From IMG/VR virus record IMGVR_UViG_3300035396_000446, positions 35,006 to 99,005 of that record: a stretch of DNA of 64,000 bases; one strand, written 5' to 3'. This document shows positions 1-64,000 of this stretch, one piece after another (position 1 is the first letter of the stretch; each line of letters begins with the position of its first letter). A program made the position numbers and the translations under genes. Under the pieces are notes generated by a model. The model made no database searches, had not been told where the DNA came from, and saw only the letters and a list, made by a program, of their open reading frames with translations. This DNA comes from a virus. Lineage: Duplodnaviria > Heunggongvirae > Uroviricota > Caudoviricetes.

Positions 1-344
1 GTAACAGTTTCTGTGATAAATCCACGGATAGATTTTGCAAGCTTTTTAACTTGGTCTTCATACTTTCCTTCGAAAAGTTGATTGACACTTTCTTTAAGTA
101 AGTCGATATTCTTATCATCTTTAACTTTCATCTCTTCCATGTTTTCAAAAGAAACATAGTCTGAGTCCACAGAATATGTAGCATAGTAAAATTTCTTATC
201 CACGCTCTCCATAATCAAACTTTTTGTTTCAGGGAAAGTAGCCAAAAGTTTTGCATTTTTAACCTTTGAGAAAGCCTCCTGTAAAATAAAAGTCTCTGAC
301 TGTTTTAAAATATTTATAAATTCATTATCAGAAATAGTTCGCAT
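1..344 (-). CDS. hypothetical protein, 5' portion only (ORF continues past window start)
   Basis: ATG at 344-342 with AGGAG 7 nt upstream. Frame stays open for 114 codons (MRTISDNEFINILKQSETF...) to position 1 with no stop. Sits directly downstream of the portal-like gene, so probably a head-module gene. Confidence 0.5.
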   Translation of the reverse strand, partial: MRTISDNEFINILKQSETFILQEAFSKVKNAKLLATFPETKSLIMESVDKKFYYATYSVDSDYVSFENMEEMKVKDDKNIDLLKESVNQLFEGKYEDQVKKLAKSIRGFITETV

Positions 345-361
345 CTGAAATCTCCTACATA

Positions 362-2338
362 TTAATTATTTTCTGTTAGTATCCCGGTATCTTCCATATA
401 ATCGACTATACCGTCTATTTCGTTCATTAGATTAAGCAAGGAATATCTATTCTCCTCTCTTATCATCTTCTCCATATTATCTTTATTTTCGAAAATATTT
501 TTTTCATTTTTAAATTTTTCGAAGGTTTCCATGAGCTCTGCGTACCTTTTTACCCTATATTCTAGTACTTTATGCTGTGAATCATCTATATGGTTCTCTA
601 CAAGCATTGTGTCTATTTTGTTAAGAGCTACAGATTCAATCGCCATATCTCCGCCTGCGTCCCCGCCAGGAACTTCGGGAGCCTCTGCTGCTCCGCCACT
701 TGTAAGGGCGTCCAAAGCTCCCATGTCAGTTTCAGCTCCGGGAGGAACATCCCCCGCGCCACCTTCTTCGCTTGGAGGTGGTCCTGACTCAGCCCCTCCA
801 CCAAAGAGATCTCCCATTCCGCCGCCGCCTGGGGCTCCACCCCCAGCACCGCCAGGAGCCTTATCCCCTCCGCCTTGTTGCATTTTCATAAGCTCTAACA
901 GATTCTCCGCCTCTTCAATAGGTAGACCAAATATTACTGTTAAAATCCATATGTCAGGAAATAAGTTTGTTCCTTTTGCAGAAGAAATAGCATTAAATCT
1001 AGCAGTCATAAACTCTAAATCTGCTTGCTTTTTAATATTAGACGCGGGGGTTAGTTTTATTACAAACTCTTTTATCTTCTCTGCGGAGAACTTCTTAAGA
1101 ATTAGGTGAACAATTGCTACTTTTTCAAGACCTCTCGTGTAAAATCGTCCAATTCTTTCGATCAATCTTGCAAATCTAACGTCAATAAGAGCTAGGTTTG
1201 ATTTTGATAAAGAAGCGTCTTCACTAAAAAATTGTAATGGGATTTTGAGAGCAAAAAAGAACTTCTTTTTAAAATATAGAACATCATCTATTTCTCCTAA
1301 GTTGGAAGCTCCAGCTAATTGTTGAACCGTATTATTTGTTTTACCTGCAAAGGTAGGTATGAAATAATCTTCTGATATAGAAATAGGATTTACTTCATAG
1401 TTCAATTTACCAGTAGATGAATTAAAATTACTTTTTTTTCTCATGCTTTGTCGCACTAACTCGGTATACTTCATACCATCAACGGGACCTAACTCACCAC
1501 AGTCAATGTTCCAAACTCTCTTTTCTGATGCTCTCGAATACCTATAAACAAGCATGGCATCTTCCATCATATTAAGATGTCTAATAGTTCTTCGAGAGGA
1601 TTCGAGGATCGATTTTCCATACGGAGTAAATCTAGCGTCTTCAATTCTAAAATGAACAATCCTGAATGGTGTTATGGTTCCACCATCAGAAAATTTATCA
1701 TCATCATAAATGGTTGTCCCATGGTCTTCTGATTGGTATTTTACTTTAGTGAATTTAATAATTCTATTTTTTTCTTCTATTCTTTGAATAGAAGCTGGGT
1801 CGATATAGTTCAAGTACAAAACACCTGGATCTTTTTTATTAAGAACTATTTCTTCAAATCTATTACCATACATACACATACTACGAACTTTATCCCAAGA
1901 GGTGTCATCTATCTTTAAAATTTGAAAGAATAGCTTCTCTAGCTCATCTTTCACATCTTTATGCTTGGTTTCTATTTTTGCTATGTGCCCATTGTCCCCA
2001 ATTTGAATAACCTCATCTGCTAAAAGGTCTAAGGCAGCAGATACTTCGGCCGTCCCTTCCATATTCTCGAACTCTCGGTATCTTTCAATAATAGAAGTGT
2101 TAAAATTAGAGTTTAAAGAACCCTCGGCATTTGTTAAATTATTGATAGATAGCTTATCAATATTATTCTTCTCACTGTTCTCATATCCTGTCAGAACTCT
2201 ATCATCTGCCCCGGTATTTATTTCAGTTCCAAAAAATCCTTTTTGATTTATATAACTCTGTAATTCTTTAAAAATAGTACCGTCAATAGAATTTTTATTC
2301 TCTGTTTGACTATTGCTTAAGTTTGTGTATGTTGGCAT
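362..2338 (-). CDS. putative portal protein with internal Gly/Pro-rich low-complexity insert
   Basis: 658-aa ORF co-directional with and 39 nt downstream of the terminase large subunit; size fits portals. No diagnostic motif recognised, so the call is positional. Contains a roughly 75-aa G/P/A-rich segment (GGGDKAPGGAGGGAPGGGGMG...). Confidence 0.4.
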   Translation of the reverse strand: MPTYTNLSNSQTENKNSIDGTIFKELQSYINQKGFFGTEINTGADDRVLTGYENSEKNNIDKLSINNLTNAEGSLNSNFNTSIIERYREFENMEGTAEVSAALDLLADEVIQIGDNGHIAKIETKHKDVKDELEKLFFQILKIDDTSWDKVRSMCMYGNRFEEIVLNKKDPGVLYLNYIDPASIQRIEEKNRIIKFTKVKYQSEDHGTTIYDDDKFSDGGTITPFRIVHFRIEDARFTPYGKSILESSRRTIRHLNMMEDAMLVYRYSRASEKRVWNIDCGELGPVDGMKYTELVRQSMRKKSNFNSSTGKLNYEVNPISISEDYFIPTFAGKTNNTVQQLAGASNLGEIDDVLYFKKKFFFALKIPLQFFSEDASLSKSNLALIDVRFARLIERIGRFYTRGLEKVAIVHLILKKFSAEKIKEFVIKLTPASNIKKQADLEFMTARFNAISSAKGTNLFPDIWILTVIFGLPIEEAENLLELMKMQQGGGDKAPGGAGGGAPGGGGMGDLFGGGAESGPPPSEEGGAGDVPPGAETDMGALDALTSGGAAEAPEVPGGDAGGDMAIESVALNKIDTMLVENHIDDSQHKVLEYRVKRYAELMETFEKFKNEKNIFENKDNMEKMIREENRYSLLNLMNEIDGIVDYMEDTGILTENN

Positions 2339-2376
2339 TTTTTATCCTAAAACAAAATATTCTGGTCTTCTAATAA

Positions 2377-4248
2377 CTACGTCTTAACGTCTGTCCAATT
2401 CTCGTCATCTTCATCATCATATCTAAGGATAGGGATAAGTGGGGCAAACATTGAATCGGATTCATCTATCGTTAAATTATCTTTAATTTTCTTCTGAGTT
2501 TTTTCACTAAATAAATCATAGTTATCATTATAGAATGATACAATTTCTGATTCCTGGAATAACTTCCATACTTTTTCTTCTACTAATTTTTGATCATCTT
2601 TTAAAGGTCTAACACTGAAAACTGACTGTCCTAAGTCCATTAACACTTCTCTTAAATGACAATAGATGCCCAAAGCTATAACTAAGTCATCATTGGCTCC
2701 TGCCGAAGCCTTCGCCTTCCCAGTTCGATCTTCCCAAATAAAACATAATAACTCATCTATTGTTCTTTTACTATTTATTTTTACTCTATCATTTTGGAAA
2801 CAATCAATTAAATCATTCACAAGAAGAGGTCTTGTTTTAGTGGAGGTTACCCAACCATAATCTCGATATGCTGCTTGCTTTCTCTTTCTTTTATAAATAT
2901 GAGATGTGGGATATTTCAGTGTCTTAAATATATGAGACATCACAGCAAGTCCTGGATTATTTATCTCTATTACTAACGTAGCAAGCCCGTAGTAATACCC
3001 TACTTTTACTAATACAGTCGCATAGTCAGGCGTATCCATTTTCTTTTTATACTCGGCAACTTGTTCGTAAGTTTCTAAATCAAATACATGGAATGAGGAA
3101 TAACTTTTAGAACCCGCCCCACAATCGGCAGTTATGGCGTATCTACCGCCTTCTTTTGGTTGTTTAAATATATGTAAATCATTTAAGACTTCTGTCTTTT
3201 TTGTTTCATAACTCACAATAGAGTGAGAGATAGGGTCTATTACTTTATAATTAAGAAGTTTTTCCTTATCTAAAACCGTGTCGCCTGCCACAAGCCACTT
3301 CTTACACACCTCTTGTAAGAAGATGTCTCTTGCTGTATTTTTAAATGCACCGTCTAGCCAAGCGGGATTCGTGATGTACTCGGGGACTTCCCACCAATCT
3401 ACCCCAATTAAATTAAAATCTGTATTTCCTTCCTCGGTTTGAGTAAGCATATTGTAATACCACTCACCCTTGCCCATATTGCCATTTCTTGTAGATATGA
3501 TAATAACTTTAGATTTGTCTGACTTAGCAATAGCATAGTAGGACCCTGCCCACATTTTCTTCATTCCCTCGATAAATGCAGCTTCATCAAAAACTAAGAT
3601 GGATAGGGACCCCGAACGAGACCCCTCTTCTTTTCGAGGTAATGATTTAACAGAGGAGCCATTTCCTAACGATAATCTATGAGCATTTGTAGGCGGAACA
3701 CTTCCAAAATGAGGGATTCGTCTGAACCACTCAGGTAGATTATCGTAGGTTCCTTTTAATTTCTCTAAAAAGGATTTTGAAACTTCATCATCTGTTGATA
3801 TTATCTCTATAAGTTGATCTTTGAAAAATAGTAGTTTATGCAGTAGTAGAGCTTGGGTTGCTATTGAAAATCCAACCTGCCTACATTTATCAGAAATAAT
3901 ATACTTACTTCTCATAAACTCATAATAATAATTCTGTTGATATAAGTACGGATTGTAATTCAAAAACCCTTCGGTTTGATCTTTTATTTTAAGGTGTCTA
4001 CAGAAATAAAGAATATTTTTCTTACAGAGTCTAATTTCTTCTTTTAGCCAAATCTCTGAACCAACTGGGTGAGGGTTTATAGAGACATCTAAGTCTTCTA
4101 AAGATAAATTTTGATATACTTTTTTTCGAGCTCTTTCTAAACCAAGGAAATATTCATCTTGAACTAACTCATTACAAAATTTGTGTTCTTTAGCTTTTGC
4201 GTAAAGTTTATCATAGTCTAATTGATAATAGTCAAAATAAGATATCAA
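2377..4248 (-). CDS. terL: terminase large subunit (ATPase plus nuclease domains)
   Basis: 623 aa. N-terminal ATPase half has the Walker-B/coupling motif SLSILVFDEAAF. C-terminal half is RNaseH-like with acidic clusters (ITADCGAGS, FHVFDLE). T4 gp17-like architecture. Confidence 0.8.
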   Translation of the reverse strand: MISYFDYYQLDYDKLYAKAKEHKFCNELVQDEYFLGLERARKKVYQNLSLEDLDVSINPHPVGSEIWLKEEIRLCKKNILYFCRHLKIKDQTEGFLNYNPYLYQQNYYYEFMRSKYIISDKCRQVGFSIATQALLLHKLLFFKDQLIEIISTDDEVSKSFLEKLKGTYDNLPEWFRRIPHFGSVPPTNAHRLSLGNGSSVKSLPRKEEGSRSGSLSILVFDEAAFIEGMKKMWAGSYYAIAKSDKSKVIIISTRNGNMGKGEWYYNMLTQTEEGNTDFNLIGVDWWEVPEYITNPAWLDGAFKNTARDIFLQEVCKKWLVAGDTVLDKEKLLNYKVIDPISHSIVSYETKKTEVLNDLHIFKQPKEGGRYAITADCGAGSKSYSSFHVFDLETYEQVAEYKKKMDTPDYATVLVKVGYYYGLATLVIEINNPGLAVMSHIFKTLKYPTSHIYKRKRKQAAYRDYGWVTSTKTRPLLVNDLIDCFQNDRVKINSKRTIDELLCFIWEDRTGKAKASAGANDDLVIALGIYCHLREVLMDLGQSVFSVRPLKDDQKLVEEKVWKLFQESEIVSFYNDNYDLFSEKTQKKIKDNLTIDESDSMFAPLIPILRYDDEDDENWTDVKT

Positions 4249-4266
4249 ATTGCGTACCCACTAGGA

Positions 4267-4306
4267 AATTTTTTATAAAAAAGTAAGGGTTTTACCCCTT
4301 ACTTTT
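4267..4306 (-). terminator. rho-independent terminator downstream of the 87-aa gene
   Basis: Minus-strand RNA reads AAAAGUAAGGG-GUAAAA-CCCUUACUUUU followed by UUAUAAAAAAUU: a perfect 11-bp stem, 6-nt loop and a U-tract. Lies between the stop at 4313 and the terL start. Confidence 0.6.
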
Positions 4307-4312
4307 ACCCAA

Positions 4313-4576
4313 TTACAGGACTCTAGAAGCAGTCGCAGATGCGGTTACTGCATAAAATGCGATAACATCTGAGTCTACCATAAAAGCTGTACCTGCTTCT
4401 CGGCCTTGAGCTGCGATTCCAGAAGAAACTGCATCGTAGACATTGAGCGCAACAAAAGGTGTTACTTTTTGAGCAATAGCTTTTGCTGATTGGTCTCTTT
4501 GTCCGGTGATACCGTCTCCAGTTTCGTATGCTGCTCCGAGAGCGGGGCTTTTGGGATTAGAATAAGATCGTGCCAT
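4313..4576 (-). CDS. small Ala/Gly/Ser-rich hypothetical protein (87 aa), locally GC-rich
   Basis: ORF with a strong GGAGGAG RBS about 8 nt upstream of the ATG. Composition and GC are atypical for the window. Followed by a strong intrinsic terminator. Confidence 0.5.
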   Translation of the reverse strand: MARSYSNPKSPALGAAYETGDGITGQRDQSAKAIAQKVTPFVALNVYDAVSSGIAAQGREAGTAFMVDSDVIAFYAVTASATASRVL

Positions 4577-4662
4577 GGCAATTCTCCTCCATAAAATTAT
4601 TTCGCTTTTAGCGTAATATTACATATTATCTTTAATAAACTTATTTTTTTTGTTTTTTTTTC

Positions 4663-5076
4663 TTATAACGGTTTTTTAACAGCGTTTAAAACTTGCTCGG
4701 TTAAATAAGAGTCCGTCATCATTTCTTTTGTTATGACTTTAAAAATCCAACCACGGATAACACAAAACCTTTCTGCGGCTTCGAATTTCTTTAAATTCAT
4801 TCGTGTTTTTAATTGATTCTTAGGTTTAATTTCTATTAGTAAGTTCCCATTAATGAGTAAGTCAGGGTAATATCTTTTACTTTTTCCAAAAAGAACATAT
4901 GGTATTACAATACACTCGGCTTCCCATCTTTTTACAAGTGGGCAATTGTCTAGCCATTGATATACTTTTAATTCCCAGGAAGACTTAAACTTACATAGTT
5001 TAGATGCTTTGGGGCTTCTGTACACACCTTGGAGCCAATTATTTTTTTGTGTTACTTGGAGTACTTTTCCTTCCAT
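4663..5076 (-). CDS. PD-(D/E)XK-fold nuclease (possible free-standing homing endonuclease or restriction-like nuclease)
   Basis: 137 aa with the motif YYPDLLINGNLLIEIKPK (PD...(E)IK) characteristic of PD-(D/E)XK nucleases. Located next to the terminase, as free-standing endonucleases often are in T4-like phages. Confidence 0.5.
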   Translation of the reverse strand: MEGKVLQVTQKNNWLQGVYRSPKASKLCKFKSSWELKVYQWLDNCPLVKRWEAECIVIPYVLFGKSKRYYPDLLINGNLLIEIKPKNQLKTRMNLKKFEAAERFCVIRGWIFKVITKEMMTDSYLTEQVLNAVKKPL

Positions 5077-5078
5077 GA

Positions 5079-5519
5079 TTATTCTTGATTTTTCTTTATC
5101 TTATCCATTACCGAGTTTGCGGGAGTATCTTCATCAAAGATATCCAAACCAATAGAGGAGAAATCAGTGGACGTATTCTTAACAGGTGCGTTTTCTGCAA
5201 CAATCTTAGCTAGTTGTACTAATTTGTCAGAACTAGTCTGTATGGCCTTCTGAGCCTCTGTGAGAGCTGTAAACATAGCCGCTCCCTTCTTATCAGAAGT
5301 TCTAACTATGTTTTGAATATTTTGAAAGTTTAAAACGGCTCTCTTTCTATCTTCCATTAGAAGTTCATAAACTCTTTTAACAACATCATTAGACTCAAAG
5401 GTTTTCGGTAAGGAGAAGTCCCCGACAATATCTTCAAAACTCATATTAGCATCTATGCTGTGAAACTCCCCGTCATCGTCATCAATAAGAGCTGGTTTAA
5501 TCAAATCTGTTCTTCTCAT
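5079..5519 (-). CDS. hypothetical protein
   Basis: 146-aa ORF, co-directional and tightly packed; no recognisable motif. Confidence 0.4.
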   Translation of the reverse strand: MRRTDLIKPALIDDDDGEFHSIDANMSFEDIVGDFSLPKTFESNDVVKRVYELLMEDRKRAVLNFQNIQNIVRTSDKKGAAMFTALTEAQKAIQTSSDKLVQLAKIVAENAPVKNTSTDFSSIGLDIFDEDTPANSVMDKIKKNQE

Positions 5520-5530
5520 GTGGTGCTACC

Positions 5531-5998
5531 TTATAATTTTAAATGTTTATTACTTTTGAACTCGTTTATCGTTGGATGTATCTCTTGTATTTTCAATGCA
5601 AGTTTCTTTACTTTTTTATCTAAGGTAATATTTTCAGGCTTTAGAATATTATCACCATAAATAAAGCAGCTATAGTACTCTATGTTCTTATGTTCTTTTT
5701 TCGCCCCATCTACGTGAAAGGAGTAGCTTTTTTCTCTCCCATGCAGTACAACAGCAAACCATCCTAACTCTTGGATAACGCCTTCAACCTCAATTTTCTC
5801 TTTTGGAATAGATAAACCATATTTCGAGTGAATCCAATCATAATTGTTCTTTATATAATCTTCTAGAGAATCACCAATCTTAGCGTCTGTAAAAAGCTCT
5901 AGCCTATTATTTGCCCACATTTTTTTTACAATAGACTTATTTTCCTGAGAAACAGAAACCTTTTCAATATACTCATTTAATAACATAGAATCCCTCAT
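5531..5998 (-). CDS. hypothetical protein
   Basis: 155-aa ORF; stop overlaps the upstream gene start (ATGA-type junction); no motif recognised. Confidence 0.4.
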   Translation of the reverse strand: MRDSMLLNEYIEKVSVSQENKSIVKKMWANNRLELFTDAKIGDSLEDYIKNNYDWIHSKYGLSIPKEKIEVEGVIQELGWFAVVLHGREKSYSFHVDGAKKEHKNIEYYSCFIYGDNILKPENITLDKKVKKLALKIQEIHPTINEFKSNKHLKL

Positions 5999-6675
5999 AA
6001 AAGAGGATGTTTGCCATGTATATAATACTTATGGAACAAAACAGAACTATCCTCTATTTCTTTTAAAACTTTTCGAATATAAGAATGAGTTACACCAAAA
6101 CTTTTAGTATAATTAATAAATTCCTTTTTATTAAAACTATTAGCCTGAATTCCTATATACCTCTTAAGTAACTTTATTATTTTCAATTTTTTTGGAACAG
6201 AATGGAATAAGCAATACTCTAGATACTTGAAAAACTCAGGTATATCATGAGCATCCAGGCAAGACAGGATAACGTCCCAATCCGAAGTTTTTGCATGTTG
6301 CATATCCTGGATAGTGGTGGTCTCTGAGAAATAATTTCTTTTTTTATATTTACTTTCTTTTAAAGTTATGAATAATAGGTGCTTTTTTACTACATTTGAG
6401 AAGAACTTATGAGCAAGATTTGATTTGTGTTTCCATTTTATTGGGTCGAAACTTTCTATTGCTTTTAAACAGGCGCAAGCAGCCTCCCCTTGTAAATCCT
6501 CTAGTGCAGCGAATCTCCAAAACCGATATAAGTTTATAATAGCGTTTATAATAAGCTGAATATCTACCATTGCCAAATTTCTATACGTAATATCCCCTGT
6601 TATCTTATACTGAGCAAGAAGATTTTCTACCTTCCGACTATCGAAATAATTTTTACTTCTTACTTTTTCATCCAT
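5995..6675 (-). CDS. putative late-transcription sigma factor, T4 gp55-like (sigma-70 region 2 only)
   Basis: 226 aa. The segment NLAMVDIQLIINAIINLYRF...GEAACACLKAIESFDPIKWKHKSNLAHKFFSNVVKKHLLFITLKESK tracks T4 gp55 (GLAIMLIAEGLSKRF...[44 protein letters not shown]). Sits just upstream of the structural genes. Confidence 0.5.
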   Translation of the reverse strand: MDEKVRSKNYFDSRKVENLLAQYKITGDITYRNLAMVDIQLIINAIINLYRFWRFAALEDLQGEAACACLKAIESFDPIKWKHKSNLAHKFFSNVVKKHLLFITLKESKYKKRNYFSETTTIQDMQHAKTSDWDVILSCLDAHDIPEFFKYLEYCLFHSVPKKLKIIKLLKRYIGIQANSFNKKEFINYTKSFGVTHSYIRKVLKEIEDSSVLFHKYYIHGKHPLL

Positions 6676-6704
6676 GCGTTAATTCCTTATAGTATTAAAC
6701 TACG

Positions 6705-7172
6705 TTATGTGTGGCTAATAAAGAATGCCAAGGATTCCGATATTGTTTTGTTGCTGATATTATCATTAAGCTTATCTTCGCTATTCTCCGTATCTTCTAT
6801 ATTTTTCTCAAGTTCCTCAATGCTCCCATTTACACCTGGGTATGAGTATTTTATAAAATGTCTTTGCACTTTATTTTTAGCACCGGATAGATTATTAATT
6901 ATAGATAATTGAAATGGCTTACCTTTAACCTGAATTGTGAAGTTATTTATTTTTTTTAATAGCTCATGTGCTTTATCTTCTGTATCAATACCTAATTCTT
7001 TGATAATTTTAAAAATACCTACGACCTCTGCTCCAGACCTGAAATAGTTATCGATTAAATTATCTTTTTCATAATCTTTCGACTTTATCTCCTCTCCTAT
7101 ACTTACCGTTATCGTATATATTCTTTCTTGTTTTTCTTGTAACTGTTCTAGTAAACTTTTAAAAAATTTCAT
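6705..7172 (-). CDS. hypothetical protein
   Basis: 155-aa ORF, acidic C-terminal half; no motif. Confidence 0.4.
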   Translation of the reverse strand: MKFFKSLLEQLQEKQERIYTITVSIGEEIKSKDYEKDNLIDNYFRSGAEVVGIFKIIKELGIDTEDKAHELLKKINNFTIQVKGKPFQLSIINNLSGAKNKVQRHFIKYSYPGVNGSIEELEKNIEDTENSEDKLNDNISNKTISESLAFFISHT

Positions 7173-7175
7173 AAT

Positions 7176-7577
7176 TTAATCCTCTTCTGTCCAATTTGCG
7201 CAACAATTTTCTACGGGAAGCTCTTTAAAAGCTCCCTCACATGTACATTTTGTTTCATTAAGATACAGACAATTCTGACAACACCATTCTTCTCTTGGGT
7301 GATAAGTAACATCAAACAATTGGTCTATATCTTTCAAGACGGACAAATCCTGCCCGTCTTCTCTATTATACTTTAAAATAAACTGATTTTTCCCACGAGA
7401 AATACTTTTTATAGGGTATGGGAGATAAAAGTTTTCTATAAAATCATTAAGGTGTCTATAAAAAGAGTAAGTCTCATCTAAGAAATAATCTTGAAAAGCA
7501 CATATGAAAAAATACTGAGTGATGTTGTCTGCACTTACTACGTGCTTTATTTTAACACCTACTTGAAGAACTTTCAT
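7176..7577 (-). CDS. hypothetical Cys-rich protein
   Basis: 133 aa; C-terminal cluster CCQNCLYLNETKCTCEG...CCANW suggests a metal-binding module. Confidence 0.4.
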   Translation of the reverse strand: MKVLQVGVKIKHVVSADNITQYFFICAFQDYFLDETYSFYRHLNDFIENFYLPYPIKSISRGKNQFILKYNREDGQDLSVLKDIDQLFDVTYHPREEWCCQNCLYLNETKCTCEGAFKELPVENCCANWTEED

Positions 7578-7867
7578 TCTTGACCTGTTACCGTTTCAGA
7601 AAATTTATTATCTTCTGCTTTTATTTTGTCTATGAACTTCTTATAATCAGACAAAGTAGTTAGCATTCCATCTGGAATAACATCTCGACCATTAAAAATA
7701 TGATCCTCAACTATTGTCTCGAAATCTGACAAATCTAACTCATCGAAAAAAGATATTAAGTTATTATACCTATAAAAATCAGATTCAGTAAAGTTTACAA
7801 CTTTCCCCTGTAGTTTGAAAAAGTGAGTAAGACATACATATAGCTGGCTATCTGTATTTTTCTCCAT
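7574..7867 (-). CDS. hypothetical protein
   Basis: 97-aa ORF with overlapping start and stop junctions to both neighbours. Confidence 0.4.
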   Translation of the reverse strand: MEKNTDSQLYVCLTHFFKLQGKVVNFTESDFYRYNNLISFFDELDLSDFETIVEDHIFNGRDVIPDGMLTTLSDYKKFIDKIKAEDNKFSETVTGQE

Positions 7868-8901
7868 TATATATCCAATAATTCATCCGAATTTATATTT
7901 GATACTTTTTTAGATTTATTTTCTTTTTTTAGGCCTTTGATTTGGTCTTGTACCTCTTTTAGTCTTTGACCAAGTAAAGTATCGGGGAGCGGTAGTCCAT
8001 TTATTAAAATATAACAAGCATCTTGCCCATCCTCGCAGTCTGACTCTGCAACGATTTTAAAGTAAGGCACCCACATATTTAATTTCTCCAATACAGAGAT
8101 TGTTATAGGTTTTTTTGTTTTAAAAAGAACAATTGCTTTTTTACCCTTAGATAAATCGAAATCTATAGATAAGCTATCGGGACCATTCTTTAGACTTAGT
8201 TCAAATATATTTAGAAATCCATGGTATTGTTTGTCTGGATATACAATTCTTTTAAACTCTTCTTTGTCTAAAGATTTTAAACCATTTAACTTGGGATTAC
8301 CTCTGAAGCTATCGAAATCGAACATTTTAATGCAAGCATCTACAATCTTGCTATTTACATCATACCATGTGAAGCCACCACCTTTCCCAAGATGCTTCTG
8401 ATAATCATCATTATTCACTATAACAGCAGTTATTAAACCATTCTCAATGTAATCTGTATTTATTTTTTGTAACAAAGCCAATGCATTTGAGCACGACGGA
8501 TTGCCCTCTAGAGATAAAGGAAGAATCATTGTTGTTTTAACAGTAATGTTCATCTGCAATAAGATGTCTATAATGAAAGGTAACGATCCAGACCCTGTTC
8601 CACCGCCAAGACCCGCAAAAATATTAACTTCATCTACTTCTGTGTCATCCAATAGAACTTGTTTCAAAAAATCTTGAACCTTATCCCTTACCTCAGAGAA
8701 AATCTCAACTGTTTTTTTGGGATTCCTACCTGACCCTTCACCCTTTCCTACTACTAATTTAATAGCAGAGGGTTCGGTTATCTTATTAAGATCGTCCTTT
8801 GCAGTATTTAAAAGTATCAATTTATATTTTCTACGAGTTTTGTTAAAATATTGTACCGCGACGTTACAACCTGACTCACCTAATCCAATAATGGCTTCCA
8901 T
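7867..8901 (-). CDS. FtsZ/tubulin-superfamily GTPase (phage TubZ/PhuZ/FtsZ-like)
   Basis: 344 aa with the G-box IIGLGESGCNVAV, LLNTAKDDL (FtsZ NTD-like), VVGKGEGSGRNP (T3-like), the tubulin/FtsZ signature AGLGGGTGSGSLPFI (GGGTG[ST]G), then TVKTTMILPLSLEG and a VNNDD T7-like loop. RBS AAGGA upstream of the ATG. Confidence 0.8.
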   Translation of the reverse strand: MEAIIGLGESGCNVAVQYFNKTRRKYKLILLNTAKDDLNKITEPSAIKLVVGKGEGSGRNPKKTVEIFSEVRDKVQDFLKQVLLDDTEVDEVNIFAGLGGGTGSGSLPFIIDILLQMNITVKTTMILPLSLEGNPSCSNALALLQKINTDYIENGLITAVIVNNDDYQKHLGKGGGFTWYDVNSKIVDACIKMFDFDSFRGNPKLNGLKSLDKEEFKRIVYPDKQYHGFLNIFELSLKNGPDSLSIDFDLSKGKKAIVLFKTKKPITISVLEKLNMWVPYFKIVAESDCEDGQDACYILINGLPLPDTLLGQRLKEVQDQIKGLKKENKSKKVSNINSDELLDI

Positions 8902-8917
8902 ATATATTCCTTATCAA

Positions 8918-8941
8918 AAGACGCACTTTCTAGTGCGTCTT
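8918..8941. terminator. intercistronic stem-loop between the 1193-aa gene and the FtsZ-like gene
   Basis: 9-bp perfect stem AAGACGCAC/GTGCGTCTT with a 6-nt loop. T-runs follow on the plus side and a short U-run on the minus side. Possible attenuator or processing site. Confidence 0.35.
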
Positions 8942-8961
8942 CATCTTTTTTAATTACGATA

Positions 8962-11900
8962 TTAGTCGAATAAGTTTAAATAATCTAAAACATTGTCTGA
9001 TTTTTTTGATTCTACTAAGGATGCTTCAATATCCAGTATAACAGAGCTCAGTTGAACGTTATTGAGGTCTCTCTTTCTACTAGCGTCAAAAAGCTGTGAG
9101 ATTACCTTTTTGATAGACAAAAGGTCAGGAAAAACACTGGCATATAAGCTATTTATCGCTCGTAAATATGCCCTACAAAAATCCTCAAAAAATTGTTTAT
9201 TTGAAAAATTTAGATTTTTTGAGTTCATAGCTTTTTTACTTTTAAAAAAACTATCTAGCTTCTTTTTATTTAATCCAAAAGAATCTACGTCTGTTGCAAG
9301 TATTTCACGCACAGCGTCGCCCATTTGTATAACATAGGTTCCTTCCGAATTTTTAGATATTTGCGTTATACTAACTGTATCTAAAGCTTCATCCTCTAGT
9401 AATTTAGCAACCCTTAGAAAAAAACTACCGATCTTATTTTGTTTTTTATCTACTATTAGCTTATATAACTCCATTGTATCACTTGCATAAATAGATTGTA
9501 TAAAGCTAGATAGAGTCATATTTATCTGTGCAACACCCTCTCCTCCAGTTGCTTTTATTTTCTTTAAAAATGCATCACTAATTATTGTGCATACATTATT
9601 AGGAGACATGGATTTATTCTTATCATCGTATGCATTAGAAAATGGCTTTACATTTATAGAATCTAGAAAAGCTGCGAATACTTCTCTAGACACCTTACTT
9701 CCAGAAAATATCATATCCTTTATAGAGGAATTAGTAATCGTTTGACCTTTAGTATTTATAATTCTGTATTTATCCACAAACTTCATTATTGCATAGACTA
9801 AGGGAGATCTAGAATCCACATTGATATCTCTGGTGGAGATGTCATATTTTTTTATCTGCGAAGTAAAGTCTTTAGCTTTTTTTTGTAACGTTGTATCGTT
9901 TAAGTAACTAAGAAAAGTTTCATTTTTAGATATTGACTTTTTAGAAATATAATTTGCTCTCTGAAGACTCGGTTGAAGCTTTGACTGTTCTTCTACACTG
10001 CTATTGTATATATTCACAAATTCTGTAAACATTTTATTTAAGGTAGAGTAAGGAAGCCCATACATTATATAGAAAGAATAAGAAGCGAACCACTCTTCTA
10101 AACTTACAAGACTTATAGCATCCTTTGATAAAATGGAGCTATATTTTTGTGTATCTCCAATGATATCCCGAGCGCCATTTATAATACCTTTTATTTGTGC
10201 ATCTGTTAGTATCAAGTTTCGATGCTGTGAACTAGGTACCATGCCTTTTTGAGTTTTATATATAACCGGGACGGCTCCCACTGCCGCATCAGCAGTTAGA
10301 GGAAGGGGCATCTCTAGAAGGATTGCGTCGTCCTGAGATATAGAGAGGTCTTCTGAAAGAACATTATCCTTTATAACTTTTCTTATCTGTTTAAATAGAT
10401 TTTCTATATCCAATTCTTGATTCATGCTCTTTACTGTTTGGAAAGAATTACCACTTTCAGAAAGAAAGTTTCTTAGGACTCCCTCACAGTAATCAACATC
10501 TGACAGTAAAGTAGATTGAATTCTATTGTAAATCTTATTTACTCTGTCTCTCTGATACTCAGAGGAATTATCTAATTCTTCCGCATCATCTTCAGGTGTC
10601 AGTACATCTACTAGGTCTGAATCTGTTGTTATCATTGGATCTTTAATTTTTAAACAAGTAGACAATAGTACAGAATATGTATTACTAACGCGAGAATACT
10701 TATATAGACCATCTCCCTCTTTATTTTTAGTAATATAAGTGTCCAATAAAGACCTGAGCTTTTGAAAATACTTTTTAATATTTTCTTCTTTGAAAATAAA
10801 ATCCTCATCCTCTATTGCCATAATCCTAGATTTTTTTGCAGACTGCTCTTTAATTAACATCTCTACTGGTAGTAAAGAACCTAGGTGTGACATATAAGAC
10901 TCAAAGTATTGAGAAAGATCTGTTTTTTTCCTCTCTCCAATAAAGTCATTATAAAAATTTAAAACAGAGTTAATTTCTGCTACCGGGTTAGTTATTATAA
11001 GACCTGCTTCAACTTGCCCATCATTTTTATTGTCATTTATACTTCTATACTTATTAAAGTTATAGACATTCCCCCAACCACCCTTCGAAGTTCCATCATA
11101 GTAGAAAAATGAAGAATCTCTAATTTCTAATGGTAGAAAATAACTTCCTTCCGCAGTCTTTAATGTTTCAACCGTATCTATAGCATAAATAGCAGTGTAT
11201 GTTTTACCTTCATACGTAACCTTTGGAGGATTCCCAGCAACACCTAAATCACTATATTTTACCATTATAGCGCCAGCCTGCGTAAATCCATCACTAAGCT
11301 TTATCGAAGTATCAGTATATTTGTCATTTAAAACCATATTAGCATATTGCAGCTTTCCGTTATACTGAAGATGGTCTACCTGATTATTATCCCCATCTAT
11401 TATCCTACTTAGACCACTTTCACCCTTTTTTACTAACTTTGGCATATAAGAGTAATGAGGTAATTGATAATAGTGAAAATAGTTAATTATGTTGTCTATA
11501 TTATCAACAGAGATTTTATATGAACCATCTCTCCCTTGTATTTCTATAACGTCGCTGCCTTCAAACAGGCTGGTTAGATATTCTGCTGCTTCTTTTGGTT
11601 GTTTTATAACATCATCAGGATACAGCACATGATAAAGAGTTTCCGGAAGAACTTCCTCGTCCTTAGTATATGTAAGTTCCTTACCATTTTTTTTAATAAT
11701 ATTTAAGCTTTTTGATATTTTACCGCCTAATAGCCTTTTGTGCATAAAAGCATAGAATAATATCTCGTTTATTACTTGTGCAAAAACAAAAGCATTATAC
11801 TGAAGATCTACTTTATCTATATTTTTCTTTTCTTGTTCTGATATATTATTGAATATATCTACTATTCTTTGATCTCGTCCTATGACTATATTCTCTACTT

Positions 11901-12543
11901 CAGTGTCCTCTAATTGTTTTATAAAAGGATCTAAAGAATAGTTCAGTATATCTTGGAAATTTTTATGACCTATTATATTCCCTTCATAAAATTGATTAAA
12001 AAGTGTTGATATTTCCTCTCTATTTTGACTTCTAACTCCATATGACGCCCTCTGCTCTTTTGTTTTTATTACAAGAGGCAGACTAATATTTAAAATAGGG
12101 TTACCTTCCTCATCAAAGTCTGTTTCTTCAATAGCAACATCAGGAAGAGGTTTGTAGGAATGTATAAAGGGAAGAAGTATTACCAGTATTTTTTTCTTCG
12201 CTTCATCATTTAAAGTAGAGGAAAATTTAGGTTGAAGAACTTGATTAATCCATTCGAAAATACCATGCTCATTTTGTGGTGTGTGTTTCGCATTACTTAA
12301 TTCACTGATGCCTAGTAATTTTTTCACTATAAGAGCAAGGGACATAACATCACAAGGGGGTTGCCCATAAGACATGTAATATCTCTTAGCATCATCTCTC
12401 GCAGCCACACCCACTATGTTTTTTGGGTCGCTATATCTTGAGTCAGCACTCTTCGCCTCTTGTAGATCACATTTCTTTATAACTTCAGATGCAATGTCTA
12501 ATAAATAAGCCATATTATTTTTCCTTTTTCTTAGTCTTCCCAA
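8962..12543 (-). CDS. large hypothetical protein (1193 aa)
   Basis: Single uninterrupted 3.58-kb ORF on the gene strand immediately upstream of the FtsZ-like gene. No catalytic motif recognised; could be a virion or cytoskeleton-associated protein. Confidence 0.6.
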   Translation of the reverse strand: MGRLRKRKNNMAYLLDIASEVIKKCDLQEAKSADSRYSDPKNIVGVAARDDAKRYYMSYGQPPCDVMSLALIVKKLLGISELSNAKHTPQNEHGIFEWINQVLQPKFSSTLNDEAKKKILVILLPFIHSYKPLPDVAIEETDFDEEGNPILNISLPLVIKTKEQRASYGVRSQNREEISTLFNQFYEGNIIGHKNFQDILNYSLDPFIKQLEDTEVENIVIGRDQRIVDIFNNISEQEKKNIDKVDLQYNAFVFAQVINEILFYAFMHKRLLGGKISKSLNIIKKNGKELTYTKDEEVLPETLYHVLYPDDVIKQPKEAAEYLTSLFEGSDVIEIQGRDGSYKISVDNIDNIINYFHYYQLPHYSYMPKLVKKGESGLSRIIDGDNNQVDHLQYNGKLQYANMVLNDKYTDTSIKLSDGFTQAGAIMVKYSDLGVAGNPPKVTYEGKTYTAIYAIDTVETLKTAEGSYFLPLEIRDSSFFYYDGTSKGGWGNVYNFNKYRSINDNKNDGQVEAGLIITNPVAEINSVLNFYNDFIGERKKTDLSQYFESYMSHLGSLLPVEMLIKEQSAKKSRIMAIEDEDFIFKEENIKKYFQKLRSLLDTYITKNKEGDGLYKYSRVSNTYSVLLSTCLKIKDPMITTDSDLVDVLTPEDDAEELDNSSEYQRDRVNKIYNRIQSTLLSDVDYCEGVLRNFLSESGNSFQTVKSMNQELDIENLFKQIRKVIKDNVLSEDLSISQDDAILLEMPLPLTADAAVGAVPVIYKTQKGMVPSSQHRNLILTDAQIKGIINGARDIIGDTQKYSSILSKDAISLVSLEEWFASYSFYIMYGLPYSTLNKMFTEFVNIYNSSVEEQSKLQPSLQRANYISKKSISKNETFLSYLNDTTLQKKAKDFTSQIKKYDISTRDINVDSRSPLVYAIMKFVDKYRIINTKGQTITNSSIKDMIFSGSKVSREVFAAFLDSINVKPFSNAYDDKNKSMSPNNVCTIISDAFLKKIKATGGEGVAQINMTLSSFIQSIYASDTMELYKLIVDKKQNKIGSFFLRVAKLLEDEALDTVSITQISKNSEGTYVIQMGDAVREILATDVDSFGLNKKKLDSFFKSKKAMNSKNLNFSNKQFFEDFCRAYLRAINSLYASVFPDLLSIKKVISQLFDASRKRDLNNVQLSSVILDIEASLVESKKSDNVLDYLNLFD

Positions 12544-12895
12544 GCAAATAAAAAGACCACTCTTTATCTTCTAAACTTTTTACATTGTGTGGCATGTCCG
12601 TCTCATACCTTAGAAAATTTAAAAAATCTTCTTTTGTATATAACGAAAATAGATGCATTCTACTAGCCTCTACTTCATAATACGGAACCTCTATAACTTG
12701 CTCGCTGTCCTTATGCTCATAAAATGCTTTACACTTTATCACATCTTTTTTATCGAATCTTATATCAAATAATTTAAAAAACTTTTTAATTTCAGAACTT
12801 TTTATAGTTCCCTCTTTGTCTTGAACTTTAATAGAAAAAGGAGATGGCTCTTCTACATTCTTAAATCGTAGCTTTAAAAATTCATTTAAAATCAT
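12515..12895 (-). CDS. hypothetical protein
   Basis: 126-aa ORF; 29-nt overlap with the downstream large gene. Confidence 0.4.
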   Translation of the reverse strand: MILNEFLKLRFKNVEEPSPFSIKVQDKEGTIKSSEIKKFFKLFDIRFDKKDVIKCKAFYEHKDSEQVIEVPYYEVEASRMHLFSLYTKEDFLNFLRYETDMPHNVKSLEDKEWSFYLLGKTKKKEK

Positions 12896-13257
12896 ACTTC
12901 TTCTTTGTGTGGTAAATAACTTCTTATATCTGTATTTGAGCTACTTAAAAATCGAACCCATCTTACATTTCCATTCTCAATGTACCCAATATTACTGTCT
13001 TGAATAATAAAAGAACCTTCTTTAATATCCCTAAACTTTTCATCCATTATTTTTACTAATTTAGTGAAATTAGTAAAACTATAGAACTTCTTATCTAATA
13101 ACCTATTTTTCAGATAATCATCCATAAACCTGTAAAACTTTCTCCGAATAACTTCCTCATCTTGGTTATTCTCGGCAATTAATTTCTTGTAAAGTTGTTT
13201 CTTAAAATTCAAAAACGGTTCTGTCTTTATGATTATTTCATAGGAAGTAGCTATCAA
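12892..13257 (-). CDS. hypothetical protein
   Basis: 121-aa ORF, ATGA overlap with neighbour. Confidence 0.4.
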   Translation of the reverse strand: MIATSYEIIIKTEPFLNFKKQLYKKLIAENNQDEEVIRRKFYRFMDDYLKNRLLDKKFYSFTNFTKLVKIMDEKFRDIKEGSFIIQDSNIGYIENGNVRWVRFLSSSNTDIRSYLPHKEEV

Positions 13258-13260
13258 TTT

Positions 13261-13467
13261 TTAATCCTTATCTTGAACACTTTCCCCTTTGTCTAATTCT
13301 TTGCGAAAGTCTTCTTTGTATGTATATTCTAACGCTTCGTATACACTATCCCGATAAGAGCTTATCTGTCTGTTTCTTTCTTTTACAAACGCTTCACCTT
13401 CTTTATTGCTAAGAAAGTTCCAAGGATTAGTTTTTACGTCTTCTATAAATACGCTGTCTTTTATCAT
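13261..13467 (-). CDS. hypothetical small protein
   Basis: 68-aa ORF in the operon-like array. Confidence 0.35.
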   Translation of the reverse strand: MIKDSVFIEDVKTNPWNFLSNKEGEAFVKERNRQISSYRDSVYEALEYTYKEDFRKELDKGESVQDKD

Positions 13468-13492
13468 TTTTTAGTTCTCCAATTTATATTTG

Positions 13493-14497
13493 TTAAATAA
13501 ATCTGTAATTATCGTCCTGAATAGGCTCTAATCCAAGTTTATCAAACATGATGTCCTCTACTGTGCTATCTATCTCTTCTAGGTACTCTGATTCCACTGT
13601 TTTTTTTATACTTTTTTCCTGGTCTCGCATAAACTTAGGTTTATTTCCAACAAACTCAGGGATATGTGATTTCTTATTAGGGTCCGTATTTTTAATGAAG
13701 TTATCTATACCTAGTAAAATATACTTAATATCTTCTTCCGAAAAATTATAGTCCCTTCTCAACTCCTCAGACAACGTATCTGGGGAATAAGTGGGAGATT
13801 TTGAGAAACGTATAATATTATTGAAAGTATCCATCACTTTATCATGAATCTTTTTAAAATTTGCATCTTTGTTAGAGAGTTCAGTAAAATGTTTTGGAGA
13901 TTTCATGGTGTCGATCTCATTGTCTGCTACATAATTTTTTACAATAGATTTAAAATAATCAATAACAGAAACAGACCTTGCAAAAACATCTTTTAATAGC
14001 TCTAAGTTTTCAACCTCGGCAGGTGTGTTGTTTTCACTTGACGGTATATTATTTTGAATTTCCTCATCTGGTGCGTCATCTTCAAATGGGTCTTTTCCTG
14101 TCTTAGACTCTATGGCATCCGCTTCCTTTTCTATCTTCTGTTCTTCTTGATCATTTGATGCTTCAAGACTTGCTAGTTTCTCTATGGTTGCTGATAGTTC
14201 TTCTTGTTTCTCTTCAACCGGTTTATTATCTATGGAGTTCGGATTAGAAGATTCTTTTAAAAAGTTTTGTTCAAACTCTTTCTTAAAATTAGAAACATAT
14301 TCATCGAATAAATTTAAAAGAACGCCTTTTACTTGCCCTGTCTTATGTGTTTTTATATAGGCTTCTGACCAATATCTAAAAAGAGATAGACTTCTAATAA
14401 TAGAGTAGGCCGCTGATACTTCGGGGGATGTGTCTTCTTTTAAGATATTGGAAGATTTTAAATATGTACTACATAGTATATCATCTAAATTTGCCAT
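13493..14497 (-). CDS. hypothetical acidic protein
   Basis: 334 aa, strongly acidic central region (EEQKIEKEADAIESK...DPFEDDAPDEE). Confidence 0.45.
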   Translation of the reverse strand: MANLDDILCSTYLKSSNILKEDTSPEVSAAYSIIRSLSLFRYWSEAYIKTHKTGQVKGVLLNLFDEYVSNFKKEFEQNFLKESSNPNSIDNKPVEEKQEELSATIEKLASLEASNDQEEQKIEKEADAIESKTGKDPFEDDAPDEEIQNNIPSSENNTPAEVENLELLKDVFARSVSVIDYFKSIVKNYVADNEIDTMKSPKHFTELSNKDANFKKIHDKVMDTFNNIIRFSKSPTYSPDTLSEELRRDYNFSEEDIKYILLGIDNFIKNTDPNKKSHIPEFVGNKPKFMRDQEKSIKKTVESEYLEEIDSTVEDIMFDKLGLEPIQDDNYRFI

Positions 14498-14826
14498 TAT
14501 TTTACATCCTCGATTTGTTTTCTAATAGAATCAAATAAAATATTAAGCTCATTATATAAGTTTTTAGCACTCTCAGTAGATAATACAAAAGATTTCTCTC
14601 CTAAATTTAAGTTCTCTAGATACTTCTGGATAATCTGATCAATACATTCATTTATAACTTTTTTTAATTTAACTTTATATCCGATGTCAGAGAATAGACC
14701 CTCTTGCAGAGTATCTTCCATTGTCATGCCAACTGAGTATGACTCTAGTAAAAATTTCTCTTCTGATATTAAACCATTTTTAAAATCAGATACTAGTTTA
14801 TTCTTCTTGTATATAGTTTCTAGCAT
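14497..14826 (-). CDS. hypothetical protein
   Basis: 109-aa ORF; its start overlaps the stop of the upstream gene. Confidence 0.4.
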   Translation of the reverse strand: MLETIYKKNKLVSDFKNGLISEEKFLLESYSVGMTMEDTLQEGLFSDIGYKVKLKKVINECIDQIIQKYLENLNLGEKSFVLSTESAKNLYNELNILFDSIRKQIEDVK

Positions 14827-15682
14827 CGTTTATATATTCCCCCTGAACACGTGGTTTCCGTGATGATTTATACTGCTTAGTAGCGTCAGTAGTAGAGTCA
14901 GATACTGTTTCTGTCGGAGTCTCAGGTGGCTGACCGACCGGTGGTTGGTCTACCTGTGTCGTAGTCGCCGGTGTCTGAGTTGTCAAAGGAGCACCTTTAC
15001 CACTGAGTATTGTGTCCAACTCTCTTTGTTGTGTTAGATATAACTGTTTATTTCTTGCGAAGTCGTCTTTTATTTGAGCGTTTTGTTCTGGGTCTATTTG
15101 ACTCTGTATTTGGTTGTTAGGAGATAATTTTGTTCCGTATCTCGCAAAATAAATAACTTTGCCTTTCTCTGGATCGTTTGTTTTGCTTATCTTTGCAAAA
15201 AAAGCATATAATTTAGTAAGTCTAGGATCTCCACTTTTAATAGCCTGTACCGTAGGGGCGAACGATTGCTGACCTATCTTAGACTTCATAGGTCCCGCTT
15301 CTAATTTTTGTAAAATTGCATTTCTTGATTTCTGATCATCTCTTAGTTTCAGCTTTTCAGAAACAAGTTTTAAGTAATTCTGGGAACTTGACTCATATGA
15401 TTTATTAATAGCCTGGTTATATTCGGACTCTATTTTTGATATGGCTTGGGTTTGTCTTTTGACTACATCATTCTTCATAGCGTCCGTTGCACCAGTCATA
15501 ACTCTATTTCCAAGGTCCCCTATCCTATCTAGAAGACCCTCATTAATAAGGTCCTGTTCCGACACCCCTATCGCTATACATTCTTTTAAAATTTCAGTTC
15601 GGGATAGTTTATTTGCTCTTATTTTTTTGAATAGTATAGTTTTCTTTTGTTCTTTCTCTAGTAATTCTTCTATATATGACAT
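14798..15682 (-). CDS. hypothetical protein with C-terminal Thr/Pro/Gln-rich linker
   Basis: 294 aa. The GC-rich stretch 14860-14960 encodes TQTPATTTQVDQPPVGQPPETPTETVSDSTTD. Confidence 0.45.
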   Translation of the reverse strand: MSYIEELLEKEQKKTILFKKIRANKLSRTEILKECIAIGVSEQDLINEGLLDRIGDLGNRVMTGATDAMKNDVVKRQTQAISKIESEYNQAINKSYESSSQNYLKLVSEKLKLRDDQKSRNAILQKLEAGPMKSKIGQQSFAPTVQAIKSGDPRLTKLYAFFAKISKTNDPEKGKVIYFARYGTKLSPNNQIQSQIDPEQNAQIKDDFARNKQLYLTQQRELDTILSGKGAPLTTQTPATTTQVDQPPVGQPPETPTETVSDSTTDATKQYKSSRKPRVQGEYINDARNYIQEE

Positions 15683-15749
15683 ATTGAAATCCTTTTATTG
15701 GCATAGAATATAAGAATTATCTTTATTTTATTTATTTTTTTCGCATAAA

Positions 15750-16988
15750 TTAAGAATTGTAGAAGATATTTGTGACTTTAACGGGAGCCACATCTATCTT
15801 TAACTGACGATAAGCTTCGAGAGCGTGAAATCCGGATAATGCTTGAAACTTTATCTTCCTTGACCTAATTCCAAACTCCATAGCTAATATATCCGACTGT
15901 TGCCATAAAACAGGCTTTTCAAAAGTTTCTTTTTTCTCTATTTTATAAACATACTCTTTAATTTTTTTATGGTCATATTTTGTAAAGTTTCCAAGTTTAA
16001 ACTTCTCATTGTAGTTGTTGATTTCTTCAATAGGCACCTCTGCATCCAATAGAAACTTATCTTTACCATTTTTAAATGGTAAAATTTTGATTAAGTTCTC
16101 ATACTCTTCTTTTTCTTTTGTTGGAGCAAATAATGTTAAGTTTTCCTTGAAATCGAATATCAGGTCTTTATTGATTGGCACATCATTTGGAGTATAGAAG
16201 CAAATTGTATTCTTATTCAAAATCCCTGCCAAGCAGAATAACAAGCTAATATTACAAATAACATGTTTAGAGTTTCTAACTAATTCTATAAGAGTGAGAA
16301 CATTCATATCTTCACTTATAAGGCGAGTAGCCCCGTCGATTATACTTGTGTTTATCTCTATTATTTTATACTTTTTTAAGTCATCTTTACTGTATTTATT
16401 AATAACTTCATCAAATATAAGTTTATCTATTGTTTTTCGTTCATTTCTACCTTGCAGTTGCACCAGAATATACTCGCCAACTATGTCATTGTTCTGTAAG
16501 AATCTATTTACATTATCTTTTTTAGAGGAAGTGTCTGGTAGATAGTAAACAGGTTTTTCATGCTGAATTTGAAGTCTTGTTAAAAAGAAAAAGTAATTAT
16601 TAAACCTGTAGTCATTTTTAACGACGGTGTCTTTATACTGGATCAAAGGTACTTTATCATATTTAATAAATTTTCTAATATATGACACTTGTTGCTGTAT
16701 TGCTCCTACATTTAATGCTATTACATCTTTCTCTTTTACCCATACGTTAGATAAAAGATGATATTTTTCTATGATGTCAGTGCAAGCATCTAAGTACTCA
16801 TTCATATAAGAGGTTGTATTAAACGCAGGTTGATAAGGGCTAAGAACTGCTAAATGAATTATTTTTTCTGGATTTCTTTCTTTATATACCTTAAGGCAAG
16901 AGATGAATACAATTAAATCATCTAATCCATATGGAAAAATATAGAGCTCTTTATTAGACCTGTTATCAATTTTATTTAATTGTACCAT
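15750..16988 (-). CDS. putative glycosyltransferase, divergent GT9-like (GT-B fold)
   Basis: 412 aa. N-terminus ELYIFPYGLDDLIVFISCLK resembles the GT9 LSxLGD N-terminal motif. C-terminal HVICNISLLFCLAGILNKNTICFYTPND resembles the GT9 DTGxxHLAAAxxxPxVxLFGPTD region. Adjacent to a clear GT9 enzyme. Confidence 0.4.
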   Translation of the reverse strand: MVQLNKIDNRSNKELYIFPYGLDDLIVFISCLKVYKERNPEKIIHLAVLSPYQPAFNTTSYMNEYLDACTDIIEKYHLLSNVWVKEKDVIALNVGAIQQQVSYIRKFIKYDKVPLIQYKDTVVKNDYRFNNYFFFLTRLQIQHEKPVYYLPDTSSKKDNVNRFLQNNDIVGEYILVQLQGRNERKTIDKLIFDEVINKYSKDDLKKYKIIEINTSIIDGATRLISEDMNVLTLIELVRNSKHVICNISLLFCLAGILNKNTICFYTPNDVPINKDLIFDFKENLTLFAPTKEKEEYENLIKILPFKNGKDKFLLDAEVPIEEINNYNEKFKLGNFTKYDHKKIKEYVYKIEKKETFEKPVLWQQSDILAMEFGIRSRKIKFQALSGFHALEAYRQLKIDVAPVKVTNIFYNS

Positions 16989-16999
16989 TTTTATTGCCC

Positions 17000-18442
17000 T
17001 TACTCAGTATAACAAATAGTATAGACATCTTTATCCGCCATAGTTATATTTGCATATTCTACTAATGTTGGTAAAGTAGTTTTAATCATATCCATGTCTA
17101 TTGTCTTCTGCTTTATGTAAGATGTTTTATTGTATTTGCTGAACTTATCTATAATAATAAACTTTTTATTTTTATATTTTTCTAGGTCTTTGAAGCTATC
17201 TAACCAAGATAGAGTATTGCTCATAAATACTGTATCTACATCTTCTGGTAGCTCATTACTGTCTGTTATCAAAGTATAATTATTTGGTATATTAAAAGAC
17301 CCCGGATATTTATCATATCCATACATTTTTTCAAAAGTTTTACTCAAAGCAATATTGAATACTCCCATGCCAACTCCAAAATCCAATACAGTTTTTCCAA
17401 AAATGTCCTTTTTCTCTGAAAGAAGGGCAAGAACATTTGGTAAAAAAGAAATAGATTCAGGCTCGTAGCTATGATGCCTTTTCCAAAATCTTTCTATGTT
17501 TTTTTCAGGATAAGGGAACACTTTCTCTATTCTAAGAGCAGCCTCTACTACTTCATCCGCAGGAAGAGAGTATAAGCACTCCACATTTTTTTGCTCTTTT
17601 TCGCATTGAGTCTCGCTTACCATCATAACACAAGGCTGGCATTTCATACCTTTTGTAACAATAGCAATTGGATTATTCCAAGGTTTAACCCGTACAGAAG
17701 GAGTAGGCCCGAGAATCATTACAGTTGGAGCCCCTGTTGCGTTAGCAAGATGAGTATTACCACTATCGTTCCCGAGATACACACCGCAATTTGCAATTAG
17801 TCCAGCGGTCTCATATAGGTCTAACTTACCAATAAAGTTAGAGCAATTGTTTGGAAAATTAAACTTATCGTCTTTTTCAGAAGATCCTCCGACAATAGCG
17901 ATATTACCCTTCAATCTTCTTGCAACCTCTGCAAAATAAGGGTACTTTTTATTATTCCCGCCTGCGCCAGCACAAATAACGTAATCAAAATATTCAAACT
18001 CATTCGTAGGAAAATTAACCTTTGCTCTTGGAATTTCCCCAATATACCCCAATTCTCTGGCATAACGAAAGTTAAGCTCCGTGTCATTCATTTTACCAAG
18101 GTCTTTGGCTATATCTGGGTCTTGCATAACCTCAGAACCATCAAAATCTTCCTTCCAATATTTGTAGGACTCAATATGCCCAAACTCGGTAAGAATTATT
18201 TTACTGTAACCTTGTTTACCAATTCTTTCCGCATGTACATTATAAATATTATTAACTTCGGGAATAGAGAAAAGTTGTCTATACCCTGAAAAATTACATC
18301 TAATCGCAAGGTCTACGGTATACCCGAGCTCATGAATAGCTATGATTGTTGGGGTAATTTGGATCATATTTCCAATACCCTCTCCCATAAAAATTAAAAC
18401 TTTTTCTTTTGAATCCAATGTTTCATCCTTTCTATATAGCAT
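17000..18442 (-). CDS. GT9-family glycosyltransferase (heptosyltransferase-like) fused to a C-terminal class-I SAM-dependent methyltransferase
   Basis: 480 aa. GT9 motifs: KVLIFMGEGIGNMIQITP (N-terminal), ICAGAGGNNKKYP...IAIVGGSSEKDD, LGNDSGNTHLANATGAPTVMILGPTPS. C-terminal VLDFGVGMGVFNIALSK is SAM-MTase motif I. Confidence 0.7.
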   Translation of the reverse strand: MLYRKDETLDSKEKVLIFMGEGIGNMIQITPTIIAIHELGYTVDLAIRCNFSGYRQLFSIPEVNNIYNVHAERIGKQGYSKIILTEFGHIESYKYWKEDFDGSEVMQDPDIAKDLGKMNDTELNFRYARELGYIGEIPRAKVNFPTNEFEYFDYVICAGAGGNNKKYPYFAEVARRLKGNIAIVGGSSEKDDKFNFPNNCSNFIGKLDLYETAGLIANCGVYLGNDSGNTHLANATGAPTVMILGPTPSVRVKPWNNPIAIVTKGMKCQPCVMMVSETQCEKEQKNVECLYSLPADEVVEAALRIEKVFPYPEKNIERFWKRHHSYEPESISFLPNVLALLSEKKDIFGKTVLDFGVGMGVFNIALSKTFEKMYGYDKYPGSFNIPNNYTLITDSNELPEDVDTVFMSNTLSWLDSFKDLEKYKNKKFIIIDKFSKYNKTSYIKQKTIDMDMIKTTLPTLVEYANITMADKDVYTICYTE

Positions 18443-18511
18443 ACTACGTCTAGACTTAGCACGAGGTAGGCTTTCCTATATTGTTTTTTCTTGATAAAAT
18501 AAAGTACGTCT

Positions 18512-18790
18512 TTAATTCCCATCGTGTAAGTATGCGTGTGGTTCGTAAGTTGCTCCGCATATATTACATTGACGGTAACTATTAACATACGGAACCTTTT
18601 CGTGTAAAACTAAACGCCCATTTTTACAATTTGGGCATAGATCTTTGACAGCTACAATATTGTGTATCTCTGAAATCAACATCTGGTCTTCCAGGATATG
18701 TAACAGCAACCGAGCTCGATCTTTTTTCGTAAAATCTTCTGTTTCTGTCTTTGCTAATTTCAAAATTAATTCTATGTATTCTTTATTCAT
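18512..18790 (-). CDS. small zinc-ribbon protein
   Basis: 92 aa with CPNCKNG...CNICGATY (CxxC...CxxC). Confidence 0.4.
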   Translation of the reverse strand: MNKEYIELILKLAKTETEDFTKKDRARLLLHILEDQMLISEIHNIVAVKDLCPNCKNGRLVLHEKVPYVNSYRQCNICGATYEPHAYLHDGN

Positions 18791-19410
18791 GGGTTACTCC
18801 TATAAAAATCTTCTGCGAATCCCTGGGAACACATTGACCGAATATCTGCGTCCGTTTTAATGTGCTCTTTCGCCCACTGAAACTCTTCAATATAATTTAC
18901 GGCGCTTTTGTGTAGGAAAGCAAGGGCGGGCTTCGGCCTCCCTGGTCTGACATATAATTTATCATTCTTTGGCACGTCTTCCCATTTGGTGTATCTGTAC
19001 GCAGGCATAGTAAACCTACCCCATAAGGCAGTGTCTTTCGTCCAAGGGCTCCCAAATTGCCAAGGCTGATAGGCCGCAACAGGATCTCCGAGAACCTCTC
19101 TTAGTCTGCCTCTTGCGGGGTTTTCTAGTACCCACCATTTAGGATTACATTGCTCAATAATTCTTAGGCAATGATTTACTAAAAACATCCCTTTTTCCAT
19201 ATCATTAACCTTATGAAATCCCTTCGCTGTGGACAGATCCGTGCAAACGGGGTTCGCAATAATCCCATGTACGTTTTTAGGCGGTATAAAATTTTCCACG
19301 CCTATTTTTTCTCCAACCATAATTACTTCATAGTTGTCTTTATCTCTTTGATAGAACAAACTATCACTACCTAAATCCGCACATAAATGCAAAATTATCT
19401 TTTTTTCCAT
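18787..19410 (-). CDS. C5-cytosine methyltransferase-like catalytic core, short, no obvious target-recognition domain
   Basis: 207 aa. HLCADLGS is motif I-like; IIANPVCTDLSTAKG resembles motif IV (PCQ, with PC-T); WWVLENPARG resembles motif VI (ENV). Only 207 aa, so atypical or truncated. Confidence 0.45.
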   Translation of the reverse strand: MEKKIILHLCADLGSDSLFYQRDKDNYEVIMVGEKIGVENFIPPKNVHGIIANPVCTDLSTAKGFHKVNDMEKGMFLVNHCLRIIEQCNPKWWVLENPARGRLREVLGDPVAAYQPWQFGSPWTKDTALWGRFTMPAYRYTKWEDVPKNDKLYVRPGRPKPALAFLHKSAVNYIEEFQWAKEHIKTDADIRSMCSQGFAEDFYRSNP

Positions 19411-19427
19411 ACTTTATTCTACCATAA

Positions 19428-21311
19428 CTAAGCTATAATGTCAATAGTATTTCTTAATCTTAAAACTTCTTTCATTTTTGCAAATATGAAAGCGTCTGGG
19501 TTATGAAATAAGCTTCCGTTTAAAATACGATCTTTCTCTAATATATAGCAAGCAAGCTCGTCCATTTCTCCAATACACTCTAAATAATAGCAATTAACAT
19601 CACTTTTCTGCCCAATTCTATGAGACCTAGCCTCCGCCTGAAAATGCCGTATAGTTTCCATGTATATATCGAAAAATATATGGTCGTTAGTATTCAGTAA
19701 GGTAATGCCTGTGTCCATTACCAAAGTAGAAAATAATGCCAATTTGCATTCAGGATCATTTATAAACTTATCCTTTCTCGCTTCTCTTTCTTTTATTTGG
19801 TCTTTCCCTGACTTTGGGTTTTCGCCATGAACAACTACAGGGTTGTATTTCTTAAATACCTCTGCCAAATAGTCCAGAACCGCTGGTTGATAGCTCCAAA
19901 TAACAACATCCCTTCCAAACTCATCGATAAGAGTTTCTAGGTAATCTTTTATAATACTGATCCTCGGATTATCTTCAACCGGAGACGCTATAAATCTAAG
20001 AACAGATAACATATGCTTCTTTATATCAGAATAATGGATAGTTTTACCATTTATAAATAAATTTTGTTTTTCTAAATCCTTCGTAATCTCATCTATGAAC
20101 TCAAGGTAACTTTTCTCAAAACTAGTATCTCTCAAGGAGTACCTTAAAAAAGAAATATTTAAGTCAGGCAAGTCAAGATGATCTTTTTTAAACGCTCTTA
20201 ATATATATGGGCTTAGGTCTTCATCTATGAGTTTTTTAACTTCATTCCTATAATAATACTCTATCTGCTTGTTTTTAAAACCACCTTTTTTGCATAATCT
20301 ATTTTCAAAATCATCATAGGGTTGAATTATTATACCAAGAGACAGTATTCGCATAAGAGCCCATAATTCTAATGGAGTTTTTCTTATTGGAGTTCCTGAG
20401 AGTAAATATCTGAACTCAAAACACGGAGCCTCTCTCATTATAGTTTGGGTTGTTTTACTTTTTTTTGAGCTTGCTTTATGTGCTTCATCTAAAATAAGAC
20501 AATATTTCCCATTTGAAGTAACTTTCTCTAATACTTGCTTGTACCCACCGTAATGAAATCTTCCTAAGTCCTTCTTCTTCTCTCTAAGCATTTTTACTTG
20601 CTCAGAGTCTTTTGCATACCCATCTTTTAGAAGTTTCTCTATTTTTCCATCAAGTTTATTCTTTTTTTTATCATACTCTACAAAGGCCTCGCTCTGTTCA
20701 TTACATACAATTTTAAAACTATCATATGTCATTATGTATATTTTCTTATTGAGTTTGAAAGGATCTCGATGCTCTTCTTTATTTGTATTTATTATTAAAA
20801 TATCATCTTCAGTAAAATCATTAGAATATTTTAAAAACTCTATTTTCCAATTGTATAAAACTGAGGGAGGACAAACTATAATGCAATTCGTTGCATTATT
20901 ATATCTAAAATGATAAGTAAATGTAACAATGGCGATATATGTTTTCCCTAAGCCTTGTTCAAAGAATAAACCAAAAGCGTTAGTGTTACACATGCGAGAT
21001 ATGCCTGTATATTGAATATCATAAGGTTTATAAAGAAATAAATCAATTGGTACACGTTTTTTAGTAAACCAAACAGTTAGTAGTTGCTCTTTTAACTCCA
21101 TAATCTGTTTTTCAGCGTCTGGATGAACATAGGTCATAAACTTAATAAATTCATAGTAGAAATTAACTATGTTTTTTTTACTAAGTTTGATAAAACCATC
21201 GGTTATTTTCTCATAACCACATACTTTCGCTATGGTATGAACTTCTGAAATGTCTTTTTCTAATTTAACAAAAAAAAACTTGGAATCCGAGTCCCAATAC
21301 AAAGATGACAT
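19428..21311 (-). CDS. SNF2-family helicase/ATPase
   Basis: 627 aa with QGLGKTYIAI (Walker A), LILDEAHKASS (DEAH box), LLSGTPI (motif III) and a C-terminal helicase-C segment (FSTLVMDTGITLL...HRIGQ). Confidence 0.8.
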   Translation of the reverse strand: MSSLYWDSDSKFFFVKLEKDISEVHTIAKVCGYEKITDGFIKLSKKNIVNFYYEFIKFMTYVHPDAEKQIMELKEQLLTVWFTKKRVPIDLFLYKPYDIQYTGISRMCNTNAFGLFFEQGLGKTYIAIVTFTYHFRYNNATNCIIVCPPSVLYNWKIEFLKYSNDFTEDDILIINTNKEEHRDPFKLNKKIYIMTYDSFKIVCNEQSEAFVEYDKKKNKLDGKIEKLLKDGYAKDSEQVKMLREKKKDLGRFHYGGYKQVLEKVTSNGKYCLILDEAHKASSKKSKTTQTIMREAPCFEFRYLLSGTPIRKTPLELWALMRILSLGIIIQPYDDFENRLCKKGGFKNKQIEYYYRNEVKKLIDEDLSPYILRAFKKDHLDLPDLNISFLRYSLRDTSFEKSYLEFIDEITKDLEKQNLFINGKTIHYSDIKKHMLSVLRFIASPVEDNPRISIIKDYLETLIDEFGRDVVIWSYQPAVLDYLAEVFKKYNPVVVHGENPKSGKDQIKEREARKDKFINDPECKLALFSTLVMDTGITLLNTNDHIFFDIYMETIRHFQAEARSHRIGQKSDVNCYYLECIGEMDELACYILEKDRILNGSLFHNPDAFIFAKMKEVLRLRNTIDIIA

Positions 21312-21328
21312 ATTTTTTCCTTGTGCAT

Positions 21329-21357
21329 ATTATATAATGAAAAAAAATTCTTGTCAA
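21329..21357 (-). promoter_or_regulatory. sigma70-type consensus promoter (TTGACA-N17-TATAAT) for the SNF2 operon
   Basis: Minus strand reads TTGACA (plus 21352-21357), a 17-nt spacer, then TATAAT (plus 21329-21334), followed by AAGGAAAAAAT-ATG of the SNF2 gene. Confidence 0.6.
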
Positions 21358-21387
21358 GAGTAAAGATAATACTATAAGGAATAGATA

Positions 21388-22587
21388 ATGTTTACTGATA
21401 GAATACTAGATTTAGCCGGTATAAGAAATTCAAATAACTCCCTCAATACTAAGGGACGAAGTTTTAGTGATTTATGGACAATAAAGGAAGATGGCGCAAT
21501 ACAGGGGTCAAGTCTAGATAGAGTCTTAGAACTAGCGGGAGAATCTCTACTAGAGATGATTCAGGTCTCAAAGGCTAACAATGAAAGCGATTACGATATA
21601 ATAGCCTACAAAGATAAGATTTTTACTTACAATAATGAACAAAGAGAGGAAGTCGCGCCACTAATAATAAAGCATCTTGGATTAGAAAATTCAGAAATAC
21701 CTTATAACAACACTCCAATTGAAAACATGGAACAAGTTGAATACTATATTCAAGAAGAAGGCCCAGATGTTTTATATGGACGAGTATCGGACAATACTCT
21801 TTATCTTCACAGTTACGTTTTTAAGCACTCTAAACTTTCTTCTCTACTTAAAAAGGTTGTAAATCAGTTAGATATACTTGAAGTTAGTTATGATTATATT
21901 ACTAATGATGGAGAAGATTCTGAGGTTATAGTAAGACGAAATGAGATTGACGAAGAAATAAAGAATCACGTATTCTACCATGGCACTAGCTCCAAAGCTT
22001 TATATGGTATAGCACAAAAGGGGCTAATGCCAGGTGGAAGTAAAACTAACTTCCCAGGAATAGAGCATGATGAAGATATTTTCATTACAGTAAACAAAGA
22101 TAAGGCTTTTTTTCATGCGGAGACTGCTGCTAGAAATAACCAAGACATTCCTGTTATATTGGAATTAAGAGTTCCTAATCCATCTTTGCTGGGAGATGAT
22201 TATGATGTAGTTGTCAATATACTTAAATCTAACTCTGAGAAAAGCGATAGGTATGAGAATATAAATAGTAAAGTACGGAGACCAAAGACAACAGCGGATG
22301 AGAGTCTAATAAAAAGATTAACAGACACTGGAGAAGATATAAATAAAAAACTTGGTATATTTTCCTATTCTGGCAGAATCCCTGCAACTTATATAGACTC
22401 CTTTTTAATCGATGATGAAGCCTTTTCTTTTTATCACGTATACGAGGAAAAACCTGACAAAATAAAAGATTTAAACTCATGGGATAGGTATGATTTAAAA
22501 GATTTCAATGGTTATCTCGAAGATATAGAGAATAAATACGCACAAGAACAGGAAGATTACGAAGAAGACTATGAGGAAGAGGATTAG
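21388..22587 (+). CDS. ADP-ribosyltransferase-superfamily protein, Tpt1/KptA-like (RNA 2'-phosphotransferase / NAD-dependent)
   Basis: Only long plus-strand ORF (399 aa). VFYHGTSSKALYGIAQKGLMPGG...FFHAETAARNN...IPVILELR parallels E. coli KptA [23 protein letters not shown]...HLSADEATARKVG...SPVILTV. The HGT motif is also shared with diphtheria-toxin-class ARTs. Acidic C-terminal tail. AAGGA RBS 8 nt before the ATG. Confidence 0.55.
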   Translation: MFTDRILDLAGIRNSNNSLNTKGRSFSDLWTIKEDGAIQGSSLDRVLELAGESLLEMIQVSKANNESDYDIIAYKDKIFTYNNEQREEVAPLIIKHLGLENSEIPYNNTPIENMEQVEYYIQEEGPDVLYGRVSDNTLYLHSYVFKHSKLSSLLKKVVNQLDILEVSYDYITNDGEDSEVIVRRNEIDEEIKNHVFYHGTSSKALYGIAQKGLMPGGSKTNFPGIEHDEDIFITVNKDKAFFHAETAARNNQDIPVILELRVPNPSLLGDDYDVVVNILKSNSEKSDRYENINSKVRRPKTTADESLIKRLTDTGEDINKKLGIFSYSGRIPATYIDSFLIDDEAFSFYHVYEEKPDKIKDLNSWDRYDLKDFNGYLEDIENKYAQEQEDYEEDYEEED

Positions 22588-22617
22588 ACCCTCTAATCTA
22601 AAAAGATTAGAGGGCTA
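22588..22617. terminator. stem-loop between convergent genes
   Basis: CCCTCTAATC-TAAAAA-GATTAGAGGG, a 10-bp perfect inverted repeat placed exactly between the plus-strand gene stop (22587) and the minus-strand gene stop (22621). No clear U-tract. Confidence 0.4.
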
Positions 22618-22620
22618 GAA

Positions 22621-22923
22621 CTAGCTCTTCTTATTCATATTTTCAAACATCCCACCAAGACCCGCATAAGCAAATACTGTGCCCCATAAAGGTATTACTA
22701 TGGCTGTCCATAGCATAGCTGTCTCAGCTACAGCTTTATAGTTCATAAAAGTTAATACTAATAATGAAGCAGTAATAATAGCGGCCGCATATTTAGCAAC
22801 TTCAACAATTTGCCATTTTCTACTTGCTTTCTTCTTTAAGAGCTCGTAATGGAAGTCCTCCACGGTATCTTTATTATGCGATTTATTGACGGCGTTTTTA
22901 TCTTCTTCTGTTAATTTAAGCAT
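22621..22923 (-). CDS. small membrane protein
   Basis: 100 aa with two hydrophobic helices (AAIITASLLVLTFM..., AIVIPLWGTVFAYAGLGG). Confidence 0.45.
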   Translation of the reverse strand: MLKLTEEDKNAVNKSHNKDTVEDFHYELLKKKASRKWQIVEVAKYAAAIITASLLVLTFMNYKAVAETAMLWTAIVIPLWGTVFAYAGLGGMFENMNKKS

Positions 22924-22977
22924 GATTTCCCCCTAAGTGTAGATATTATCTTTACTTAGGAGTAAATTTTTGACAAT

Positions 22978-23436
22978 CTAAACTAACATAAACTCTTTTA
23001 CTTTTTGTTTTAGTTTCTCTAATTCTACTATGGGTTTCCTATTATCTATTTTAGCTATAGGTTCTTCATAATGCTGATTATTTTTTGAAGATTTTTCAAA
23101 AGAACAAGCTACTTGAAATTTCAAACCGTCTTGTGCATATCTTAAATCCTGTACATATCCAAAATTAGCTCCAAAGAAGTAAAAATAAGTATTTCTATGC
23201 TTCTCTAATTTAGATATAAAATCTGAATAGTCTAAATAAGAAACGTGTTGCGTTACGTTATCTGCGTCAATAAAAGAAGTACCTTGAATTGGTATGTATG
23301 AAACACCTTTTAATTGGAAATACTCAATCAAAGTTAAAGATAGTATAGCTGTGTTTTTTTCTAATAAGTTATCCGACTCTAACATTTTATAGAAGTATTC
23401 TTCTTGGGCTGTTTTCGTATATTTAATAATTGCCAT
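22978..23436 (-). CDS. hypothetical protein
   Basis: 152-aa ORF with a strong AGGGGGAAATC RBS. Confidence 0.4.
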   Translation of the reverse strand: MAIIKYTKTAQEEYFYKMLESDNLLEKNTAILSLTLIEYFQLKGVSYIPIQGTSFIDADNVTQHVSYLDYSDFISKLEKHRNTYFYFFGANFGYVQDLRYAQDGLKFQVACSFEKSSKNNQHYEEPIAKIDNRKPIVELEKLKQKVKEFMLV

Positions 23437-23438
23437 AA

Positions 23439-23861
23439 TTAAAGCTCCATCAATTCAAAAGTCATAACTTTCTTTTTCAGTTTTTTAACTATGGAGTCTG
23501 ATGATATATCTTCTTCATCAGCTTTTTTTACATCTTTCAGTAGTTGTCCTTTAATACTCTCATAGGTTATTTTGTTGTCATTCCAAGCACCATGTTGAAC
23601 AGAGTTAAGTATTACATTGTCCGTACAAGTAGTAAGCCCTATTATGTTTTGGTATTCTTCGGCGGTAGTAGCCCCATACCCTATTGTTTGTGGGTATACA
23701 TGGTCGGAAGTATTATAATTTCCATAGTTTAGTATAGTACCATTCACTTGTAATCTGGAATCATACATTGGGTTATACCCTTTAAGCATTTCTAATTCCG
23801 CATCAAGCTCAGGTTTAGGTTTCATGTAAGTAGAGTTCCCTATTTGAACTGTTTTACTCAT
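23439..23861 (-). CDS. hypothetical protein
   Basis: 140-aa ORF. Confidence 0.4.
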   Translation of the reverse strand: MSKTVQIGNSTYMKPKPELDAELEMLKGYNPMYDSRLQVNGTILNYGNYNTSDHVYPQTIGYGATTAEEYQNIIGLTTCTDNVILNSVQHGAWNDNKITYESIKGQLLKDVKKADEEDISSDSIVKKLKKKVMTFELMEL

Positions 23862-23877
23862 TGTTATTTCCTTTTTA

Positions 23878-23911
23878 ATATAGAGGTAAAAATATGATTT
23901 TACCTCTATAT
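23878..23911. promoter_or_regulatory. intercistronic stem-loop (14-bp stem)
   Basis: AATATAGAGGTAAAA/TTTTACCTCTATAT with loop ATATGA, directly between the stop at 23921 and the RBS of the gene at 23861. Confidence 0.4.
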
Positions 23912-23920
23912 CTTAGTTTT

Positions 23921-24499
23921 TTAGTGTTCGTTTGACGATAGTACTTTAACAGTAGTTTGGGACCCTTTATCTTTTTCCATCATACCAAGAGCCATTTGTT
24001 GAATGAATTGAGTTGTGACAGTTCCCTCTGTATTAAACTTAGTCATCATTTGATGTAAGTCTTCATAGTATTTACTTGCAAGACTGCTTCTAAGCTCAGA
24101 AATCTCTGCGGAGTGCGTTGTTTTAATTTCATTGATTTTCTTTTCATAATCCATTTTTAGTTGGGCTACGGTTTGTTGCGCATCTAATTTAGCATAAGCA
24201 ATCGCCTCGGATAACTTAGTTTCATGCTCAGATTTAAGTTTTTCTTCTAGACGTTTATTATCTTCAATAAGATTTCTTTCTTTTCTTTGAAAATTAGATC
24301 TCTCGTCTTCTGCCTCTGCTTTAAGTTTCCGTCGTTCCGAGTCTACTAGAAAAGAATGTTCTTTTTGAGAAACATCTAAGGTGTTCTTTAGGTTTCGAAT
24401 CTCAATTTCTAATTCTTTTTTAGTTACTTGGAGATTTAGAATCTCATTTGTTACACTGTCTAATTTTACTTTTTTTGGGTCTTTAAATATATTTAACAT
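23921..24499 (-). CDS. coiled-coil hypothetical protein
   Basis: 192 aa, heptad-like E/K/L-rich sequence throughout. Confidence 0.4.
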   Translation of the reverse strand: MLNIFKDPKKVKLDSVTNEILNLQVTKKELEIEIRNLKNTLDVSQKEHSFLVDSERRKLKAEAEDERSNFQRKERNLIEDNKRLEEKLKSEHETKLSEAIAYAKLDAQQTVAQLKMDYEKKINEIKTTHSAEISELRSSLASKYYEDLHQMMTKFNTEGTVTTQFIQQMALGMMEKDKGSQTTVKVLSSNEH

Positions 24500-24537
24500 T
24501 TTTGTTCCTTTTTTTGTTTTTAATCCACTATTTGATA

Positions 24538-25407
24538 TTAAATATCAAATGTTTGTCCGACTTCTAGAAATCCTCGGAATCCGTCATCTTTTGCTTTTGT
24601 TTTCCAATCGCAAGGTTTCCCAAAGAAATCTTTATCATCAAGAACATAATCTTGATAATGACTTAACCACATTTTATTTTTAATTTCTAAAGGTAGCACC
24701 TCGGCATTTGCTTCTGGATACCCCGCTAATTCTGTGTAATTTGCATGTACCCCTGATTTGAAGGGTAGACACTCACAATCTTGAATAATAATATCAGCCT
24801 TAGAGTAAAACACTCTCACTTGTTTCGGGGAACAATGTTGGGAGTCCGTTGTAAAGTAAATAGATTGATGACCTTGCTTACTCACAATAAGGCCAAATGT
24901 ATCACTAATTTTAGATCCTGTCATTATGTGAACCTGTTGGATAAGTTCAAAGTTCCAACCCTGCCATATAAATGACTTATCTACGGGCTTTGGCTCAAAG
25001 TAAGTTTCAATTGTAGCGTCAAATCCCTCCATGGATTCTAAACCACCCCTTAATGTGTTTTTCCAAAGACTTTTAATTAATTCCTTCTGCGCATATAATT
25101 TAGGAGCATAGGGTTTCATCTTACCAATGTTTTCTAGCTGTGTAAAATCATTCCATCTTACAGGTCTATTCATCCAGTCATACCTATCAAAGGCGAAGTT
25201 CTCTAGAGATCCGCAATGATCGTTATGCTGATGTGAGATATATACACTATCTATATCTTTAAAAGATAACCCAGCATTTGTTAATGCCTCGGGGACTAGC
25301 CTCCCACAATCAATTAGCATTCGTTTGCCGTCCTGCTCTAGCACAAAGCTCTGATTAAAATTTCTTTTTGAGAATGCATTACCACATCCAATTATTGTTA
25401 TACGCAT
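24538..25407 (-). CDS. metallo-beta-lactamase-fold hydrolase (RNase Z/PhnP-like)
   Basis: 289 aa with MRITIIGCGNAF, LIDCG and ISHQHNDHCGSL (the HxHxDH zinc motif). Confidence 0.7.
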   Translation of the reverse strand: MRITIIGCGNAFSKRNFNQSFVLEQDGKRMLIDCGRLVPEALTNAGLSFKDIDSVYISHQHNDHCGSLENFAFDRYDWMNRPVRWNDFTQLENIGKMKPYAPKLYAQKELIKSLWKNTLRGGLESMEGFDATIETYFEPKPVDKSFIWQGWNFELIQQVHIMTGSKISDTFGLIVSKQGHQSIYFTTDSQHCSPKQVRVFYSKADIIIQDCECLPFKSGVHANYTELAGYPEANAEVLPLEIKNKMWLSHYQDYVLDDKDFFGKPCDWKTKAKDDGFRGFLEVGQTFDI

Positions 25408-25420
25408 ATTATTTTTCCTT

Positions 25421-26347
25421 TTATTTGATATAAAACCCGTTAGAATCTAACGTATCTATTTTTTGCTTTTGGGTTACAAAAACATCATAGAACTCATCTA
25501 CAATAAGTCTCATTTCTAAACTAAGCTGATTTAGTATTGGAGACTTGATTGCATTAGGTATTCCATAGAAAGCCTCTGCTATGCCCCCTACGATTGCGCA
25601 TAGAGTATCTGTATCCCCGCCTACCATAACTGCGTTTCGTATAGCATCTTCAAAGCTGGTAGAGTTTACAAAGCAATTAAAAGCTAAAGGCACTGTTCCT
25701 TGGCATGTTACATCGAACTTGTATGTTTTACTTATTACTTCTAAATCATCCCCAAGTAGGCTTCCCCTGTAAGGTGTCTCTACCCCTCGATAATGATCTG
25801 TGTATCCATTGATATAACATAAATCTAAAAACTTACACATGGAAGTATTAAAATCTCCCATCTCCGCTATGCTTGTTTGTAAAGCATTGTAAACCATTCC
25901 TGCTGTAGCTTGAGCCCCATATATGCCCTCTGAGTGATTATGGGTTACAGCCGCAGACTTAGCTGCTTCGATATGAATAGTTTCTATCGGGCAACTCAAA
26001 CTATAAGCGTATGCCACAGGAGCGACACGCATGGCTGACCCGTTACCATAACTATTGTAGGGGTTATTATCTTTATTTAACAGCCAAGCATGAAAACTCT
26101 GACCAAACCCAGATTTATACTTTCGTTGTTTATTAGAAAATGTGCTATTCTTAGAATACTTATTACCCCAATACTTATAGCATACCTCGTATGGCATTTT
26201 GTTTAACAGAGCATCCATAGTTGCTACTGTAAGAATTGTGTCGTCCGTAAAGAAACAAGAGTCATTAAACAAAGGAAAATCCTTGCTTCTATGATTCTCA
26301 AACTCGTATCTTGAACCTATGTAATCACCAATAATTGAACCTAACAT
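25421..26347 (-). CDS. ADP-ribosylglycohydrolase (ARH/DraG family)
   Basis: 308 aa with MLGSIIGDYIGSRYEF, FFTDDTIL, GNGSAMRVAPVAY and MVGGDTDT..AIVGGIAEAFYG, all hallmark ARH motifs. Confidence 0.75.
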   Translation of the reverse strand: MLGSIIGDYIGSRYEFENHRSKDFPLFNDSCFFTDDTILTVATMDALLNKMPYEVCYKYWGNKYSKNSTFSNKQRKYKSGFGQSFHAWLLNKDNNPYNSYGNGSAMRVAPVAYAYSLSCPIETIHIEAAKSAAVTHNHSEGIYGAQATAGMVYNALQTSIAEMGDFNTSMCKFLDLCYINGYTDHYRGVETPYRGSLLGDDLEVISKTYKFDVTCQGTVPLAFNCFVNSTSFEDAIRNAVMVGGDTDTLCAIVGGIAEAFYGIPNAIKSPILNQLSLEMRLIVDEFYDVFVTQKQKIDTLDSNGFYIK

Positions 26348-26952
26348 TTTTTATCCTTCTTATTTACTACCCATTTTTGTACGTCCATAAAGAGGATAAT
26401 GGGCGGTTCCCCTCTTCTTTTATGTTTGCTAAAATGATACCAGCCTACGACCATCATCCCTGTTTCAAATTTTCCATCTTCTCTAAGCTCGGAAGAGAAC
26501 ATGGGCATTCTGGATAATATATCCACGGAGCATAGGTAACTGCCATAAATATCTTTTTCAAACCTTTCTTGCCCAGACAAATGAGCAATTGGCATAAGTA
26601 AAAATACATTGTTTGCTATTTTTAGTGAATGTTCAATAATTTTCAAAGTATCTTTATACGGTGGGTTTGACACTATTACATCATATTTTTCTTTAATATC
26701 GAAGAAATTTACGCCAGTATTAAAGGAATTTACGCCGTCAGATATATCAGAGCCTGTTATGTCTAATTTATCATTCTTCTCTTTCAGAGCTTGTACTATG
26801 GCACCCTTACCCGCAAATGGCTCTAAAATTCGATTACCTTTTAGAAAACTACTATACATGCGGTAGAACTCATAGGTTATACCCTTTGGAGTTTGATACA
26901 TGTCATTTGGATTTCTTTGACCTACATTGGCCAAGGAGTATCTTTTACCCAA
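26341..26952 (-). CDS. DNA N6-adenine methyltransferase (phage Dam-like, NPPY class)
   Basis: 203 aa with YQTP near the N-terminus, ILEPFAGKGAI (motif I) and VIVSNPPYKD (motif IV). Confidence 0.7.
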   Translation of the reverse strand: MGKRYSLANVGQRNPNDMYQTPKGITYEFYRMYSSFLKGNRILEPFAGKGAIVQALKEKNDKLDITGSDISDGVNSFNTGVNFFDIKEKYDVIVSNPPYKDTLKIIEHSLKIANNVFLLMPIAHLSGQERFEKDIYGSYLCSVDILSRMPMFSSELREDGKFETGMMVVGWYHFSKHKRRGEPPIILFMDVQKWVVNKKDKKC

Positions 26953-27147
26953 CTAAAATTCCTTCTTTGTGATTAAGAATACGCCGCTGGCATCTTTTGT
27001 TAAGCTAATGAAGATTGCAAAACAGAGTATGTTAATAGCTATTTGTTGTGTATGTTCATAATACAGCCCAATACCAATTCCAGGTTGTAAATAAATTGCT
27101 AATCTATAGTTATCATCCATTAGATTTTCCTTCCTATCTTTCTGCAA
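26953..27147 (-). CDS. small membrane protein
   Basis: 64-aa ORF with a hydrophobic core; AGGAAGGA RBS. Confidence 0.35.
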   Translation of the reverse strand: MQKDRKENLMDDNYRLAIYLQPGIGIGLYYEHTQQIAINILCFAIFISLTKDASGVFLITKKEF

Positions 27148-27236
27148 AATAGTACAAAGAATTTCTTAATCTTATAGATTGTATAATCGAGTTTATAGTT
27201 ATTCATATAGTATCACCTTTTGAATTTTTGAACTGC

Positions 27237-27265
27237 GAATTATATCATAGGGATGCTATAATTGC
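27237..27265 (-). promoter_or_regulatory. sigma70-type promoter TTGCAA-N17-TATAAT
   Basis: Minus strand reads TTGCAA (plus 27260-27265), a 17-nt spacer, then TATAAT (plus 27237-27242), in a 123-nt intergenic region upstream of the gene starting at 27147. Confidence 0.4.
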
Positions 27266-27270
27266 AAGTG

Positions 27271-27525
27271 TTAGTTTTTATTTTTTTTAAAAGTACACCA
27301 GGGTATATTTTCTGAGTCTAAATCCTGATTTAAACATAATCCTTTTCCATTTTCATAACATTCTGCATTTGGGCATAATTCTTGTCCAACATCGGTATAA
27401 TTGCACTGTAAGTCTCTAATCGTAGCTAAGACATCTATATACGCTTCTCTTTTAGATTCATCGGAACATTCTGTTAGTTTCTTAAAAATTAATTCTTCTA
27501 AAACGCTTCTTTTTGAAAATGACAT
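27271..27525 (-). CDS. small Cys-rich hypothetical protein
   Basis: 84 aa with six Cys (CNYTD...CPNAECYENGKGLC...WC). Confidence 0.35.
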   Translation of the reverse strand: MSFSKRSVLEELIFKKLTECSDESKREAYIDVLATIRDLQCNYTDVGQELCPNAECYENGKGLCLNQDLDSENIPWCTFKKNKN

Positions 27526-27528
27526 GGG

Positions 27529-27831
27529 TTATTTCCTTTCACACTTTATTTTTAGATTGTACTCTTGTTCAGCACATATACACTTTCTATTATCTCCAAC
27601 CTCATCTAAATGCTCTAACAGCTTAAAAGCCATTGTCGCTTCTTCTTTTGTAAAATGAACTGACTCGATTTCCCCTAAACTAATTTGTTTAAGTATAATC
27701 AAACATAGTTTTCTGTCATTTATTATATCCGCATCTTCAACTTCAAACTTTGTTCTTAGTTGAAAAGTTTCAGAAACCATCATGTTAAGTTTCTCTAGAT
27801 ATTTATCCAAATAACACTCAAAAATAGACAT
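27529..27831 (-). CDS. hypothetical protein
   Basis: 100-aa ORF. Confidence 0.35.
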   Translation of the reverse strand: MSIFECYLDKYLEKLNMMVSETFQLRTKFEVEDADIINDRKLCLIILKQISLGEIESVHFTKEEATMAFKLLEHLDEVGDNRKCICAEQEYNLKIKCERK

Positions 27832-27846
27832 TTCGCCCCAGTTTGA

Positions 27847-28026
27847 TTATTTGACTTTTTCCCACTCATGACCGCCAAAGCCTAATTGAAGCTTTGCATG
27901 TCTCTCACAATACCCTGGATTCCCTTCTACTGCGTTCCTCTTTATCCAAACTACGCTTTCGTAGCACCCTGTTTTACAACAGATAACAACTGACGGAGGT
28001 TCTTCAGGTCTTTCAGGTTCTTCCAT
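27847..28026 (-). CDS. small Cys-rich protein (59 aa), below the ORF-track cutoff
   Basis: ATG at 28026-28024, TAA at 27849-27847. Translation: MEEPERPEEPPSVVICCKTGCYESVVWIKRNAVEGNPGYCERHAKLQLGFGGHEWEKVK. Fills an otherwise uncalled gap. Confidence 0.3.
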   Translation of the reverse strand: MEEPERPEEPPSVVICCKTGCYESVVWIKRNAVEGNPGYCERHAKLQLGFGGHEWEKVK

Positions 28027-28792
28027 GTATCCTCACTGCTAGGTGGTATAATAGATTATCTTTAATTTTCTATTAGTTTTTACAATTTTTTTCTGTTATG
28101 ACCAAAATCTAAAAGCCCAGTCTAGTAATTTCTTGGTCATAAGATAAGATACTGTTATTGAAACTAAAAGTCCCAATATTAGTATCTTTACAGAATCTGT
28201 CATAAATGCAATGATATACACTACTGAGGGAATTAATTGTAATAAGAAATATTTAATCATTGTATTCCCCATATTAACATTAAAGCCGTTACGAACATTG
28301 TTACAAAACTCACCATTATTATAACCGATAACATTATTGGTGATATTGTAAATGAAGAAAATACATCTTGTGACTTGAGTGCCTTACTACTTATTAACCA
28401 TGTGATGATTGATGTTAGAAATATCTTTAAGATTAGTATTGTATTCATTTTGTCATCAATCCTAGTAAATATATGATAGACATGCTTATAACAATAGCAC
28501 CTACTAAATAGACACCAAAGCCTATTAGGGTTATTATCTTTGTGAGAATAGAACTATTCTCACATGATAAGTTTTTTATTGTTATCATTTTGTAATAATC
28601 ACTCATTTATGTTTCCTTATTTTGAGAAAATTGAATAATAAACCAGGGTCAAGTTCATTTTGATCTTCTAAATACCATTGTTCAATTTGATTGTACCTTT
28701 CCTTGGTAAGTTTAATTGATCTAATCCCAACTTTAAATTCGACTAAGTTGTCTTCTTCTGCTATCAGTACATCTTTATAATAGTTCACCATT

Positions 28793-30013
28793 TTATAGAA
28801 ACCTACCCATAAACTGATTTTTCGCTTCATCCAAGTTGCTTACTGATGTCAATAGATTGACATCAACAGAGGCACTCTTGTCCACGAACGTAGATCCTTT
28901 CGGGTCGGTTTTGGCCAACTCGGCCATACCTTGGTTTAGAATATTAATAGAGGCGTTATAGTCTCTATCTATTTCTAAACCACATTTTTCACATTTAAAA
29001 GTCCTATCTTTCAAAGTTAGATCAACTTTTTTCCAACCACAACTAGAGCATGTCTTACTGGAAGGGAAGAACCTATCTACTTGATGAATAGTTCTACCAT
29101 ACCAACCTGACTTATATTTTAATTTTGTAACAAAAGAAGACCAAGACACATCATGGATTGCTTTGGCTAGTTTGTGATTTCTCACTATTCCTTTTATATG
29201 TAAATCCTCCAAACAGATAACTTGGCTCTCGTTAGCTATTTTAGAAGATAATTCATTTAAAAAATGGTTTCTCTGATTTGATACATGAAGATGGACTTTT
29301 GCTAACTTTACTCTTTGTTTTTCATAACGATTACTTCCTTTTACTTTTCTACTTAGCCTTCTTTGTAGAGTCTTTGTTTTATTTTCTGAATTTCTTCCAA
29401 AATGGGGATTCTCTATAATAGTTTTATCAGACATTACAGCAAACTCTTTTAGGCCTAGATCTATCCCAATGGATTTTGACTGGACCGGTAAGGTAGGAAT
29501 TTCTACATCACATAAGATTGATGCGAAATAATGACCTACCTTATTTTTGGATATAGTCACGTTACATATTTTTATAGTTTGTAGTATATCAAGGTATGAC
29601 CCCGATGCCTTAAATGAAACAAACCCAAGTTTTAATAATTTTATCTTAGTCTCAAGTACTTTACAGAAAGTTTCTGTCTGTGGTTCTCTATATGAATCTT
29701 TCATCCCCTTCTTCTTAAACTTAGGGAACCCTGATCCCATCTTTTTCATATTTTTGAAAGCTTCTGTTAAATCATTTTGAGCTTGTTGTAGTCCCCTAGA
29801 AGACCCTAAGGCCAACCATTCCAACTCTTTCTTAAAATCTTTTGGATTTAATTGTTTAAAGCCCTCATAACTACCATGCTCTTTTTTCCAAGAAATAACA
29901 TGTTCAAGACATTTATTATACCAAAAACGACAGTTTCCTATTGTCTGATTAATTTGTTGTTCCTGTTTTTTGTTAGGATACAATCTGACTTTAAATGCCT
30001 TCTTTCGTATCAT
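28793..30013 (-). CDS. tnpB: TnpB (OrfB) RuvC-like RNA-guided nuclease, IS200/IS605 family
   Basis: 406 aa. N-terminal KVRLYPNKKQ...CRFWYNKCLE; RuvC-I IGIDLGLKEFAV; RuvC-II VICLEDLHIKG; zinc finger CSSCGW...CEKCG; RuvC-III DRDYNASINI. All catalytic residues present. Confidence 0.8.
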   Translation of the reverse strand: MIRKKAFKVRLYPNKKQEQQINQTIGNCRFWYNKCLEHVISWKKEHGSYEGFKQLNPKDFKKELEWLALGSSRGLQQAQNDLTEAFKNMKKMGSGFPKFKKKGMKDSYREPQTETFCKVLETKIKLLKLGFVSFKASGSYLDILQTIKICNVTISKNKVGHYFASILCDVEIPTLPVQSKSIGIDLGLKEFAVMSDKTIIENPHFGRNSENKTKTLQRRLSRKVKGSNRYEKQRVKLAKVHLHVSNQRNHFLNELSSKIANESQVICLEDLHIKGIVRNHKLAKAIHDVSWSSFVTKLKYKSGWYGRTIHQVDRFFPSSKTCSSCGWKKVDLTLKDRTFKCEKCGLEIDRDYNASINILNQGMAELAKTDPKGSTFVDKSASVDVNLLTSVSNLDEAKNQFMGRFL

Positions 30014-30016
30014 TTC

Positions 30017-30157
30017 TTATTTCTTTTCCTTGGATTTCTTTTCAAGCCATTCTTTTAAAAGTTCTTCAATCAGAACACTAAAGAACTTTCTTTCTTTGGC
30101 CAACTGAGTTTTAGCTTTTATAAATGTTTCGTCGGTTATTGATATATTTGTTTTCAT
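30017..30157 (-). CDS. ribbon-helix-helix (CopG/Arc-like) small protein (46 aa) immediately upstream of tnpB
   Basis: ATG 30157-30155, TAA 30019-30017, stop only 3 nt before the tnpB ATG and in the same frame. MKTNISITDETFIKAKTQLAKERKFFSVLIEELLKEWLEKKSKEKK has a beta strand (ISIT) then two helices, typical of RHH. AGGAG RBS upstream. Confidence 0.4.
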   Translation of the reverse strand: MKTNISITDETFIKAKTQLAKERKFFSVLIEELLKEWLEKKSKEKK

Positions 30158-30216
30158 AATTATTAGTTACTCCTGTGTATAAATGTACGTTTACATAAAG
30201 CATTGCTTCAATTTCA

Positions 30217-30435
30217 TTATACATATGTCTCTCCTGTTCTAAGAAATAGAATATCTTTAAACTCTTCATTTAGACCGAGTTTAGCTATTAAGTCAGAAAA
30301 CCTAAAAATATAATCACAAGTGCAGCTGCTCATTTTAACATCTTCACCTGTTGTTGGAATGTTTGTAATATTAAGTGGGCAGTTTGAGGAATGTTGTAGA
30401 TTCTCTAGTTGTTCTTTTAATTCTTCTTTTGTCAT
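30217..30435 (-). CDS. hypothetical small protein
   Basis: 72-aa ORF with CxC/CDY Cys pairs. Confidence 0.35.
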   Translation of the reverse strand: MTKEELKEQLENLQHSSNCPLNITNIPTTGEDVKMSSCTCDYIFRFSDLIAKLGLNEEFKDILFLRTGETYV

Positions 30436-30438
30436 TTT

Positions 30439-32049
30439 TTAATACTCTATATCATCAAAAAGTAATGGGATACTTTCTTGAAACTCTTTTAGTAAAGGTC
30501 TCATTAACTCATGCATAATTGGATGTGCTACATCAGCAGTTCGTAAATCCATAATGTGTCGCCACTCTCTAATATTTGTGGTAACAACGATATCTGCTTT
30601 AATTCCAATAGGAAGTACATCCCTTGCAACTTGTGCTTTTACACCCATTCCAATAAGTTTCATGTAATTATTTTGAGAAGATTCCCAAGAGGATAAGAAT
30701 ATATCCTTGGCTTCTTGTCCAAGATTTTCAATATAGTCTGGAATGATTACTGAAATTTCGTTTCCGAACTTTTCTTTTGAATAATTCACGTATCTTGTAC
30801 TGTTATGGGTGATAAATCCTTCAGCAACATAATTGTTTAAAGGAGAGTTCATCTCCAAATCATAAAAAAACTCTTCTACTCCAATCTTTTCTATACTCGT
30901 TATTCTAGATAGTTTGGTATAAGAACATTTTTTCATCTCTTTATGGATCAACTTATGGCATTTGACACATAAAGGTAAAAGATTATACTCCTCATTATTT
31001 TTGGTATCTTTATCCGAGTGATGTCTCTCCTTTGCAGTGGACCCACAATTTAAGCATACAACCTCCTTTAATGAGAAGTTTCTATTAGCTCTACTATACC
31101 CATTCTTTACAGAGTTGCCTAGCCACGCACTATTTTCTTCACCTTTCCCGTTGTTGTGATGGTGGTTTCTTAATGTCTCGGCCTGTTTAGCTACAGATTT
31201 ATTTTCTGACTCTTTTACCCCACGATTCCATACTACCCTCCCATTCTTATATTGATTGTCTATTGTTTCTTTCATTTTTTTATAAGAATCTTCAGTATGA
31301 TTTATGTTGTATTTTCCTGGGTTTTTATCATTTTTCCTAGGAGTAAAAACATTTAATTTTTTAAGGATACGTATAATGCTTCTATATGGAATTTTATGCT
31401 TTTCACTTATTTCCAGAGGGCTCAAGTCTTTGTACTCTTCCACTAGTGAATCCTCGTCTATATTTAAGAGAGATGGTCTTCCGTTGACATTAATATACTC
31501 GCCAACTTTAAGATTTTTTACTGAATCATACTCGTTACTGTTCCTTAATAATTTGTGCTCGCAAGAACAGTCTAAGGAGTACCCTTCTTCCGTGTTAGCC
31601 CTGTATACATCTCCACCTTTCTTTTTGAATACGTGCATAATCTTATTGGCGACTATTAACTGATCATTTGTTACACTTTTTGCTAAGGGAAGGCTTTCCC
31701 CCTTTTCTTGCAGCTCATGTAGTTCTTCAATTGTTATCTTTGTCCCATCTGACATACTTATTTTTGTATTACCTGTGACACATTCCTGGGCAAAAGAAGC
31801 TAAACGCATTCTAACAATTTCATGGCTGAATCCCCGGTTTCCGTGGAATAGAACAGATATTACAGGAGCATGTTCAATCATCGCTTCATGTTTATTTTTA
31901 AGTAAAGTAGCAATCATTTTAAGATCGCTACCCTCTTGAATCAGATCTTCTGATTTATAACAAACCCTAGCAATTCTCTCAATCTGTTTTGTGAACTCTG
32001 TATTCCTGATGTCAGTTAAAATTTCATATGTTGGTTTTATTAATCTCAT
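30439..32049 (-). CDS. thyX: flavin-dependent thymidylate synthase ThyX interrupted by an intein
   Basis: N-extein (aa 1-89) has ARVCYKS and HxxIxxxRxRLASFAQE. The sequence is then broken by C (CVTGNTKI) and resumes after ...ITHN with STRYVNY, restoring the ThyX R(H/M)RxxSxxxxSxRY motif. Exteins total about 209 aa. Confidence 0.8.
   Translation of the reverse strand: MRLIKPTYEILTDIRNTEFTKQIERIARVCYKSEDLIQEGSDLKMIATLLKNKHEAMIEHAPVISVLFHGNRGFSHEIVRMRLASFAQECVTGNTKISMSDGTKITIEELHELQEKGESLPLAKSVTNDQLIVANKIMHVFKKKGGDVYRANTEEGYSLDCSCEHKLLRNSNEYDSVKNLKVGEYINVNGRPSLLNIDEDSLVEEYKDLSPLEISEKHKIPYRSIIRILKKLNVFTPRKNDKNPGKYNINHTEDSYKKMKETIDNQYKNGRVVWNRGVKESENKSVAKQAETLRNHHHNNGKGEENSAWLGNSVKNGYSRANRNFSLKEVVCLNCGSTAKERHHSDKDTKNNEEYNLLPLCVKCHKLIHKEMKKCSYTKLSRITSIEKIGVEEFFYDLEMNSPLNNYVAEGFITHNSTRYVNYSKEKFGNEISVIIPDYIENLGQEAKDIFLSSWESSQNNYMKLIGMGVKAQVARDVLPIGIKADIVVTTNIREWRHIMDLRTADVAHPIMHELMRPLLKEFQESIPLLFDDIEY
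30802..31782 (-). other. intein (327 aa) with embedded HNH homing-endonuclease domain, inserted in the ThyX RHR/SxRY active-site motif
   Basis: Cys+1 at 31782-31780; terminal His-Asn (30807-30802) followed by Ser+1 (30801-30799, checked against the nucleotides). HNH module: CLNCGSTAKERHHSDKDTKNNEEYNLLPLCVKCHKLIH. Confidence 0.75.
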
Positions 32050-32063
32050 TTGTTTTTTCCTTT

Positions 32064-32333
32064 TTAATTAAAATTACTCTCATCGACAAACTCAAAGTTC
32101 AAGTCAAACTCATCGACTCTTACGCTTTCTCCACAAAATCCAGCAGATGCGTAGTAGTATACCGCACCATTGCCTGATATACCAGTGATTGTAGTTACAA
32201 AACATTCAGTTAGTGCCCAACCTTTATATCTAATTTTTCTACCGATATTGTCAAACATTTTTCTTGGTATAGGGTTATTCTTGTGTGTTATTACAAACTC
32301 TCTTTCCTTTCTTTCTTGTTCAGTCATTTTCAC
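32064..32333 (-). CDS. hypothetical protein
   Basis: 89-aa ORF. Confidence 0.35.
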   Translation of the reverse strand: MKMTEQERKEREFVITHKNNPIPRKMFDNIGRKIRYKGWALTECFVTTITGISGNGAVYYYASAGFCGESVRVDEFDLNFEFVDESNFN

Positions 32334-32339
32334 CCCTCA

Positions 32340-32612
32340 TCATTTATAAATCTCCCCAACAATTGGGAATATATCAAAGTACTCGTAACCAATGTTACCA
32401 CAATATCTAAAAGAACCATCAGTATCGCAATACCCAAGATCGGTTATATACTCTTGAGTATAACCTAAGACCACTAGAGCTTTTGGTATATTAATCTCTT
32501 GTTTATCTTGAGGAATAATTACACAATCATCCTTATGTTGCATTTTTAGTATTAGTTTCATTTCCATTCTCCTCGTTATCCCAGCCCCCTTCACATATTT
32601 CATCCGCACCAC
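32340..32612 (-). CDS. hypothetical protein
   Basis: 90-aa ORF; overlaps the next ORF by 80 nt, so one of the two starts is probably internal. Confidence 0.3.
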   Translation of the reverse strand: MVRMKYVKGAGITRRMEMKLILKMQHKDDCVIIPQDKQEINIPKALVVLGYTQEYITDLGYCDTDGSFRYCGNIGYEYFDIFPIVGEIYK

Positions 32613-32745
32613 ATTTAGGACATAACGGGTCTTCTACTGTTGTAGAAAATTCTTCTCCACAAACAAGGCATTGATACAAATATGGTTCATTGCTTGGAAA
32701 GCATAAAGGCATATTATCTTCCATTTTAGAAATCCTCGTCTTCAA
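32533..32745 (-). CDS. small zinc-ribbon protein
   Basis: 70 aa with CLVCGEEF...CPKCG. Confidence 0.35.
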   Translation of the reverse strand: MKTRISKMEDNMPLCFPSNEPYLYQCLVCGEEFSTTVEDPLCPKCGADEICEGGWDNEENGNETNTKNAT

Positions 32746-33106
32746 TGTAAAAAGTTTCTTTTAACGTATCAATAGTAAATGAATCTGGAAGAACAGATGT
32801 AAAATAAAATTTACCATCTCTGAAGTTAATTATACCTTGCTGAGTTACATCTTCTCTTAAAATCACTTGTTTCCCAATATAAGTGTCTTTTTTAAGAACA
32901 GGTTTTTCTTCCATTACTCTATACGTACAATGTCCCCAATCAAAAGACGGGAACGCGTTAAATGCCCAATTTCCTGTAGCACCTTCCATCTCAATCTTTT
33001 TCCCTTCTTCATAATATGCTTTCTCTATTAAATATTGTTCTTTATTTTTCGCCATCTGTATTTTCCTCTCTTTCGTTTTCAAATAATTCTCTTTTAAGTT
33101 CTGCAT
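32726..33106 (-). CDS. hypothetical protein
   Basis: 126-aa ORF. Confidence 0.35.
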   Translation of the reverse strand: MQNLKENYLKTKERKIQMAKNKEQYLIEKAYYEEGKKIEMEGATGNWAFNAFPSFDWGHCTYRVMEEKPVLKKDTYIGKQVILREDVTQQGIINFRDGKFYFTSVLPDSFTIDTLKETFYIEDEDF

Positions 33107-33362
33107 CCGTTCTATATAGTAATTTAATTAACGTTTGAATGTCATTTATTCTTCCATCTGATTCTAAAAACTGATGGAATCTAAATAACATTTCCTGGCC
33201 AGCAGTAAACTCTGCACAGAAATCTTTCATCGCTCGTTCGCATAAACCTGGATTGAAAGTAGCATAAGCAGTTTCAGGGCTACTAATCATATTATTTAAT
33301 ATTTTTCCGTCTTTGTATGTTATATCAAACATTTTATTTCTCCTTTTCATATAAATCGCCAT
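33042..33362 (-). CDS. hypothetical protein
   Basis: 106-aa ORF; start uncertain because of overlaps. Confidence 0.3.
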   Translation of the reverse strand: MAIYMKRRNKMFDITYKDGKILNNMISSPETAYATFNPGLCERAMKDFCAEFTAGQEMLFRFHQFLESDGRINDIQTLIKLLYRTDAELKRELFENEREENTDGEK

Positions 33363-33576
33363 GTAATTTATTTCTAATACATTTACTGCATGGAAACTCT
33401 AAATTATTATGAGGTTGATTATGACAATCATCTTGACATTTTGAGCTGTCTTCAATAAGATTATTTATTATTTCCACAATGTTACCATCGGAGTACTTAA
33501 CTTCAAACAGCCACTGCACATGTCCGTTTTTGTCATAAGTATATATTTTACCATCACCATCATGATATATTTTCAT
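33334..33576 (-). CDS. hypothetical protein
   Basis: 80-aa ORF; Cys/His-rich C-terminus. Confidence 0.3.
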   Translation of the reverse strand: MKIYHDGDGKIYTYDKNGHVQWLFEVKYSDGNIVEIINNLIEDSSKCQDDCHNQPHNNLEFPCSKCIRNKLHGDLYEKEK

Positions 33577-33580
33577 TTTT

Positions 33581-35233
33581 TTACCTAAACATGGAATAAC
33601 CTTCGGCTCTGCATACTACTGGGTCATAGCATATCCCATTTTTCACACAATTGTAACATTTTTTAATTATCTCGCAACTCTTAATCTGCGCTTTAACTTT
33701 TTCTAAACTTGGCGCAGATGCATTCTGAGATGCTTCCATAGTTCTTCTTGTTGCTTCTGATGCGGGTTTAATTCCTGGGTCTATTTTCCATACTCCATTT
33801 CTAGTATGCCATGCTTTAATGGTTTCTTCTTTTGTTCCAAAAGCATCTGTATTGCAACAACCATAACACAAAGTTTTATCCATGTCCTCATATCTACTTT
33901 TGTTAAAAATATACCAACTTTTTCCATTGATTATATTATCTTCACATTCCAATGTTACTTCTTCACCACAAAATGGACATGGTAGAAGTTCTTCGGTATC
34001 ATCGTATCCACTTGTATCTAATAGTTTGTCTTTTATCTCTTCGTAAGTTTTTAATATATCTTCATCTGTCAATGTATTTTTTTCGGAGGGTTCTTTTATT
34101 TCATTGTATAGTTTGCAATATTCCTCTTTAGACATATGCTTAAATTGCTCTGCCACGTCCTTAAGTACTTTTTCACCATAAGTTTGTTCTTCCGTATCAA
34201 GCAATTCCATGAACTTTTTATTTCTTAGTTCATGTATTTCATTATCACCCGAACTATTATAAAGTTCCATAATCTCTTTAGAATTTGCGGGATGTTCTTT
34301 TACAAAGTCTGATGGTTCTTTTTCAGCATAATCTTTAAGAGGACAATCTTCTGGGAATCTCACATTATCATGATCTCGCCAATATTTATCAACAATTGTT
34401 CCCGTTGCAGCACAGACTGTTTCAATATCTTTTCCGCAGGTTCCGCTAGATGCTCTAAGATTGCAAGTCTCGCAGCTTTCTATTAACATATATTTTAAAG
34501 ACTTTTTTCTACCAATGGTATCTAATGATTCTCTATGGTTCTTAGATACAATCTCATATAGTTCAATATTAGACAGTTTTCTAATAGAGTAATCAGTACC
34601 TTGCCCACTCATCTCTCGATATAATAAACCATTATCAATAAAATATGTTGTCGGAAAATCGTCATCCTCTGACACTATGTTTTTAGCATCATCTCGTTTA
34701 CAATCAAAAAACATGTAAAACTCTTTATTGGACACATTCCCGAACAATGGTTCTTTATAAGGGTTATCTGAGATTATATTTTCAAATTCAAGATGCATCA
34801 GAAGTTGCTTCTCAATATCTTTAAATCTTTCAGATGATTTAAAATCTTCTTTGGCTTTTTCTCGTTTCTCTAAACTATCTATACATTTTTCTATAAAATC
34901 TGGAGAGTCTACAAAAATTTCTTTTAATTTAGCATTCATTTTGTTTGCCCGGTCTCTTGTAAAATGTTCGTCTAATTCTTCTTTAGTTAATGCTATAGTC
35001 TTGTCTATTTTATTAGCATACTCTTTATATTTTGGATTAAGCTCGTTTGGTTCTTTATCTATATATTTAGATTGGGTATCCCTTGCAATTTTTGTAGTCT
35101 GCAAAAAAGTTTCTGATTTTCTAATTTTATCTAAGATACTCATTTTGCTTTCCTCTTTACATTTATCACATCCCCAGATTTCATGATAGGAATGATAATC
35201 AGTTGGCCATTGAATTTGTATTTGACAATTCAT
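33581..35233 (-). CDS. large Zn-finger protein with C-terminal Lar-like (restriction-alleviation family) zinc-ribbon domain
   Basis: 550 aa. C-terminus LPCPFCGEEVTLECED...WY...CYGCCNTDAFGTKEETIKAWHTRNG matches the Lar-family pattern CPFCG...C..C...eeAIxAWNRR. Additional CxxC pairs mid-protein. Confidence 0.45.
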   Translation of the reverse strand: MNCQIQIQWPTDYHSYHEIWGCDKCKEESKMSILDKIRKSETFLQTTKIARDTQSKYIDKEPNELNPKYKEYANKIDKTIALTKEELDEHFTRDRANKMNAKLKEIFVDSPDFIEKCIDSLEKREKAKEDFKSSERFKDIEKQLLMHLEFENIISDNPYKEPLFGNVSNKEFYMFFDCKRDDAKNIVSEDDDFPTTYFIDNGLLYREMSGQGTDYSIRKLSNIELYEIVSKNHRESLDTIGRKKSLKYMLIESCETCNLRASSGTCGKDIETVCAATGTIVDKYWRDHDNVRFPEDCPLKDYAEKEPSDFVKEHPANSKEIMELYNSSGDNEIHELRNKKFMELLDTEEQTYGEKVLKDVAEQFKHMSKEEYCKLYNEIKEPSEKNTLTDEDILKTYEEIKDKLLDTSGYDDTEELLPCPFCGEEVTLECEDNIINGKSWYIFNKSRYEDMDKTLCYGCCNTDAFGTKEETIKAWHTRNGVWKIDPGIKPASEATRRTMEASQNASAPSLEKVKAQIKSCEIIKKCYNCVKNGICYDPVVCRAEGYSMFR

Positions 35234-35235
35234 TT

Positions 35236-35457
35236 CTATACCTTAACATAATCAGGAAACTTTGGAATAACGGATGTTAGTTGCCTAACTACAAATCCCT
35301 CAGATTTATAATGATATAGACCATCTTCATATGCTTTTTCATATGAGGTAAATACTCTCATTGATGAGCCTCCGCAATAAACAATATATAACCCATCTTC
35401 GATAATCTTATCTAAGTTTTTAGCATTTTCAATTACTTGTTTTTCTATTTTATTCAT
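35236..35457 (-). CDS. hypothetical protein
   Basis: 73-aa ORF; start context AAAGGACAAACAAATG. Confidence 0.35.
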   Translation of the reverse strand: MNKIEKQVIENAKNLDKIIEDGLYIVYCGGSSMRVFTSYEKAYEDGLYHYKSEGFVVRQLTSVIPKFPDYVKV

Positions 35458-35767
35458 TTGTTTGTCCTTTAGATTCCTTATATGAAAATAGTTTAATTTT
35501 ATATTTCAACATTTTGAGTGTAGTTTTGAATATTGAAATATGTTCTATCCAATCTTTATCTATTTCATTATGAAGTTTTTCATTATTATTTAAAAAAATA
35601 TGAATAAACCAATGCAATAATTCATGTAATAGTATTTTGATTGTTGTTAATCCTAAGTCATTTCTTATCCATATTGATGTACGAAATGGATGATAAGCCG
35701 CGATATCACTATTTATTATCCATTGTGGTAATTCATTAACAAATATTATTTTAGGAAATTTTATCAT
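35450..35767 (-). CDS. putative zinc metallopeptidase (HExxH)
   Basis: 105 aa containing LLHELLHWFIH (HExxHxxxH). Confidence 0.35.
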   Translation of the reverse strand: MIKFPKIIFVNELPQWIINSDIAAYHPFRTSIWIRNDLGLTTIKILLHELLHWFIHIFLNNNEKLHNEIDKDWIEHISIFKTTLKMLKYKIKLFSYKESKGQTNE

Positions 35768-35832
35768 ATTGTTTCAGTTTTTGCAGCGTTTTCAATTACT
35801 TTTTTTTCTATTTTTTTCATTTTATTTCCTTT

Positions 35833-36282
35833 TTAATATATCCTATACCCTCCCAAAGGTGTTGGGTCAAAATAATCACGTTCATATGGTTTCTTAACCT
35901 TGGTTTTTTTGGTCTTAGCTTTTTTAATTTTATCCTCTTCCCAAGGTGGTGTTTTAGTTTCACAAACATGTCCTTCCGCACTGTTATATGCTTTTCTACA
36001 TTTTTGACATATTATAAATCCACCGAATACCATTGGTTTTTCTTCTAGATTCTTTTCTAATTTAGAAAATCTCTTATACATATCGATAGAAACATCTATC
36101 TTATCTCTGAGGCTTGAAAGATGTTCTAATGCTTTTTTGGCACTAATATTAAAACATGGTTCTATTTCCGTTCCACTGGACATTTCACAATGGTTATTAA
36201 AAGAACATTTGTTACACTTACCTGCTTGACACCATCTAATCCCAACTGTTAATAATTTAATCGAATCTTTTGTTTTTCCCAT
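35833..36282 (-). CDS. Cys-rich hypothetical protein
   Basis: 149 aa with multiple CxxC pairs (CQAGKCNKC...CQKC...C). Confidence 0.4.
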   Translation of the reverse strand: MGKTKDSIKLLTVGIRWCQAGKCNKCSFNNHCEMSSGTEIEPCFNISAKKALEHLSSLRDKIDVSIDMYKRFSKLEKNLEEKPMVFGGFIICQKCRKAYNSAEGHVCETKTPPWEEDKIKKAKTKKTKVKKPYERDYFDPTPLGGYRIY

Positions 36283-36292
36283 TTATCTATTC

Positions 36293-36490
36293 CTATATAG
36301 TGAAAGGTCTATTCATTTTTTCTATTGGTACAGTTAAAATCTTATCGATTCTCTCGGCTTCTTTAATTGCTTTTTCTCTTATTTGTTTTTCTCTTTCTGC
36401 AAAATTAGTCTGACCCCAAGTAGATGCTTTTTCAACAGATTTTGCGAATGTTTCAGAGTTCTTAATTTCATCTAATATGTTCATTTTCAA
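36293..36490 (-). CDS. hypothetical small protein
   Basis: 65-aa ORF. Confidence 0.3.
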   Translation of the reverse strand: MKMNILDEIKNSETFAKSVEKASTWGQTNFAEREKQIREKAIKEAERIDKILTVPIEKMNRPFTI

Positions 36491-36493
36491 TCC

Positions 36494-36763
36494 TTAGTAA
36501 GTACATTCATAGCAACAATATTTCTTCCAGTCATCTCTCAACATTTTCTTTCGTTTAACTTTAACGCCACATTTACAGACATCAGATTCTGGCAGACATA
36601 CATGATGTAGTTCATCTATACCAATACAGTCAATATACATTTCAATATCAGAATAATCAGTTTTAGAATCTTTTTCGTCAAATGCTTCTTGTGTCATTTC
36701 TTCAGTTTCTTTTATTAGTTTCTCGATGAATTTCAAATCTTTTGAAGTCATTTTGTTACCCAT
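36494..36763 (-). CDS. small Cys-rich protein
   Basis: 89 aa with CKCGVKVKRKK...CCYEC. Confidence 0.35.
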   Translation of the reverse strand: MGNKMTSKDLKFIEKLIKETEEMTQEAFDEKDSKTDYSDIEMYIDCIGIDELHHVCLPESDVCKCGVKVKRKKMLRDDWKKYCCYECTY

Positions 36764-36768
36764 ACCTA

Positions 36769-36845
36769 TATTATATCATGAATTTTTGTAGAAACATTTG
36801 CTTTAAATTCTGCCGATATTCTACCATGATTCAAATAGAATGTCA
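36769..36845 (-). promoter_or_regulatory. tandem sigma70-type promoters upstream of the gene at 36763
   Basis: Distal: TTGACA (plus 36840-36845), 17-nt spacer, TAGAAT (36817-36822) with TGg. Proximal: extended -10 TGATATAAT (TATAAT at plus 36769-36774). Confidence 0.45.
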
Positions 36846-36850
36846 AGTAT

Positions 36851-37423
36851 TTATGGGTTATAATTATAGCAACCTTGACAATCGCCGGTGCCTTCGTTAG
36901 ACTTATGAGTAGGACATTTTTTGCATGTCCAAGGGATATGGTCTACAGGCATCTGATAATTATAGAATGGAACATCAATTGGAGTGTATGTCCAGTCAAC
37001 CTTAGTTTGCTTGTATGCTTTGTTATCTTCAATAATCTGATTTAATTTCTGTTCAATGGAATCAAACCTTTTATCAAGAGCATCCATGCGTTCTTTAATT
37101 TGTTCTTCTACTGTTTTAATAGTACCAAATTCGTTTGTGAGGATTGTTTTAGTTGCAGGCTCTTTACTTTTTTCAGATAACTGTGGATAGTCATCAAATT
37201 GAGGTTCTATGTTTCTATCATCTAATTCAAATGCTTTTTTGATGGAATTGATATGCTTTTCGTATTTACCTGTATTTTCTGAAAACTTTTCTAGCTCCTT
37301 TTCATATTCACATGCAATCCATTCATAACCACAGTTAGTACAAGAACATAGATTTCTATCATCTTTAGTATAATTCACTAATGTTTTAGTGAATGAGTCA
37401 TTTTTACATCTTGGACATTTCAT
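36851..37423 (-). CDS. zinc-ribbon protein
   Basis: 190 aa; N-terminal CPRCKN...CSCTNCGYEW and C-terminal CKKCPTHKSNEGTGDCQGC. Confidence 0.4.
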   Translation of the reverse strand: MKCPRCKNDSFTKTLVNYTKDDRNLCSCTNCGYEWIACEYEKELEKFSENTGKYEKHINSIKKAFELDDRNIEPQFDDYPQLSEKSKEPATKTILTNEFGTIKTVEEQIKERMDALDKRFDSIEQKLNQIIEDNKAYKQTKVDWTYTPIDVPFYNYQMPVDHIPWTCKKCPTHKSNEGTGDCQGCYNYNP

Positions 37424-37426
37424 TTG

Positions 37427-37633
37427 TTAATCCTTTTTAATTTTCTCATATGTAATCTCATTCATGTCGCATCCATAAACTTGAAAACAAATATTGTTAT
37501 CTTCACTCAAATAAACATCATAACCTTGCCTAACAAGTGCTACAATAAGTTGGTTTGTATATTTCTCATCTAATATTTTAATTTTTAATTCAAATTGTTT
37601 ATCATTCATTTTTATTCCCATCTCCTTTTGCAT
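37427..37633 (-). CDS. hypothetical small protein
   Basis: 68-aa ORF. Confidence 0.3.
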   Translation of the reverse strand: MQKEMGIKMNDKQFELKIKILDEKYTNQLIVALVRQGYDVYLSEDNNICFQVYGCDMNEITYEKIKKD

Positions 37634-37995
37634 TCTTCTGGTCTTATTTGTTTAAGATGTGGTATTTCTTTTTTGAGAAATTCTGCTTCTTTCTCGAAGT
37701 ATTCATCAGACAATCCATTCGTTCTAAGATACTCTGCCGCGTGCCCAAAATCTGTTAGTATCTTTTTTACTACATCAACTTTTGATAAAATATTAGGCAG
37801 TTCTGTCATAAATTGTTGACTATCTACAAGTAAATTGTGCTTTTTAATTTCGCATGATAGACAGGTTGATGCTCGTTTATCTCCTATAAACTCAGAACCA
37901 CATTCTACACATTTATTGTGGTAAGAACCTGTTGCAAATGCACCTAGTTTAAAATTGGAAACCGAGCCACCTATGTTATAAATTATTTCTTTCAT
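37612..37995 (-). CDS. zinc-ribbon protein
   Basis: 127 aa with CVECGSEF...CLSCE. Confidence 0.35.
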   Translation of the reverse strand: MKEIIYNIGGSVSNFKLGAFATGSYHNKCVECGSEFIGDKRASTCLSCEIKKHNLLVDSQQFMTELPNILSKVDVVKKILTDFGHAAEYLRTNGLSDEYFEKEAEFLKKEIPHLKQIRPEECKRRWE

Positions 37996-37996
37996 T

Positions 37997-38194
37997 TTAT
38001 TCTATCCTTTTACAATTCAATTTATCTCTAAGAAATATTTCTAACTCTGCCAATTTCCAACGAATATTTTCAAATAATCTTGTGTTGATAAGAGTGAAAC
38101 TTGCAACATACAGAGCATAATCTAATAGTGTTACAATCCCACCAACCCAATCAAATATAAAATCTATAAATCTGCTAAGCAATTTTTTATTCAT
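37997..38194 (-). CDS. hypothetical small protein
   Basis: 65-aa ORF with a hydrophobic segment. Confidence 0.3.
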   Translation of the reverse strand: MNKKLLSRFIDFIFDWVGGIVTLLDYALYVASFTLINTRLFENIRWKLAELEIFLRDKLNCKRIE

Positions 38195-38378
38195 TTTGAA
38201 TCCTCATGATTATTTCAGTCTTTTTCTTAGAAAAGAAATGCATTATTTTAAAATCAAAAAATGGTCGATATAACGTAAATGTTAAAACGCCCATCAGTTC
38301 ACAAAATAAACTTACCCAGGTAACAGCCCAATCTATTAATAGTAATTGTAATCTATCTTTCATGGTTTCCACCCACAA
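38187..38378 (-). CDS. small membrane protein
   Basis: 63-aa ORF with a TM-like core. Confidence 0.3.
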   Translation of the reverse strand: MWVETMKDRLQLLLIDWAVTWVSLFCELMGVLTFTLYRPFFDFKIMHFFSKKKTEIIMRIQNE

Positions 38379-38635
38379 TATACACAGGTTGGTTTGCTAC
38401 CATCAGTTGGATATACCATATTGTGATCACATTTTTTATCAGATATATTATTTCTGATATTAGAAAAGGAGAATAGTATTTCTTCTCTCTTTCTACTCAT
38501 TTCAAGTGCTTGTCTTAATCGTCTCTTTTCAGCATTTGCTTTTTTAAAAAGTCTTTTGTATTTTTTATTTGTATCCACTAAATTTATAACTGCACTATGA
38601 ATTTTATTTAATCTGTCATCTATTTTTTCACTCAT
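38360..38635 (-). CDS. hypothetical protein with C-terminal zinc ribbon
   Basis: 91 aa ending CDHN...CVYCGWKP. Confidence 0.35.
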   Translation of the reverse strand: MSEKIDDRLNKIHSAVINLVDTNKKYKRLFKKANAEKRRLRQALEMSRKREEILFSFSNIRNNISDKKCDHNMVYPTDGSKPTCVYCGWKP

Positions 38636-38638
38636 AAT

Positions 38639-38950
38639 TCAATCCAAGTATTTATTATTTTTCTTAATAACTTTCTCAGTCTTTGTCATATCTTTTTTTA
38701 GTTTATCTGCGAAGGCATATTCTTCTTTTGAAACTAATCGTTCTTTTGCAGGATAACCAAAGATTTTATTTTCAGGTTTTTCATTTTCAATGTATTCATC
38801 TATGTATTGAAATGCTTTTTCCAATGTTTGTCTAAATACTGGGAGATTACGAAAATTATTAACTACATCTACCATATTAAACCACATGAAAAATATTCTC
38901 TTCTGTGGGTAATACATATTATCAACTCTTACTACTCGATATTTTTTCAT
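38639..38950 (-). CDS. hypothetical protein
   Basis: 103-aa ORF. Start context AAAGGACAAACAAATG, directly downstream of a consensus promoter. Confidence 0.4.
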   Translation of the reverse strand: MKKYRVVRVDNMYYPQKRIFFMWFNMVDVVNNFRNLPVFRQTLEKAFQYIDEYIENEKPENKIFGYPAKERLVSKEEYAFADKLKKDMTKTEKVIKKNNKYLD

Positions 38951-38973
38951 TTGTTTGTCCTTTCGATTGGCAT

Positions 38974-39002
38974 ATTATATCATGGTTCTTTAGGTGTGTC
39001 AA
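38974..39002 (-). promoter_or_regulatory. sigma70-type consensus promoter TTGACA-N17-TATAAT (extended -10 TGaTATAAT)
   Basis: Minus strand: TTGACA (plus 38997-39002), 17-nt spacer ending CATGA, TATAAT (plus 38974-38979), then a roughly 17-nt leader to the AAGGA RBS. Confidence 0.55.
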
Positions 39003-39018
39003 ATGCTTTAAATTTCTA

Positions 39019-39423
39019 TTAATAATGAATAGAATCATCTATAATAGAAAATAATAAAGCGACACCAAATATAGTTATTTCACATATAACAAATAATCTC
39101 AACCAAAAGAAAGATGACAAACTCATTATTTTATCTAAAGGAATTAATAAATATTTATTATCCCAGTATAGGAAAGCACTAAATCCATAGTATAAAAATC
39201 CAAATAATATTGCTAATATAATTAGTACAGGAAAAACCCAAAGAAATTTGATAGCAAATGCTATGTGAGGGTGTTTACCCCATAAGGGTTCTCTAAGAAA
39301 TTCTTTATTCATTTTAAAAACTCCCATTCTGTACCATGTAAATAGGTGCAATAGCAATAAGTTCACACCATGACCAAGCATCTTCATGCCCGCCATTAAA
39401 GAAGAAATTGTAAATATATACAA
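39019..39423 (-). CDS. membrane protein
   Basis: 134 aa with several hydrophobic helices. Confidence 0.4.
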   Translation of the reverse strand: MYIFTISSLMAGMKMLGHGVNLLLLHLFTWYRMGVFKMNKEFLREPLWGKHPHIAFAIKFLWVFPVLIILAILFGFLYYGFSAFLYWDNKYLLIPLDKIMSLSSFFWLRLFVICEITIFGVALLFSIIDDSIHY

Positions 39424-39662
39424 TCGGTAGAACTATTGGTAGAAGTGCTATTAGGAATAATCCTAAGATTCTAATTAATGTTTTTTTCATTTTTCTTTCC
39501 TTTTTTCTGGTTCCTTTTCAATAACTGGTGTATTTGTTTTTGGATTTTCTTTAATCATTTTTGAGAATTCCTTGGCATCCTTTGTGCTATGCCATTCTGA
39601 ACTCACACTCTCAAAACACGATGGGCATATATAACTACAATCTACTTCACATGTTGGACATC

Positions 39663-40004
39663 TCATTTTTGTTTCCTTATTTTATTCAATTCAAATATAT
39701 CAATACCTTCTGAATCTGTTTTACCATTTACTGTAAACAAAACATAACCATTTGACACTGCCAGAATCCTATATTCTTCAACTTTATAGTTCGTATCAAA
39801 TGGATTCTCTGATGGTGAAGTCATATACACTTCACCAACTCTTGGTATTTTATCTTTTATACCAAATGCTACTGATAAAGTTATCAATATAAATCCGAAT
39901 ACTAATAATGCCGCTTGTGCTGCTGAAGTTAATAAACCACATCCTGTTAGGTATAAAGTGAATATAATAATAATTGTTGCAAGTATTAAAAATAATGTAC
40001 TCAT
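39663..40004 (-). CDS. membrane protein
   Basis: 113 aa; N-terminal two TM helices. Confidence 0.4.
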   Translation of the reverse strand: MSTLFLILATIIIIFTLYLTGCGLLTSAAQAALLVFGFILITLSVAFGIKDKIPRVGEVYMTSPSENPFDTNYKVEEYRILAVSNGYVLFTVNGKTDSEGIDIFELNKIRKQK

Positions 40005-40005
40005 T

Positions 40006-40269
40006 CTAAACTTCCCTTGTTATAAATTCTCGTAAATCTTTAATAGCATTATAGATTCTCTCTACATCACCTTCGATGAATTTAATATCCGATCTTAGAG
40101 ATAATATTCTTTTCACATCTTCCAATTCTGGAAAATATTTGTTTGCTTCGTCTATTCTTATAAGAGTGAATTCTGGAACCCATCTTTCACCGTTGATTAT
40201 AACAGATGTTTCTTTTTTATCTTCCGAAGCCCATATTGGTGTTGCCATTTTTAGTTCCCATTCAAACAA
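40006..40269 (-). CDS. hypothetical protein
   Basis: 87-aa ORF. Confidence 0.35.
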   Translation of the reverse strand: MFEWELKMATPIWASEDKKETSVIINGERWVPEFTLIRIDEANKYFPELEDVKRILSLRSDIKFIEGDVERIYNAIKDLREFITREV

Positions 40270-40544
40270 TCAACCGCAACAATATACATTCTTGCATATT
40301 TTTGAATGTCATTATATATTTCAGATTTTCCAATTTCTACGATTTTTTGTAATTGTTTTTCAACTTCTCTTAATCTCATTATTTCTGTCCACACCCATTC
40401 CTCTTCTACTGCAACATATTCATTTAGTTGTCTGCTTTTAGTGGATTCTTTGAACACATCTATTTCTTCTATTCTAGTTTTGTTTCTGTAGTCTAAATAA
40501 TTCATAAGTTTTCCTTCATTTTGTCTCATCGTCATAATATTCAT
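40251..40544 (-). CDS. hypothetical protein
   Basis: 97-aa ORF. Confidence 0.35.
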   Translation of the reverse strand: MNIMTMRQNEGKLMNYLDYRNKTRIEEIDVFKESTKSRQLNEYVAVEEEWVWTEIMRLREVEKQLQKIVEIGKSEIYNDIQKYARMYIVAVDCLNGN

Positions 40545-40896
40545 AGTCTATACAATCAGCACAAACATCACTTTCAAATAGGATACAATCTAAACACTTG
40601 GCATCATTTTCATTTGGCTTTCCATTCCCTATTCCAAAGTTCTTACCATAGTTATCACTTATACTTCCATCTTCATTAAGATATCCGATGGCAATAAGAG
40701 TCTTTCTTGCTTCTTCTTTTGCTTGTTCTTCTGGAAGGTTTTTGAATCTCTCAATTTCTCTTTTCATCGAGTCTTGTAGTGATTCTTTTGGTTCAAGTAG
40801 ATGTTTGATGTCTTCGTATCTTACCCATTCACCTTCTTCATTTCCAATCATCCCTTCATATACATCATAAAACTCATCAGTATATCTTTTAATCAT
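40516..40896 (-). CDS. hypothetical protein, Cys-rich C-terminus
   Basis: 126 aa ending CLDCILFESDVCADC. Confidence 0.35.
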   Translation of the reverse strand: MIKRYTDEFYDVYEGMIGNEEGEWVRYEDIKHLLEPKESLQDSMKREIERFKNLPEEQAKEEARKTLIAIGYLNEDGSISDNYGKNFGIGNGKPNENDAKCLDCILFESDVCADCIDYEYYDDETK

Positions 40897-41287
40897 TTTT
40901 TACCTCTTTATCAAACAAATAACTAGTTCCGGCATTACCACAAATCGGGCATACAAACCTTACTGCATTTTTTGGTTCTGATAAACGTTCAAGTTTAAAA
41001 GACTCATCGGCTGAAATTTTACCATCGCAATAACCACATCTTACATATTTTGTTTCCAATTCTTTTTGTTCTTTTAACTTTTCTAATATTGGTCCTACAC
41101 CATAATTGTCATATAGTTCTTGATCAGTAAATTTAATTCCGAAACTTGTTCTACAATCTTTAAAATCTCTGTTATAGATAGATTGCCAATAATCTCCACC
41201 ACATCTATATCCAACTTTCCCATCTACAATATCTTGTAATGTAACAGACTTTAAATCATGAATTTCTTTATAAGGAGGGATTATCAT
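40889..41287 (-). CDS. zinc-ribbon protein
   Basis: 132 aa with CGYCDG...CPICG. Confidence 0.35.
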   Translation of the reverse strand: MIIPPYKEIHDLKSVTLQDIVDGKVGYRCGGDYWQSIYNRDFKDCRTSFGIKFTDQELYDNYGVGPILEKLKEQKELETKYVRCGYCDGKISADESFKLERLSEPKNAVRFVCPICGNAGTSYLFDKEVKND

Positions 41288-41672
41288 TTTTCACATCCTT
41301 AATATAACCAAACTCTTTTAGAATTTCTTCCAAACCTTCCGGACTATATCTCTGCCAATCTTCTAATTCAATTTTAAGCAATGAATCTTCCGATTTATAA
41401 GTTCTAATTTTAAAACCGGAACTCCAATCGTCTATGATGTTCTTAATATTGTATAAAAATGAATCAAACTCTTTAATATCAGCACTGCCGAGTTCATCTT
41501 CCAAATTAAATGAAATAGAATCTAAGGCATATGGATTTATTCCACCCCCATCTTCTTTATCATATTCTTTGGAAGCATTCTCTCCGATAGAATAGATTGT
41601 TGCTCCAAACTTTGTTTTCTGAATGAACATATCACCATTGTCTAACCATTTCAATATTTTTTTATTTAACAT
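41268..41672 (-). CDS. hypothetical protein
   Basis: 134-aa ORF. Confidence 0.35.
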   Translation of the reverse strand: MLNKKILKWLDNGDMFIQKTKFGATIYSIGENASKEYDKEDGGGINPYALDSISFNLEDELGSADIKEFDSFLYNIKNIIDDWSSGFKIRTYKSEDSLLKIELEDWQRYSPEGLEEILKEFGYIKDVKNDNPSL

Positions 41673-41683
41673 TTTGTTTCTCC

Positions 41684-41959
41684 TTAGCCCGCGTTAAATG
41701 AAGCGCATATAACAGAATTTTCAATTTGATCTTTTGTGGCTGTTCCAATTAATTCAACATCAACATCTTTTGATCTTCTACACCAACTACTAGCATAATA
41801 GTTACTCCAATCACTGTCTTCCCCATTTTCATTGAATGGAAAATCAGCACCCCCAGGGTGTATTTTCCTAGCATCTTCTTCTGACTTAGCACAAACTACA
41901 GCAGAATCATAAGTATCGTAACCATGTGCTTTACTTTGAGATATTAAGTATAAATTCAT
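41684..41959 (-). CDS. hypothetical protein
   Basis: 91-aa ORF. Confidence 0.35.
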   Translation of the reverse strand: MNLYLISQSKAHGYDTYDSAVVCAKSEEDARKIHPGGADFPFNENGEDSDWSNYYASSWCRRSKDVDVELIGTATKDQIENSVICASFNAG

Positions 41960-41968
41960 TTTTTTCTC

Positions 41969-42526
41969 CTACTTAATTAAATTTCTAAACTCTTCTGCCG
42001 TCTTATATCCCTTGGCATTCACATATCTTAATTGTTCGTAGTTATAACCTCTGATAGGATATATTACTTCTAATTTAGGATTCTTTAATTCTACAGCTGC
42101 GATAACATTTTCAACTTTATCATCTATAAAAATTACTCTATCATAATCATTGATATATTTATTTATAGTGATGTTTTTATCTGGGCCAAAGTACACCACA
42201 TTTTTACTAGGATCAAAGTATTCATTGATATTATATCTTCTACTCTTTTGAGCATATTCAGGCACATCAGTAGCGAATACTAAATCATGTCTAGTAAAAC
42301 ATAATGCTAACATTATTTCAGAATAACATGGAATATATTTGAAATCTTCTGACTTAAAGAATGAAGTAATCATCTCTATCAAGAGGGGTTTTTCTAATCC
42401 ATAATCAAATCTCATAGGATCTGTTGAAATATAAACTTTATAATGTTTCCAACAAAAGTCATGAAATGCTTGGGAGAAATTTAATACTACTCCGTCTAAA
42501 TCTGATACTATTAATGTTTTATTCAT
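41969..42526 (-). CDS. HAD-superfamily phosphatase, 5'(3')-deoxyribonucleotidase-like
   Basis: 185 aa with LIVSDLDGVVLNF (DxDG motif I) and FIDDKVENV (motif IV-like). Confidence 0.6.
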   Translation of the reverse strand: MNKTLIVSDLDGVVLNFSQAFHDFCWKHYKVYISTDPMRFDYGLEKPLLIEMITSFFKSEDFKYIPCYSEIMLALCFTRHDLVFATDVPEYAQKSRRYNINEYFDPSKNVVYFGPDKNITINKYINDYDRVIFIDDKVENVIAAVELKNPKLEVIYPIRGYNYEQLRYVNAKGYKTAEEFRNLIK

Positions 42527-42700
42527 TTGTTAATCCTTTTTTTTATTAGAGTCTCTAACATGTATGGCAAACCAAACAATAGCAGTTAGCCAGCCGAACA
42601 CTGCTTCCCAATTTTCTTTATGAAATGCGTTAATTACATTAAGCATGAGCACGGTTCCAAGAAAGATATAAAATGAGGTAGCTATATTATTATTTTTCAT
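42524..42700 (-). CDS. small membrane protein (58 aa), not in ORF track
   Basis: ATG 42700-42698 with AAAGGACAAACAAATG context. MKNNNIATSFYIFLGTVLMLNVINAFHKENWEAVFGWLTAIVWFAIHVRDSNKKRINK. Stop overlaps the HAD start (ATGA). Confidence 0.35.
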
Positions 42701-42727
42701 TTGTTTGTCCTTAACTTAATTTTGGAT

Positions 42728-42756
42728 ATTATATCATGATAGCGAAATAAAAGCAA
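42728..42756 (-). promoter_or_regulatory. sigma70-type promoter TTGCTT-N17-TATAAT (extended -10 TGaTATAAT)
   Basis: Minus strand: TTGCTT (plus 42751-42756), 17-nt spacer ending CATGA, TATAAT (plus 42728-42733). Near-identical copy at 44700-44728. Confidence 0.55.
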
Positions 42757-42830
42757 GTGTGTATCTCGGTAAAAATAGAATTTTTTTTAGAGGAACGAAT
42801 AGAGGCTTATAACCCCTATTCGTTAGGATA

Positions 42831-43667
42831 TTATTTCGCTAGATTAACAAAAGGGAGAGATCCACCAGGAATCATTGTTCCAGGTAAAGCACCATTCCAT
42901 TTATCAATCGCTTTTTCTTCGAGTTCGATTCTTCGCCATTCAATAAGAGAATTATTAATAGAACTTGACAAAACCTGATTAGCTTTTGCTTCGGCAGAGG
43001 CTTTTACGACAGTTTTCTCTGCTTCCCATTTAGTTTTCTCCAATTCATTCTTTGCTTTATCAGCGTCTTGAATTGCTTGAACCTTATTATTAAGAGCAGT
43101 TACCACGTTTTCAGGAAGTCTAATGGAACCAATATAGTATAGATTATCAACAATAATCCCTTGCGAAGAAAATCTAGTTTGGATTTGTTTTAAAACTTCT
43201 TTAAGTAGGTCAGTTTTACCTTCTCCATATACATATTCTACAGGGTATCTACTTGCTGTATTATTGAAAGCATCTCTTACTGCATTCCTAAGAACAATAT
43301 CCGTCAACTCTTCTACGCCTTTTCTATATTTAGAAAATATAGCTGTAACGTTAGTTGGGTTAATATGGTATTCAATTCCAAGGTCTGTATTAACTGACAT
43401 TCCTTCACTTGTTTGAAAAGTAAAAGATTCGTCGTTAGAAGATCCTTCGTCTTTTCCGGCAGTCCAGACATAGTTTTGTTGATAAGTTGGGAAAATATAG
43501 AGTTCTTCGTTCATACCAATGTAGTAACGTCCTACTCCAAGCTCTATAGAATCAATACCTTTTTGTTGTCCTAGTAGAAATACTTTGATTCCCACGTGTC
43601 CAACAGGTACCCGCTGACATGATAAAATTGTCGCTATAAATAGCACACCTAGTAATATTTTTTTCAT
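42831..43667 (-). CDS. SPFH/band-7 (prohibitin/HflK-like) lipoprotein
   Basis: 278 aa. Signal peptide with lipobox ILSC. SPFH-type start VPVGHVGIKV; coiled-coil ENVVTALNNKVQAIQDADKAKNELEKTKWEAEK. Confidence 0.6.
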   Translation of the reverse strand: MKKILLGVLFIATILSCQRVPVGHVGIKVFLLGQQKGIDSIELGVGRYYIGMNEELYIFPTYQQNYVWTAGKDEGSSNDESFTFQTSEGMSVNTDLGIEYHINPTNVTAIFSKYRKGVEELTDIVLRNAVRDAFNNTASRYPVEYVYGEGKTDLLKEVLKQIQTRFSSQGIIVDNLYYIGSIRLPENVVTALNNKVQAIQDADKAKNELEKTKWEAEKTVVKASAEAKANQVLSSSINNSLIEWRRIELEEKAIDKWNGALPGTMIPGGSLPFVNLAK

Positions 43668-43864
43668 TTTTTTTCCTTATTTGTTAGTTTTTTGATTTGA
43701 ATTATAGTTAGTTTGACAAGAATCGGAAGACTCCCTAAACCAAGTATAATACCAACTATTACCAGCTCATTATTCTTCGCAGATATAAGATATGGTAACG
43801 CTAGTCCGTAGATTACAACCGATACGATTGCAATCGTGATTAATTTGTATATTGTTGTTAGCAT
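43664..43864 (-). CDS. small membrane protein
   Basis: 66 aa, two TM helices; start context AAAGGACAAACAAATG. Confidence 0.4.
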   Translation of the reverse strand: MLTTIYKLITIAIVSVVIYGLALPYLISAKNNELVIVGIILGLGSLPILVKLTIIQIKKLTNKEKK

Positions 43865-44211
43865 TTGTTTGTCCTTTTTTGTATGATGTTAAATATTAAG
43901 ACTTCTGAAATTATAAGTAGTGGTATTATTATCGATAATTTAATCCAATCATTTGTTATTCCAATACTATCTAAAAAGTTACCACCGAAGTGACCCCATG
44001 GATAACCATAAACGCCACCTAGTAAAGCCCATAATGGATAGCAGTATGGTGTTCGCCAGAATGAGATTTTCTTTGGAAATAGTTCTTCTTTCATTCTGAT
44101 CTCCTTATCAGTTATTAGGTTCTGACAAGGACATCCTGGGTCAAAACTTATCTGACATTTTTTACATTTTGCGTAAATCATTTTAATATTCTCCTTGTGT
44201 AATACCACCAT
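43858..44211 (-). CDS. membrane/zinc-ribbon protein
   Basis: 117 aa with CKKCQISFDPGCPC plus a C-terminal TM helix. The true start may be the internal Met at 44181. Confidence 0.35.
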   Translation of the reverse strand: MVVLHKENIKMIYAKCKKCQISFDPGCPCQNLITDKEIRMKEELFPKKISFWRTPYCYPLWALLGGVYGYPWGHFGGNFLDSIGITNDWIKLSIIIPLLIISEVLIFNIIQKRTNKC

Positions 44212-44396
44212 CTTATCGCAGTATAAATGATTCCTAAGTTGCAGAAAACTAAAGCTATTAGTAACTCTCTAGTTGTTTGTAAATCGAAAGCTAATAAAAG
44301 TAAAAAGTATATTATCGCAAAACCTATTGTAATAAACAACATATTCATTTCCTTACGCCCAGATTTGTGGTTCGTTCTTCCAAAGTAGCCATTCAA
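44178..44396 (-). CDS. small membrane protein
   Basis: 72-aa ORF with two TM helices. Confidence 0.35.
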   Translation of the reverse strand: MNGYFGRTNHKSGRKEMNMLFITIGFAIIYFLLLLAFDLQTTRELLIALVFCNLGIIYTAIRWWYYTRRILK

Positions 44397-44667
44397 ATAA
44401 CATATGACCCCATTTTGCTACATGAGCTGCGTGGAGTCTTGCAATTTCTTTTTTATTTTCATCAATTCTACGCTTAATTGTTTGTATGTCTCTTTCCAAA
44501 ATATATGAGTTTTTTGTAAGCAAACTAATTTTTGAATCGTTGTAGAAAATTTCAAACTCAGTAGAAATATAACCTAAACTTAGGAAATTATCAATTTTCC
44601 ACCAGATGGTTCTTTTTGATTTAATATAATTGTAGGCTGGGATTAGTTCTTCTGTCTGTCGTATCAT
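44353..44667 (-). CDS. hypothetical protein
   Basis: 104-aa ORF with an AGGAG RBS, directly downstream of a promoter. Confidence 0.4.
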   Translation of the reverse strand: MIRQTEELIPAYNYIKSKRTIWWKIDNFLSLGYISTEFEIFYNDSKISLLTKNSYILERDIQTIKRRIDENKKEIARLHAAHVAKWGHMLFEWLLWKNEPQIWA

Positions 44668-44699
44668 TTTCTCTCCTAAGCTGAATGTTTAGGGGGGAT

Positions 44700-44728
44700 A
44701 TTATATCATGATATGGAAATAAAAGCAA
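44700..44728 (-). promoter_or_regulatory. sigma70-type promoter TTGCTT-N17-TATAAT (extended -10)
   Basis: Minus strand: TTGCTT (plus 44723-44728), 17-nt spacer ending CATGA, TATAAT (plus 44700-44705). Paralog of the 42728-42756 element. Confidence 0.55.
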
Positions 44729-44734
44729 GAGGCA

Positions 44735-44772
44735 AACAGAATAATTTACATTTTTTTGCAAATTATTCTGTT
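44735..44772. terminator. stem-loop (12-13 bp stem) at operon boundary
   Basis: AACAGAATAATTT-loop-AAATTATTCTGTT between the stop of the gene at 44779 and the promoter at 44700-44728. T-run follows on the plus side. Confidence 0.4.
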
Positions 44773-44778
44773 AATTTT

Positions 44779-45153
44779 TTAGAGTTTTTTGTAGGCTTTT
44801 AGAGCTCGAACTTGTGCATCATGGAATACATAAGCAAGTTCTGGGTAAAAATAAAGTTTGACCTTTTGTTTGCCAAGTTTCCCATAATCTACAGTTCCAA
44901 CAATATTTTTGTGATCAGCAAAATAACCTGAGCATGTGTTATCTTCTGTTCCAATTATGGTTATAATCATCCCTGGCAATTCAATTTTAGAAACAACAAT
45001 GTCTGTCTTGTTTTTGTTTCCTACGTATTCCCAATGGACAACCAGCCCTTCTTTTGTAACGGTTCCTTTTTCTAGGACATTCCACCCAGAGAACAAGTCA
45101 TCTTGGGCAAAAGCCATAGCAAAAAGGACTATTAGCATTATAATTTTTTTCAT
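44779..45153 (-). CDS. secreted/periplasmic hypothetical protein
   Basis: ORF-track start is 45189. The Met at 45153 has an AAGGA RBS and begins the signal peptide MKKIIMLIVLFAMAFAQ, so it is the more likely start. Confidence 0.4.
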   Translation of the reverse strand: MKKIIMLIVLFAMAFAQDDLFSGWNVLEKGTVTKEGLVVHWEYVGNKNKTDIVVSKIELPGMIITIIGTEDNTCSGYFADHKNIVGTVDYGKLGKQKVKLYFYPELAYVFHDAQVRALKAYKKL

Positions 45154-45185
45154 ATTTTTTCCTTTATATTTTTGTTTAACAAAAA

Positions 45186-45401
45186 TCATTTCATCTTAAA
45201 CATGCCTTTTAAGAAATCCATAGAATCCCCGTCAAACATATTATTGCTTTCTTTACTAGGCTCTGACCCTTCAATCAGCTTAACCGCATCTATTTTAAGT
45301 TTGTCATACACTATGTTTTCAGCATCATATCTATCATCTGCCTCTACTTCCATAGCCATCTTTTTTCCGTTAAACTGAAAATACACCTTATATTTATTCA
45401 T
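45186..45401 (-). CDS. hypothetical small protein
   Basis: 71-aa ORF. Confidence 0.35.
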   Translation of the reverse strand: MNKYKVYFQFNGKKMAMEVEADDRYDAENIVYDKLKIDAVKLIEGSEPSKESNNMFDGDSMDFLKGMFKMK

Positions 45402-45403
45402 TT

Positions 45404-46069
45404 TTAAACCTCTATTATTGTCACAGGATTTACTATGTCATAGTCATTGTTCATTAATGATACATTATAAAAGGTATCTTTTATAATTCTCTTGAACTTA
45501 GCATCAGACTCTTCTCTATGGATATGTCCGAATATGTTTATAATACCTGGTTTGTTTTCTTTATATCTTTTTTGAAACCACTCTGCAAGAGCTTCTGACC
45601 CGCAGTTTCTTCTTTCTTGTTTCTTGTATCTATCTCTAACATCATCTAAAATACCCCGTGGGGGACCGTGGGTAATAAGTACATCAGTATCTTTGTGAAT
45701 CTTTGCATATCTTTTCTCTAATTGTTCCTCAGATTCCATAAACGCCCAATTCATAAATGTTGGGGTATAAGGAGTCCCATAAAAGGTTACTCCATCTATT
45801 TTTACTTTCGAATCAATTAAATAATGAATATTGTACTTTTTCTCACTTAATTCTTTGGAGTTTTTATCTTGGAAATACCAATCATGGTTTCCAGGTACTA
45901 TTAATTTATATTTAACTTGGTCTAAACTATGTAACCACATAGAAAATTGAAGATAGTAAATACTATCCTTAATTTCAAAATCACCCGCCATAATTAAAAC
46001 ATCGCATTCCGGTATTTTAATACTATATGCAGAGGGTTGATGTAAGTCAGATATTGCTGCTATTTTCAT
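45404..46069 (-). CDS. calcineurin-like metallophosphoesterase
   Basis: 221 aa with ISDLHQ (DxH), LIMAGDF (GD), VPGNHDW (GNHD/E), ITHGPP and IFGHIH motifs. Confidence 0.65.
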   Translation of the reverse strand: MKIAAISDLHQPSAYSIKIPECDVLIMAGDFEIKDSIYYLQFSMWLHSLDQVKYKLIVPGNHDWYFQDKNSKELSEKKYNIHYLIDSKVKIDGVTFYGTPYTPTFMNWAFMESEEQLEKRYAKIHKDTDVLITHGPPRGILDDVRDRYKKQERRNCGSEALAEWFQKRYKENKPGIINIFGHIHREESDAKFKRIIKDTFYNVSLMNNDYDIVNPVTIIEV

Positions 46070-46231
46070 TTTAGTTTGTTTTCAATTCTCTGTTTTTTTA
46101 GGGCTTCATAGTTTTCTTTTTCATCTATATAAGCATTTAGTAAATCTTGATTACTCATCTCTATTTGTTTTTCATTTTTTGTATGCTGTAAAAGCTCTTC
46201 TTTCCATTCTGCAAAATTAGGGAATTCTTGT

Positions 46232-46591
46232 TTAGTCATTATTTTCTCCTACTTTAAACCATAATTCATCTTGGCTATAGATATTTCCATTATAGTTTGT
46301 AAATATTTCTTCATTTTCATTAATATCTTTAATAGAAATAAATAAGAACAGATTATTTTCGAAATCTGGAACATACATAGCATTTGGGGTGTATGAATGA
46401 TTATAGAGTGACCCATAACCGGTAACAAAACAAAAATAATCTGAATCCCAATTAAAACTATAATCATCTTTTTCTATTATTACAGCCCTACTTATTTTTA
46501 TTATAGGACATTTTTCTATAATTCTACTACTTCGAATAAATTGAGTGGCATATACTCCTAGACCCATATTATTTTTTCTAAATTGTATCAC
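46232..46591 (-). CDS. hypothetical protein
   Basis: 119-aa ORF. Confidence 0.35.
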   Translation of the reverse strand: MIQFRKNNMGLGVYATQFIRSSRIIEKCPIIKISRAVIIEKDDYSFNWDSDYFCFVTGYGSLYNHSYTPNAMYVPDFENNLFLFISIKDINENEEIFTNYNGNIYSQDELWFKVGENND

Positions 46592-47085
46592 ACTTCCTCT
46601 TCAGATAGTTCTTCAAAATCTCCAATGTGATATCCAAACTCTATTGTGTTCTTTAACGTCCCATAGAAGCAAACAAAAACACCATGCCCCCTCATATTAG
46701 GAATCTCTCCTAGATATATAATAGAGTTATATTTATTAAAATGGTCTCTAACTTCGGAAGGTGCTCTTTCAGAAACTTTGATTGAAGAATATTGTCTTAA
46801 ATCATCTTTACCTGAAAGCATTCTATTCTCTTTATCTATTTCAGATTGCGATTTATTATGATCTTGCTTTAATAAATCGTCCAATATTTCACTTGGTATA
46901 CCACATTCAACTTCTGTTTCCATGTTCTTTATTAGTTCCTGTAATAATATTTTTTCTTTGCTTGGAGGCTCTATAACTTTTATTAATTCAAAATTATTTT
47001 CTAACATTTGAAATCCTCGTATTTTTCTTCTAAATGTTCTTTTAATTTCTCGATAGAGTCTCTTTGTGCCTCTTGGCATGAGCAT
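46588..47085 (-). CDS. hypothetical protein
   Basis: 165-aa ORF; overlaps the upstream ORF by 85 nt, so the true start may be the internal Met (MLENNF...). Confidence 0.35.
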   Translation of the reverse strand: MLMPRGTKRLYREIKRTFRRKIRGFQMLENNFELIKVIEPPSKEKILLQELIKNMETEVECGIPSEILDDLLKQDHNKSQSEIDKENRMLSGKDDLRQYSSIKVSERAPSEVRDHFNKYNSIIYLGEIPNMRGHGVFVCFYGTLKNTIEFGYHIGDFEELSEEEV

Positions 47086-47234
47086 GATATTTTTTGAAAA
47101 TCATAAAAGGCACATCTAGAACCTGCTATAACAACTTCTTCTCTATAATATTTACATTTTTCTCTTTCTTTCCGATTATCGCCATTACATTTGAACTGTA
47201 TTTTTGAAAGAAATTGAATAAAGCACAAATTCAT
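47001..47234 (-). CDS. small Cys-rich protein
   Basis: 77-aa ORF with CNGD...C...C..C.C. Confidence 0.3.
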   Translation of the reverse strand: MNLCFIQFLSKIQFKCNGDNRKEREKCKYYREEVVIAGSRCAFYDFQKISCSCQEAQRDSIEKLKEHLEEKYEDFKC

Positions 47235-47461
47235 TTATCTTTCCTAGTACAAAATCTAAAGATAAAGAGTAACTTAATCTCTAAGAAGTATTTTTTCTCT
47301 TGTTCTTTGTCATAGTGATAGTTAATACATAACAAAGCTCGGCCCGCTTCTGAGAAATCTAAAATACTTATTCCCGTTCCCCATCCGCATTCATGATAAT
47401 TCATTGCCCATATATGGAATAAATATATAAAAGGCTTTTGAATCCAAATTAGAATTTCCAT
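47231..47461 (-). CDS. hypothetical small protein
   Basis: 76-aa ORF with an AAGGA RBS. Confidence 0.35.
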   Translation of the reverse strand: MEILIWIQKPFIYLFHIWAMNYHECGWGTGISILDFSEAGRALLCINYHYDKEQEKKYFLEIKLLFIFRFCTRKDK

Positions 47462-47476
47462 ATTATATCCTTATCT

Positions 47477-47692
47477 TTAATGCCCATAGTTGCAACCTAT
47501 CATTGCTTTTTTACCAGCAATAATTACGACATCATCAAAAAATCCGCAACAACCTTTTAGTCTAGCTTTCTTATATGTTTCCATTCCTTTTTTGGAATCC
47601 ATAAATGTGCTTCTTAGATTATCTATACAAGGATCATTTACTTGCTCTAACATCCAAGCCTCTGCTTCCTTGTAAGTTTTAAACTTTTCCAT
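47477..47692 (-). CDS. hypothetical small protein
   Basis: 71-aa ORF. Confidence 0.35.
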   Translation of the reverse strand: MEKFKTYKEAEAWMLEQVNDPCIDNLRSTFMDSKKGMETYKKARLKGCCGFFDDVVIIAGKKAMIGCNYGH

Positions 47693-47693
47693 A

Positions 47694-48158
47694 TTATTCT
47701 TCCTTATAGTCGAACAACTCTACACTATTGAGTAAAATACTTTTTAATTGCGGAGATAACTTGAATCTATCAGTATTTATTTCAATAGATTTTGTTAAAT
47801 CTCCATCGGCGTGTCTCAATGTTGCAGCTTTCCAATCACATAGCATCTCTACCAAATCAATTATGTTCATCCCATCTACTCCATTTTCAAAATTTTCAGG
47901 ATGGTGTCTATTATTCGCATAATGGTGATCAAGTGCGGGCTTCATCTCTTTCAGAAATGTTTTATACTCTTCACTACCATAAGTAGATGCTTTTAGCTTT
48001 TCAGTATAGACTCTAAATGTTTCAAACTCAGGTTCTTCTAGTTTAGAGTTATCATGAAATTCTCCTCTGAGTTCTAACATCATAGCTATATTTTCTAAAT
48101 ATAATTGGACTGTTTTAATGTGATCTTTTGTTTGTTGTACTACTTCTTCTTTGGTCAT
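47694..48158 (-). CDS. putative HD-superfamily phosphohydrolase
   Basis: 154 aa with H...HD (EFHDNSK), LDHHYANNRHH and a downstream D, the spacing of HD-domain metal ligands. Confidence 0.4.
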   Translation of the reverse strand: MTKEEVVQQTKDHIKTVQLYLENIAMMLELRGEFHDNSKLEEPEFETFRVYTEKLKASTYGSEEYKTFLKEMKPALDHHYANNRHHPENFENGVDGMNIIDLVEMLCDWKAATLRHADGDLTKSIEINTDRFKLSPQLKSILLNSVELFDYKEE

Positions 48159-48499
48159 TTTATTCTCTCTACTTTGAGTATTTTTCCTAGTTTAATTACA
48201 AAAACTCTATAATCTGGGGCGCCCCATTTTTTCTTTCCTTGGTCTATTTTAATCCCTTTACATTCAACTTCCATACAAGGGGAATCTTTAGCATAGCCAT
48301 TCTTAAATTTAACAATATCGAAAACATTTTTTATTTTAATATAACCTTTATCTTTTACCCAAGTATAATTATGACCCTTTACGTTAGCAAGTCTTCTAAT
48401 CCAATAGTCTTTCACTTCCCTGTATTCTTCTTTCTTTTCACCGGAAAGAATCATATCAAACCATTGTTTCTTCAAAGTTAAGTTCAAAACTCTGACCAA
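48155..48499 (-). CDS. ASCH/PUA-like (DUF3850-like) domain protein
   Basis: 114 aa; LTLKKQWFDMILSGEKKEEYREVKDYW matches the ASCH/DUF3850 N-terminal signature (hxLKxxxFDxIxSGxKxxExR). Confidence 0.45.
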   Translation of the reverse strand: MVRVLNLTLKKQWFDMILSGEKKEEYREVKDYWIRRLANVKGHNYTWVKDKGYIKIKNVFDIVKFKNGYAKDSPCMEVECKGIKIDQGKKKWGAPDYRVFVIKLGKILKVERIK

Positions 48500-48500
48500 T

Positions 48501-49073
48501 CTAATCCCACCATCTATTGATATGTTTATTTAATATATAAAAGAATCTTTCTTTATATTTTTCTCTAAGAAAACACTCATAATTAAAAATTCTACCCATT
48601 ACTTTATCTGCATATTCTTTATCTGTAGATGCTCTAACATAAAAGGATTCCAGATAAGAGCATTTGCTACCATCGTTACATGGAACAAACGCAAATGTCT
48701 TCTTACCAAATTTTCTCTCATGTTTCTCGTACAGAGATTTGCATATATCATCTTCTACAAGCCTTTCAAGATACCATAGAGCGATATTCATTATCTTTAC
48801 AGTATGATTAGACCCTCTGTGATGACCATAATCTCTCATACAATTTCTCATTTCAGTTATTTTCTTTTGCATCACAGTATACAGATAATAATGGTCCCAT
48901 GGTTCATTTGTGTACATAAATTTAAACCAGGAAAAAGCACGTTTAAGTCTCTTAAACTGATATAAGAATACGTTTATGTTACTTTGAGTATTATCAATAA
49001 GATTCTCAAAGAACATTTGTATTTCAGAAGATTCTTTTTTCATTCGTTGTATTGCTCTTTCTATCTTATTCAA
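48501..49073 (-). CDS. hypothetical protein
   Basis: 190-aa ORF. Confidence 0.4.
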   Translation of the reverse strand: MNKIERAIQRMKKESSEIQMFFENLIDNTQSNINVFLYQFKRLKRAFSWFKFMYTNEPWDHYYLYTVMQKKITEMRNCMRDYGHHRGSNHTVKIMNIALWYLERLVEDDICKSLYEKHERKFGKKTFAFVPCNDGSKCSYLESFYVRASTDKEYADKVMGRIFNYECFLREKYKERFFYILNKHINRWWD

Positions 49074-49344
49074 CTGTTGCCCCTTTTAATATTTCTTTTA
49101 ACACATTCAAATCTTCTGGAATCACATCATTGAAGTAGTCAGAGGTGTACCCATCCTCATACTCAAAATAAATCTCTAACAAATCTCTTTTGTAATTGAC
49201 AATGGCATTTAACGACGTCCCCCTCTTCTCCAAATCTTCGCTGTGGAAAGTGTAAGAGTTTGACCCTTCAACTGGGTCGGCATTAACTAAAATCCATCCA
49301 TTTCTAGTAAAAACGTGATTTAATTCTCTATTTTCTGTTTTCAT
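49066..49344 (-). CDS. hypothetical protein
   Basis: 92-aa ORF. Confidence 0.35.
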   Translation of the reverse strand: MKTENRELNHVFTRNGWILVNADPVEGSNSYTFHSEDLEKRGTSLNAIVNYKRDLLEIYFEYEDGYTSDYFNDVIPEDLNVLKEILKGATVE

Positions 49345-49377
49345 TTTTCTAAACCTCTATTATCAGAAAATACGTTG

Positions 49378-49899
49378 TTATTTGTAACTTTTTATTAATT
49401 GTGCTATTTGTTCTAAAACTTCGTTTTGTTTTTTTTTGCCCTCGGTTCTTTCTTTATTCTCATCGAAACTCTCAATAAGATTCTCGAAATACTGATAAAC
49501 ACTTAGTCGCTTATCGCTCCACAAAAATGAAAGTTGACCATCATACTGCTCAATTATAGTAAAGTCGTATATAATAAAACTCTTAATCTTTCCACCCTCA
49601 TATTCAAATCTTACATGCCCAGGGTAAGGTAGCTCGCTCATTATAATACAGTCTATCTCATCAGACTTCCTACTGTCTGTGACAGCGGGCTTCTCTCCTA
49701 TCTTAAAAAGACCTAACAATTTTATATCTTTTTTAGGCTTAATTTCTACGTCTTTGTACTTGTATTTAATGTACGGGTCTAACTTAAGTATGTCTTTGCA
49801 AAAAGTATAAAGGAGATTTGGGTCAAACTTCTTCTCCTCTACTAATGCTGAATTTTGTGTTTGTAGATATGTAAAAAATTCTTGTATTTTTTCTTTCAT
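49378..49899 (-). CDS. hypothetical protein
   Basis: 173-aa ORF. Confidence 0.4.
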   Translation of the reverse strand: MKEKIQEFFTYLQTQNSALVEEKKFDPNLLYTFCKDILKLDPYIKYKYKDVEIKPKKDIKLLGLFKIGEKPAVTDSRKSDEIDCIIMSELPYPGHVRFEYEGGKIKSFIIYDFTIIEQYDGQLSFLWSDKRLSVYQYFENLIESFDENKERTEGKKKQNEVLEQIAQLIKSYK

Positions 49900-49900
49900 T

Positions 49901-50098
49901 TTATTTTTCCTCTATTTCTTCTTCGACGCTATAGTCTACGTCTACTCTCTTATCTGCGCCAGAGTACATATGTGTACCATCTATTAATTTCTGAAATATA
50001 TCTCGCATTTCAATTAGCGCCTCTTTACTCCAATTTCTATAGTTCCAACCACAAGTACATGGGTCATCCCAACACTGTATGCAACTTCTTAATGACAT
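49901..50098 (-). CDS. hypothetical small protein
   Basis: 65 aa with a CIQCWDDPCTCGW Cys cluster. Confidence 0.3.
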   Translation of the reverse strand: MSLRSCIQCWDDPCTCGWNYRNWSKEALIEMRDIFQKLIDGTHMYSGADKRVDVDYSVEEEIEEK

Positions 50099-50646
50099 TT
50101 TTGTCTCCTTATTTCTCTTATCTTATCACGAACCTGCTGAAAAGTCAAGGGTCTTAGTCCATGAAGTTCGCAGTTGACATTGAAGTATCTTTCACCCAAT
50201 TGTTGTATTTTAGTTTGGTCATTTCCAGGATGGAGGTGACCATGTAAATTTATTGCGTCTTTCCATCTCCCCTCTAATTGCATCGGATGAATAGGTACAT
50301 GTGTTAAAACAAACTCGGAGTTCTCTTCATAGCCGCCCCTAACAAAAATAGAGACAACTTTATCGAAATATTGGAATAGCTTTTTATTCATATCATGGTT
50401 CCCCATTATAAGAACTTTCTTTCCATTAAGTCTTGGAAGTATTCTATCTATGGATGTTTCAGGTTTGAAACATACGTCCCCAAAGTGATAAACAGTATCG
50501 TCCCAGGAGACATCTTCATTCCAATTCTTGATAAGGGTCTCATCATGTTCTTCTATTGAACTAAACCCTCTTGCTTCGTAAATGAATTTTTTGTTATGAC
50601 AAAAATGCGTATCAGATATAGCAAATGATTTTTGATTCTTTCCCAT
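50089..50646 (-). CDS. calcineurin-like metallophosphoesterase (second copy; Ser/Thr or polynucleotide phosphatase-like)
   Basis: 185 aa with ISDTHF (DxH), HFGDV (GD), IMGNHD (GNHD), VLTHVP and LHGHLH motifs. Confidence 0.65.
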   Translation of the reverse strand: MGKNQKSFAISDTHFCHNKKFIYEARGFSSIEEHDETLIKNWNEDVSWDDTVYHFGDVCFKPETSIDRILPRLNGKKVLIMGNHDMNKKLFQYFDKVVSIFVRGGYEENSEFVLTHVPIHPMQLEGRWKDAINLHGHLHPGNDQTKIQQLGERYFNVNCELHGLRPLTFQQVRDKIREIRRQKCH

Positions 50647-50649
50647 ATT

Positions 50650-51033
50650 TTACATTCCTCTTTTAATAGGAGACCTGACTCCATAGTATCCTAAAAATTG
50701 AGATGTCGATTTTAAATCCATACACTTGGATACATATTCTTTCACTTTGTTCTCGGGCAGATTATCACAACCAAATATCTCTACTTCCTTGATTTTAGAC
50801 ATTGTTTCTTCATATACTTTCTTTGGAACATAATACCCATCTGCTTCCCCTAGGATATGAAGGTGTCTGTGTTTTTCAATTCGATCCTCAAATTCAGAAC
50901 TTAGTGCGTTTTTAATACTATTCATAATAAGAAAAAATATAGTAAGTCCAATCAAGCCTATAATAAACATTGTAAGATAGAAAAAATCACCTTCTTCTTT
51001 CATCATTGCCGTAAGCTGCGATAATGTACTCAT
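50650..51033 (-). CDS. membrane protein
   Basis: 127 aa with an N-terminal TM helix. Confidence 0.4.
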   Translation of the reverse strand: MSTLSQLTAMMKEEGDFFYLTMFIIGLIGLTIFFLIMNSIKNALSSEFEDRIEKHRHLHILGEADGYYVPKKVYEETMSKIKEVEIFGCDNLPENKVKEYVSKCMDLKSTSQFLGYYGVRSPIKRGM

Positions 51034-51242
51034 TTTACTTCCTCTATTAAAATAAAACCAGAAAGAATGACTTCTAATCCAGTTTTTTGATCTACAAACT
51101 TAATGAAAGGAGTACTTCCTATAATTAATGGCATTTTTTCAGAGTACCACACTCTGTAAACACCATTAACGTTCCAAGCTATTCTCCATTTTCCAAAAGA
51201 AAATGATGTTAGTAGTATTAAGATTATAATTAGTTTTTTCAT
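51030..51242 (-). CDS. small secreted protein
   Basis: 70 aa with an N-terminal signal-like segment. Confidence 0.35.
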   Translation of the reverse strand: MKKLIIILILLTSFSFGKWRIAWNVNGVYRVWYSEKMPLIIGSTPFIKFVDQKTGLEVILSGFILIEEVK

Positions 51243-51425
51243 CTTTTTTTGTACTCCGATTCCAATTCCTCTTCTATTTGGTCAAATTGATCAAATGCTA
51301 GTTGCACAGTATCTTCTGCAAGGTCACCAAGCTTAACATGCCCTTTCAAAACACTGCCTTTGTTTATAGACATTACCAGTTCTAATATAATCTTTCTTTT
51401 ATCATCTATGTGCATTTTGGTCTCC

Positions 51426-51725
51426 TCATCCTAAAAATTTATCTAAATCAAACACTTTCCCAGTTGGTGATTCCATTTTCATAACATCCCAACCAACACC
51501 TTGAATGTTTGGATTAACATGTTTCTTGTTGACAAATCCAATTTCAAAATAACCTTTATCATCGTTACTGCTCTTTTTTGGGATAAAGCCGGGCATAATA
51601 ATATTGTCAATGTATCCAGATTGTTTATCTCCGGACCCCAACAAATATAAGAAATCATCGTCACTCAAATATCCATGATCGATACAAAATTGTATTCGTT
51701 CTTTTAGTTCTCTAACTGTTATCAT
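51426..51725 (-). CDS. hypothetical protein
   Basis: 99-aa ORF. Confidence 0.35.
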   Translation of the reverse strand: MITVRELKERIQFCIDHGYLSDDDFLYLLGSGDKQSGYIDNIIMPGFIPKKSSNDDKGYFEIGFVNKKHVNPNIQGVGWDVMKMESPTGKVFDLDKFLG

Positions 51726-51726
51726 T

Positions 51727-52149
51727 TTATTCCTCCAATTTCAAAGTATCAAATTTACCTAATAGTGCTTCAATCATAAATAGACGTTTACTATTCATTT
51801 TATCAGTATTGCTGTAATAGTTTCTCAGTTGTATCAGATTTGATTTATCGAAACAAGCAAAGAACCTGTAATCTCCATCATCCTTTTTAAAGTCCAATGA
51901 ATAAATCAATTTAATGACATTTGTCGGCTGATCAAACTCACAAGATAACACCTCTCCTGTAGTTTCAGAGAAATATATATGGCCGGAAGACTTAAATAGA
52001 ATCTCTTCAAACTCAGCGTTTGGAATAGTGTCTTTTAAGACTAGCATATATCCAACTTCATCTATGTGGTCTTGGATGTTTTCAACTGTATAAGTGATAT
52101 CATCACCACAACTTGTGAGTAGTAGTAACAATCCTAGTAATCTTTTCAT
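51727..52149 (-). CDS. putative lipoprotein
   Basis: 140 aa; LLGLLLLLTSCGDD is a lipobox-type signal. Confidence 0.45.
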   Translation of the reverse strand: MKRLLGLLLLLTSCGDDITYTVENIQDHIDEVGYMLVLKDTIPNAEFEEILFKSSGHIYFSETTGEVLSCEFDQPTNVIKLIYSLDFKKDDGDYRFFACFDKSNLIQLRNYYSNTDKMNSKRLFMIEALLGKFDTLKLEE

Positions 52150-52406
52150 TCTGACAAACTCCTATACCAATCATTAAAACGAACCCACCCTTGGAAGCAC
52201 ATATAAGTCAAAAACAAAACAAATATCACTACCCATATGAATATACCAATATGAAACATTATTACATACAAAGGAATAATTTCAGATCTAGTAAATATAA
52301 GGTCGCATATACCCCAGTTCATTACATTAAAATATGTCCATAAGCTATATAACACTATACATAATATTGTTAATATTGCTCTAACGGTTGCTCTTGTCAG
52401 TTTCAT
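52146..52406 (-). CDS. membrane protein
   Basis: 86 aa with two or three TM helices. Confidence 0.4.
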   Translation of the reverse strand: MKLTRATVRAILTILCIVLYSLWTYFNVMNWGICDLIFTRSEIIPLYVIMFHIGIFIWVVIFVLFLTYMCFQGWVRFNDWYRSLSE

Positions 52407-52673
52407 CTATTTCTCCCCTAAATATACCCAATGTGTTGGATAGGTAATAACAGTAGTATCTCCAACCTTCAAAGAATATCTACCCTCACGACTATGTAGA
52501 TCAGAAGTTGATAATAAATATTGATCTTCTTTCTCAAAGTATAATAGTATTTGTTTCCTATGCCTTGAAGGTTCAAAGTTCTCAAATGTCATCATGTCGT
52601 GTTTGCTGAAAAAAGTCATTTTCTTCCTCCTCATAATTATCTTCGTCCATCCAAACCCCTGCGTGAGTACCAC
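52407..52673 (-). CDS. hypothetical protein
   Basis: 88-aa ORF. Its 5' end overlaps the upstream ORF by 92 nt, so the true start is probably an internal Met near 52619 or 52595. Confidence 0.3.
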   Translation of the reverse strand: MVLTQGFGWTKIIMRRKKMTFFSKHDMMTFENFEPSRHRKQILLYFEKEDQYLLSTSDLHSREGRYSLKVGDTTVITYPTHWVYLGEK

Positions 52674-52920
52674 AATGGGGGCAGTCGTCTAGGCTAATTA
52701 CATATGTCTGCCAAACCTTGCCTTTAGAAACTTTGAAGTTAAAAGATACGTCCGGCCATTTTACGGAAAAAACCTTTTCATAATTTTCTTCAATATGGGT
52801 TAAGACACTACTAAATATATTATAGTTATCTGTGTCTTTTGGAATATCTAAGTTTAATGTTTTCTTTCGCAACGTAATTTCATTGCCTCTAATGTCCGTT
52901 AATTCAATTGTGAATCTCAT
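52582..52920 (-). CDS. hypothetical protein
   Basis: 112 aa with a CPHCGTH motif. Confidence 0.35.
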   Translation of the reverse strand: MRFTIELTDIRGNEITLRKKTLNLDIPKDTDNYNIFSSVLTHIEENYEKVFSVKWPDVSFNFKVSKGKVWQTYVISLDDCPHCGTHAGVWMDEDNYEEEENDFFQQTRHDDI

Positions 52921-53113
52921 TTTTTATTCTCATTGTGTTTTCTAGTATTTCTTTTGTTTCTTCATTTAATTTTGTACTAGCATCAAGTACTTCAATTGAT
53001 TCATCTAAAGTTTTACTAGCCTTATCATTTGACTTTTCAGCTTCTTTAAGAAGTACTACTGCTATTATTATAAAAACAAATCCAATAATTAGTGTTAAGT
53101 CTTCTATAATCAT
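52904..53113 (-). CDS. small membrane protein
   Basis: 69 aa with an N-terminal TM helix. Confidence 0.35.
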   Translation of the reverse strand: MIIEDLTLIIGFVFIIIAVVLLKEAEKSNDKASKTLDESIEVLDASTKLNEETKEILENTMRIKNEIHN

Positions 53114-53269
53114 TTTAAAAATTCTCCTTAATCGAAAACATCATTATAGTATACGCTGAAAAAACAAATGCATATACAGATGGCTTAACAATGTGCAATG
53201 CATTTTCCATAGTAAGACCAATTGCGATAAAAAATACCATGTAAGACAATATAAATAATATTTTGTTTT

Positions 53270-53479
53270 TCATTTTTTAATTTCTCCTTTAATATCTTCA
53301 TAATTACAAGTTATTATAAAGTCATTTCCTTCATCTGTCAGCTTCATAAAATATTCACATGCTTCAGTACATCTATTCGGTATTTCATTGATGTCTTCCT
53401 GGTTTTTTCCAATATTATACGGACATCTAAAACCACCGTCAATACTTACTTGTGCTATATTAGTTCTTATTTCTTTCAT
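53270..53479 (-). CDS. hypothetical small protein
   Basis: 69-aa ORF with scattered Cys. Confidence 0.3.
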   Translation of the reverse strand: MKEIRTNIAQVSIDGGFRCPYNIGKNQEDINEIPNRCTEACEYFMKLTDEGNDFIITCNYEDIKGEIKK

Positions 53480-53900
53480 TTTCTTTCTCCTTATATCCTA
53501 AAAATGCGGCAAACTTATCTATTATAAAAAAGAATAGTATAAAAAAATGTACAATCAAGAAAAAACACCAAAGCAAACTTTTAAATAAAAGCAATACCTC
53601 ATGCGGGACGTAAAAATATGCAAACCCAGTCAGCCCTAGTATAGGAGAGTAAAGAACCGTGTTCACAAATGTATCTCCAATTTTAACTGGGTATCTCCCG
53701 TAATTAACAGTTGCGTTATTATTTAATGCTATTATGCTAGAACCGCCTCTATCTGTAGTAACATTAATAACAGTATATTTTTTTCCATTATACTCTTTAT
53801 AAATATTATACTCTTCTATTTTAAAAGAAATAAGGAATGCGAGGATTGCAATATAAGCAATTGCTGCAACTGCAAGTCTTCTTTTTAGATACTTGCTCAT
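53460..53900 (-). CDS. membrane protein
   Basis: 146 aa with N-terminal and C-terminal TM helices. Confidence 0.4.
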   Translation of the reverse strand: MSKYLKRRLAVAAIAYIAILAFLISFKIEEYNIYKEYNGKKYTVINVTTDRGGSSIIALNNNATVNYGRYPVKIGDTFVNTVLYSPILGLTGFAYFYVPHEVLLLFKSLLWCFFLIVHFFILFFFIIDKFAAFLGYKEKENERNKN

Positions 53901-54160
53901 TTTATTTTTCCTCTTTTTTTAGGTTCAACATGTTCTCTGGTGTCTAGAATATTTTTTATAGCTTGGTATTTAGACTTATATCGTTCATTCCAATCTTTTT
54001 TGCGTTTACAATCCTCGCATTCACAATCCCACACATAATCCTCCAACCCAGTTAAAAAAGGAGTTCGGAAGTACTTTTTCTTATAAGTTAAAAGCCTTTT
54101 AGTTGATAAAGCTTTTAAAGCTTTAATAGAGAGTTCAATATCAGGAAAGCTCAATCTCAT
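53897..54160 (-). CDS. hypothetical protein
   Basis: 87 aa with CECEDCKRKKDW. Confidence 0.35.
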   Translation of the reverse strand: MRLSFPDIELSIKALKALSTKRLLTYKKKYFRTPFLTGLEDYVWDCECEDCKRKKDWNERYKSKYQAIKNILDTREHVEPKKRGKIK

Positions 54161-54573
54161 TTTAAAATTTCTCCTTCAATATCTTCAAATCTTGCTTTCA
54201 TTTTCTCGATAGATTCTGCTGGCACATCATGAATAGAACCATAATCACTTGTCATTCTAAAAATTGTTACTTGATAACCTAACTTTTCAGCAAGTTCTAG
54301 ATAAGACTCCATTTCCCATTTCTGGGTAAAAGTATTAGACACTATAACACCTTTACTTTGTTTCATCATTTCCATTGCAGTCTTTTTGCACCACTCATGG
54401 GCATTTTTAATCCTAGAGCCATCAAAGTCATAATGTCCATCTACATCTTCAAAGTACATATCAGCTTCTAGATGGACATAACCCTCCATTTCCAATTGGT
54501 ACGTCAAATTTGCTTTAACAAACGTGGATTTTCCAGAGCCAGGCGTTCCGCGCACGAGAATGAGATGTTTCAT
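54157..54573 (-). CDS. P-loop kinase, T4 polynucleotide-kinase (Pnk) kinase-domain-like
   Basis: 138 aa. ILVRGTPGSGKSTFVKANL matches T4 Pnk ILTIGCPGSGKSTWAREFI. KGVIVSNTF...LAEKLGYQVTIF...VPAESIEKMKARF tracks Pnk GVIISDTN...AKEYGWKVEHKVF...VPIDVLRSMYKSM. Confidence 0.5.
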   Translation of the reverse strand: MKHLILVRGTPGSGKSTFVKANLTYQLEMEGYVHLEADMYFEDVDGHYDFDGSRIKNAHEWCKKTAMEMMKQSKGVIVSNTFTQKWEMESYLELAEKLGYQVTIFRMTSDYGSIHDVPAESIEKMKARFEDIEGEILK

Positions 54574-54773
54574 TATTTTTCTCCTTTATTATCAGCCTTA
54601 AAGTCAAATGTCATTATAATCATATCTACAGGAACATGTTTAATACATTCGTATTTAACTACATTTCCCTTGATAGACAGTTTATCTTTTACTATATTCT
54701 TTCTGCCTGCAAAGCTTCTACAAATCTCTAACCAACCAATGAAGTTATCGTGAACTACGCTGAATGGATTCAT
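54573..54773 (-). CDS. hypothetical small protein
   Basis: 66-aa ORF. Confidence 0.3.
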   Translation of the reverse strand: MNPFSVVHDNFIGWLEICRSFAGRKNIVKDKLSIKGNVVKYECIKHVPVDMIIMTFDFKADNKGEK

Positions 54774-55090
54774 GTTTTAGCCTTATTCTTAATTTCTTTT
54801 GAAATTTCTTCGCACAAACCCTCTACTGCTTCCTTACTATGTAAGCATACCATGTCTGTTGTTTCGAAAGTAGGCAGTGCCATTACAACTGGTTTTCTGA
54901 TAATAAACCTTATAAGTTCTTCTATCTTTACTAATAGCTTAAAATACCATGTATTATGTTTATCACACCTAGGTATAATATTGTACACCCACCACCAAGC
55001 CATAGGTCTAATTTTACGAGGTTTTACTTCTATGGTTTCGCTTTTGATTGTTAATTGTATTTCTTGTTCCATATCGTTTTTCTTGTACAT
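54770..55090 (-). CDS. hypothetical protein
   Basis: 106-aa ORF. Confidence 0.35.
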   Translation of the reverse strand: MYKKNDMEQEIQLTIKSETIEVKPRKIRPMAWWWVYNIIPRCDKHNTWYFKLLVKIEELIRFIIRKPVVMALPTFETTDMVCLHSKEAVEGLCEEISKEIKNKAKT

Positions 55091-55106
55091 AATAATTCCT
55101 TTCCCC

Positions 55107-55415
55107 TTAAAATGTGTTTGTCGTTATAAGCTTTTTACAATAATCTGAAAAGGGTTTTTCGTATACTACCTTTGGAATATATGGGCAGTATATAACTGGG
55201 TCTTCAAATTCTCTAATAGCTTTAAACCCTCGATAAATAACCTTATCATCTTCTGGGTCTAAGATGAAATATAAAACTCCTTCTTTTTTGTCTAATGGCT
55301 CTTTAAAACGAAGTAACTCTTTTTCAATAAAAGGCCACCACTTCTCTTCAAATTTCTCTTTGTAGTTTTCTGAGGTAACTTCTATTGGTTTATATCCTAT
55401 TGGCTCTTTTTGCAT
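55107..55415 (-). CDS. hypothetical protein
   Basis: 102-aa ORF. Confidence 0.35.
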   Translation of the reverse strand: MQKEPIGYKPIEVTSENYKEKFEEKWWPFIEKELLRFKEPLDKKEGVLYFILDPEDDKVIYRGFKAIREFEDPVIYCPYIPKVVYEKPFSDYCKKLITTNTF

Positions 55416-55419
55416 TATA

Positions 55420-55674
55420 TTAATCCTTTTTCAATAACTTATCAATAAGGTTTTGTGTGACACGATCATAAAATCTATTTAAAGCCTTTTCTTCTTCTGT
55501 AAGTGTAGGTTGTCTTAATTTTGGTTCTTCATATCTTGGAGAATGAGGCACACTAACAACTAAGCCCGAAAAAAATAAATAAATATCACACCTGTTAAGG
55601 GGTAATACTTGACAATGCGTTTTTTTGTTATCCCACCATTCTTTTAAAAGATAACTTGTATCAAACTCACTCAT
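55420..55674 (-). CDS. hypothetical protein
   Basis: 84-aa ORF. Confidence 0.35.
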   Translation of the reverse strand: MSEFDTSYLLKEWWDNKKTHCQVLPLNRCDIYLFFSGLVVSVPHSPRYEEPKLRQPTLTEEEKALNRFYDRVTQNLIDKLLKKD

Positions 55675-56048
55675 TAGTTAAACTCATGATACGAGCATAA
55701 AAGCAGCACTATAAAGGATAGACCTATAGAGAAAAAAGCAATGAAAAACCTATAGAACTCTCCAGCTCTATCTTGTAGTAGCATTGCCTGTAACTGCTTG
55801 CCGATATTAAAATCTAATGAAACTAAAATCATAAAAAGTAATAATATAAAAGTACCTATTAGTGTAGCTATGACAAATGTCGATAAGAATATCCCTATAA
55901 GTTTAAATATCTTTAAAATGACATTAATACACTTTTTCCAAAAAGGAGTTGGCTTATAAGGTCTACTAGACTCTAGCAGAATATCAAAATACTCGATTCC
56001 AATACGATTATATTCTTTCTGTTCTTCTTCTGTTTTTATTTGACTCAC
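55674..56048 (-). CDS. membrane protein (GTG start)
   Basis: 124 aa with three TM helices. The start codon is GTG (plus 56046-56048 = CAC) with an AGGAG RBS 7 nt upstream. Directly downstream of a promoter. Confidence 0.4.
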   Translation of the reverse strand: MSQIKTEEEQKEYNRIGIEYFDILLESSRPYKPTPFWKKCINVILKIFKLIGIFLSTFVIATLIGTFILLLFMILVSLDFNIGKQLQAMLLQDRAGEFYRFFIAFFSIGLSFIVLLLCSYHEFN

Positions 56049-56065
56049 ACATTACTCCTACGCCT

Positions 56066-56094
56066 ATTTTACCATGATATATGATTTTTGTCAA
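56066..56094 (-). promoter_or_regulatory. sigma70-type promoter TTGACA-N17-TAAAAT (TGg extended -10)
   Basis: Minus strand: TTGACA (plus 56089-56094), 17-nt spacer ending CATGG, TAAAAT (plus 56066-56071). Overlaps the 3' end of the nucleotidyltransferase gene and marks the end of the five-gene operon. Confidence 0.5.
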
Positions 56095-57026
56095 CCTTCT
56101 TTTATGTATTTTTCAGTTAAATCTATAAGATATTTATTTATTTTATCAAAATCAGATCTTTCTGGAAGCGTAGAGTTTTGCTCAACTTCTTGGAATTTCT
56201 TAAATAAGACATCGCAGATTTCCATTACTTCTTCAAAAGTATATATCCCTGTTTTAGTATTAAGAATAACTTTTCTATGTTCTTCAATCATAGGCAATTG
56301 AATAGTTTTCGTTTCTGCTAGTTCTAGTCCCTGATACAGTAGGCGAAGTAGATGCCCGGCGAACTTGCACTCAAATCCATACTTCCGAATATTATCTGCC
56401 CTAGATCCATAAGCATCTATTTCTTTTTTAAGATGGTCTCTTACTTGCTGCATTGGTTGTTTCACCATATAGGCTCTATTCTCACCTACTTTATTTTTAA
56501 ATGCGCCGTAGTGTAAGCCAGATAAAACTTGAACATCATATTCAGTCAAAGTATCATTTGAAATAGATGTGACATAATCATAGGAATTCTTTAAAGCATT
56601 AAATCTTTCTGTTTTTGTTTTAAGTAACTTTCTTTGCTCATTGCTATAACCAAAGTATGATTTAAACAAATTCTTAGTTATAAACATATCCTTCATACTT
56701 TGAATTTCAAAGTATAGGTCGGAGGTAAACAGCCTTTTCGACTCAGGAACAAAGAATAGTTCAAGAATATTTGGATTTGCTTTCATCGCTAATTCAAAAA
56801 ATCTATGGATAGAATACATAGTTGAGTCAATATCCTCTTTGCTATTTGCTGAGTAATTATCCCCTGTAGATGCTTGATATTCATCTCCCCTTGTAAGACC
56901 AAATAGCTCATTTTTAGATTTCATGAATAAACCGCAGTAATCCGTATCGGACGAAGGGGTATCGGTCCCATAGAGTTTAGAGCCTGAGTAACATATCATT
57001 ATTTTATTTGGTATGTTTTCAAACAT
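56091..57026 (-). CDS. polymerase-beta-superfamily nucleotidyltransferase with cGAS/OAS/CD-NTase (SMODS)-like active-site signature
   Basis: 311 aa. N-terminal ICYSGSKLYGTDTPSSDTDYCGLFM matches GS-x3-GT-x4-SDxD-hydrophobic, as in OAS1 [22 protein letters not shown] and cGAS-like enzymes. A further acidic EDID lies about 40 aa downstream. Helical C-terminal domain. Confidence 0.55.
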   Translation of the reverse strand: MFENIPNKIMICYSGSKLYGTDTPSSDTDYCGLFMKSKNELFGLTRGDEYQASTGDNYSANSKEDIDSTMYSIHRFFELAMKANPNILELFFVPESKRLFTSDLYFEIQSMKDMFITKNLFKSYFGYSNEQRKLLKTKTERFNALKNSYDYVTSISNDTLTEYDVQVLSGLHYGAFKNKVGENRAYMVKQPMQQVRDHLKKEIDAYGSRADNIRKYGFECKFAGHLLRLLYQGLELAETKTIQLPMIEEHRKVILNTKTGIYTFEEVMEICDVLFKKFQEVEQNSTLPERSDFDKINKYLIDLTEKYIKEG

Positions 57027-57036
57027 TATTATATCC

Positions 57037-58668
57037 TTAGCTGCTAATTTTGTATATAGTTTTATCTTTTATTCCCAATACCTGGTCTTCCCTATTGACT
57101 AACTTATATTCAGATAAGCCAGAATTAGGTATAACTTTTACATCATTTTGAGACACTGACTGAGCAAAAATTTCTGCGGAGTCATCCCCATTGACTTTAA
57201 ATACCACGCCCTTTGGTAAGCAAACAAAGTTTATACCACTATAGGATATATCCTTATTTATTCTAACAATTGGGTCTGTATATTCTTTTGAGAACTTAAA
57301 GATATATTCGTCGTACTTGCCTTGATAACTACTAATTATCACAAGTACAGTTTTATCGAACTTAGCATCTACTATTTGACCTTTAATATCTTTTAAAGGT
57401 AACTGCATATGCGTTTTCTTATTAGGAAAAAAAGATAATACAGGAGTTCCTAGTAGATTTTGAATAGCACATCCTGTATAAAATGTGGTTGCATTAGGTA
57501 GTACAGATGCTACAGGGTATAAAACAGGATAGGTTGCTGTTAGGTCAGTAATTTCTACTATTTGCTCCCCTATAAGTACATATACTCTTCCCTCGTAATT
57601 CAGGATGTTCTTTACTGCGCCACTATAAGTCCCTTTGATAGTTTTTAATTTATTGATATAATGTAGCTCTCTATTTTTTAATTCAACATAGAAAAACTCT
57701 TTGCCATTATCTAATATTGAAACTATCCCCTCTAAATCTATAGAATCTACATAGGTTTTAGAGGAAGTATAGACAATCTCCACTGCTCCAATTTTCTTGT
57801 AATTAACAATATCCGAGTCTTTACTAATATATTGATCAATCTTAAAAACACAAACGGTATCAATATGTTTTTGAATAACCACTACCGATCCCACTTGGTC
57901 TATCATGTTTGGGTCTAATCTCTTACCTTGCTCGAAGATAGCATGGAACCAACCTTTATAGTTCTGAGGAATCATATTGAGATCCGCCACAGGGGGCACT
58001 GAAACTTCTGCATTTAATACCGACAAGTTTTTTAGCATCCTGTCATTGATATCTTTTACTGTTGGGTGCTTCCCCTTATAAGGATGTATGCCAGTTAACA
58101 TCTGAAATGCTAATACAGCATAGGAAAACCAATCTGTTTCTTTTGAAAACTGTTTGGCATGTCTATCTCTAATACTATCCATAATAGCCGTAGCAGGGTA
58201 CGTCTTGGTTTGATAAGAATCTACATCAATTGCATATAATTTCTTAAAAGACGAATCTAATAGAAAATTGAGTTCATTCATGTCTACTATAAGGATGTTA
58301 TTAGAGTGACAATTATTCATTATAACCTGTAACTGCTTCATAAGATTTACAATAGTGTCTGCTTTTATTTGATTTCTCACTTTAAAAGCTTTTGTAAATA
58401 TTTGACACAAAGCAGTAGTATCTGTCACATAATTCATAGTATACCCAACTGCTTTCGTACCCTCATAAATGATGTCTTCTGGTTTAATAATACTTGGCTC
58501 TTTTAATACCGCCAACTCTTTAATCTTATCGGTAGGAATCATTTTATTGGGGTCTATATATAGTTTATAGGCTACCCCATCTTTTGCATAGATATGACCT
58601 TCCCCGCCGGAAGCGACAAAGTTATTTTTTGTTAAATCAATGTGTCTGTTTTTAACTGTTACTTGCAT
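57037..58668 (-). CDS. eukaryotic-like Ser/Thr protein kinase with about 290-aa C-terminal extension
   Basis: 543 aa. Gly-loop ASGGEGHIY; VAYKLY (beta3 Lys); catalytic loop HSNNILIVDMNELNFLL (like HRDLKPENILL); AIDVDS in the DFG position; FSYAVLAFQMLTGIHPY in the APE/alpha-F region. Confidence 0.7.
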   Translation of the reverse strand: MQVTVKNRHIDLTKNNFVASGGEGHIYAKDGVAYKLYIDPNKMIPTDKIKELAVLKEPSIIKPEDIIYEGTKAVGYTMNYVTDTTALCQIFTKAFKVRNQIKADTIVNLMKQLQVIMNNCHSNNILIVDMNELNFLLDSSFKKLYAIDVDSYQTKTYPATAIMDSIRDRHAKQFSKETDWFSYAVLAFQMLTGIHPYKGKHPTVKDINDRMLKNLSVLNAEVSVPPVADLNMIPQNYKGWFHAIFEQGKRLDPNMIDQVGSVVVIQKHIDTVCVFKIDQYISKDSDIVNYKKIGAVEIVYTSSKTYVDSIDLEGIVSILDNGKEFFYVELKNRELHYINKLKTIKGTYSGAVKNILNYEGRVYVLIGEQIVEITDLTATYPVLYPVASVLPNATTFYTGCAIQNLLGTPVLSFFPNKKTHMQLPLKDIKGQIVDAKFDKTVLVIISSYQGKYDEYIFKFSKEYTDPIVRINKDISYSGINFVCLPKGVVFKVNGDDSAEIFAQSVSQNDVKVIPNSGLSEYKLVNREDQVLGIKDKTIYKISS

Positions 58669-59512
58669 TTGTTATTTCCTTTGGAAATATGATAGAGGAT
58701 ATTGATATATCATCGTAATGTGTAATGTTATTTTTCTTACATTCTTTCAAGAACTTATTCATCGTTCTCTGAGTAACCCCAGATGTGAGTAGTTTAAAAT
58801 CATTCATCTTTTTCACAATAGTAATTGGGTCGATAGGATTATTCTCTGCATCTAAGAAAGAAAAAACTCCGTCAGACATTACAGATACATATTCTACAGA
58901 CCCCTTGGTAACATTATGACTGAAATGACACTCTAGAACGTCACGCTTGATATTTGAAATTTCAAGCCCACCAGCTTGCGTTAATATACTATGTAAAGTG
59001 TAGGAACTCTTATTTAAAATATCTACCTTTGCTTTACGGTTTAAATCATATGAGTATATTGGATAATACGGGTACCCCGATTCATAAGAGAGCAAAAATA
59101 GTTGGGAGTCTCCGTCAATGTATTTTATATAAACGGCACCATCTCCTATAGCTTTAATACATATTTCTCTACCTAGCTCCAAAGCATACAAAAGAGTAGC
59201 ATCTATAGGAGTTGTTCCATCTGTATTTTTAATCCCGAAATCTCGTTCTACTATATCTAATGCAGTTTTTACAGTTTGGACAATACTTAGGTCGCCTCGG
59301 TCAATCGTAAGATTATTTTTTAAAACATTTGCCAACACCATGGAACCTATATGGGTGTTCCCTGACCCCGAGCATCCGTCTGATATAATCGCTATACCAT
59401 TTCCTGACGTAGCATGGTCTTCACAAAAGACGTGGGTATTTCCTTTGGCAAAATAAAAATCTGTAAACATGGTGAACCACCTATTGAATTTTTTTGTAGC
59501 TAAGGTACACAC
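58652..59512 (-). CDS. PP2C-family (PPM) Ser/Thr phosphatase
   Basis: 286 aa with FCEDHATSGNGIAIISDGCSGSG (ED...DG.G motifs I/II), VMSDGVF and C-terminal YDDISISSIIF (DDIT motif). Confidence 0.65.
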   Translation of the reverse strand: MCTLATKKFNRWFTMFTDFYFAKGNTHVFCEDHATSGNGIAIISDGCSGSGNTHIGSMVLANVLKNNLTIDRGDLSIVQTVKTALDIVERDFGIKNTDGTTPIDATLLYALELGREICIKAIGDGAVYIKYIDGDSQLFLLSYESGYPYYPIYSYDLNRKAKVDILNKSSYTLHSILTQAGGLEISNIKRDVLECHFSHNVTKGSVEYVSVMSDGVFSFLDAENNPIDPITIVKKMNDFKLLTSGVTQRTMNKFLKECKKNNITHYDDISISSIIFPKEITNASNS

Positions 59513-59536
59513 CTGGATAGGTGCATACCTTAATTG

Positions 59537-60289
59537 TTAAATGCTTAGACTAATTGGCTTTGAAGCTCCGCCTGATCCAAGCGATTGGCTTTGAGCACTG
59601 ATTGACTTACTAACAAACTGAGCGAGTTTTGCAAGTGTATTCGCATTTGCATTATCGATCTTTTCGTATTGAGAAAACTCTGCTTCTGTTTTGAAGTCAG
59701 TAAGAAACTTATCAACATCTACGTCAGAGGTATTCACCCCGATTAGAATTGTTAGAATAGATTCCAAACTGGTCTCTTCTTTTTGAACTTGTTTAATGAG
59801 TTTTGCAACTTCTTTAGATGTATTTGTTGATTGATTATCATCACCATCTGTGATAACAAATACAATACCATTTACATCGAAATCTTGTGCTGTAAGCTCT
59901 GCGCCATATTGTCTTGTTGCCTCGATACCATTGATTGTTGCATCAAACAACGCAGTCATACCGTAAGGTTTAACAGCATCTTGGTAATCTGACAAATTAC
60001 ACTCGGAGAGCAGTTTGAACCCGTGCTGTTCTGTAACATCTGCATTGAATGAAACGAGTCGGATCATAAGATTATCGGCTCTTGGGGATTTTTGACAAGA
60101 TTTAACAACTTCTTGAATCGCTTTTACAAGGTCATCTCGGAATGAACTTACGGAACCAGATACGTCTACTACTAGAGTAACTAAAGTGTATTCCGAACTA
60201 CCAAGATTTACTAATTTTGTTTTACTGAATTGAAAGCCCCCTGTTTTAACTGCGGGGGTAACTTCCATTGTGTCTGTATTGAATCTCAT
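59537..60289 (-). CDS. von Willebrand factor A (vWA) domain protein, TerY-like
   Basis: 250 aa with MIDAS LVVDVSGSVSS, a downstream T (GMTALFDA) and VFVITDGDDN. Confidence 0.65.
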   Translation of the reverse strand: MRFNTDTMEVTPAVKTGGFQFSKTKLVNLGSSEYTLVTLVVDVSGSVSSFRDDLVKAIQEVVKSCQKSPRADNLMIRLVSFNADVTEQHGFKLLSECNLSDYQDAVKPYGMTALFDATINGIEATRQYGAELTAQDFDVNGIVFVITDGDDNQSTNTSKEVAKLIKQVQKEETSLESILTILIGVNTSDVDVDKFLTDFKTEAEFSQYEKIDNANANTLAKLAQFVSKSISAQSQSLGSGGASKPISLSI

Positions 60290-60304
60290 GTTAATGCTCC
60301 TGTA

Positions 60305-61105
60305 TTATTTAAGGAATTCGTTTGTTGTGGATAACTTCATACCGCGAGCAACCATGCTGTTGATGAAGTCATCTTGGTCTTTCTCGAAACCTGTTACAGG
60401 GCTAGTTGCGTCAGTAAGAAGGGTTACTTTACTTACATATTTGTCTCCGCCTAGAGCATCAACAATATCAATAAGAGTAAACTTCAAACAATGACTTCCT
60501 GCTTCCCCTGCGATAACAAGGTTGTCCACAGCCTCTAAACTTTCAGTAAGGGTAGTATTAAGCTGTGTGCTTAGGTCCGCTGGATCGGGAACTTCTGCTT
60601 TAACTGCTGAATAATGTTCTGTAAGGAAATTGCTCCCTTTTGTAACATAGTCAACATTTGCCACATATTTATCGCCCCAGGTAAGAAGAGATGTATATAG
60701 GTCTGATACAATTTGTGTTCCCCAACTTCCAATAAGGCAATGAGCTGGCCATACACATAATAGATAACGTCCGTTATCTTTAAGAGCCTTAGTGTAAGAT
60801 AGCGCATATTTAGAGAAAGAAGGTATCGTTGGCATCCATGTCCCATTTGCAACATCATCATAAGAGATGATTGTAAACGGATTCGGTTTTTGTCCAGAGG
60901 AATTTTTCCAAAACCCTGGGTGGGCGATGTCAAGTAAGTGATGGCTGTCTAAAGTAACGTGAATGTCCGTTAGTTTAGCACCAACTCGGTCAATCATTTT
61001 TGCAAGTCGAGACATATCTTTGTCTGCACCTGCAACAAAAAGCGCACCTTTAGAGTCACAGAAGTCATTCTGTGGGTCGATGATAAGTAATTGTGTGTTT
61101 TGCAT
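60305..61105 (-). CDS. pncA: nicotinamidase (PncA-like, isochorismatase superfamily)
   Basis: 266 aa. LLIIDPQNDFCDSKGALFVAGAD matches M. tuberculosis PncA IIVDVQNDFCEGGSLAVTGGA. TLDSHHLLDIAH is the D/H metal site. WPAHCLIGSWGTQI matches WPPHCVSGTPGADF. LVIAGEAGSHCL is the catalytic Cys region. Confidence 0.7.
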   Translation of the reverse strand: MQNTQLLIIDPQNDFCDSKGALFVAGADKDMSRLAKMIDRVGAKLTDIHVTLDSHHLLDIAHPGFWKNSSGQKPNPFTIISYDDVANGTWMPTIPSFSKYALSYTKALKDNGRYLLCVWPAHCLIGSWGTQIVSDLYTSLLTWGDKYVANVDYVTKGSNFLTEHYSAVKAEVPDPADLSTQLNTTLTESLEAVDNLVIAGEAGSHCLKFTLIDIVDALGGDKYVSKVTLLTDATSPVTGFEKDQDDFINSMVARGMKLSTTNEFLK

Positions 61106-61138
61106 ATATTATCCTGTTAGTTTTTTTTTAGGAAGCTT

Positions 61139-61167
61139 ATTATACCATGATTGTATAAAAAAAGCAA
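61139..61167 (-). promoter_or_regulatory. sigma70-type promoter TTGCTT-N17-TATAAT (TGg extended -10) for the pncA-vWA-PP2C-kinase-NTase operon
   Basis: Minus strand: TTGCTT (plus 61162-61167), 17-nt spacer ending CATGG, TATAAT (plus 61139-61144). Leader ends ACAGGATAATAT-ATG of pncA. Confidence 0.55.
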
Positions 61168-61218
61168 GTCCTTATTCCGAATTATCTAAAAAATTTTCTA
61201 TTTTTTTTCTTCGCCTTT

Positions 61219-61698
61219 TTATTTAGTTTTAGTATAAACTGTTTCTAAAAAGAATATACTAGAAGACGGCTCACTTAGAGGTTGCGGCACTATTGATTCT
61301 GTATTACATAACGGGATAGAAATTTTATTTGATGAAGAAATTTTACTCTGATATTTCTTTTTCTCATCTCTTTCTCTCTCTTTTTGTTCTTCAGTTATCT
61401 CAATATAGCAAGATTTAAACCCAGGGAACTTGCCTGTATCTCCCTCCATTCTCCAACATCTTTCCCAATCCCAGTCAGTCTCTGAAACAGTTTTATTATA
61501 ATGAATAGTACGGAAATTAAAAGGATGAATCCAAAACTTATGTTCTTCCTCTCCTGAACATTGATAGCAAGAGTTCCCATCCATAACCATACGGTATGAC
61601 CATATATGTTTAAGTTTTTCATTGCATATCGGGCAGTGCAAATAAGTATCTTCTTCTTCTACTTTTCTCTTTTGTGCTTCTAAAATGCTAATTGCCAT
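61219..61698 (-). CDS. zinc-finger protein
   Basis: 159 aa with CPICNEKLKH...CYQCSGEEEH. Confidence 0.4.
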   Translation of the reverse strand: MAISILEAQKRKVEEEDTYLHCPICNEKLKHIWSYRMVMDGNSCYQCSGEEEHKFWIHPFNFRTIHYNKTVSETDWDWERCWRMEGDTGKFPGFKSCYIEITEEQKERERDEKKKYQSKISSSNKISIPLCNTESIVPQPLSEPSSSIFFLETVYTKTK

Positions 61699-62098
61699 CT
61701 AAATCTCCTGATTTTAATGCGGAAACTTCAGTGCAAGACATACAGTTACCGTCTTTGTCTTTTCTTAGTGGTTGCTCACACTTTGAACACTCTTGGTATG
61801 GGATAACCTCCTTAAAATAAAGGTTATCTTCCCATTCCCCGAAATAATCTTGAGTGTGGTCATACCTTACCTCAACCAAATAGACACCGACAGCTAATTT
61901 GTAATAAAAACCCATCCCATCCATATCCTCTTGTAGCTCATCAAACACATAATCATTATGACATTTATCTATATTGAGTATCTGAAGTAAATGAGCTTCT
62001 AGATTACAGTCTATAGCAATAAGACAAAATGGGTGCTCGGTCCCAGGAATATAATCCTCTTCTTGTTCCCTTACTTCCATTTGCATTAGCTTTAGCAT
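61688..62098 (-). CDS. hypothetical protein, C-terminal Cys cluster
   Basis: 136 aa ending CSKCEQPL...CMSC. Confidence 0.4.
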   Translation of the reverse strand: MLKLMQMEVREQEEDYIPGTEHPFCLIAIDCNLEAHLLQILNIDKCHNDYVFDELQEDMDGMGFYYKLAVGVYLVEVRYDHTQDYFGEWEDNLYFKEVIPYQECSKCEQPLRKDKDGNCMSCTEVSALKSGDLDGN

Positions 62099-63150
62099 TC
62101 TTCTTGTCCATTATCTGTATCAACTACACCTGCTTCCTTATCAAGATATTCATGAAACCATCTTCTAGCTTCTTTAGAGATATGCCCGTTGACGCTTTTA
62201 GGCTCAAGATTATTCTTAATAAGCGTATCCATTTCTTCTTTCATAACATCATTTACAACCCATCTCAAGAAGTCGCCTGTTTTCTCCACTACAGGAGGTT
62301 CATTTGCAAATACAATAGAAATACCCTGCATAAGTCTATTCTCTGTTACAGCATATTCAACAAACTCTTTTATACCTTCCATTTTCTCTACATCAACAGC
62401 GGATAAAGTCGTAACACGGGAACTACTATGCTTCTCTCCCTTCGTTTTGAAAATTATACGGTTATCACCTAAATATGTCTCCCATACAATTCCTTCTCCA
62501 ACACCCTCTACCCCAAAAGCTTTTCCAACGGGGCATTGAGTTTCTACTTCTTCTACATACTCAATCATTTTCTTTTGAGCAATATGTGGGTTCTCAAAGT
62601 CGATGTCTATTTCATATGTTTTAAAAGAAAGAATATTGTAGATGTTATGCTCTTTAAGGTCATTAAAATAAGACGCATCAAACTCTTTAAGCCACTTCCC
62701 TTCCGTCTCGTTCTCTACAACATTTGATAATTTTACACCAAATACTACAAACATCTTATTAGGAAGTTGGGAAAGGGCTACTCCTTTTTGAATGCTTTGA
62801 CCACACCATTCACCATAGATAGAGATAATATCTGCGTCTGTTTTTATAGTAGAAAACATATGTTTAAATACTTCTTTCTTGCTCTCTACAAAGAAAGCAA
62901 AACCGGCGTTATCTTTTTCAATAGTAATAATATTTTCTCTTGACTGCGCCCACATGTCGCCTGTTTTTGTATTAAAACACACCCCTGAATTCGTACCATG
63001 GAGTTTGACTGTTCCTCTAAACTTAATAATAGGCAACTTTATAGTTCTATCATACCCTTTCTCTTTATCTACGAATTGAACCCTATCAGATACGGCTCGA
63101 ATTGTTTGTCTAAATTGTTGTGTCTCTGGGTAACTAATTAATTTTTTCAT
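62092..63150 (-). CDS. RNA ligase, Rnl2 family (T4 gp24.1-like)
   Basis: 352 aa. Motif I TVKLHGTNSGVCF matches T4 Rnl2 REKIHGTNFSLI. IYGEWCGQSIQKGV matches FGEFAGPGIQKNV. EGIVWETY is motif IV-like. IIFKTKGEKH is motif V (K-x-K). Confidence 0.7.
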   Translation of the reverse strand: MKKLISYPETQQFRQTIRAVSDRVQFVDKEKGYDRTIKLPIIKFRGTVKLHGTNSGVCFNTKTGDMWAQSRENIITIEKDNAGFAFFVESKKEVFKHMFSTIKTDADIISIYGEWCGQSIQKGVALSQLPNKMFVVFGVKLSNVVENETEGKWLKEFDASYFNDLKEHNIYNILSFKTYEIDIDFENPHIAQKKMIEYVEEVETQCPVGKAFGVEGVGEGIVWETYLGDNRIIFKTKGEKHSSSRVTTLSAVDVEKMEGIKEFVEYAVTENRLMQGISIVFANEPPVVEKTGDFLRWVVNDVMKEEMDTLIKNNLEPKSVNGHISKEARRWFHEYLDKEAGVVDTDNGQEEC

Positions 63151-63161
63151 AATTTTTCCTT

Positions 63162-64000
63162 TTAAACATTAAAATACTGTTCAAACTCTTTATTACCATA
63201 CTGATTCATAGTCATATCAATTACTTCTTGAATACTATATTTTTTCTTAACTTTTTTATCTTGTAAGAACATTTTAACACCTGTTTCACAAGCACCTGTT
63301 ATTACTCTATAGCATTCTATCATCTCTTCTAAACATAAAGTATCTGATAACTTCAGTTTACCATACTTACTTTTATCTCTATCAGTTATTTTATAAATAA
63401 GATTATTCTTTGCTTCTTTAATGGTATCTCCATGTGCATGTGTAGAACCATTAGTTACTATATAAAATACCTTCTCTCTATTTATTTCTTTTACTTTATA
63501 TACATTACCCTTTTTGGATATAACTTCTGTAAACATACCATCTACTTTTATATACTTACCTGATTGCCATGTAAATATATAACTACTAGGTATGTTTTGT
63601 ATTCTTTTACTTTCATTTTTTAGGTCTAAAGATCCTCCAACAGTAGGATTAAATCCTTCGGGTATAGAGGTTAAAGAATCTAGGTTTAAAGATCCTCCAA
63701 CGGTAGGATTAAATCCTTCGGGTATAGAAGTTAAAGAACTTAGGCCTAAATATCCTCCAACGGTAGGATTAAATCCTTCGGGTATAGAGGTTAAAGAATA
63801 TAGGTTTAAAGATCCTCCAACAGTAGGATTAAATCCTTCGGGTATAGAAGTTAAAGAACTTAGGTTTAAAGATCCTCCAACGGTAGGATTAAATCCTTCG
63901 GGTATAGAGGTTAAAGACCTTAGGTCTAAATATCCTCCAGCGGTAGGATTAAATCCTTCGGGTATAGAGGTTAAAGAACTTAGGTCTAAATATCCTCCAA
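63162..64000 (-). CDS. repeat-containing protein, 3' portion (gene start lies beyond the window end); the 124-aa ORF 63162-63536 is its C-terminus
   Basis: The frame of ORF 63162-63536 stays open upstream through 63537-64000 (checked codon by codon: ...EGFNPTVGGSLDLKNESKRIQNIPSSYIFTWQSGKYIKVDG-MFTEV...). The upstream part consists of 20-aa tandem repeats. Confidence 0.55.
   Translation of the reverse strand, partial: GGYLDLSSLTSIPEGFNPTAGGYLDLRSLTSIPEGFNPTVGGSLNLSSLTSIPEGFNPTVGGSLNLYSLTSIPEGFNPTVGGYLGLSSLTSIPEGFNPTVGGSLNLDSLTSIPEGFNPTVGGSLDLKNESKRIQNIPSSYIFTWQSGKYIKVDGMFTEVISKKGNVYKVKEINREKVFYIVTNGSTHAHGDTIKEAKNNLIYKITDRDKSKYGKLKLSDTLCLEEMIECYRVITGACETGVKMFLQDKKVKKKYSIQEVIDMTMNQYGNKEFEQYFNV
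63623..64000 (-). repeat. tandem 60-bp direct repeats (more than 6.3 copies, continuing off-window), in-frame coding repeats of 20 aa
   Basis: Units at 63661, 63721, 63781, 63841, 63901 and 63961 share GGTATAGARGTTAAAGAMNTTAGGYYTAAAKATCCTCCARCRGTAGGATTAAATCCTTCG. Minus-strand translation per unit is EGFNPTVGG[S/Y]L[N/G/D]L[D/S]SLTSIP. Confidence 0.85.

What the first reader, a model, noticed from the sequence alone, without database searches (positions are those of the whole stretch)
7867..12543. FtsZ/tubulin-superfamily GTPase next to a 1193-aa protein in the late region
The 344-aa protein has the complete FtsZ/tubulin motif set, including the GGGTGSG signature and an NTD-like motif, so the phage encodes its own cytoskeletal GTPase. 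Phage tubulins (PhuZ, TubZ) position DNA or a phage nucleus, or segregate prophage plasmids. This one is shorter than PhuZ and more FtsZ-like. It lies directly downstream of an uncharacterised 1193-aa protein, separated by a hairpin, and upstream of the late sigma factor and packaging genes. The large neighbour could be a partner (adaptor, shell or centring factor). The module may indicate spatial organisation of replication or assembly in this phage.
Basis: partly seen in the sequence, partly recalled or inferred. Interest (0 to 1): 0.7.

Follow-up and report, generated by a model that had tools for sequence, protein, structure and literature searches.

The report
TubZ-like tubulin in T4-like phage
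An uncultured T4-like phage encodes an intact tubulin-family GTPase from a rare, undescribed clade closest in fold to plasmid and phage TubZ, not to FtsZ or PhuZ; the 1183-aa gene beside it keeps its position in relatives, but nothing shows it is a partner.

Summary
Window 7867-8901 (-) encodes a 344-aa tubulin/FtsZ-superfamily GTPase (Pfam PF00091, 56 bits against a cut-off of 33) with all nucleotide-binding loops and the T7 catalytic loop intact. The neighbouring ORF is real, but it more likely starts at the ATG at 12513, giving 1183 aa.

The genomes that carry the family look like large lytic phages, several of them T4-like. I found no chimallin, TubR, centromere repeats or lysogeny genes.

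A large ORF sits directly upstream of the tubulin in all three close relatives. These three proteins share no detectable sequence except a short C-terminal tail that resembles the tubulin's own tail. The hairpin is real but is not conserved in the relatives.

Best reading: a cytomotive phage filament used during lytic infection. Its cargo is unknown.

The parts
7867..8901 (-). Gene for a 344-aa TubZ-like tubulin/FtsZ-superfamily GTPase
7870..7932 (-). C-terminal tail of the tubulin, about residues 324-344: a basic linker (KKENKSKKVSNINSD) followed by the terminal peptide ELLDI
   Evidence: In the model the region after the long C-terminal helix (residues 307-331) has low confidence, with pLDDT below 50 for 333-344. 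The family-wide tail consensus is a basic run followed by (S/K)-L-(L/F)-x-(I/L/F) at the extreme C-terminus. Terminal peptides of this kind also occur in the RepX-like, FtsZ, CetZ, PhuZ and c-st TubZ sequences aligned.
8917..8942 (-). Intergenic stem-loop GAAGACGCACU-AGAA-AGUGCGUCUUU, followed by UGAUAAGGAA (ribosome-binding site) and the tubulin ATG
   Evidence: Sequence. The fold is -16.9 kcal/mol, z = -3.6. The scan flags it as terminator-like only on the + strand; on the coding strand the U-run is just 4 nt. It is not conserved: the relatives have 19-29 nt A-rich spacers with no hairpin.
8962..12513 (-). Large ORF of unknown function, 1183 aa from the ATG at 12513. The 1193-aa version from the TTG at 12543 is less likely.
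   Evidence: ORF list; start context; public gene call of 1183 aa. It has no Pfam, PHROG or NCBIfam hit and no homologue other than itself among 5.8 billion protein clusters. A 1185-aa ORF in L001 and an ORF of at least 446 aa in L009 occupy the same position, without detectable similarity. The single-sequence AF2 model is unusable, with pLDDT 33.
8965..8991 (-). C-terminal peptide of the large protein (VLDYLNLFD), preceded by KK. It resembles the tubulin tail.
   Evidence: The three otherwise unalignable large proteins end in ...KKSDNVLDYLNLFD...EEQKDSLLNYIERL and ...KKKEKEGSLLSFLS. A loose version of the motif occurs in the tail of only 5 of 89 minus-strand ORFs in the window, and two of those five are the tubulin and the large protein. 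The motif was defined after seeing the data, so this is a lead and not a result.
7574..7867 (-). Gene for a 97-aa acidic protein whose ATG overlaps the tubulin stop codon by 1 nt (TAATG). A candidate co-expressed partner.
   Evidence: The overlap is read. The same 1-nt overlap and a homologous 100-aa protein occur in L001, with a conserved core DLxDxETxxEDxxFxGxDxIPD. It has no family hit.

Best explanation
The 344-aa protein is a functional, highly divergent member of the TubZ/PhuZ group of tubulins carried by mobile genetic elements. It represents an undescribed clade found in large, apparently lytic phages, several of them T4-like.

Inferred mechanism: it binds GTP through the T1-T6 loops. 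It polymerises head-to-tail, so that the T7 loop (D212/E215) of one subunit completes the GTPase site of the next. This produces dynamic filaments that treadmill or grow and shrink. A long C-terminal helix, followed by a basic linker and a terminal ELLDI peptide, mediates either contacts between subunits (as in PhuZ) or docking of an adaptor or cargo (as the TubZ tail binds TubR).

No centromere, TubR gene, nucleus-shell gene or lysogeny gene was found. The most likely role is therefore spatial organisation during lytic infection: positioning replicating phage DNA, or bringing proheads and DNA together for packaging.

The upstream 1183-aa protein and the translationally coupled 97-aa protein are candidate partners only.

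Shown here: the fold, the motif integrity, the clade placement and the gene order. Inferred: polymerisation, the use of the tail, and the cellular role.
For: Family and fold:
- Pfam PF00091 above threshold.
- AF2 model at pLDDT 88.6.
- Full-length profile match to RepX/TubZ at 2e-38.
- Foldseek TM 0.77 to TubZ.
- The model has a 25-residue C-terminal helix (307-331) after the last strand, followed by a low-confidence tail.

Catalytic integrity:
- The T1-T7 motifs are conserved. D212, N164 and N183 are invariant in 26 sequences that share only 21-50% identity, which indicates purifying selection on GTP binding and hydrolysis.

Clade placement:
- NJ bootstrap is 100% for the three closest sequences, 94% for the 17-representative clade, and 100% for separation from FtsZ.

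Phage context:
- Window and L002: T4-type portal, gp21-like protease, TerL, gp4-like head-completion gene, sigma-like gene.
- L016: T4 gp2-like, RecA/UvsX-like and DnaB genes.
- L004 and L011: TerL and portal within two to four genes of the tubulin.

Absences:
- No chimallin, TubR or TubY by tblastn in the window.
- No tandem or iterated repeats near the gene.
- No integrase, repressor or Par proteins among the scanned ORFs.
Against: - There are no experimental data. Polymerisation and GTPase activity are inferred from conservation alone.
- Only 64 kb of the 190.9-kb contig was examined. Chimallin, partition genes or lysogeny genes could lie elsewhere on it.
- TubR-type adaptors diverge too quickly for a tblastn negative to exclude one.
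- Placement beside PhuZ and c-st TubZ inside the TubZ supergroup is weakly supported (62-70% bootstrap on a distance tree).
- Linkage to packaging genes is not universal across the family.
- The role in lytic infection is an argument by elimination.
Confidence: 0.55

Rival explanations
1. Type III (TubZRC-like) partition system. The tubulin would segregate the phage genome as a low-copy plasmid prophage or during pseudolysogeny. An unrecognised DNA-binding adaptor and a centromere would be encoded nearby or elsewhere on the contig.
For: - The closest solved structures and sequences are plasmid and prophage TubZ.
- The tail architecture (basic linker plus terminal peptide) is like that of RepX-like TubZ.
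- Published work assigns a segregation role to TubZ of phage c-st (cited in PMC7824862).
Against: - There is no small wHTH gene upstream; the upstream gene encodes 1183 aa.
- c-st TubR and TubY find nothing in the window.
- No iterated repeats flank the gene.
- The scanned ORFs include no integrase, repressor or ParB.
- The genome backbone is T4-like with a gp55-like sigma candidate, which is typical of virulent phages.
- tblastn finds no relative in 72,556 plasmids or in 185k reference genomes.
Confidence: 0.12
2. Interference with the host cell. The tubulin or its tail would act on the host division machinery to block cell division during infection, for example by co-polymerising with or capping host FtsZ, or by competing for proteins that bind the FtsZ tail.
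For: The N-terminal GTPase domain still matches FtsZ (TIGR00065 at 5e-14; PDB FtsZ at 1e-10). The terminal hydrophobic and acidic peptide is reminiscent of the FtsZ C-terminal peptide. From general knowledge, phages are known to target FtsZ.
Against: - It is structurally nearer to TubZ and CetZ than to FtsZ.
- It scores 52 bits against a 295-bit cut-off for the FtsZ equivalog model.
- It lacks the Pfam FtsZ_C domain PF12327 that true FtsZ hits carry.
- At 17-21% identity to FtsZ over the structural alignments, co-assembly is unlikely.
- The family forms its own old clade rather than tracking host FtsZ.
Confidence: 0.1
3. The large neighbour has nothing to do with the tubulin. It would be a fast-evolving phage protein that is merely syntenic, such as a length-constrained helical ruler or internal protein, or a host-interaction or anti-defence protein. 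Under this reading the 'module' is gene order only.
For: - All flanking genes are 28-50% identical between the window and L001. The large ORFs are unalignable, with a global alignment z of 1.5 and no correlation of hydropathy profiles.
- More distant tubulin-bearing phages have different upstream genes: a PDDEXK nuclease, a 618-aa protein plus a 65-aa membrane protein, and small ORFs.
- The hairpin, a possible partial terminator, separates the two genes in the window.
Against: - A large ORF directly abuts the tubulin start in all three members of the subclade, 19-60 nt away.
- The lengths are nearly identical (1183 and 1185 aa).
- The only shared feature is a C-terminal tail that resembles the tubulin's own tail.
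- In the L004/L011 clade, the nearby 1042- and 1062-aa proteins also end in SLFNDLK and ELFKSLS.
Confidence: 0.5
4. A degenerate or non-polymerising GTPase that keeps the fold but has lost cytomotive function.
For: It is very divergent, at no more than about 25% identity to any solved tubulin-family protein.
Against: All nucleotide-binding loops and the T7 acidic residues are conserved across a family that is only 21-50% identical. The model is confident for the whole two-domain fold.
Confidence: 0.05

Closest known systems
TubZ of type III plasmid/prophage partition systems (B. cereus/anthracis pXO1 RepX, PDB 4ei7; B. thuringiensis pBtoxis TubZ, 2xka/3m8k; Clostridium phage c-st TubZ, 3v3t/4xcq)
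   Different: - Identity is only 15-25%.
- It lacks the extra Pfam domains PF21493 and PF22453 that the database records for RepX-like hits.
- There is no upstream TubR-like gene, no tubC-like repeats and no TubY.
- It is carried by an apparently virulent T4-like phage rather than a plasmid or plasmid prophage.
- It forms a separate clade with 92-94% bootstrap.
PhuZ, the tubulin of nucleus-forming Chimalliviridae (201phi2-1, phiKZ, Goslar)
   Same: It is a phage-encoded tubulin of similar size with a C-terminal helix and tail. In the NJ tree it falls in the same weakly supported supergroup. From the literature (PMC12908238, PMC13282480), PhuZ is used during lytic infection to position DNA and traffic capsids, and that is the functional analogy proposed here.
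   Different: - BLASTP against phiKZ PhuZ gives E 5.7, and PHROG 4733 gives only 1e-3.
- The window contains no chimallin.
- The backbone is T4-like, with a T4-type portal and a sigma-like gene, unlike chimalliviruses, which use their own multisubunit RNA polymerases.
FtsZ (bacterial/archaeal cell-division protein) and archaeal CetZ
   Different: - It fails the FtsZ equivalog model at 52 against 295 bits.
- It has neither PF12327 (FtsZ_C) nor PF21011, the domain recorded for CetZ-named hits.
- It is separated from FtsZ with 100% bootstrap and from CetZ with 70%.
Uncharacterised 'FtsZ' or 'cell division' proteins of uncultured phages in BFVD (A0A6J5RW92, A0A8S5UFG9)
   Same: These are the best viral structural matches, at TM 0.79 and 0.73. 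They show that other TubZ-like tubulins exist in uncultured tailed phages.
   Different: Identity is only 16-19%, and they are longer (452 and 387 aa). Their function is unstudied and I did not examine their genomic context.

Membership tests
Tubulin/FtsZ superfamily | Two-domain tubulin fold with the GGGTG(S/T)G signature (T4) and the T1-T6 nucleotide-binding loops | tested here: met
Tubulin/FtsZ superfamily | T7 'synergy' loop with acidic residues that activate GTP hydrolysis in the polymer | tested here: met
   SLDKEEF aligns with FtsZ NxDFAD and TubZ FDxSEF. D212 is invariant, and E215 is E or D in most of the 26 sequences.
FtsZ | Scores above the curated FtsZ equivalog threshold and carries the FtsZ C-terminal domain | tested here: not met
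   TIGR00065 at 52.4 bits against a cut-off of 295.2, covering only residues 4-167. There is no PF12327 hit. The tree excludes it from FtsZ at 100% bootstrap.
TubZ (type III partition, TubZRC) | TubZ-type fold: a tubulin core, a long C-terminal helix running back along the body, and a flexible tail | tested here: met
   The best structural matches are TubZ. The model has a helix at 307-331 and a disordered tail at 333-344. The profile aligns to RepX residues 17-385.
TubZ (type III partition, TubZRC) | An adjacent gene for the DNA-binding adaptor TubR (about 80-110 aa, wHTH), normally directly upstream | tested here: not met
   The upstream gene encodes 1183 aa. tblastn with c-st TubR gives E of 0.27 or worse in the window. 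The small flanking proteins have no HTH or other family hits. TubR sequences diverge fast, so a cryptic adaptor is not excluded.
TubZ (type III partition, TubZRC) | A centromere (tubC) made of iterated repeats next to the operon | tested here: not met
   There are no tandem or multi-copy direct repeats within 4000-16000 beyond chance-level pairs. TRF finds nothing relevant there.
TubZ (type III partition, TubZRC) | Carried by a low-copy plasmid or plasmid prophage | tested here: inconclusive
   The scanned ORFs of the 64-kb window show a T4-like virulent-type backbone with no lysogeny or partition genes. About 127 kb of the contig was not examined.
PhuZ (Chimalliviridae tubulin) | Sequence or profile membership in the PhuZ family | tested here: not met
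PhuZ (Chimalliviridae tubulin) | Co-occurrence with the nuclear-shell protein chimallin and the chimallivirus core genome | tested here: not met
   phiKZ chimallin gives E 1.3 against the window. The T4-type portal, gp21-like protease and sigma-like gene indicate a different lineage. This is limited to the window plus about 2 kb of flank.
CetZ | The CetZ-specific C-terminal domain (PF21011, as recorded for CetZ-named hits) and archaeal origin | tested here: not met
   There is no PF21011 hit. The CetZ sequences form a separate clade. The context is a tailed phage.

The most novel reading that the evidence does not exclude
T4-like phages that form no nucleus may have a cytoskeleton of their own. 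In this reading a TubZ-like filament works with a giant partner protein of about 1,200 aa that keeps its length but diverges extremely fast. The partner would dock on the filament through a C-terminal peptide that mimics the tubulin's own tail. Together they would organise the replication and packaging factory, or move proheads or DNA, during lytic infection. That would be a third functional class of phage tubulin system beside TubZRC partition and the PhuZ spindle with its nucleus.
Probability: 0.15. Interest if true: 0.8.

Novelty: new variant of a known kind. Interest (0 to 1): 0.5.

Why it matters
Phage tubulins are currently understood through two models. TubZ works with TubR and a centromere to segregate plasmid prophages. 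PhuZ centres and rotates the chimallin nucleus of jumbo phages. The papers I retrieved, including a 2026 review of jumbo phages, discuss phage tubulin almost only in these two settings; phage G's FtsZ/CetZ-like GTPase is also on record.

This clade is different. It has an intact catalytic apparatus. It sits in large T4-like genomes. None of the known partners was found, and it has no relative in cultured phages or plasmids. If it polymerises during lytic infection, cytoskeleton-based organisation would not be restricted to nucleus-forming phages, and the question would become what cargo a tubulin moves in a T4-like infection.

The practical limit is that every member is metagenomic. Testing would need gene synthesis and heterologous expression.

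Tried and rejected
Searches for close relatives that found nothing:
- megablast of 7000-13000 and tblastn of the tubulin against 50,697 phage records;
- tblastn of the more distant family members P0016 and P0017 against phages;
- tblastn of the tubulin against 72,556 plasmids;
- IMG/VR scans with A1, P0016 and P0017;
- a GTDB genome scan with A1;
- the wider alignments A2 and A3, which were too divergent for pattern scans.

Attempts to find cultured relatives of the phage through flanking genes (the sigma-like gene and the 121-aa protein) gave no tblastn hit.

Attempts to characterise the large protein all failed:
- Pfam, PHROG and NCBIfam gave no hit.
- The 5.8-billion-cluster search returned only the protein itself.
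- BLASTP against the two syntenic large ORFs found nothing.
- Global and local alignment against shuffles gave z of at most 2.8, which is not convincing.
- Hydropathy and charge profiles showed no cross-correlation peak at zero lag.
- The single-sequence AF2 model had pLDDT 33 and was not taken to fold search.
- Pfam and PHROG scans of the syntenic large proteins in relatives gave only sub-threshold noise.

Other negatives:
- The T4 late-promoter motif TATAAATA is not enriched (13 found, 14.6 expected) and is absent upstream of the tubulin.
- The sigma-like protein has no match among solved structures, so its identification stays weak.
- I considered a tape-measure-like 'ruler' reading for the length-conserved large protein and set it aside as unsupported. 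It has no PHROG hit and does not lie in a tail-gene context.
Full report
**1. What is in the sequence**

Nearly all genes in this 64-kb, ~32% GC window run on the minus strand. The finding's coordinates hold two ORFs.

- ORF 7867-8901 (-) encodes 344 aa.
- ORF 8962-12543 (-) reads as 1193 aa from a TTG. An ATG at 12513 has an AGGAA ribosome-binding site, lies immediately after the stop of the upstream gene, and is the start used in the public gene call. That gives 1183 aa.

The 60-nt spacer between them contains an 11-bp stem with a 4-nt loop at 8917-8942 (-16.9 kcal/mol, z = -3.6). The hairpin is followed by UUUUG, a ribosome-binding site and the tubulin ATG.

The window matches a 190,870-bp metagenomic contig (ENA ERZ27248460). 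That contig carries a T4-type portal, TerL, a gp21-like prohead protease, a gp4-like head-completion gene and a weakly supported gp55-like sigma gene. So this is a large tailed phage with a T4-like morphogenesis module.

**2. The 344-aa protein is an intact tubulin-superfamily GTPase**

- Pfam PF00091 scores 56.4 bits against a cut-off of 33.
- The motifs are all present: T1 GLGESGCN, T2 NTAKDD, T3 GSGRNP, T4 GLGGGTGSG, T5 LEGNP, T6 NND, H7 N183 and T7 SLDKEEF.
- G8, G11, N32, G56, G100, N164, N183, D212 and G228 are invariant across 26 family members that share only 21-50% identity with it.
- An AF2 model built on that alignment is confident (pLDDT 88.6, pTM 0.89). It shows the two-domain fold, then a 25-residue C-terminal helix (307-331), then a disordered tail.

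The T1 and T4 loops are intact, and the protein is not nested inside host FtsZ.

**3. Which tubulin it is**

Every comparison puts TubZ first and FtsZ or PhuZ lower.

| Comparison | TubZ | CetZ | FtsZ | PhuZ |
|---|---|---|---|---|
| Single sequence vs PDB (E) | RepX 7e-12; c-st 9e-5 | 3e-4 | 1e-10 | not in the 60 rows listed |
| Family profile vs PDB (E) | RepX 2e-38, full length | 1e-32 | 7e-29 | not in the 60 rows listed |
| Foldseek TM (by query length) | 0.77 (B. cereus), 0.72-0.75 (B. thuringiensis), 0.70 (c-st) | 0.70 | 0.61-0.65 | not in the 50 rows listed |

Other results agree.

- The FtsZ equivalog model scores 52 bits against a cut-off of 295.
- BLASTP against phiKZ PhuZ gives E 5.7.
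- A bootstrapped neighbour-joining tree of 49 sequences groups the window protein with its two close homologues (100%). They sit inside a clade of 17 representatives (94%) with a sister group (92%). The placement next to PhuZ and c-st TubZ (62%) and inside a wider TubZ-like supergroup (70%) is weak. FtsZ is cleanly excluded (100%).
- The protein is 344 aa and phiKZ PhuZ is 327 aa, so 'shorter than PhuZ' is wrong.

**4. How common it is**

The family is rare and uncultured.

- Among 5.8 billion protein clusters there are two close homologues, at 50% and 47% identity.
- An exhaustive profile search of 1.84 billion representatives gives 12 hits below 1e-30 and about 25 full-length matches of 340-385 aa.
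- Nothing is found in 50,697 phage records, 72,556 plasmids, IMG/VR or 185k reference genomes.
- The nearest viral models in BFVD are two unstudied 'FtsZ' or 'cell division' proteins of uncultured phages, at TM 0.73-0.79 and 16-19% identity.
- The papers retrieved here treat phage tubulins almost only as PhuZ of chimalliviruses or TubZ of plasmid prophages, plus phage G's FtsZ/CetZ-like GTPase. I found no description of this clade.

**5. Genomic context across the family**

Where contigs are long enough, the hosts of this gene are large phages.

- L001: split DnaE, clamp loader, ClpP, S21, T4 portal.
- L016, 128 kb: RecA/UvsX-like, DnaB, T4 gp2-like.
- L004 and L011: helicase, PDDEXK nuclease, tubulin, a 520-559-aa unknown, TerL, a 1042-1062-aa unknown, portal.

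In the window, tblastn with chimallin, c-st TubR and c-st TubY finds nothing. There are no centromere-like repeats near the gene. The scanned ORFs include no integrase, repressor or partition protein. The defining accessories of both known phage tubulin systems are therefore not found. The caveats are that two-thirds of the contig was not examined and that TubR-type proteins are hard to detect by sequence.

**6. The large neighbour**

The block around the tubulin is collinear between the window and L001. Every flanking gene is homologous:

- 68/112 aa;
- 121/120 aa at 46% identity;
- 126/129 aa at 28%;
- the tubulin at 50%;
- 97/100 aa;
- 133/129 aa at 40%;
- the sigma-like gene at 45%;
- further genes beyond these.

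The exception is the large ORF. It is 1183 aa in the window and 1185 aa in L001, yet the two are unalignable (BLASTP E of 1.4 or worse; global z 1.5; no hydropathy correlation). The third relative (L009) also has an ORF of at least 446 aa that ends 19 nt before its tubulin, again with no similarity.

The large protein has no family hit, no homologue and no usable structure prediction. Positional linkage is conserved within this subclade, but homology cannot be shown.

One feature is shared. All three large proteins end in a short peptide after a charged stretch: KKSDNVLDYLNLFD, EEQKDSLLNYIERL and KKKEKEGSLLSFLS. These resemble the tubulins' own tails (SDELLDI, ADELLDL, SEELLDL) and the family tail consensus (S/K)L(L/F)x(I/L).

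- A loose form of this motif occurs in 5 of 89 ORF tails in the window.
- The 1042- and 1062-aa proteins near the tubulin in L004 and L011 end in SLFNDLK and ELFKSLS.
- Neighbours in L016 and L017 show nothing similar.

Because I defined the motif after seeing the data, I treat it as a lead only.

The hairpin is absent from both relatives, whose spacers are 19-29 nt and A-rich. It is a local feature of this genome. It may be a partial terminator or an element that stabilises the upstream mRNA.

A better conserved neighbour is the downstream 97-aa acidic protein. Its ATG overlaps the tubulin stop by one base in the window, in L001, and positionally in L008.

**7. Most likely mechanism**

*Shown:* a TubZ-type fold, intact GTP-binding and T7 residues under purifying selection, a C-terminal helix with a basic linker and a conserved terminal peptide, and residence in large phages that look lytic and T4-like.

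*Inferred:* GTP-dependent head-to-tail polymerisation into dynamic filaments. The tail would serve either subunit contacts, as in PhuZ, or adaptor docking, as in TubZ-TubR. The role would be spatial organisation of phage DNA or proheads during lytic infection. I give this 0.55 overall. The identity is near certain; the cellular role is roughly even odds.

*Rivals:*

- cryptic TubZRC-type partition or pseudolysogeny (0.12);
- interference with host FtsZ (0.10);
- a non-polymerising relic (0.05);
- independently of these, that the large neighbour is functionally unrelated (0.5).

**8. Verdict**

The finding is real, and its core claim is correct: the phage encodes its own cytoskeletal GTPase. 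Its classification needs correcting. The protein is TubZ-like, not FtsZ-like, and it is not shorter than PhuZ. The proposed partnership with the large neighbour remains an open hypothesis, supported only by gene order and a short tail motif.

It is a new variant of a known kind: an undescribed clade of phage tubulin in a genomic setting that matches neither the TubZRC model nor the PhuZ-nucleus model.

Noticed in passing
window 63620-64000 (runs off the window end), minus strand: A tandem repeat of 60 nt with 6.3 or more copies at 91% identity. It encodes a 20-aa repeat, GGxLxLxSLTSIPEGFNPTV, in an open minus-strand frame. It looks like a leucine-rich-repeat-type protein whose N-terminus lies beyond the window.
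   Followed up: partly
window 28793-30013 (-): A 406-aa ORF with a very strong match to a PHROG transposase family (phrog_506, E 1e-121). This suggests an insertion-sequence-type element inside the phage genome.
   Followed up: no
window 30439-32049 (-): A 536-aa ORF that combines thymidylate-synthase matches at the C-terminus (residues 417-534) with HNH-endonuclease matches in the middle (residues 198-374). It may be a homing-endonuclease or intein-type insertion, or a fusion.
   Followed up: no
window 7176-7577 (-) and L001 11513-11902: A conserved protein of 133 and 129 aa (40% identity) two genes downstream of the tubulin. Its C-terminus is rich in cysteine (CCQNC...C.C...CC). It has no family hit and may bind metal.
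   Followed up: no
L001 (Logan SRR23618951 contig), around 1-5635 and 11335-11532: The 50%-identity relative encodes a DnaE-type polymerase split over several ORFs (PHP, DNA_pol3_alpha, HHH_6 and finger domains), a clamp-loader subunit, ClpP and ribosomal protein S21. This is an unusual replication module for a phage with T4-type head genes.
   Followed up: no
L004 6023-16783 and L011 8727-19878: A second clade of the tubulin family keeps a fixed gene order: PDDEXK nuclease, tubulin, a 520-559-aa unknown, TerL, a 1042-1062-aa unknown, portal. The tubulin therefore sits inside the packaging module in these phages.
   Followed up: partly
L016 9794-9991: In a 128-kb T4-like contig, a 65-aa, strongly hydrophobic (probably membrane) protein lies immediately upstream of the family tubulin. 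An anti-Pycsar Apyc1-like gene and a Band_7 gene lie downstream.
   Followed up: no
window 24538-26347 (-) and 56091-63150 (-): A cluster of RNA and nucleotide-repair-type genes: an ADP-ribosylglycohydrolase, a metal-dependent hydrolase, a nucleotidyltransferase and an RNA ligase. They may counter host tRNA- or ADP-ribosylation-based defences.
   Followed up: no

Follow-up and report, generated by a model that had tools for sequence, protein, structure and literature searches.

A rare phage protein pair combining GT9 folds with a methyltransferase and a ParB/sulfiredoxin-fold domain as a possible heteromeric glycosylation enzyme

WaaC and WaaF are LPS heptosyltransferases of CAZy family GT9, and a protein-acting branch of this family is represented by the TibC/AAH autotransporter O-heptosyltransferases. 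In Gram-positive bacteria, GtfA and GtfB form a two-protein O-GlcNAc transferase complex that modifies serine-rich-repeat adhesins (PMC6291802). Among viral enzymes, A064R of the chlorovirus PBCV-1 is a GT-GT-methyltransferase fusion, which attaches a sugar to the capsid glycan and O-methylates its terminal residue (PMC7826918). Phage hypermodification clusters encode C5-methyltransferases, 5mYOX (TET) enzymes and glycosyltransferases, with heptose among the products, and sometimes ParB-like activators (PMC8256090, 10.1101/2023.12.21.572611, PMC13229309). In addition, the ParB-CTPase fold occurs in phage fusions with N6_N4_Mtase and Methyltransf_23 domains, and the text of the survey describing these fusions does not mention a glycosyltransferase fusion (PMC12704722).

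The locus described here lies in a 64-kb stretch of phage DNA (hereafter, the window). Our preferred reading, to which we assign a probability of about 0.4, is that the region is an early, sigma-70-driven part of a T4-like phage of about 190 kb and holds three independent units, one of which, a pair of 480-aa and 412-aa proteins, is a rare conserved glycosylation module modifying its acceptor as a heteromeric enzyme. The promoters and ORFs are as follows.

21329..21357, minus strand: sigma-70-type promoter, TTGACA-17-TATAAT (12/12 consensus match)
19428-21311, minus strand: SNF2-family ATPase/helicase, 627 aa (ORF list)
19416..19444, minus strand: near-consensus promoter, TTGACA-17-TAGAAT with an extended -10 TG (11/12 match)
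18787-19410, minus strand: minimal C5-cytosine-methyltransferase-fold protein, 207 aa (ORF list)
18512-18790, minus strand: CxxC...CxxC zinc-ribbon protein, 92 aa (ORF list)
17000-18442, minus strand: GT9/SAM methyltransferase fusion, 480 aa (ORF list)
15750-16988, minus strand: protein with GT9-fold and ParB/sulfiredoxin (Srx)-fold domains, 412 aa (ORF list)

A preliminary description of this DNA had grouped the 627-, 207-, 480- and 412-aa genes as one transcription unit behind a consensus promoter. The four ORFs are real and lie on the minus strand at the coordinates claimed, and the perfect sigma-70 promoter was found 18 nt 5' of the SNF2 start codon. A single transcription unit was not established, as a second, near-consensus promoter is located immediately 5' of the 207-aa gene and overlaps the SNF2 stop codon. 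In the window, 7 sigma-70 sites with no more than one mismatch were observed against 1.5 expected, all seven on the minus strand. Because this strand also holds nearly all genes of the window, the shared orientation of the four genes is uninformative. The 92-aa ORF, the promoter at 19444-19416 and the ParB/sulfiredoxin-fold C-terminus of the 412-aa protein had been overlooked.

The 627-aa protein had been correctly identified as an SNF2 ATPase, with matches above the Pfam cut-offs to both the SNF2 N-terminal domain (PF00176, 7e-23, 81.6 bits) and the helicase C domain (PF00271, 26.9 bits), as well as a match to phrog_62 (3e-66). Its relatives, with less than 30% identity, were found in 483 phage records. 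It is a common, generic protein of phage replication modules and is unlinked to the glycosyltransferase pair in related phages.

The 207-aa protein was confirmed to have a class-I Rossmann fold with C5-methyltransferase topology. It matched phrog_757 ("DNA methyltransferase") at 4e-26 and PF00145 at 16.5 bits, below the gathering cut-off of 22, and its family profile found no match among PDB sequences. The residues D12-x-G14-S15, P54-x-C56 and E96-N97-P98 are invariant across 51 homologues; by position and by eye, P54-V-C56, which has an extra residue compared with the canonical PC, was assigned to motif IV, and E96-N97-P98 to motif VI, which reads Glu-Asn-Val in canonical enzymes. As had been noted, a target-recognition domain (motifs VIII-IX) is absent: nearly all 207 aa align to catalytic cores of 291-388 aa, and members of the family are 204-233 aa long. 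This family is widespread (3759 matches, 50-78% identity), and its members are solitary in small phages of Bacteroides, Vibrio, Tetrasphaera and Glutamicibacter, where no glycosyltransferase was found near them. Because of these solitary homologues, its own promoter and its GC content, which is the highest among the 70 ORFs of the window, the 207-aa gene is considered independent of a cassette; it is a widespread stand-alone phage gene that was independently acquired. We regard the protein as a horizontally mobile, self-sufficient minimal enzyme, most probably an orphan DNA methyltransferase with little sequence specificity and an anti-restriction role. The start of the 92-aa ORF overlaps the 207-aa stop by 4 nt, and this ORF gave only weak zinc-ribbon/Lar matches. 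It is not kept beside 207-aa homologues, the ORF 3' of the homologue in contig L002 being unrelated.

Homologues of the 480-aa protein (40-44% identity) and the 412-aa protein (33-38% identity) are adjacent in three related phage contigs, L004, L006 and L007, where both flanks differ. Both families are rare, with about 7 members for the 480-aa protein and about 4 for the 412-aa protein among billions of proteins. Within 10 kb of the pair in these three contigs, no homologue of the SNF2, 207-aa or 92-aa protein was found; the pair adjoins replication genes there (split DnaE, clamp loader), and the counter-defence genes that neighbour it in the window are not kept beside it. The conserved unit is this rare phage pair plus the low-complexity proteins encoded downstream. 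The original proposal placed the SNF2 protein, the 207-aa protein, the GT9/methyltransferase fusion and the GT9-like protein in one pathway, and the genes are indeed co-directional and tightly packed after a consensus promoter. However, nearly the whole window is encoded on the same strand, the 207-aa gene has a separate promoter and is a GC outlier, and the four genes do not co-occur in the relatives; contradicted in this way by comparative genomics, a literal four-gene cassette is very improbable.

The 480-aa protein comprises two domains, as had been proposed, and their fusion is conserved.

17543..18403, minus strand: GT9 (heptosyltransferase-family, GT-B) domain (PF01075, 1.4e-19; matches to RfaF, TibC and 3tov)
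17003..17515, minus strand: class-I SAM methyltransferase domain of Methyltransf_11/23/25 type (3i9f, 1.4e-6)

The PF01075 match (70.8 bits, cut-off 22) covers the donor-binding half of the GT9 domain only, and the family profile matched RfaF (2.4e-6), the type-11 SAM methyltransferase 3i9f and 3dh0 (2e-4) in the PDB. As a single sequence the methyltransferase domain scores below Pfam thresholds; PF13489 or PF08241 is recorded for the homologues P0123, P0127 and P0128. This domain carries a DxGxGxG motif and an acidic residue after strand 2 (invariant D354, G356, G358, G360 and D377), and it resembles many small-molecule and protein methyltransferases when the family profile is compared with the PDB.

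The GT-B fold family, PF01075 and the motifs K(R)WP and (N/V)D(S/T)GxxH are common to the 480-aa protein and WaaC/WaaF. The donor-site motifs K(R/K)(W/Y)P and NDSGxxH, placed by alignment to E. coli WaaC/F/U, are invariant in the family (K165 lies within NK(K/R)(Y/W)P) and suggest an ADP-heptose-type donor. By sequence, the GT9 domain scores best against LPS heptosyltransferases II, I, III and RfaQ (3e-11 to 1e-7), but by NCBIfam cut-offs the protein belongs neither to a named LPS heptosyltransferase equivalog (I, II, III, RfaQ) nor to the Aah/TibC family, its best score being 43 bits against a cut-off of 134.6 (heptosyltransferase II) and its score for TIGR04414 16 bits against 200. Its donor motif, moreover, is of the LPS type rather than TibC's LPSG. 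In this alignment, whose identity is low, an invariant Asn25 takes the position of the catalytic base Asp13 of WaaC, which could reflect a non-canonical mechanism, and the invariant Glu21, four residues upstream, may substitute for this base. The acceptor (N-terminal) half is unrelated to that of WaaC/WaaF and acidic throughout the family (pI 4.8-6.1, net charge -3 to -8), compared to pI 9.6-10 and net charge +6 to +10 for the acceptor domains of E. coli WaaC, WaaF and WaaU; whole proteins of the family are acidic as well (pI 5.1-5.8). Unlike WaaC and WaaF, the 480-aa protein also carries a fused methyltransferase and has an obligate degenerate partner.

This partner is the 412-aa protein, in which two domains were recognized by their folds.

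15999..16961, minus strand: GT9-fold domain (structure only)
15765..15980, minus strand: ParB/sulfiredoxin-fold C-terminal domain (fold)

The 412-aa protein had been described as a second GT9-like protein, and in its structure model, of moderate confidence (pLDDT 64), it has the GT-B fold in common with WaaC/WaaF, with GT9 structures nearest. This relationship is detectable by structure alone: sequence-level membership of GT9 did not hold, as no match was found in Pfam, NCBIfam or PHROG, and the profiles of the 412-aa and 480-aa families showed no similarity (hhalign probability 0.3%). The donor motif is degenerate, reading N-[ITV]-S-[LFY]..[CQ] in place of NDSGxxH with loss of the His; the Asp aligned with WaaC Asp13 is kept. 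The C-terminal domain reads QALxG-[FLI]-[HPS]-x-L-x-AY, has no conserved Arg, Cys or His, and matched neither ParB nor Srx by sequence; SerK and SbnI were among its structure matches. Both the ParB GxxR P-motif and the Srx GGCHR/CHR motif are missing from the family, with motif equivalence judged by eye. Since the donor motifs are lost and the ParB/Srx catalytic motif is missing, the 412-aa protein is probably a non-catalytic partner. Its family is mildly basic (pI 8.5-9.0).

Directly downstream of the pair, three further proteins are encoded.

14798..15682, minus strand: basic low-complexity protein, 294 aa, pI 9.2, with a T/P/S/Q-rich tail; candidate acceptor; counterpart of the basic proteins after the pair in the relatives (position and N-terminal motif)
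14497..14826, minus strand: 109-aa paralogue with the same N-terminal motif of about 50 aa (phmmer E 0.0023 to L006:9656-10291)
13493..14497, minus strand: acidic low-complexity protein, pI 4.6; counterpart of E/D/P-rich proteins in L004 and L007 (position only)

A basic K/A/Q-rich protein (pI 9.2-9.7) comes after the pair at each of the four known loci, and at three of them an acidic protein is next. When the N-termini of the 294-aa and 109-aa proteins were built into an HMM and searched against 257 ORFs, L006:9656-10291 ranked top (E 2.7e-6); the forward search also ranked it top, at E 0.11, so that the motif is significant in one direction only.

Taken together, we propose that the 480-aa protein provides an ADP-heptose-type donor site and a SAM methyltransferase, that the 412-aa protein is a GT9-fold paralogue without a donor site, fused to a degenerate ParB/sulfiredoxin domain, and that the two could form a heteromeric enzyme similar to GtfA-GtfB. 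GtfB is non-catalytic and binds the acceptor. By analogy, the 412-aa subunit would recognize or activate the acceptor, and the 480-aa subunit would add a (hepto)sugar and then O-methylate it. The proposed likeness to GtfA-GtfB lies in an active GT-B enzyme that needs a paralogous GT-B-fold partner to glycosylate a low-complexity protein from the same locus (PMC6291802). GtfA-GtfB differs in being GT4-like and bacterial rather than viral, in using UDP-GlcNAc as donor and in having neither a methyltransferase nor a ParB/Srx domain. A064R is likewise a virus-encoded protein that holds glycosyltransferase and methyltransferase domains, but it comes from a eukaryotic virus, its glycosyltransferase domains are rhamnosyltransferases rather than GT9, its acceptor is a capsid N-glycan and it has no pseudo-enzyme partner. 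Two features sit less easily with our preferred reading, namely the moderate confidence of the 412-aa model and the Asn in place of the WaaC catalytic Asp.

We rank the possible acceptors as protein, then DNA, then envelope. A protein acceptor, namely the basic low-complexity proteins encoded directly downstream in every known locus, is a tentative choice that we hold at somewhat less than even odds. Against it, the proteins encoded after the pair in the relatives show no marked richness in Ser/Thr and have no conserved tail, the shared N-terminal motif reached significance in one search direction only, and the donor motif resembles that of LPS enzymes (NDSG) rather than that of TibC. Virion glycosylation agrees less well with early-type promoters and replication-gene neighbours than a function in DNA modification or counter-defence would. 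Moreover, in phages the ParB fold mostly accompanies enzymes that modify DNA (PMC12704722, PMC13229309), which leads to DNA as an alternative acceptor, the pair glycosylating and methylating a phage DNA base with the ParB/Srx-fold subunit as a DNA-directed activator. The hydroxylated base would then come from an enzyme encoded elsewhere, and the 207-aa protein may or may not contribute. Consistent with this, the typical fusion partners of the ParB fold in phages are DNA methyltransferases and Methyltransf_23 (PMC12704722), a domain that also matches the 480-aa methyltransferase in two homologues; mutation of its NTP-binding residues does not stop a ParB-like protein from activating a phage thymine dioxygenase on dsDNA (PMC13229309); and phage GT-B enzymes transfer heptose to 5hmC (bioRxiv 10.1101/2023.12.21.572611). 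The early promoters, the replication genes next to the pair in the relatives, and the SNF2 and C5-methyltransferase genes in the window also favour DNA. The known ParB fusions share with the pair a ParB fold and a Methyltransf_23-type domain in one functional unit; here, however, these are divided over two adjacent proteins, each with a GT9-fold domain, and the P-motif arginine is missing. About 83 kb of the 190-kb contig (record about 25-108 kb) and the 10-kb flanks on either side of the pair in the three relatives yielded no TET/JBP, no dCMP/dUMP hydroxymethylase and no other enzyme that generates a hydroxyl group, and the thymidylate synthase found is an intein-containing ThyX. GATC occurs 92 times where 197 occurrences are expected, a strong avoidance that would be unusual if cytosines were globally masked. 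DNA hypermodification is weakened because no base-hydroxylating enzyme was found in these regions and GATC is avoided. In addition to the dioxygenase, 5mYOX clusters differ in having GT-A or T4 beta-GT-like glycosyltransferases rather than GT9 and C5-methyltransferases that are Pfam-recognized with a target-recognition domain, and here the 207-aa methyltransferase and the pair are evolutionarily unlinked. To our knowledge, no GT9 enzyme acts on DNA, and the 480-aa family is acidic throughout. We therefore regard DNA as an unlikely acceptor; of the earlier hypothesis of DNA hypermodification, the glycosyltransferase/methyltransferase module stands and the link to a C5 enzyme does not, and no hydroxyl-generating step was found in the 83 kb and the relatives' flanks covered.

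A small-molecule or RNA acceptor, such as a nucleotide-derived signal or a tRNA nucleoside, would place the pair within a set of counter-defence and RNA-repair genes, which are abundant in the window and its flanks. Some Srx-fold enzymes, such as the matched SerK and SbnI, are small-molecule kinases, and the 480-aa methyltransferase domain is like small-molecule methyltransferases. However, the Srx catalytic motif is missing from the 412-aa protein and the neighbouring counter-defence genes are not kept beside the pair; we know of no precedent for GT9 on small molecules or RNA, and consider this improbable. Similarly doubtful is remodelling of the envelope, in which a Gram-negative host would receive a methylated heptose on its LPS inner core or on a different glycolipid, and superinfection or the loss of progeny on cell debris would thereby be blocked. 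The LPS heptosyltransferases and RfaF among the best matches, the LPS-type donor motif, early expression, which suits superinfection exclusion, and GT9-annotated proteins in other environmental phages could all be explained in this way. All NCBIfam scores are far under their cut-offs, however, and the acceptor half is unrelated to that of WaaC/F/U; its acidity disfavours LPS, since the basic domains of WaaC/F/U are needed for anionic Kdo2-lipid A. Envelope remodelling would also leave the obligate pseudo-GT9/ParB-Srx partner and the conserved downstream proteins unexplained. Of the second earlier hypothesis, remodelling of host LPS or glycoproteins, we disfavour the LPS version and favour the glycoprotein version.

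The view that GT9 enzymes are unusual in phages is partly true, as BFVD contains several GT9-annotated phage proteins, a Synechococcus T4-like phage being among the environmental phages that carry them. The abundant counter-defence and RNA-repair genes in and around the window encode an Apyc1-like anti-Pycsar hydrolase, an ADP-ribosylglycohydrolase, an ART-like protein, RNA ligases, RlaP, Thg1 and HAD_SAK_2.

The four ORFs that a preliminary description had read as one modification cassette were recovered with identical boundaries, and the perfect consensus promoter ahead of them (TTGACA-17-TATAAT, 21357-21329) was confirmed. Promoter sites of this type are enriched and strand-specific in the window (7 versus 1.5 expected, every one on the minus strand). 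A T4-type late promoter, TATAAATA, was rejected as a candidate; it shows no enrichment (13 observed versus 14.6 expected) and does not occur upstream of the two glycosyltransferase-like genes. While the domain calls were right, the view of a single cassette and the link to a C5-methyltransferase were not. Overlooked until now were a near-consensus promoter, a zinc-ribbon ORF and an extra ParB/Srx-like domain in the 412-aa protein. The features concerned are:

21357-21329, minus strand: consensus promoter
19428-21311, minus strand: SNF2 ATPase, 627 aa
19444-19416: near-consensus promoter, directly upstream of the 207-aa gene
18787-19410, minus strand: C5-methyltransferase-like protein, 207 aa
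18512-18790: zinc-ribbon ORF, 92 aa, with a 4-nt overlap with the 207-aa gene
17000-18442, minus strand: GT9-SAM methyltransferase fusion, 480 aa
15750-16988, minus strand: protein with a predicted GT9 fold and putative ParB/Srx domain, 412 aa

The SNF2 assignment is unambiguous (PF00176, 7e-23; phrog_62, 3e-66), and such proteins are frequent in phages (483 records). The 207-aa protein is, as originally proposed, a C5-methyltransferase core without a target-recognition domain (TRD); its PF00145 match is sub-threshold and its PHROG 757 match solid, and P54-x-C56, E96-N97-P98 and D12-x-G14-S15 are invariant across 51 homologues, although PDB sequence searches with the protein and its family profile found nothing meaningful. 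Its membership in a glycosyltransferase cassette did not hold up, since the gene stands alone in the replication or early regions of small phages, with no glycosyltransferase nearby, and here is preceded by a promoter of its own and shows the highest GC content of the 70 window ORFs (41.8%; mean 32.5%, sd 3.5%), which points to independent acquisition.

The 207-aa protein belongs to a very abundant TRD-less family (3759 members detected), with 50-78% identity among phages that infect different bacterial phyla; the top 120 metagenomic matches show 70-78% identity, and homologues from Bacteroidota, Actinomycetota and Pseudomonadota phages, including small phages of Bacteroides, Tetrasphaera, Thiohalocapsa, Vibrio and Glutamicibacter, show 50-65%. 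Conservation in this family is unusually high, which in a DNA methyltransferase would point to a substrate that does not vary or to very low sequence specificity, and the specificity of the family is worth an experiment. No description of it was met in the literature searched, in searches not aimed specifically at this family. The zinc ribbon was considered as a surrogate TRD and rejected, as no equivalent ORF follows the homologues in locus L002 or in the Bacteroides and Vibrio phages.

The 480-aa and 412-aa genes form a conserved pair. In three distantly related phage contigs (L004, L006 and L007), the gene directly after the 480-aa homologue encodes a 416-432-aa relative of the 412-aa protein (33-38% identity), the upstream genes differ from those in the window (peptide deformylase and others), and SNF2, 207-aa and 92-aa homologues were not found at the pair loci. 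A basic K/A/Q-rich low-complexity protein (pI 9.2-9.7) lies downstream of the pair in all four loci, directly or after one short ORF, and is followed in 3 of the 4 by a strongly acidic, E/D/P-rich one. This family is located at:

window 13493-15682, minus strand: 294-aa (14798-15682), 109-aa (14497-14826) and 334-aa (13493-14497) proteins
L004:12801-14581
L006:9656-10291
L007:12763-14678

The low-complexity proteins include PEPE and KKKETPKPE repeats, gave no match in Pfam and PHROG scans, and have in common an N-terminal motif of ~50 residues. An HMM built from the 294-aa and 109-aa N-termini placed the syntenic L006 protein at the top of 257 ORFs (E 2.7e-6); the reverse search put the 294-aa protein in first place among 258 ORFs, though at an E-value of only 0.11. 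In the relatives the next genes form a split DnaE replication module, which is missing from the corresponding position in the window. The 480-aa gene, the 412-aa gene and the motif proteins thus stay together as a block while their neighbours change. The DnaE-type polymerase of the relatives is divided over several ORFs (finger, HHH_6, PHP/alpha) with small ORFs between them (L004:14668-20057, L006:10372-16365), and homologues of the 68-aa and 121-aa proteins of the window lie within these blocks. In L004, three canonical PF00145 C5 methyltransferases, a NadR-like CTP_transf/CoaE protein and an NAD synthase are encoded 4-10 kb upstream of the pair (L004:1-6297), and no dioxygenase was found in that upstream region.

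The pair is rare; the public data searched contain about seven sequences of the 480 type and four of the 412 type. It was not found in cultured phages or, beyond the known loci, in IMG/VR; tblastn of both proteins against phages gave no match, nor did a DNA search of window positions 15000-22000 against 50,697 phage records, and searches of IMG/VR, JGI metagenomes and GTDB genomes with the 480-aa family profile retrieved only distant GT9 domains or loci already known. The literature searched held no description of a GT9/methyltransferase and GT9-like/ParB-Srx pair. The pair is a variant of known enzyme kinds and not a new category.

The GT9 domain of the 480-aa protein is clear (PF01075, 1.4e-19), and its methyltransferase domain gives a weak match with the single sequence; in the PDB, the family profile matched RfaF (2.4e-6), TibC (4e-4) and a type-11 SAM methyltransferase (1.4e-6). 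Only six full-length homologues were found (40-44% identity), all of which keep the fusion. Alignment with E. coli WaaC, WaaF and WaaU showed that the family retains the donor-site K(R/K)(W/Y)P and NDSGxxH motifs, with an invariant Asn at the position of the WaaC base Asp13 and an invariant Glu 4 residues upstream; the SAM-binding DxGxGxG and the next acidic residue are also invariant. A four-Cys cluster after the GT9 domain was rejected as a TibC-like "iron finger", given that the Pfam GT9 match spans at least the first two of the four cysteines (C268, C271), and the cluster was therefore not taken to be TibC-specific.

The 412-aa protein matched nothing in any library searched, and an exhaustive HMMER search of 1.84 billion representatives found only three full-length family members, the query included; structure prediction and exhaustive search took a single sequence and a 3-sequence alignment as input. 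Neither the 412-aa profile nor the C-terminus gave anything meaningful in PDB sequence searches, PHROG scans of its relatives gave nothing, and hhalign detected no similarity between the 412-aa and 480-aa family profiles. From segment lengths, secondary structure and a ParB-like pattern recognized by eye, we place the ParB/Srx domain at about residues 337-408. In this family the NDSGxxH donor motif is lost, and the ParB/Srx segment reads QALxG[FLI]xxLxAY, without the GxxR/CHR motif; by these sequence features the 412-aa protein looks like a pseudo-enzyme partner. It keeps an Asp at the WaaC-Asp13 position, so that the active sites appear reciprocal, the 480-aa family carrying the donor motif and Asn. 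This pattern, drawn from an alignment of low identity, may mean that the two proteins share or complement an active site, or may be coincidence.

In the simplest reading, the two proteins would form a two-subunit enzyme, in which the 480-aa protein would be the catalytic subunit, contributing donor site and methyltransferase, and the 412-aa protein an acceptor-recognition or activating subunit. The subunits are opposite in net charge (pI 5.1-5.8 versus 8.5-9.0). This arrangement would be analogous to the GtfA/GtfB two-protein system (PMC6291802), and PBCV-1 A064R provides a viral precedent for adding first a sugar and then a methyl group (PMC7826918).

As for the acceptor, a protein is our first choice, tentatively and at somewhat less than even odds, because basic low-complexity proteins are conserved next to the pair, the acceptor domain is acidic and GT9 enzymes that act on proteins exist. 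The acidic acceptor half of the 480-aa family (pI 4.8-6.1, versus 9.6-10 in WaaC, WaaF and WaaU) also speaks against anionic Kdo2-lipid A, and hence against the LPS remodelling proposed earlier. DNA, also suggested initially, ranks second and is rather unlikely. It is favored by analogy, as phage ParB-fold domains are typically fused to methyltransferases, Methyltransf_23 included (PMC12704722), a phage thymine dioxygenase is activated on dsDNA by a ParB-like protein whose NTP-binding residues are dispensable for this (PMC13229309), and 5hmC can be heptosylated by phage GT-B enzymes (10.1101/2023.12.21.572611). However, neither the ~83 kb examined nor the flanks of the relatives yielded a hydroxylating enzyme, the thymidylate synthase is an intein-bearing ThyX, and GATC is strongly avoided (92 observed versus 197 expected under a Markov model; whole window, both strands counted), which is not expected of globally masked DNA. 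Most other 4-base palindromes show a mild depletion in the window, and the CpG odds ratio is 0.65; this profile fits restriction avoidance better than blanket modification of the DNA.

An intein that contains an HNH endonuclease region interrupts the ThyX/Thy1 gene (30439-32049; 536 aa); the gene was considered as a hydroxymethylase and rejected as a flavin-dependent Thy1-family enzyme.

Taken further, the pair may represent a new phage nucleic-acid or nucleoprotein modification system, in which a GT9 enzyme, directed by a degenerate ParB/Srx-fold adaptor subunit, would install a methylated heptose on phage DNA or on the basic DNA-associated proteins encoded next to it, independently of T4 beta-GT-like and GT-A DNA glycosyltransferases; we assign this proposal a probability of roughly 0.18. 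To our knowledge, GT9 enzymes have until now been described only in the glycosylation of LPS and of autotransporters. If the pair does act as a two-subunit enzyme of the kind outlined above, it would include the first virus GT9-family enzyme to be characterised and the first fusion between a glycosyltransferase fold and a ParB/sulfiredoxin fold, and would be a viral parallel to the GtfA/GtfB logic of an active enzyme plus a dead paralogue. The pair would be of more interest if the acceptor were DNA or a DNA-associated protein. With two genes and neighbouring candidate substrates, it is a small testable system that could reveal how phages put methylated sugars on macromolecules.

The window (positions 35006-99005 of a 190,870-bp metagenomic contig, ENA ERZ27248460 k141_226049) has a GC content of ~32.7%, carries nearly all genes on the minus strand, and yielded no tRNA genes. 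The phage encodes T4-type structural proteins (Portal_T4, prohead protease S77, Gp23), a large terminase and many counter-defence and RNA-repair functions. Alongside the T4-type portal, protease and major capsid genes it has a tubulin/FtsZ-family GTPase gene (7867-8901; PF00091, 6e-15), adjoined by a 1193-aa ORF with no family detected (8962-12543). A TnpB/OrfB (Cas12f-like) IS605-type transposase gene at 28793-30013 has no close relative among 185,579 reference genomes. Divergent from the SNF2 promoter region, a 399-aa protein (21388-22587, plus strand; phrog_11974, 2e-43) gives weak PARP and RNA 2'-phosphotransferase-like signals; it is among the few plus-strand ORFs called and, apart from the portal gene, the sole one of at least 150 aa. 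Near it, on the minus strand (24538-26952), are an ADP-ribosylglycohydrolase, an Apyc1-like anti-Pycsar hydrolase and a short Eco57I-like methylase fragment. A dense set of genes for RNA repair and signalling at 56091-63150 and at 87-108 kb of the record comprises RlaP, 2-3 RNA ligases, Thg1-like and HAD_SAK_2 proteins, a Ser/Thr protein kinase with a PP2C phosphatase, VWA-like and SET-domain proteins, a zeta-toxin/AAA_33 kinase and a polysaccharide deacetylase.

Follow-up and report, generated by a model that had tools for sequence, protein, structure and literature searches.

The window analysed here, a 64-kb stretch of DNA with an AT content of 67%, is part of a 190,870-bp metagenomic contig (~191 kb) from an uncultured phage. 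Its early region consists of a minus-strand array of small ORFan, anti-defence (Apyc1-like), RNA-repair, nucleotide-metabolism and kinase/phosphatase genes. The portal gene in the window is of the T4 type (PF07230, Portal_T4, E = 4e-70), and matches to Gp23 and to Peptidase_S77 (gp21 protease) are located in the contig sequence adjoining the window. Judged by these genes for a T4-type portal, a gp21 protease and a gp23 capsid protein, the source phage is T4-like. Its portal is at most 33% identical to that of any cultured phage, and no relative with more than ~70% protein identity and usable context was found. As there is no close relative, phylogenetic footprinting is not possible for the promoter family described below. 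A scan of 185,579 genomes for the signature yielded only 15 matches, scattered over phyla.

The array is interspersed with what appears from sequence to be a family of ten or more bacterial housekeeping promoters close to consensus, placed before gene blocks of the early region. Ranks refer to a leave-one-out position weight matrix (PWM), and scores out of 14 to a canonical scan for TTGACA-N16-18-TGnTATAAT (14 points, cut-off at least 13).

61139-61167, minus strand: promoter TTGCTT, 17-bp spacer ending aatCATGg, TATAAT; rank 5; in the intergenic gap 61106-61218, 34 nt 5' of the ATG of a nicotinamidase-like/VWA/PP2C/kinase module
56066-56094, minus strand: promoter TTGACA, 17-bp spacer ending tatCATGg, TAAAAT; 13/14; 18 nt 5' of the start of ORF 55674-56048, the -35 overlapping the stop codon of a nucleotidyltransferase gene
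44700-44728, minus strand: promoter TTGCTT, 17-bp spacer ending tatCATGa, TATAAT; rank 4; 33 nt 5' of ORF 44353-44667
42728-42756, minus strand: promoter TTGCTT, 17-bp spacer ending tatCATGa, TATAAT; rank 4; 28 nt 5' of ORF 42530-42700, within the intergenic gap 42701-42830
38974-39002, minus strand: promoter TTGACA, 17-bp spacer ending aacCATGa, TATAAT; perfect 14/14; 24 nt 5' of ORF 38639-38950
36818-36846, minus strand: promoter TTGACA, 17-bp spacer ending aatCATGg, TAGAAT; 13/14; rank 4; upstream partner in a tandem pair 5' of ORF 36494-36763
36770-36780, minus strand: extended -10 only (CATGATATAAT), TATAAT at 36770-36775, without a recognisable -35
27239-27267, minus strand: promoter TTGCAA, 17-bp spacer ending cctATGa, TATAAT; rank 17; 32 nt 5' of a 28-aa ORF that has a good Shine-Dalgarno sequence and precedes a methyltransferase block
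21329-21357, minus strand: promoter TTGACA, 17-bp spacer without TG, TATAAT; rank 9; 18 nt 5' of a SNF2-type helicase gene and divergent from the sole plus-strand gene
19416-19444, minus strand: promoter TTGACA, 17-bp spacer ending gttATGg, TAGAAT; 13/14; rank 10; at the very end of the helicase ORF, within its final 17 nt
50120-50148, minus strand: weak candidate TTGACT, 17-bp spacer with TG, TAAGAT; 11/14; PWM score of 15.3, which shuffle maxima also reach, so that membership is uncertain; 22 nt 5' of ORF 49901-50098
L046 2073-2101 and 6560-6588: two further members, both intergenic, past the right end of the window in the same contig

An earlier sequence-only reading had missed the site at 19416. 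The nine sites that it reported are all present on the minus strand, six at exactly the coordinates given above (21329, 38974, 42728, 44700, 56066 and 61139) and three shifted by 1-2 nt, with 27237-27265 now corrected to 27239-27267, 36817-36845 to 36818-36846 and 36769-36774 to 36770-36775. The motif that it had proposed describes most of them: TTGMYW holds for seven of the eight with a -35, the exception being TTGCAA at 27239, a spacer ending in CATGR for seven of nine, but not for 27239 (TATGA) and 21329 (CATTA), and TATAAT for seven of nine, the other two reading TAGAAT and TAAAAT. The refined consensus is c-TTG(A/C)(C/T)(A/T)-ttatt.....a-T-C-A-T-G-r-TAtAAT-At with an invariant spacer of exactly 17 bp at all nine window sites with a -35 and at both L046 sites. 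Compared with TTGACA, nine of the ten window sites have a -35 matching in at least four of six positions (five 6/6; one 5/6, TTGCAA; three 4/6, TTGCTT), 36770 being the only one without this element. The -10 (TAtAAT, with A-11 and T-7) is found at 10/10 sites (seven TATAAT, two TAGAAT, one TAAAAT), and the extended -10 TG (-15/-14) at nine of these and at both L046 sites, while 21329 has TT. Over all 12 sites, T-18 and C-17 are each conserved in 10, A-16 and T-15 in all 12 and G-14 in 11, i.e., T-18, C-17 and A-16 are more conserved than a TGn element would require. The UP region (-60 to -36) has 76% AT compared to the window mean of 67%, a modest effect (P ~0.002, resampling).

The core CATGRTANAAT occurs nine times versus 0.78 +/- 0.85 expected, a number reached in none of 100 dinucleotide shuffles, and all matches but one fall on the minus strand, an 8:1 ratio in favour of the gene strand. 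The canonical scan retrieved four minus-strand sites with at least 13/14 points where 0.16 were expected, and one plus-strand site; 38974 was its only 14/14 site (0.01 expected). When each site was left out of the PWM in turn, nine of ten ranked 4th to 21st among ~128,000 positions. Only 36770, the weakest family member, failed (rank 1713). A scan for generic sigma70 promoters at a loose threshold (at least 9/12) gave 88-111 sites per 20 kb and no enrichment over shuffles; significance is thus limited to the top-scoring, extended -10 class.

The family sites point leftward along the minus-strand array, 2-11 kb apart, and all ten are located in or at intergenic gaps, 6-92 nt 5' of start codons. 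The gp21/gp23 structural module, in the contig sequence next to the window, contains no family members. Several distant large phages (L015, L016, L032, L035, L039) likewise have sigma70-like promoters 5' of the orthologous nicotinamidase-like module. The proposal that the sites are of the sigma70 type with an extended -10 and serve early transcription by host RNA polymerase (RNAP) withstood each of the computational tests suggested for it, namely for bias towards the gene strand, placement between genes, self-consistency of the PWM and lack of sites in the structural module. Host RNAP use, early timing and the start sites are what we infer; what the data show are the sequences and their statistics, where the sites lie and on which strand, and the type of phage. 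The family would most probably comprise the early promoters of a T4-like myovirus, composed of UP, -35, TGn and -10 elements and read by unmodified host RNAP with sigma70/sigmaA. Following established sigma70 biology, sigma region 4 would contact the -35, region 3.0 the TG, probably with a contribution of T-18, C-17 and A-16, and region 2 the -10, and the somewhat AT-enriched -60 to -36 segment would offer contacts for alpha-CTD. Initiation ~6-8 nt past the -10 would produce leaders of 10-50 nt with Shine-Dalgarno sequences. Two mRNAs may be leaderless, because the ATG of ORF 36494-36763 follows the 36770 -10 after 6 nt and that of ORF 18787-19410 the 19416 -10 after 5 nt. With sites 2-11 kb apart, expression would be re-boosted along the long early region.

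T4 early promoters are strong and contain parts of all four elements, UP, -35, TGn and -10 (PMC2613000), and in five T4-like genomes early promoters have been predicted that are correctly oriented and precede early genes as well as novel ORFs (PMC1524935). The family resembles the early promoters of T4 and of T4-like phages such as RB69, RB49, 44RR and Aeh1 in its many strong copies of the sigma70-type UP/-35/TGn/-10 arrangement (PMC1524935; PMC2613000), in their position 5' of early genes and small novel ORFs in the direction of transcription, and in their co-occurrence with genes for T4-type morphogenesis and, apparently, with a distinct class of late promoters. It differs in the -35, which is TTGACA, TTGCTT or TTGCAA here and GTTTAC/GTTGAC in T4-like phages (the T4 early consensus is GTTTAC at -36 to -31; PMC1524935), and in an extended -10 that reads TCATGr. 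Furthermore, homologues of the T4 proteins Alt/Mod, AsiA or MotA were not seen within the window. Consensus -35 and -10, the 17-bp spacer and conserved bases 5' of the TG are also features of Gram-positive sigmaA promoters, the -16 region of which reads -17 TRTG -14 (PMC2613000). A-16 fits the R of this element, whereas -17 is C in 10/12 sites instead of T, and T-18 is conserved in addition. Points against reading by host sigma70 are the lack of a -35 at 36770, C-17 as opposed to TRTG, and a -35 deviating from T4 GTTTAC. Screening of ~120/121 window ORFs against Pfam and PHROGs revealed no phage RNAP, MotA, AsiA or anti-sigma families; a phage-encoded polymerase or sigma factor that mimics sigma70 specificity and is encoded outside the window may alternatively read the promoters.

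Host-type early promoters would be the ordinary T4-like way to have host RNAP read the first genes, and the family leaves the current understanding of phage transcription unchanged. From the promoter map, a usable plan of transcription can be drawn for this uncultured 191-kb phage, including which of its ORFan, anti-defence (Apyc1-like), RNA-repair and kinase/phosphatase genes are probably expressed first. In addition, the family supplies strong, compact promoter parts, and the extended -10 signature TCATGrTAtAAT is a potential host clue.

Three of the ten sites have a significant stem-loop immediately upstream:

44735-44772, minus strand: 16-bp stem-loop abutting the 44700 -35; -17.3 kcal/mol, z -7.8, none of 200 shuffles folding as well
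42794-42824, minus strand: 14-bp stem-loop containing GC, 5' of the 42728 promoter; -19.8 kcal/mol, z -4.9
39005-39060, minus strand: long stem-loop, AT-rich, immediately 5' of the 38974 promoter; -18.4 kcal/mol, z -6.5

The first of these is likely a terminator or attenuator for upstream transcripts, and all three probably attenuate incoming transcripts. This agrees in part with the notion that the promoters divide the early region into discrete operons, but no significant stem-loop was found at three other sites that were fold-tested, and a canonical terminator scan recovered none of the sites. The promoters may just as well give rise to nested transcripts that read through as to insulated operons.

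Stem-loops next to early promoters are reminiscent of the promoter-early stem-loops (PeSLs) of RB49/phi1, T4/PST and KVP40/nt-1 (PMC2839356; PMC4122927), and the sites could be mobile cassettes of this type, that is, composite terminator/promoter modules that also act as homology patches for the shuffling of ORFan cassettes by recombination. We consider this unlikely, albeit worth weighing. As in PeSL cassettes, strong sigma70-like promoters are repeated in a part of a T4-like phage that is rich in ORFans, the sequence 5' of the -35 is AT-rich and some copies carry a stable stem-loop directly upstream (PMC2839356; PMC4122927). Moreover, the 42728 and 44700 promoters are 84% identical over a 38-nt core that includes non-consensus spacer bases, so that the longer block shared between sites noticed before is real for this pair. 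On the other hand, seven of the ten sites are without a significant stem-loop, three of those seven having been fold-tested, the stems, AT-rich or of mixed composition, have none of the GGGG/CCCC tracts seen in PeSLs, and similarity stops at ~38 nt compared to ~100 bp in PeSLs. Identity between copies is 0.61-0.84 within the -40 to +3 core and drops to background (0.22-0.39) in the flanks. The view that the promoters are paralogous copies is not supported because similarity stops at the ~38-nt core; no paralogous genes were found downstream of the copies either, and common function explains their resemblance as well as duplication does. A PeSL-type role would add to promoter function rather than replace it. 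Distinctly more doubtful is the extended proposal that, in what is a deep-branching T4-like lineage, the promoter cores, three with a stem-loop fused to them, act as portable PeSL-like terminator/promoter cassettes that shuffle ORFans and that T-C-A at -18 to -16 reflects a distinct sigma region 3 specificity of the host clade; if this specificity were true, the motif could be used for host prediction.

Returning to early promoters read by host RNAP, it is very unlikely that they fall into two temporal classes, with TTGACA marking true early promoters and TTGCTT (61139, 44700 and 42728) activator-dependent middle promoters similar to those with a T4 MotA box. The three sites do share cTTGCTTTT(a/t)TTT, which contains the TGCTT core of this box (PMC1524935). 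In T4, however, the MotA box TGCTTtA replaces the -35 and lies 11-13 bp 5' of the -10 (PMC1524935), whereas TGCTTTT is 15 bp away from it here, and TTGCTT, itself a 4/6 match to TTGACA, is positioned at the exact sigma70 -35 spacing of 17 bp. A MotA or AsiA homologue is absent from the window ORFs screened, and the unrelated viral contig L044 exhibits the same TTGCTTTTT...ATCATGATATAAT architecture, which points to a generic strong host-type promoter.

Only a faint chance is given to the idea that ATCATGAT, which overlaps the -10, is the operator of a dimeric repressor or a CATG methylation switch for joint shut-off of the promoters. Conservation of T-18, C-17 and A-16 beyond the needs of TGn, the perfect 12-bp palindrome ATATCATGATAT at 44700 and the presence of methyltransferase genes would fit, but the left half ATC is unchanged at the six sites where -13 is G or T, and dyad symmetry is therefore not maintained. 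Neither is CATG depleted or enriched across the window (O/E 0.89), nor did a protein resembling a repressor turn up. Chance hits on an AT-rich consensus within a 67% AT genome, suggested by the loose scan and by high-scoring sites inside genes (31954-31982, 53313-53341 and 53414-53442, which are themselves probably chance matches), are virtually inconceivable as the origin of the family; this reading is refuted by the canonical-score, shuffle and leave-one-out PWM results for an extended motif that is more than 10-fold enriched, strand-biased, confined to gene starts and self-consistent.

The early promoters appear to have a late counterpart. A second motif, AAAGATAAT, which is without a -35, marks intergenic regions 5' of structural genes and is a candidate late promoter. 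A separate late programme had been deduced from a gp55-like sigma factor. This assignment is based on a weak PHROG match (phrog_234, E = 3e-4), and the candidate has no tblastn match in phages and no sequence match in PDB, but the late programme as such is supported, at the level of sequence motifs, by AAAGATAAT independently of the gp55-like assignment. The contrast between the early motif and AAAGATAAT suggests that the T4 dichotomy of early and late promoters has been kept in a very distant relative.

The promoter family is real, statistically solid and biologically expected. All nine sites proposed in the sequence-only reading as sigma70-type promoters were found (9/9), all on the minus strand, where almost every ORF of the window is also located. 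Six sets of coordinates proved exact; three were shifted, one of them a lone -10 placed at 36769-36774. Promoters are named by their left coordinate, such that 44700 stands for 44700-44728 on the minus strand. Corrected and added sites are as follows:

27239-27267, minus strand, promoter TTGCAA-N17-TATAAT, replacing 27237-27265
36818-36846, minus strand, promoter, replacing 36817-36845
36770-36775, minus strand, lone extended -10 without a -35
19416-19444, minus strand, tenth promoter, added here, TTGACA-17-TAGAAT with TG
50120-50148, minus strand, weak candidate promoter from a position weight matrix (PWM) scan

Aligned on the -10, the family yields the consensus c-TTG(A/C)(C/T)(A/T)-ttatt.....aTCATGr-TAtAAT-At with an invariant spacer of 17 bp. 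Conservation upstream of the TG is unusual (T at -18 in 10/12, C at -17 in 10/12 and A at -16 in 12/12 sites), and the region from -60 to -36 is modestly enriched in AT (76% versus 67%, P ~0.002). All family members lie in or at intergenic gaps, with a start codon 6-92 nt downstream. At promoters 19416 and 36770 the ATG of the downstream ORF follows 5-6 nt after the -10 (19410-19421 and 36761-36775, minus strand) and is not preceded by a Shine-Dalgarno sequence; judged from this arrangement, the predicted mRNAs may be leaderless.

Scanning loosely for generic sigma70 sites (at least 9/12) gave no excess over shuffles, the many weak sigma70 matches arising because AT-richness alone generates them. 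The sequence CATGRTANAAT is strongly enriched, with nine matches versus 0.78 ± 0.85 expected from dinucleotide shuffles, and the strand-bias check came out in favour of the family, eight matches being located on the gene strand and one on the opposite strand. When sites were rated by a 14-point score composed of TTGACA, a 16-18 bp spacer, TG and TATAAT, with expectations derived from first-order Markov shuffles, four minus-strand sites reached at least 13 (0.16 expected) and one reached 14/14 (0.01 expected); one plus-strand site scored at least 13. Leave-one-out PWM scoring agreed, placing nine of the ten sites at ranks 4-21 among ~128,000 positions, the exception being 36770 with its extended -10 and no -35. 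Three other high-scoring sites, 31954-31982, 53313-53341 and 53414-53442, have no CATG core, the latter two additionally lacking TG, and fall within well-supported ORFs; they were judged chance matches. On the non-gene strand, a near-consensus extended -10 at 27254-27262 (plus strand, TGCTATAAT) is interleaved face to face with promoter 27239, and a 13/14 site at 57635-57662 (plus strand, TTGATA-16-TGATATAAT) runs antisense within a kinase gene; each may be either an antisense promoter or a match arising by chance.

Among known systems, the family comes nearest to T4-type early promoters and, at three sites, also to the promoter-early stem-loop (PeSL) terminator/promoter cassettes (PMC2839356, PMC4122927). 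Strong T4 early promoters combine UP, -35, TGn and -10 elements (PMC2613000); the window promoters share this architecture and show every sequence feature of the general sigma70 UP/-35/TGn/-10 class. Early promoters predicted in other T4-like genomes are located 5' of early genes and of novel ORFs (PMC1524935), and the window promoters match them in placement. They differ from T4 early promoters in lacking the T4-specific GTTTAC -35, from PeSL cassettes in lacking conservation over ~100 bp and from T4 middle promoters in lacking MotA-box spacing. They also depart from the Gram-positive consensus -17 TRTG -14 (PMC2613000) in the bases upstream of TG, including the -17 T. Host sigma70/sigmaA holoenzyme would recognize such promoters without phage factors, initiation would fall ~6-8 nt after the -10, and the leaders would be short and contain a Shine-Dalgarno sequence. 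Screening ~120 of the 121 ORFs called in the window revealed no phage RNA polymerase (RNAP), MotA, AsiA or anti-sigma family. What is new is the lineage of the phage and the precise extended -10 signature; the mechanism is not.

A partial palindrome, ATCATGAT, would suit an operator, but its dyad symmetry is lost when position -13 is G or T. A restriction or methylation switch at CATG finds no echo in the frequency of this word, which is unremarkable (O/E 0.89). Since the palindrome is not maintained and CATG is neither avoided nor enriched to any striking degree, we favour a contact of the conserved bases upstream of TG with RNAP, rather than an operator or a methylation switch. Other words are under-represented over the whole window, strongly so GATC (O/E 0.50), along with CGCG (0.44), GGCC (0.60) and CCGG (0.66), which is consistent with restriction avoidance.

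The promoters had also been taken for paralogous copies dividing the region into discrete operons, of which the first proposal is not supported and the second held in part. The cores of 42728 and 44700 are indeed 84% identical over 38 nt, non-consensus spacer bases included, but identity immediately outside the core is at background for all promoter pairs (0.22-0.39), and no paralogy was found among the genes downstream. On these grounds duplication was set aside as the origin of the copies; shared function would account for their similarity no less well. Promoters 44700, 42728 and 38974 have a stem-loop directly adjoining the -35 (z -7.8, -4.9 and -6.5, respectively), but none was found upstream of 61139, 56066 and 27239, and none of the stem-loops passed a scan for canonical terminators. 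The inter-promoter units in the window range from 48 nt (a tandem pair) to 11.4 kb and contain 0-32 genes each. Repeated re-promotion with partial insulation describes the region better. The window gave no Rfam matches and no tRNAs. A leader hairpin is predicted at 44670-44698 (minus strand), in the 5' UTR of ORF 44353-44667 downstream of promoter 44700, where CCCCCCTAA pairs with TTAGGAGAG; this pairing would mask the Shine-Dalgarno sequence. The fold energy of the hairpin is not significant against shuffles (z +0.46).

The window comprises bases 35006-99005 of the 190,870-bp ENA metagenome contig ERZ27248460 k141_226049. Its left part codes for a T4-type portal (PF07230, E = 4e-70), large terminase, a gp4-like head-completion protein, a tubulin-like protein and, by a weak match, a gp55-like protein (phrog_234, E = 3e-4), and genes for a gp21-type prohead protease and the Gp23 capsid protein are located just beyond the window edge. 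To the right of ~19.4 kb the array consists of small ORFans, interspersed with genes for a SNF2 helicase, an Apyc1-like hydrolase, an ADP-ribosylglycohydrolase, methyltransferases, an intein-bearing ThyX, a TnpB-like transposase, RNA repair and a nicotinamidase-like/VWA/PP2C/kinase module; this is typical early-region content. The 10 kb past the right window end (L046) hold two further intergenic promoters, at 2073-2101 and 6560-6588, both TTGACA-N17(..tatCATGt)-TAAAAT, and the minus-strand array originates at a divergent junction ~9 kb beyond the window end. The structural module left of the window (L045, same contig) contains no family members. Individual genes in the window include:

7867-8901, minus strand, tubulin/FtsZ-family GTPase gene (PF00091, E = 6e-15) in a T4-like phage, adjoining a 1193-aa ORF without family match
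24538-25407, minus strand, anti-Pycsar Apyc1-like metallo-hydrolase
25421-26347, ADP-ribosylglycohydrolase
28793-30013, minus strand, TnpB/IS605 OrfB-like gene in the phage early region (OrfB_IS605, Cas12f1-like TNB domain, HTH_OrfB)
30439-32049, minus strand, ThyX thymidylate synthase gene split by an intein with HNH endonuclease (Pfam Thy1 and Intein_splicing; PHROG HNH)
57037-61105, minus strand, four-gene module: nicotinamidase/isochorismatase-like, VWA protein, PP2C phosphatase, Ser/Thr kinase

RNA repair is represented by two RNA ligases, RlaP nucleotidyltransferase and a PNK-like match, and there is also a match to a SET-domain protein, the PNK-like and SET-domain matches being placed in the window as a whole; together with the two hydrolases they suggest an early anti-defence/RNA-repair arsenal. 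Synteny of the four-gene module is kept in ~30 large IMG/VR phage contigs (GC 26-63%), and its nicotinamidase-like first gene has >4,800 homologues at ~60% identity in phages and bacterial chromosomes.

A separate late programme had been deduced from the gp55-like sigma factor. That assignment is weak, with no sequence match in the PDB and no tblastn match in phages, but support for a separate promoter class comes from a second motif, (T)AAAGATAAT, of which the window has 14 copies versus 4.4 expected. Copies inside and outside the window include:

4625-4633, minus strand, 22-49 nt upstream of a gene, as are the next three
15716-15724, minus strand
22945-22953, minus strand
28055-28063, minus strand
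21362-21370, plus strand, preceding the sole plus-strand gene
L045 15082, left of the window
L045 18172, left of the window
L043 (another contig) 3184

Within the capsid module all copies are on the gene strand (12:0). Intergenic copies, among them those in the gaps at both sides of the gp23 capsid block, are located 22-121 nt upstream of genes overall (22-49 nt in the window), and in the relative L043 (~50% identity) the position is conserved ahead of an orthologous gene of 87 aa. Promoters of the gp55 type are expected to lack a -35 partner, and the motif has none. We regard it as a candidate for a late or middle promoter used by the gp55-like sigma factor.

In the search for genomes suited to phylogenetic footprinting, 10 kb compared by megablast with 50,697 phage records retrieved nothing, and tblastn with helicase and portal yielded identities of at most 33%. 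The phage is without a close cultured relative, its portal being ≤33% identical. IMG/VR scans with five proteins returned distant or module-level relatives only. Among 5.8 billion protein sequences, the next-best helicase match reached 37%, in a non-phage bacterial defence-island context labelled Spirochaetota MAG, two relatives of the gp55-like protein turned up (one at 73%, on a 1.4-kb contig, the other at 49%), and matches to the nicotinamidase-like protein levelled off at ~60%. The fetched contigs L043, L062 and L063 contain no members of the promoter family. A search of 185,579 genomes for TTGACA-N12-ATCATGRTATAAT gave no host signal, the 15 matches being spread among Anaerolineae, Bacteroidota, Bathyarchaeia, Clostridia, Saccharibacteria and other groups. 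The same promoter architecture, TTGCTTTTTTTTTAAAATCATGATATAATAT, stands immediately after a terminator hairpin at 3671-3699 of L044 (IMGVR_UViG_3300045988_140357), an unrelated 103-kb viral contig with 39% GC, and this virus may have a host with similar promoter preferences.
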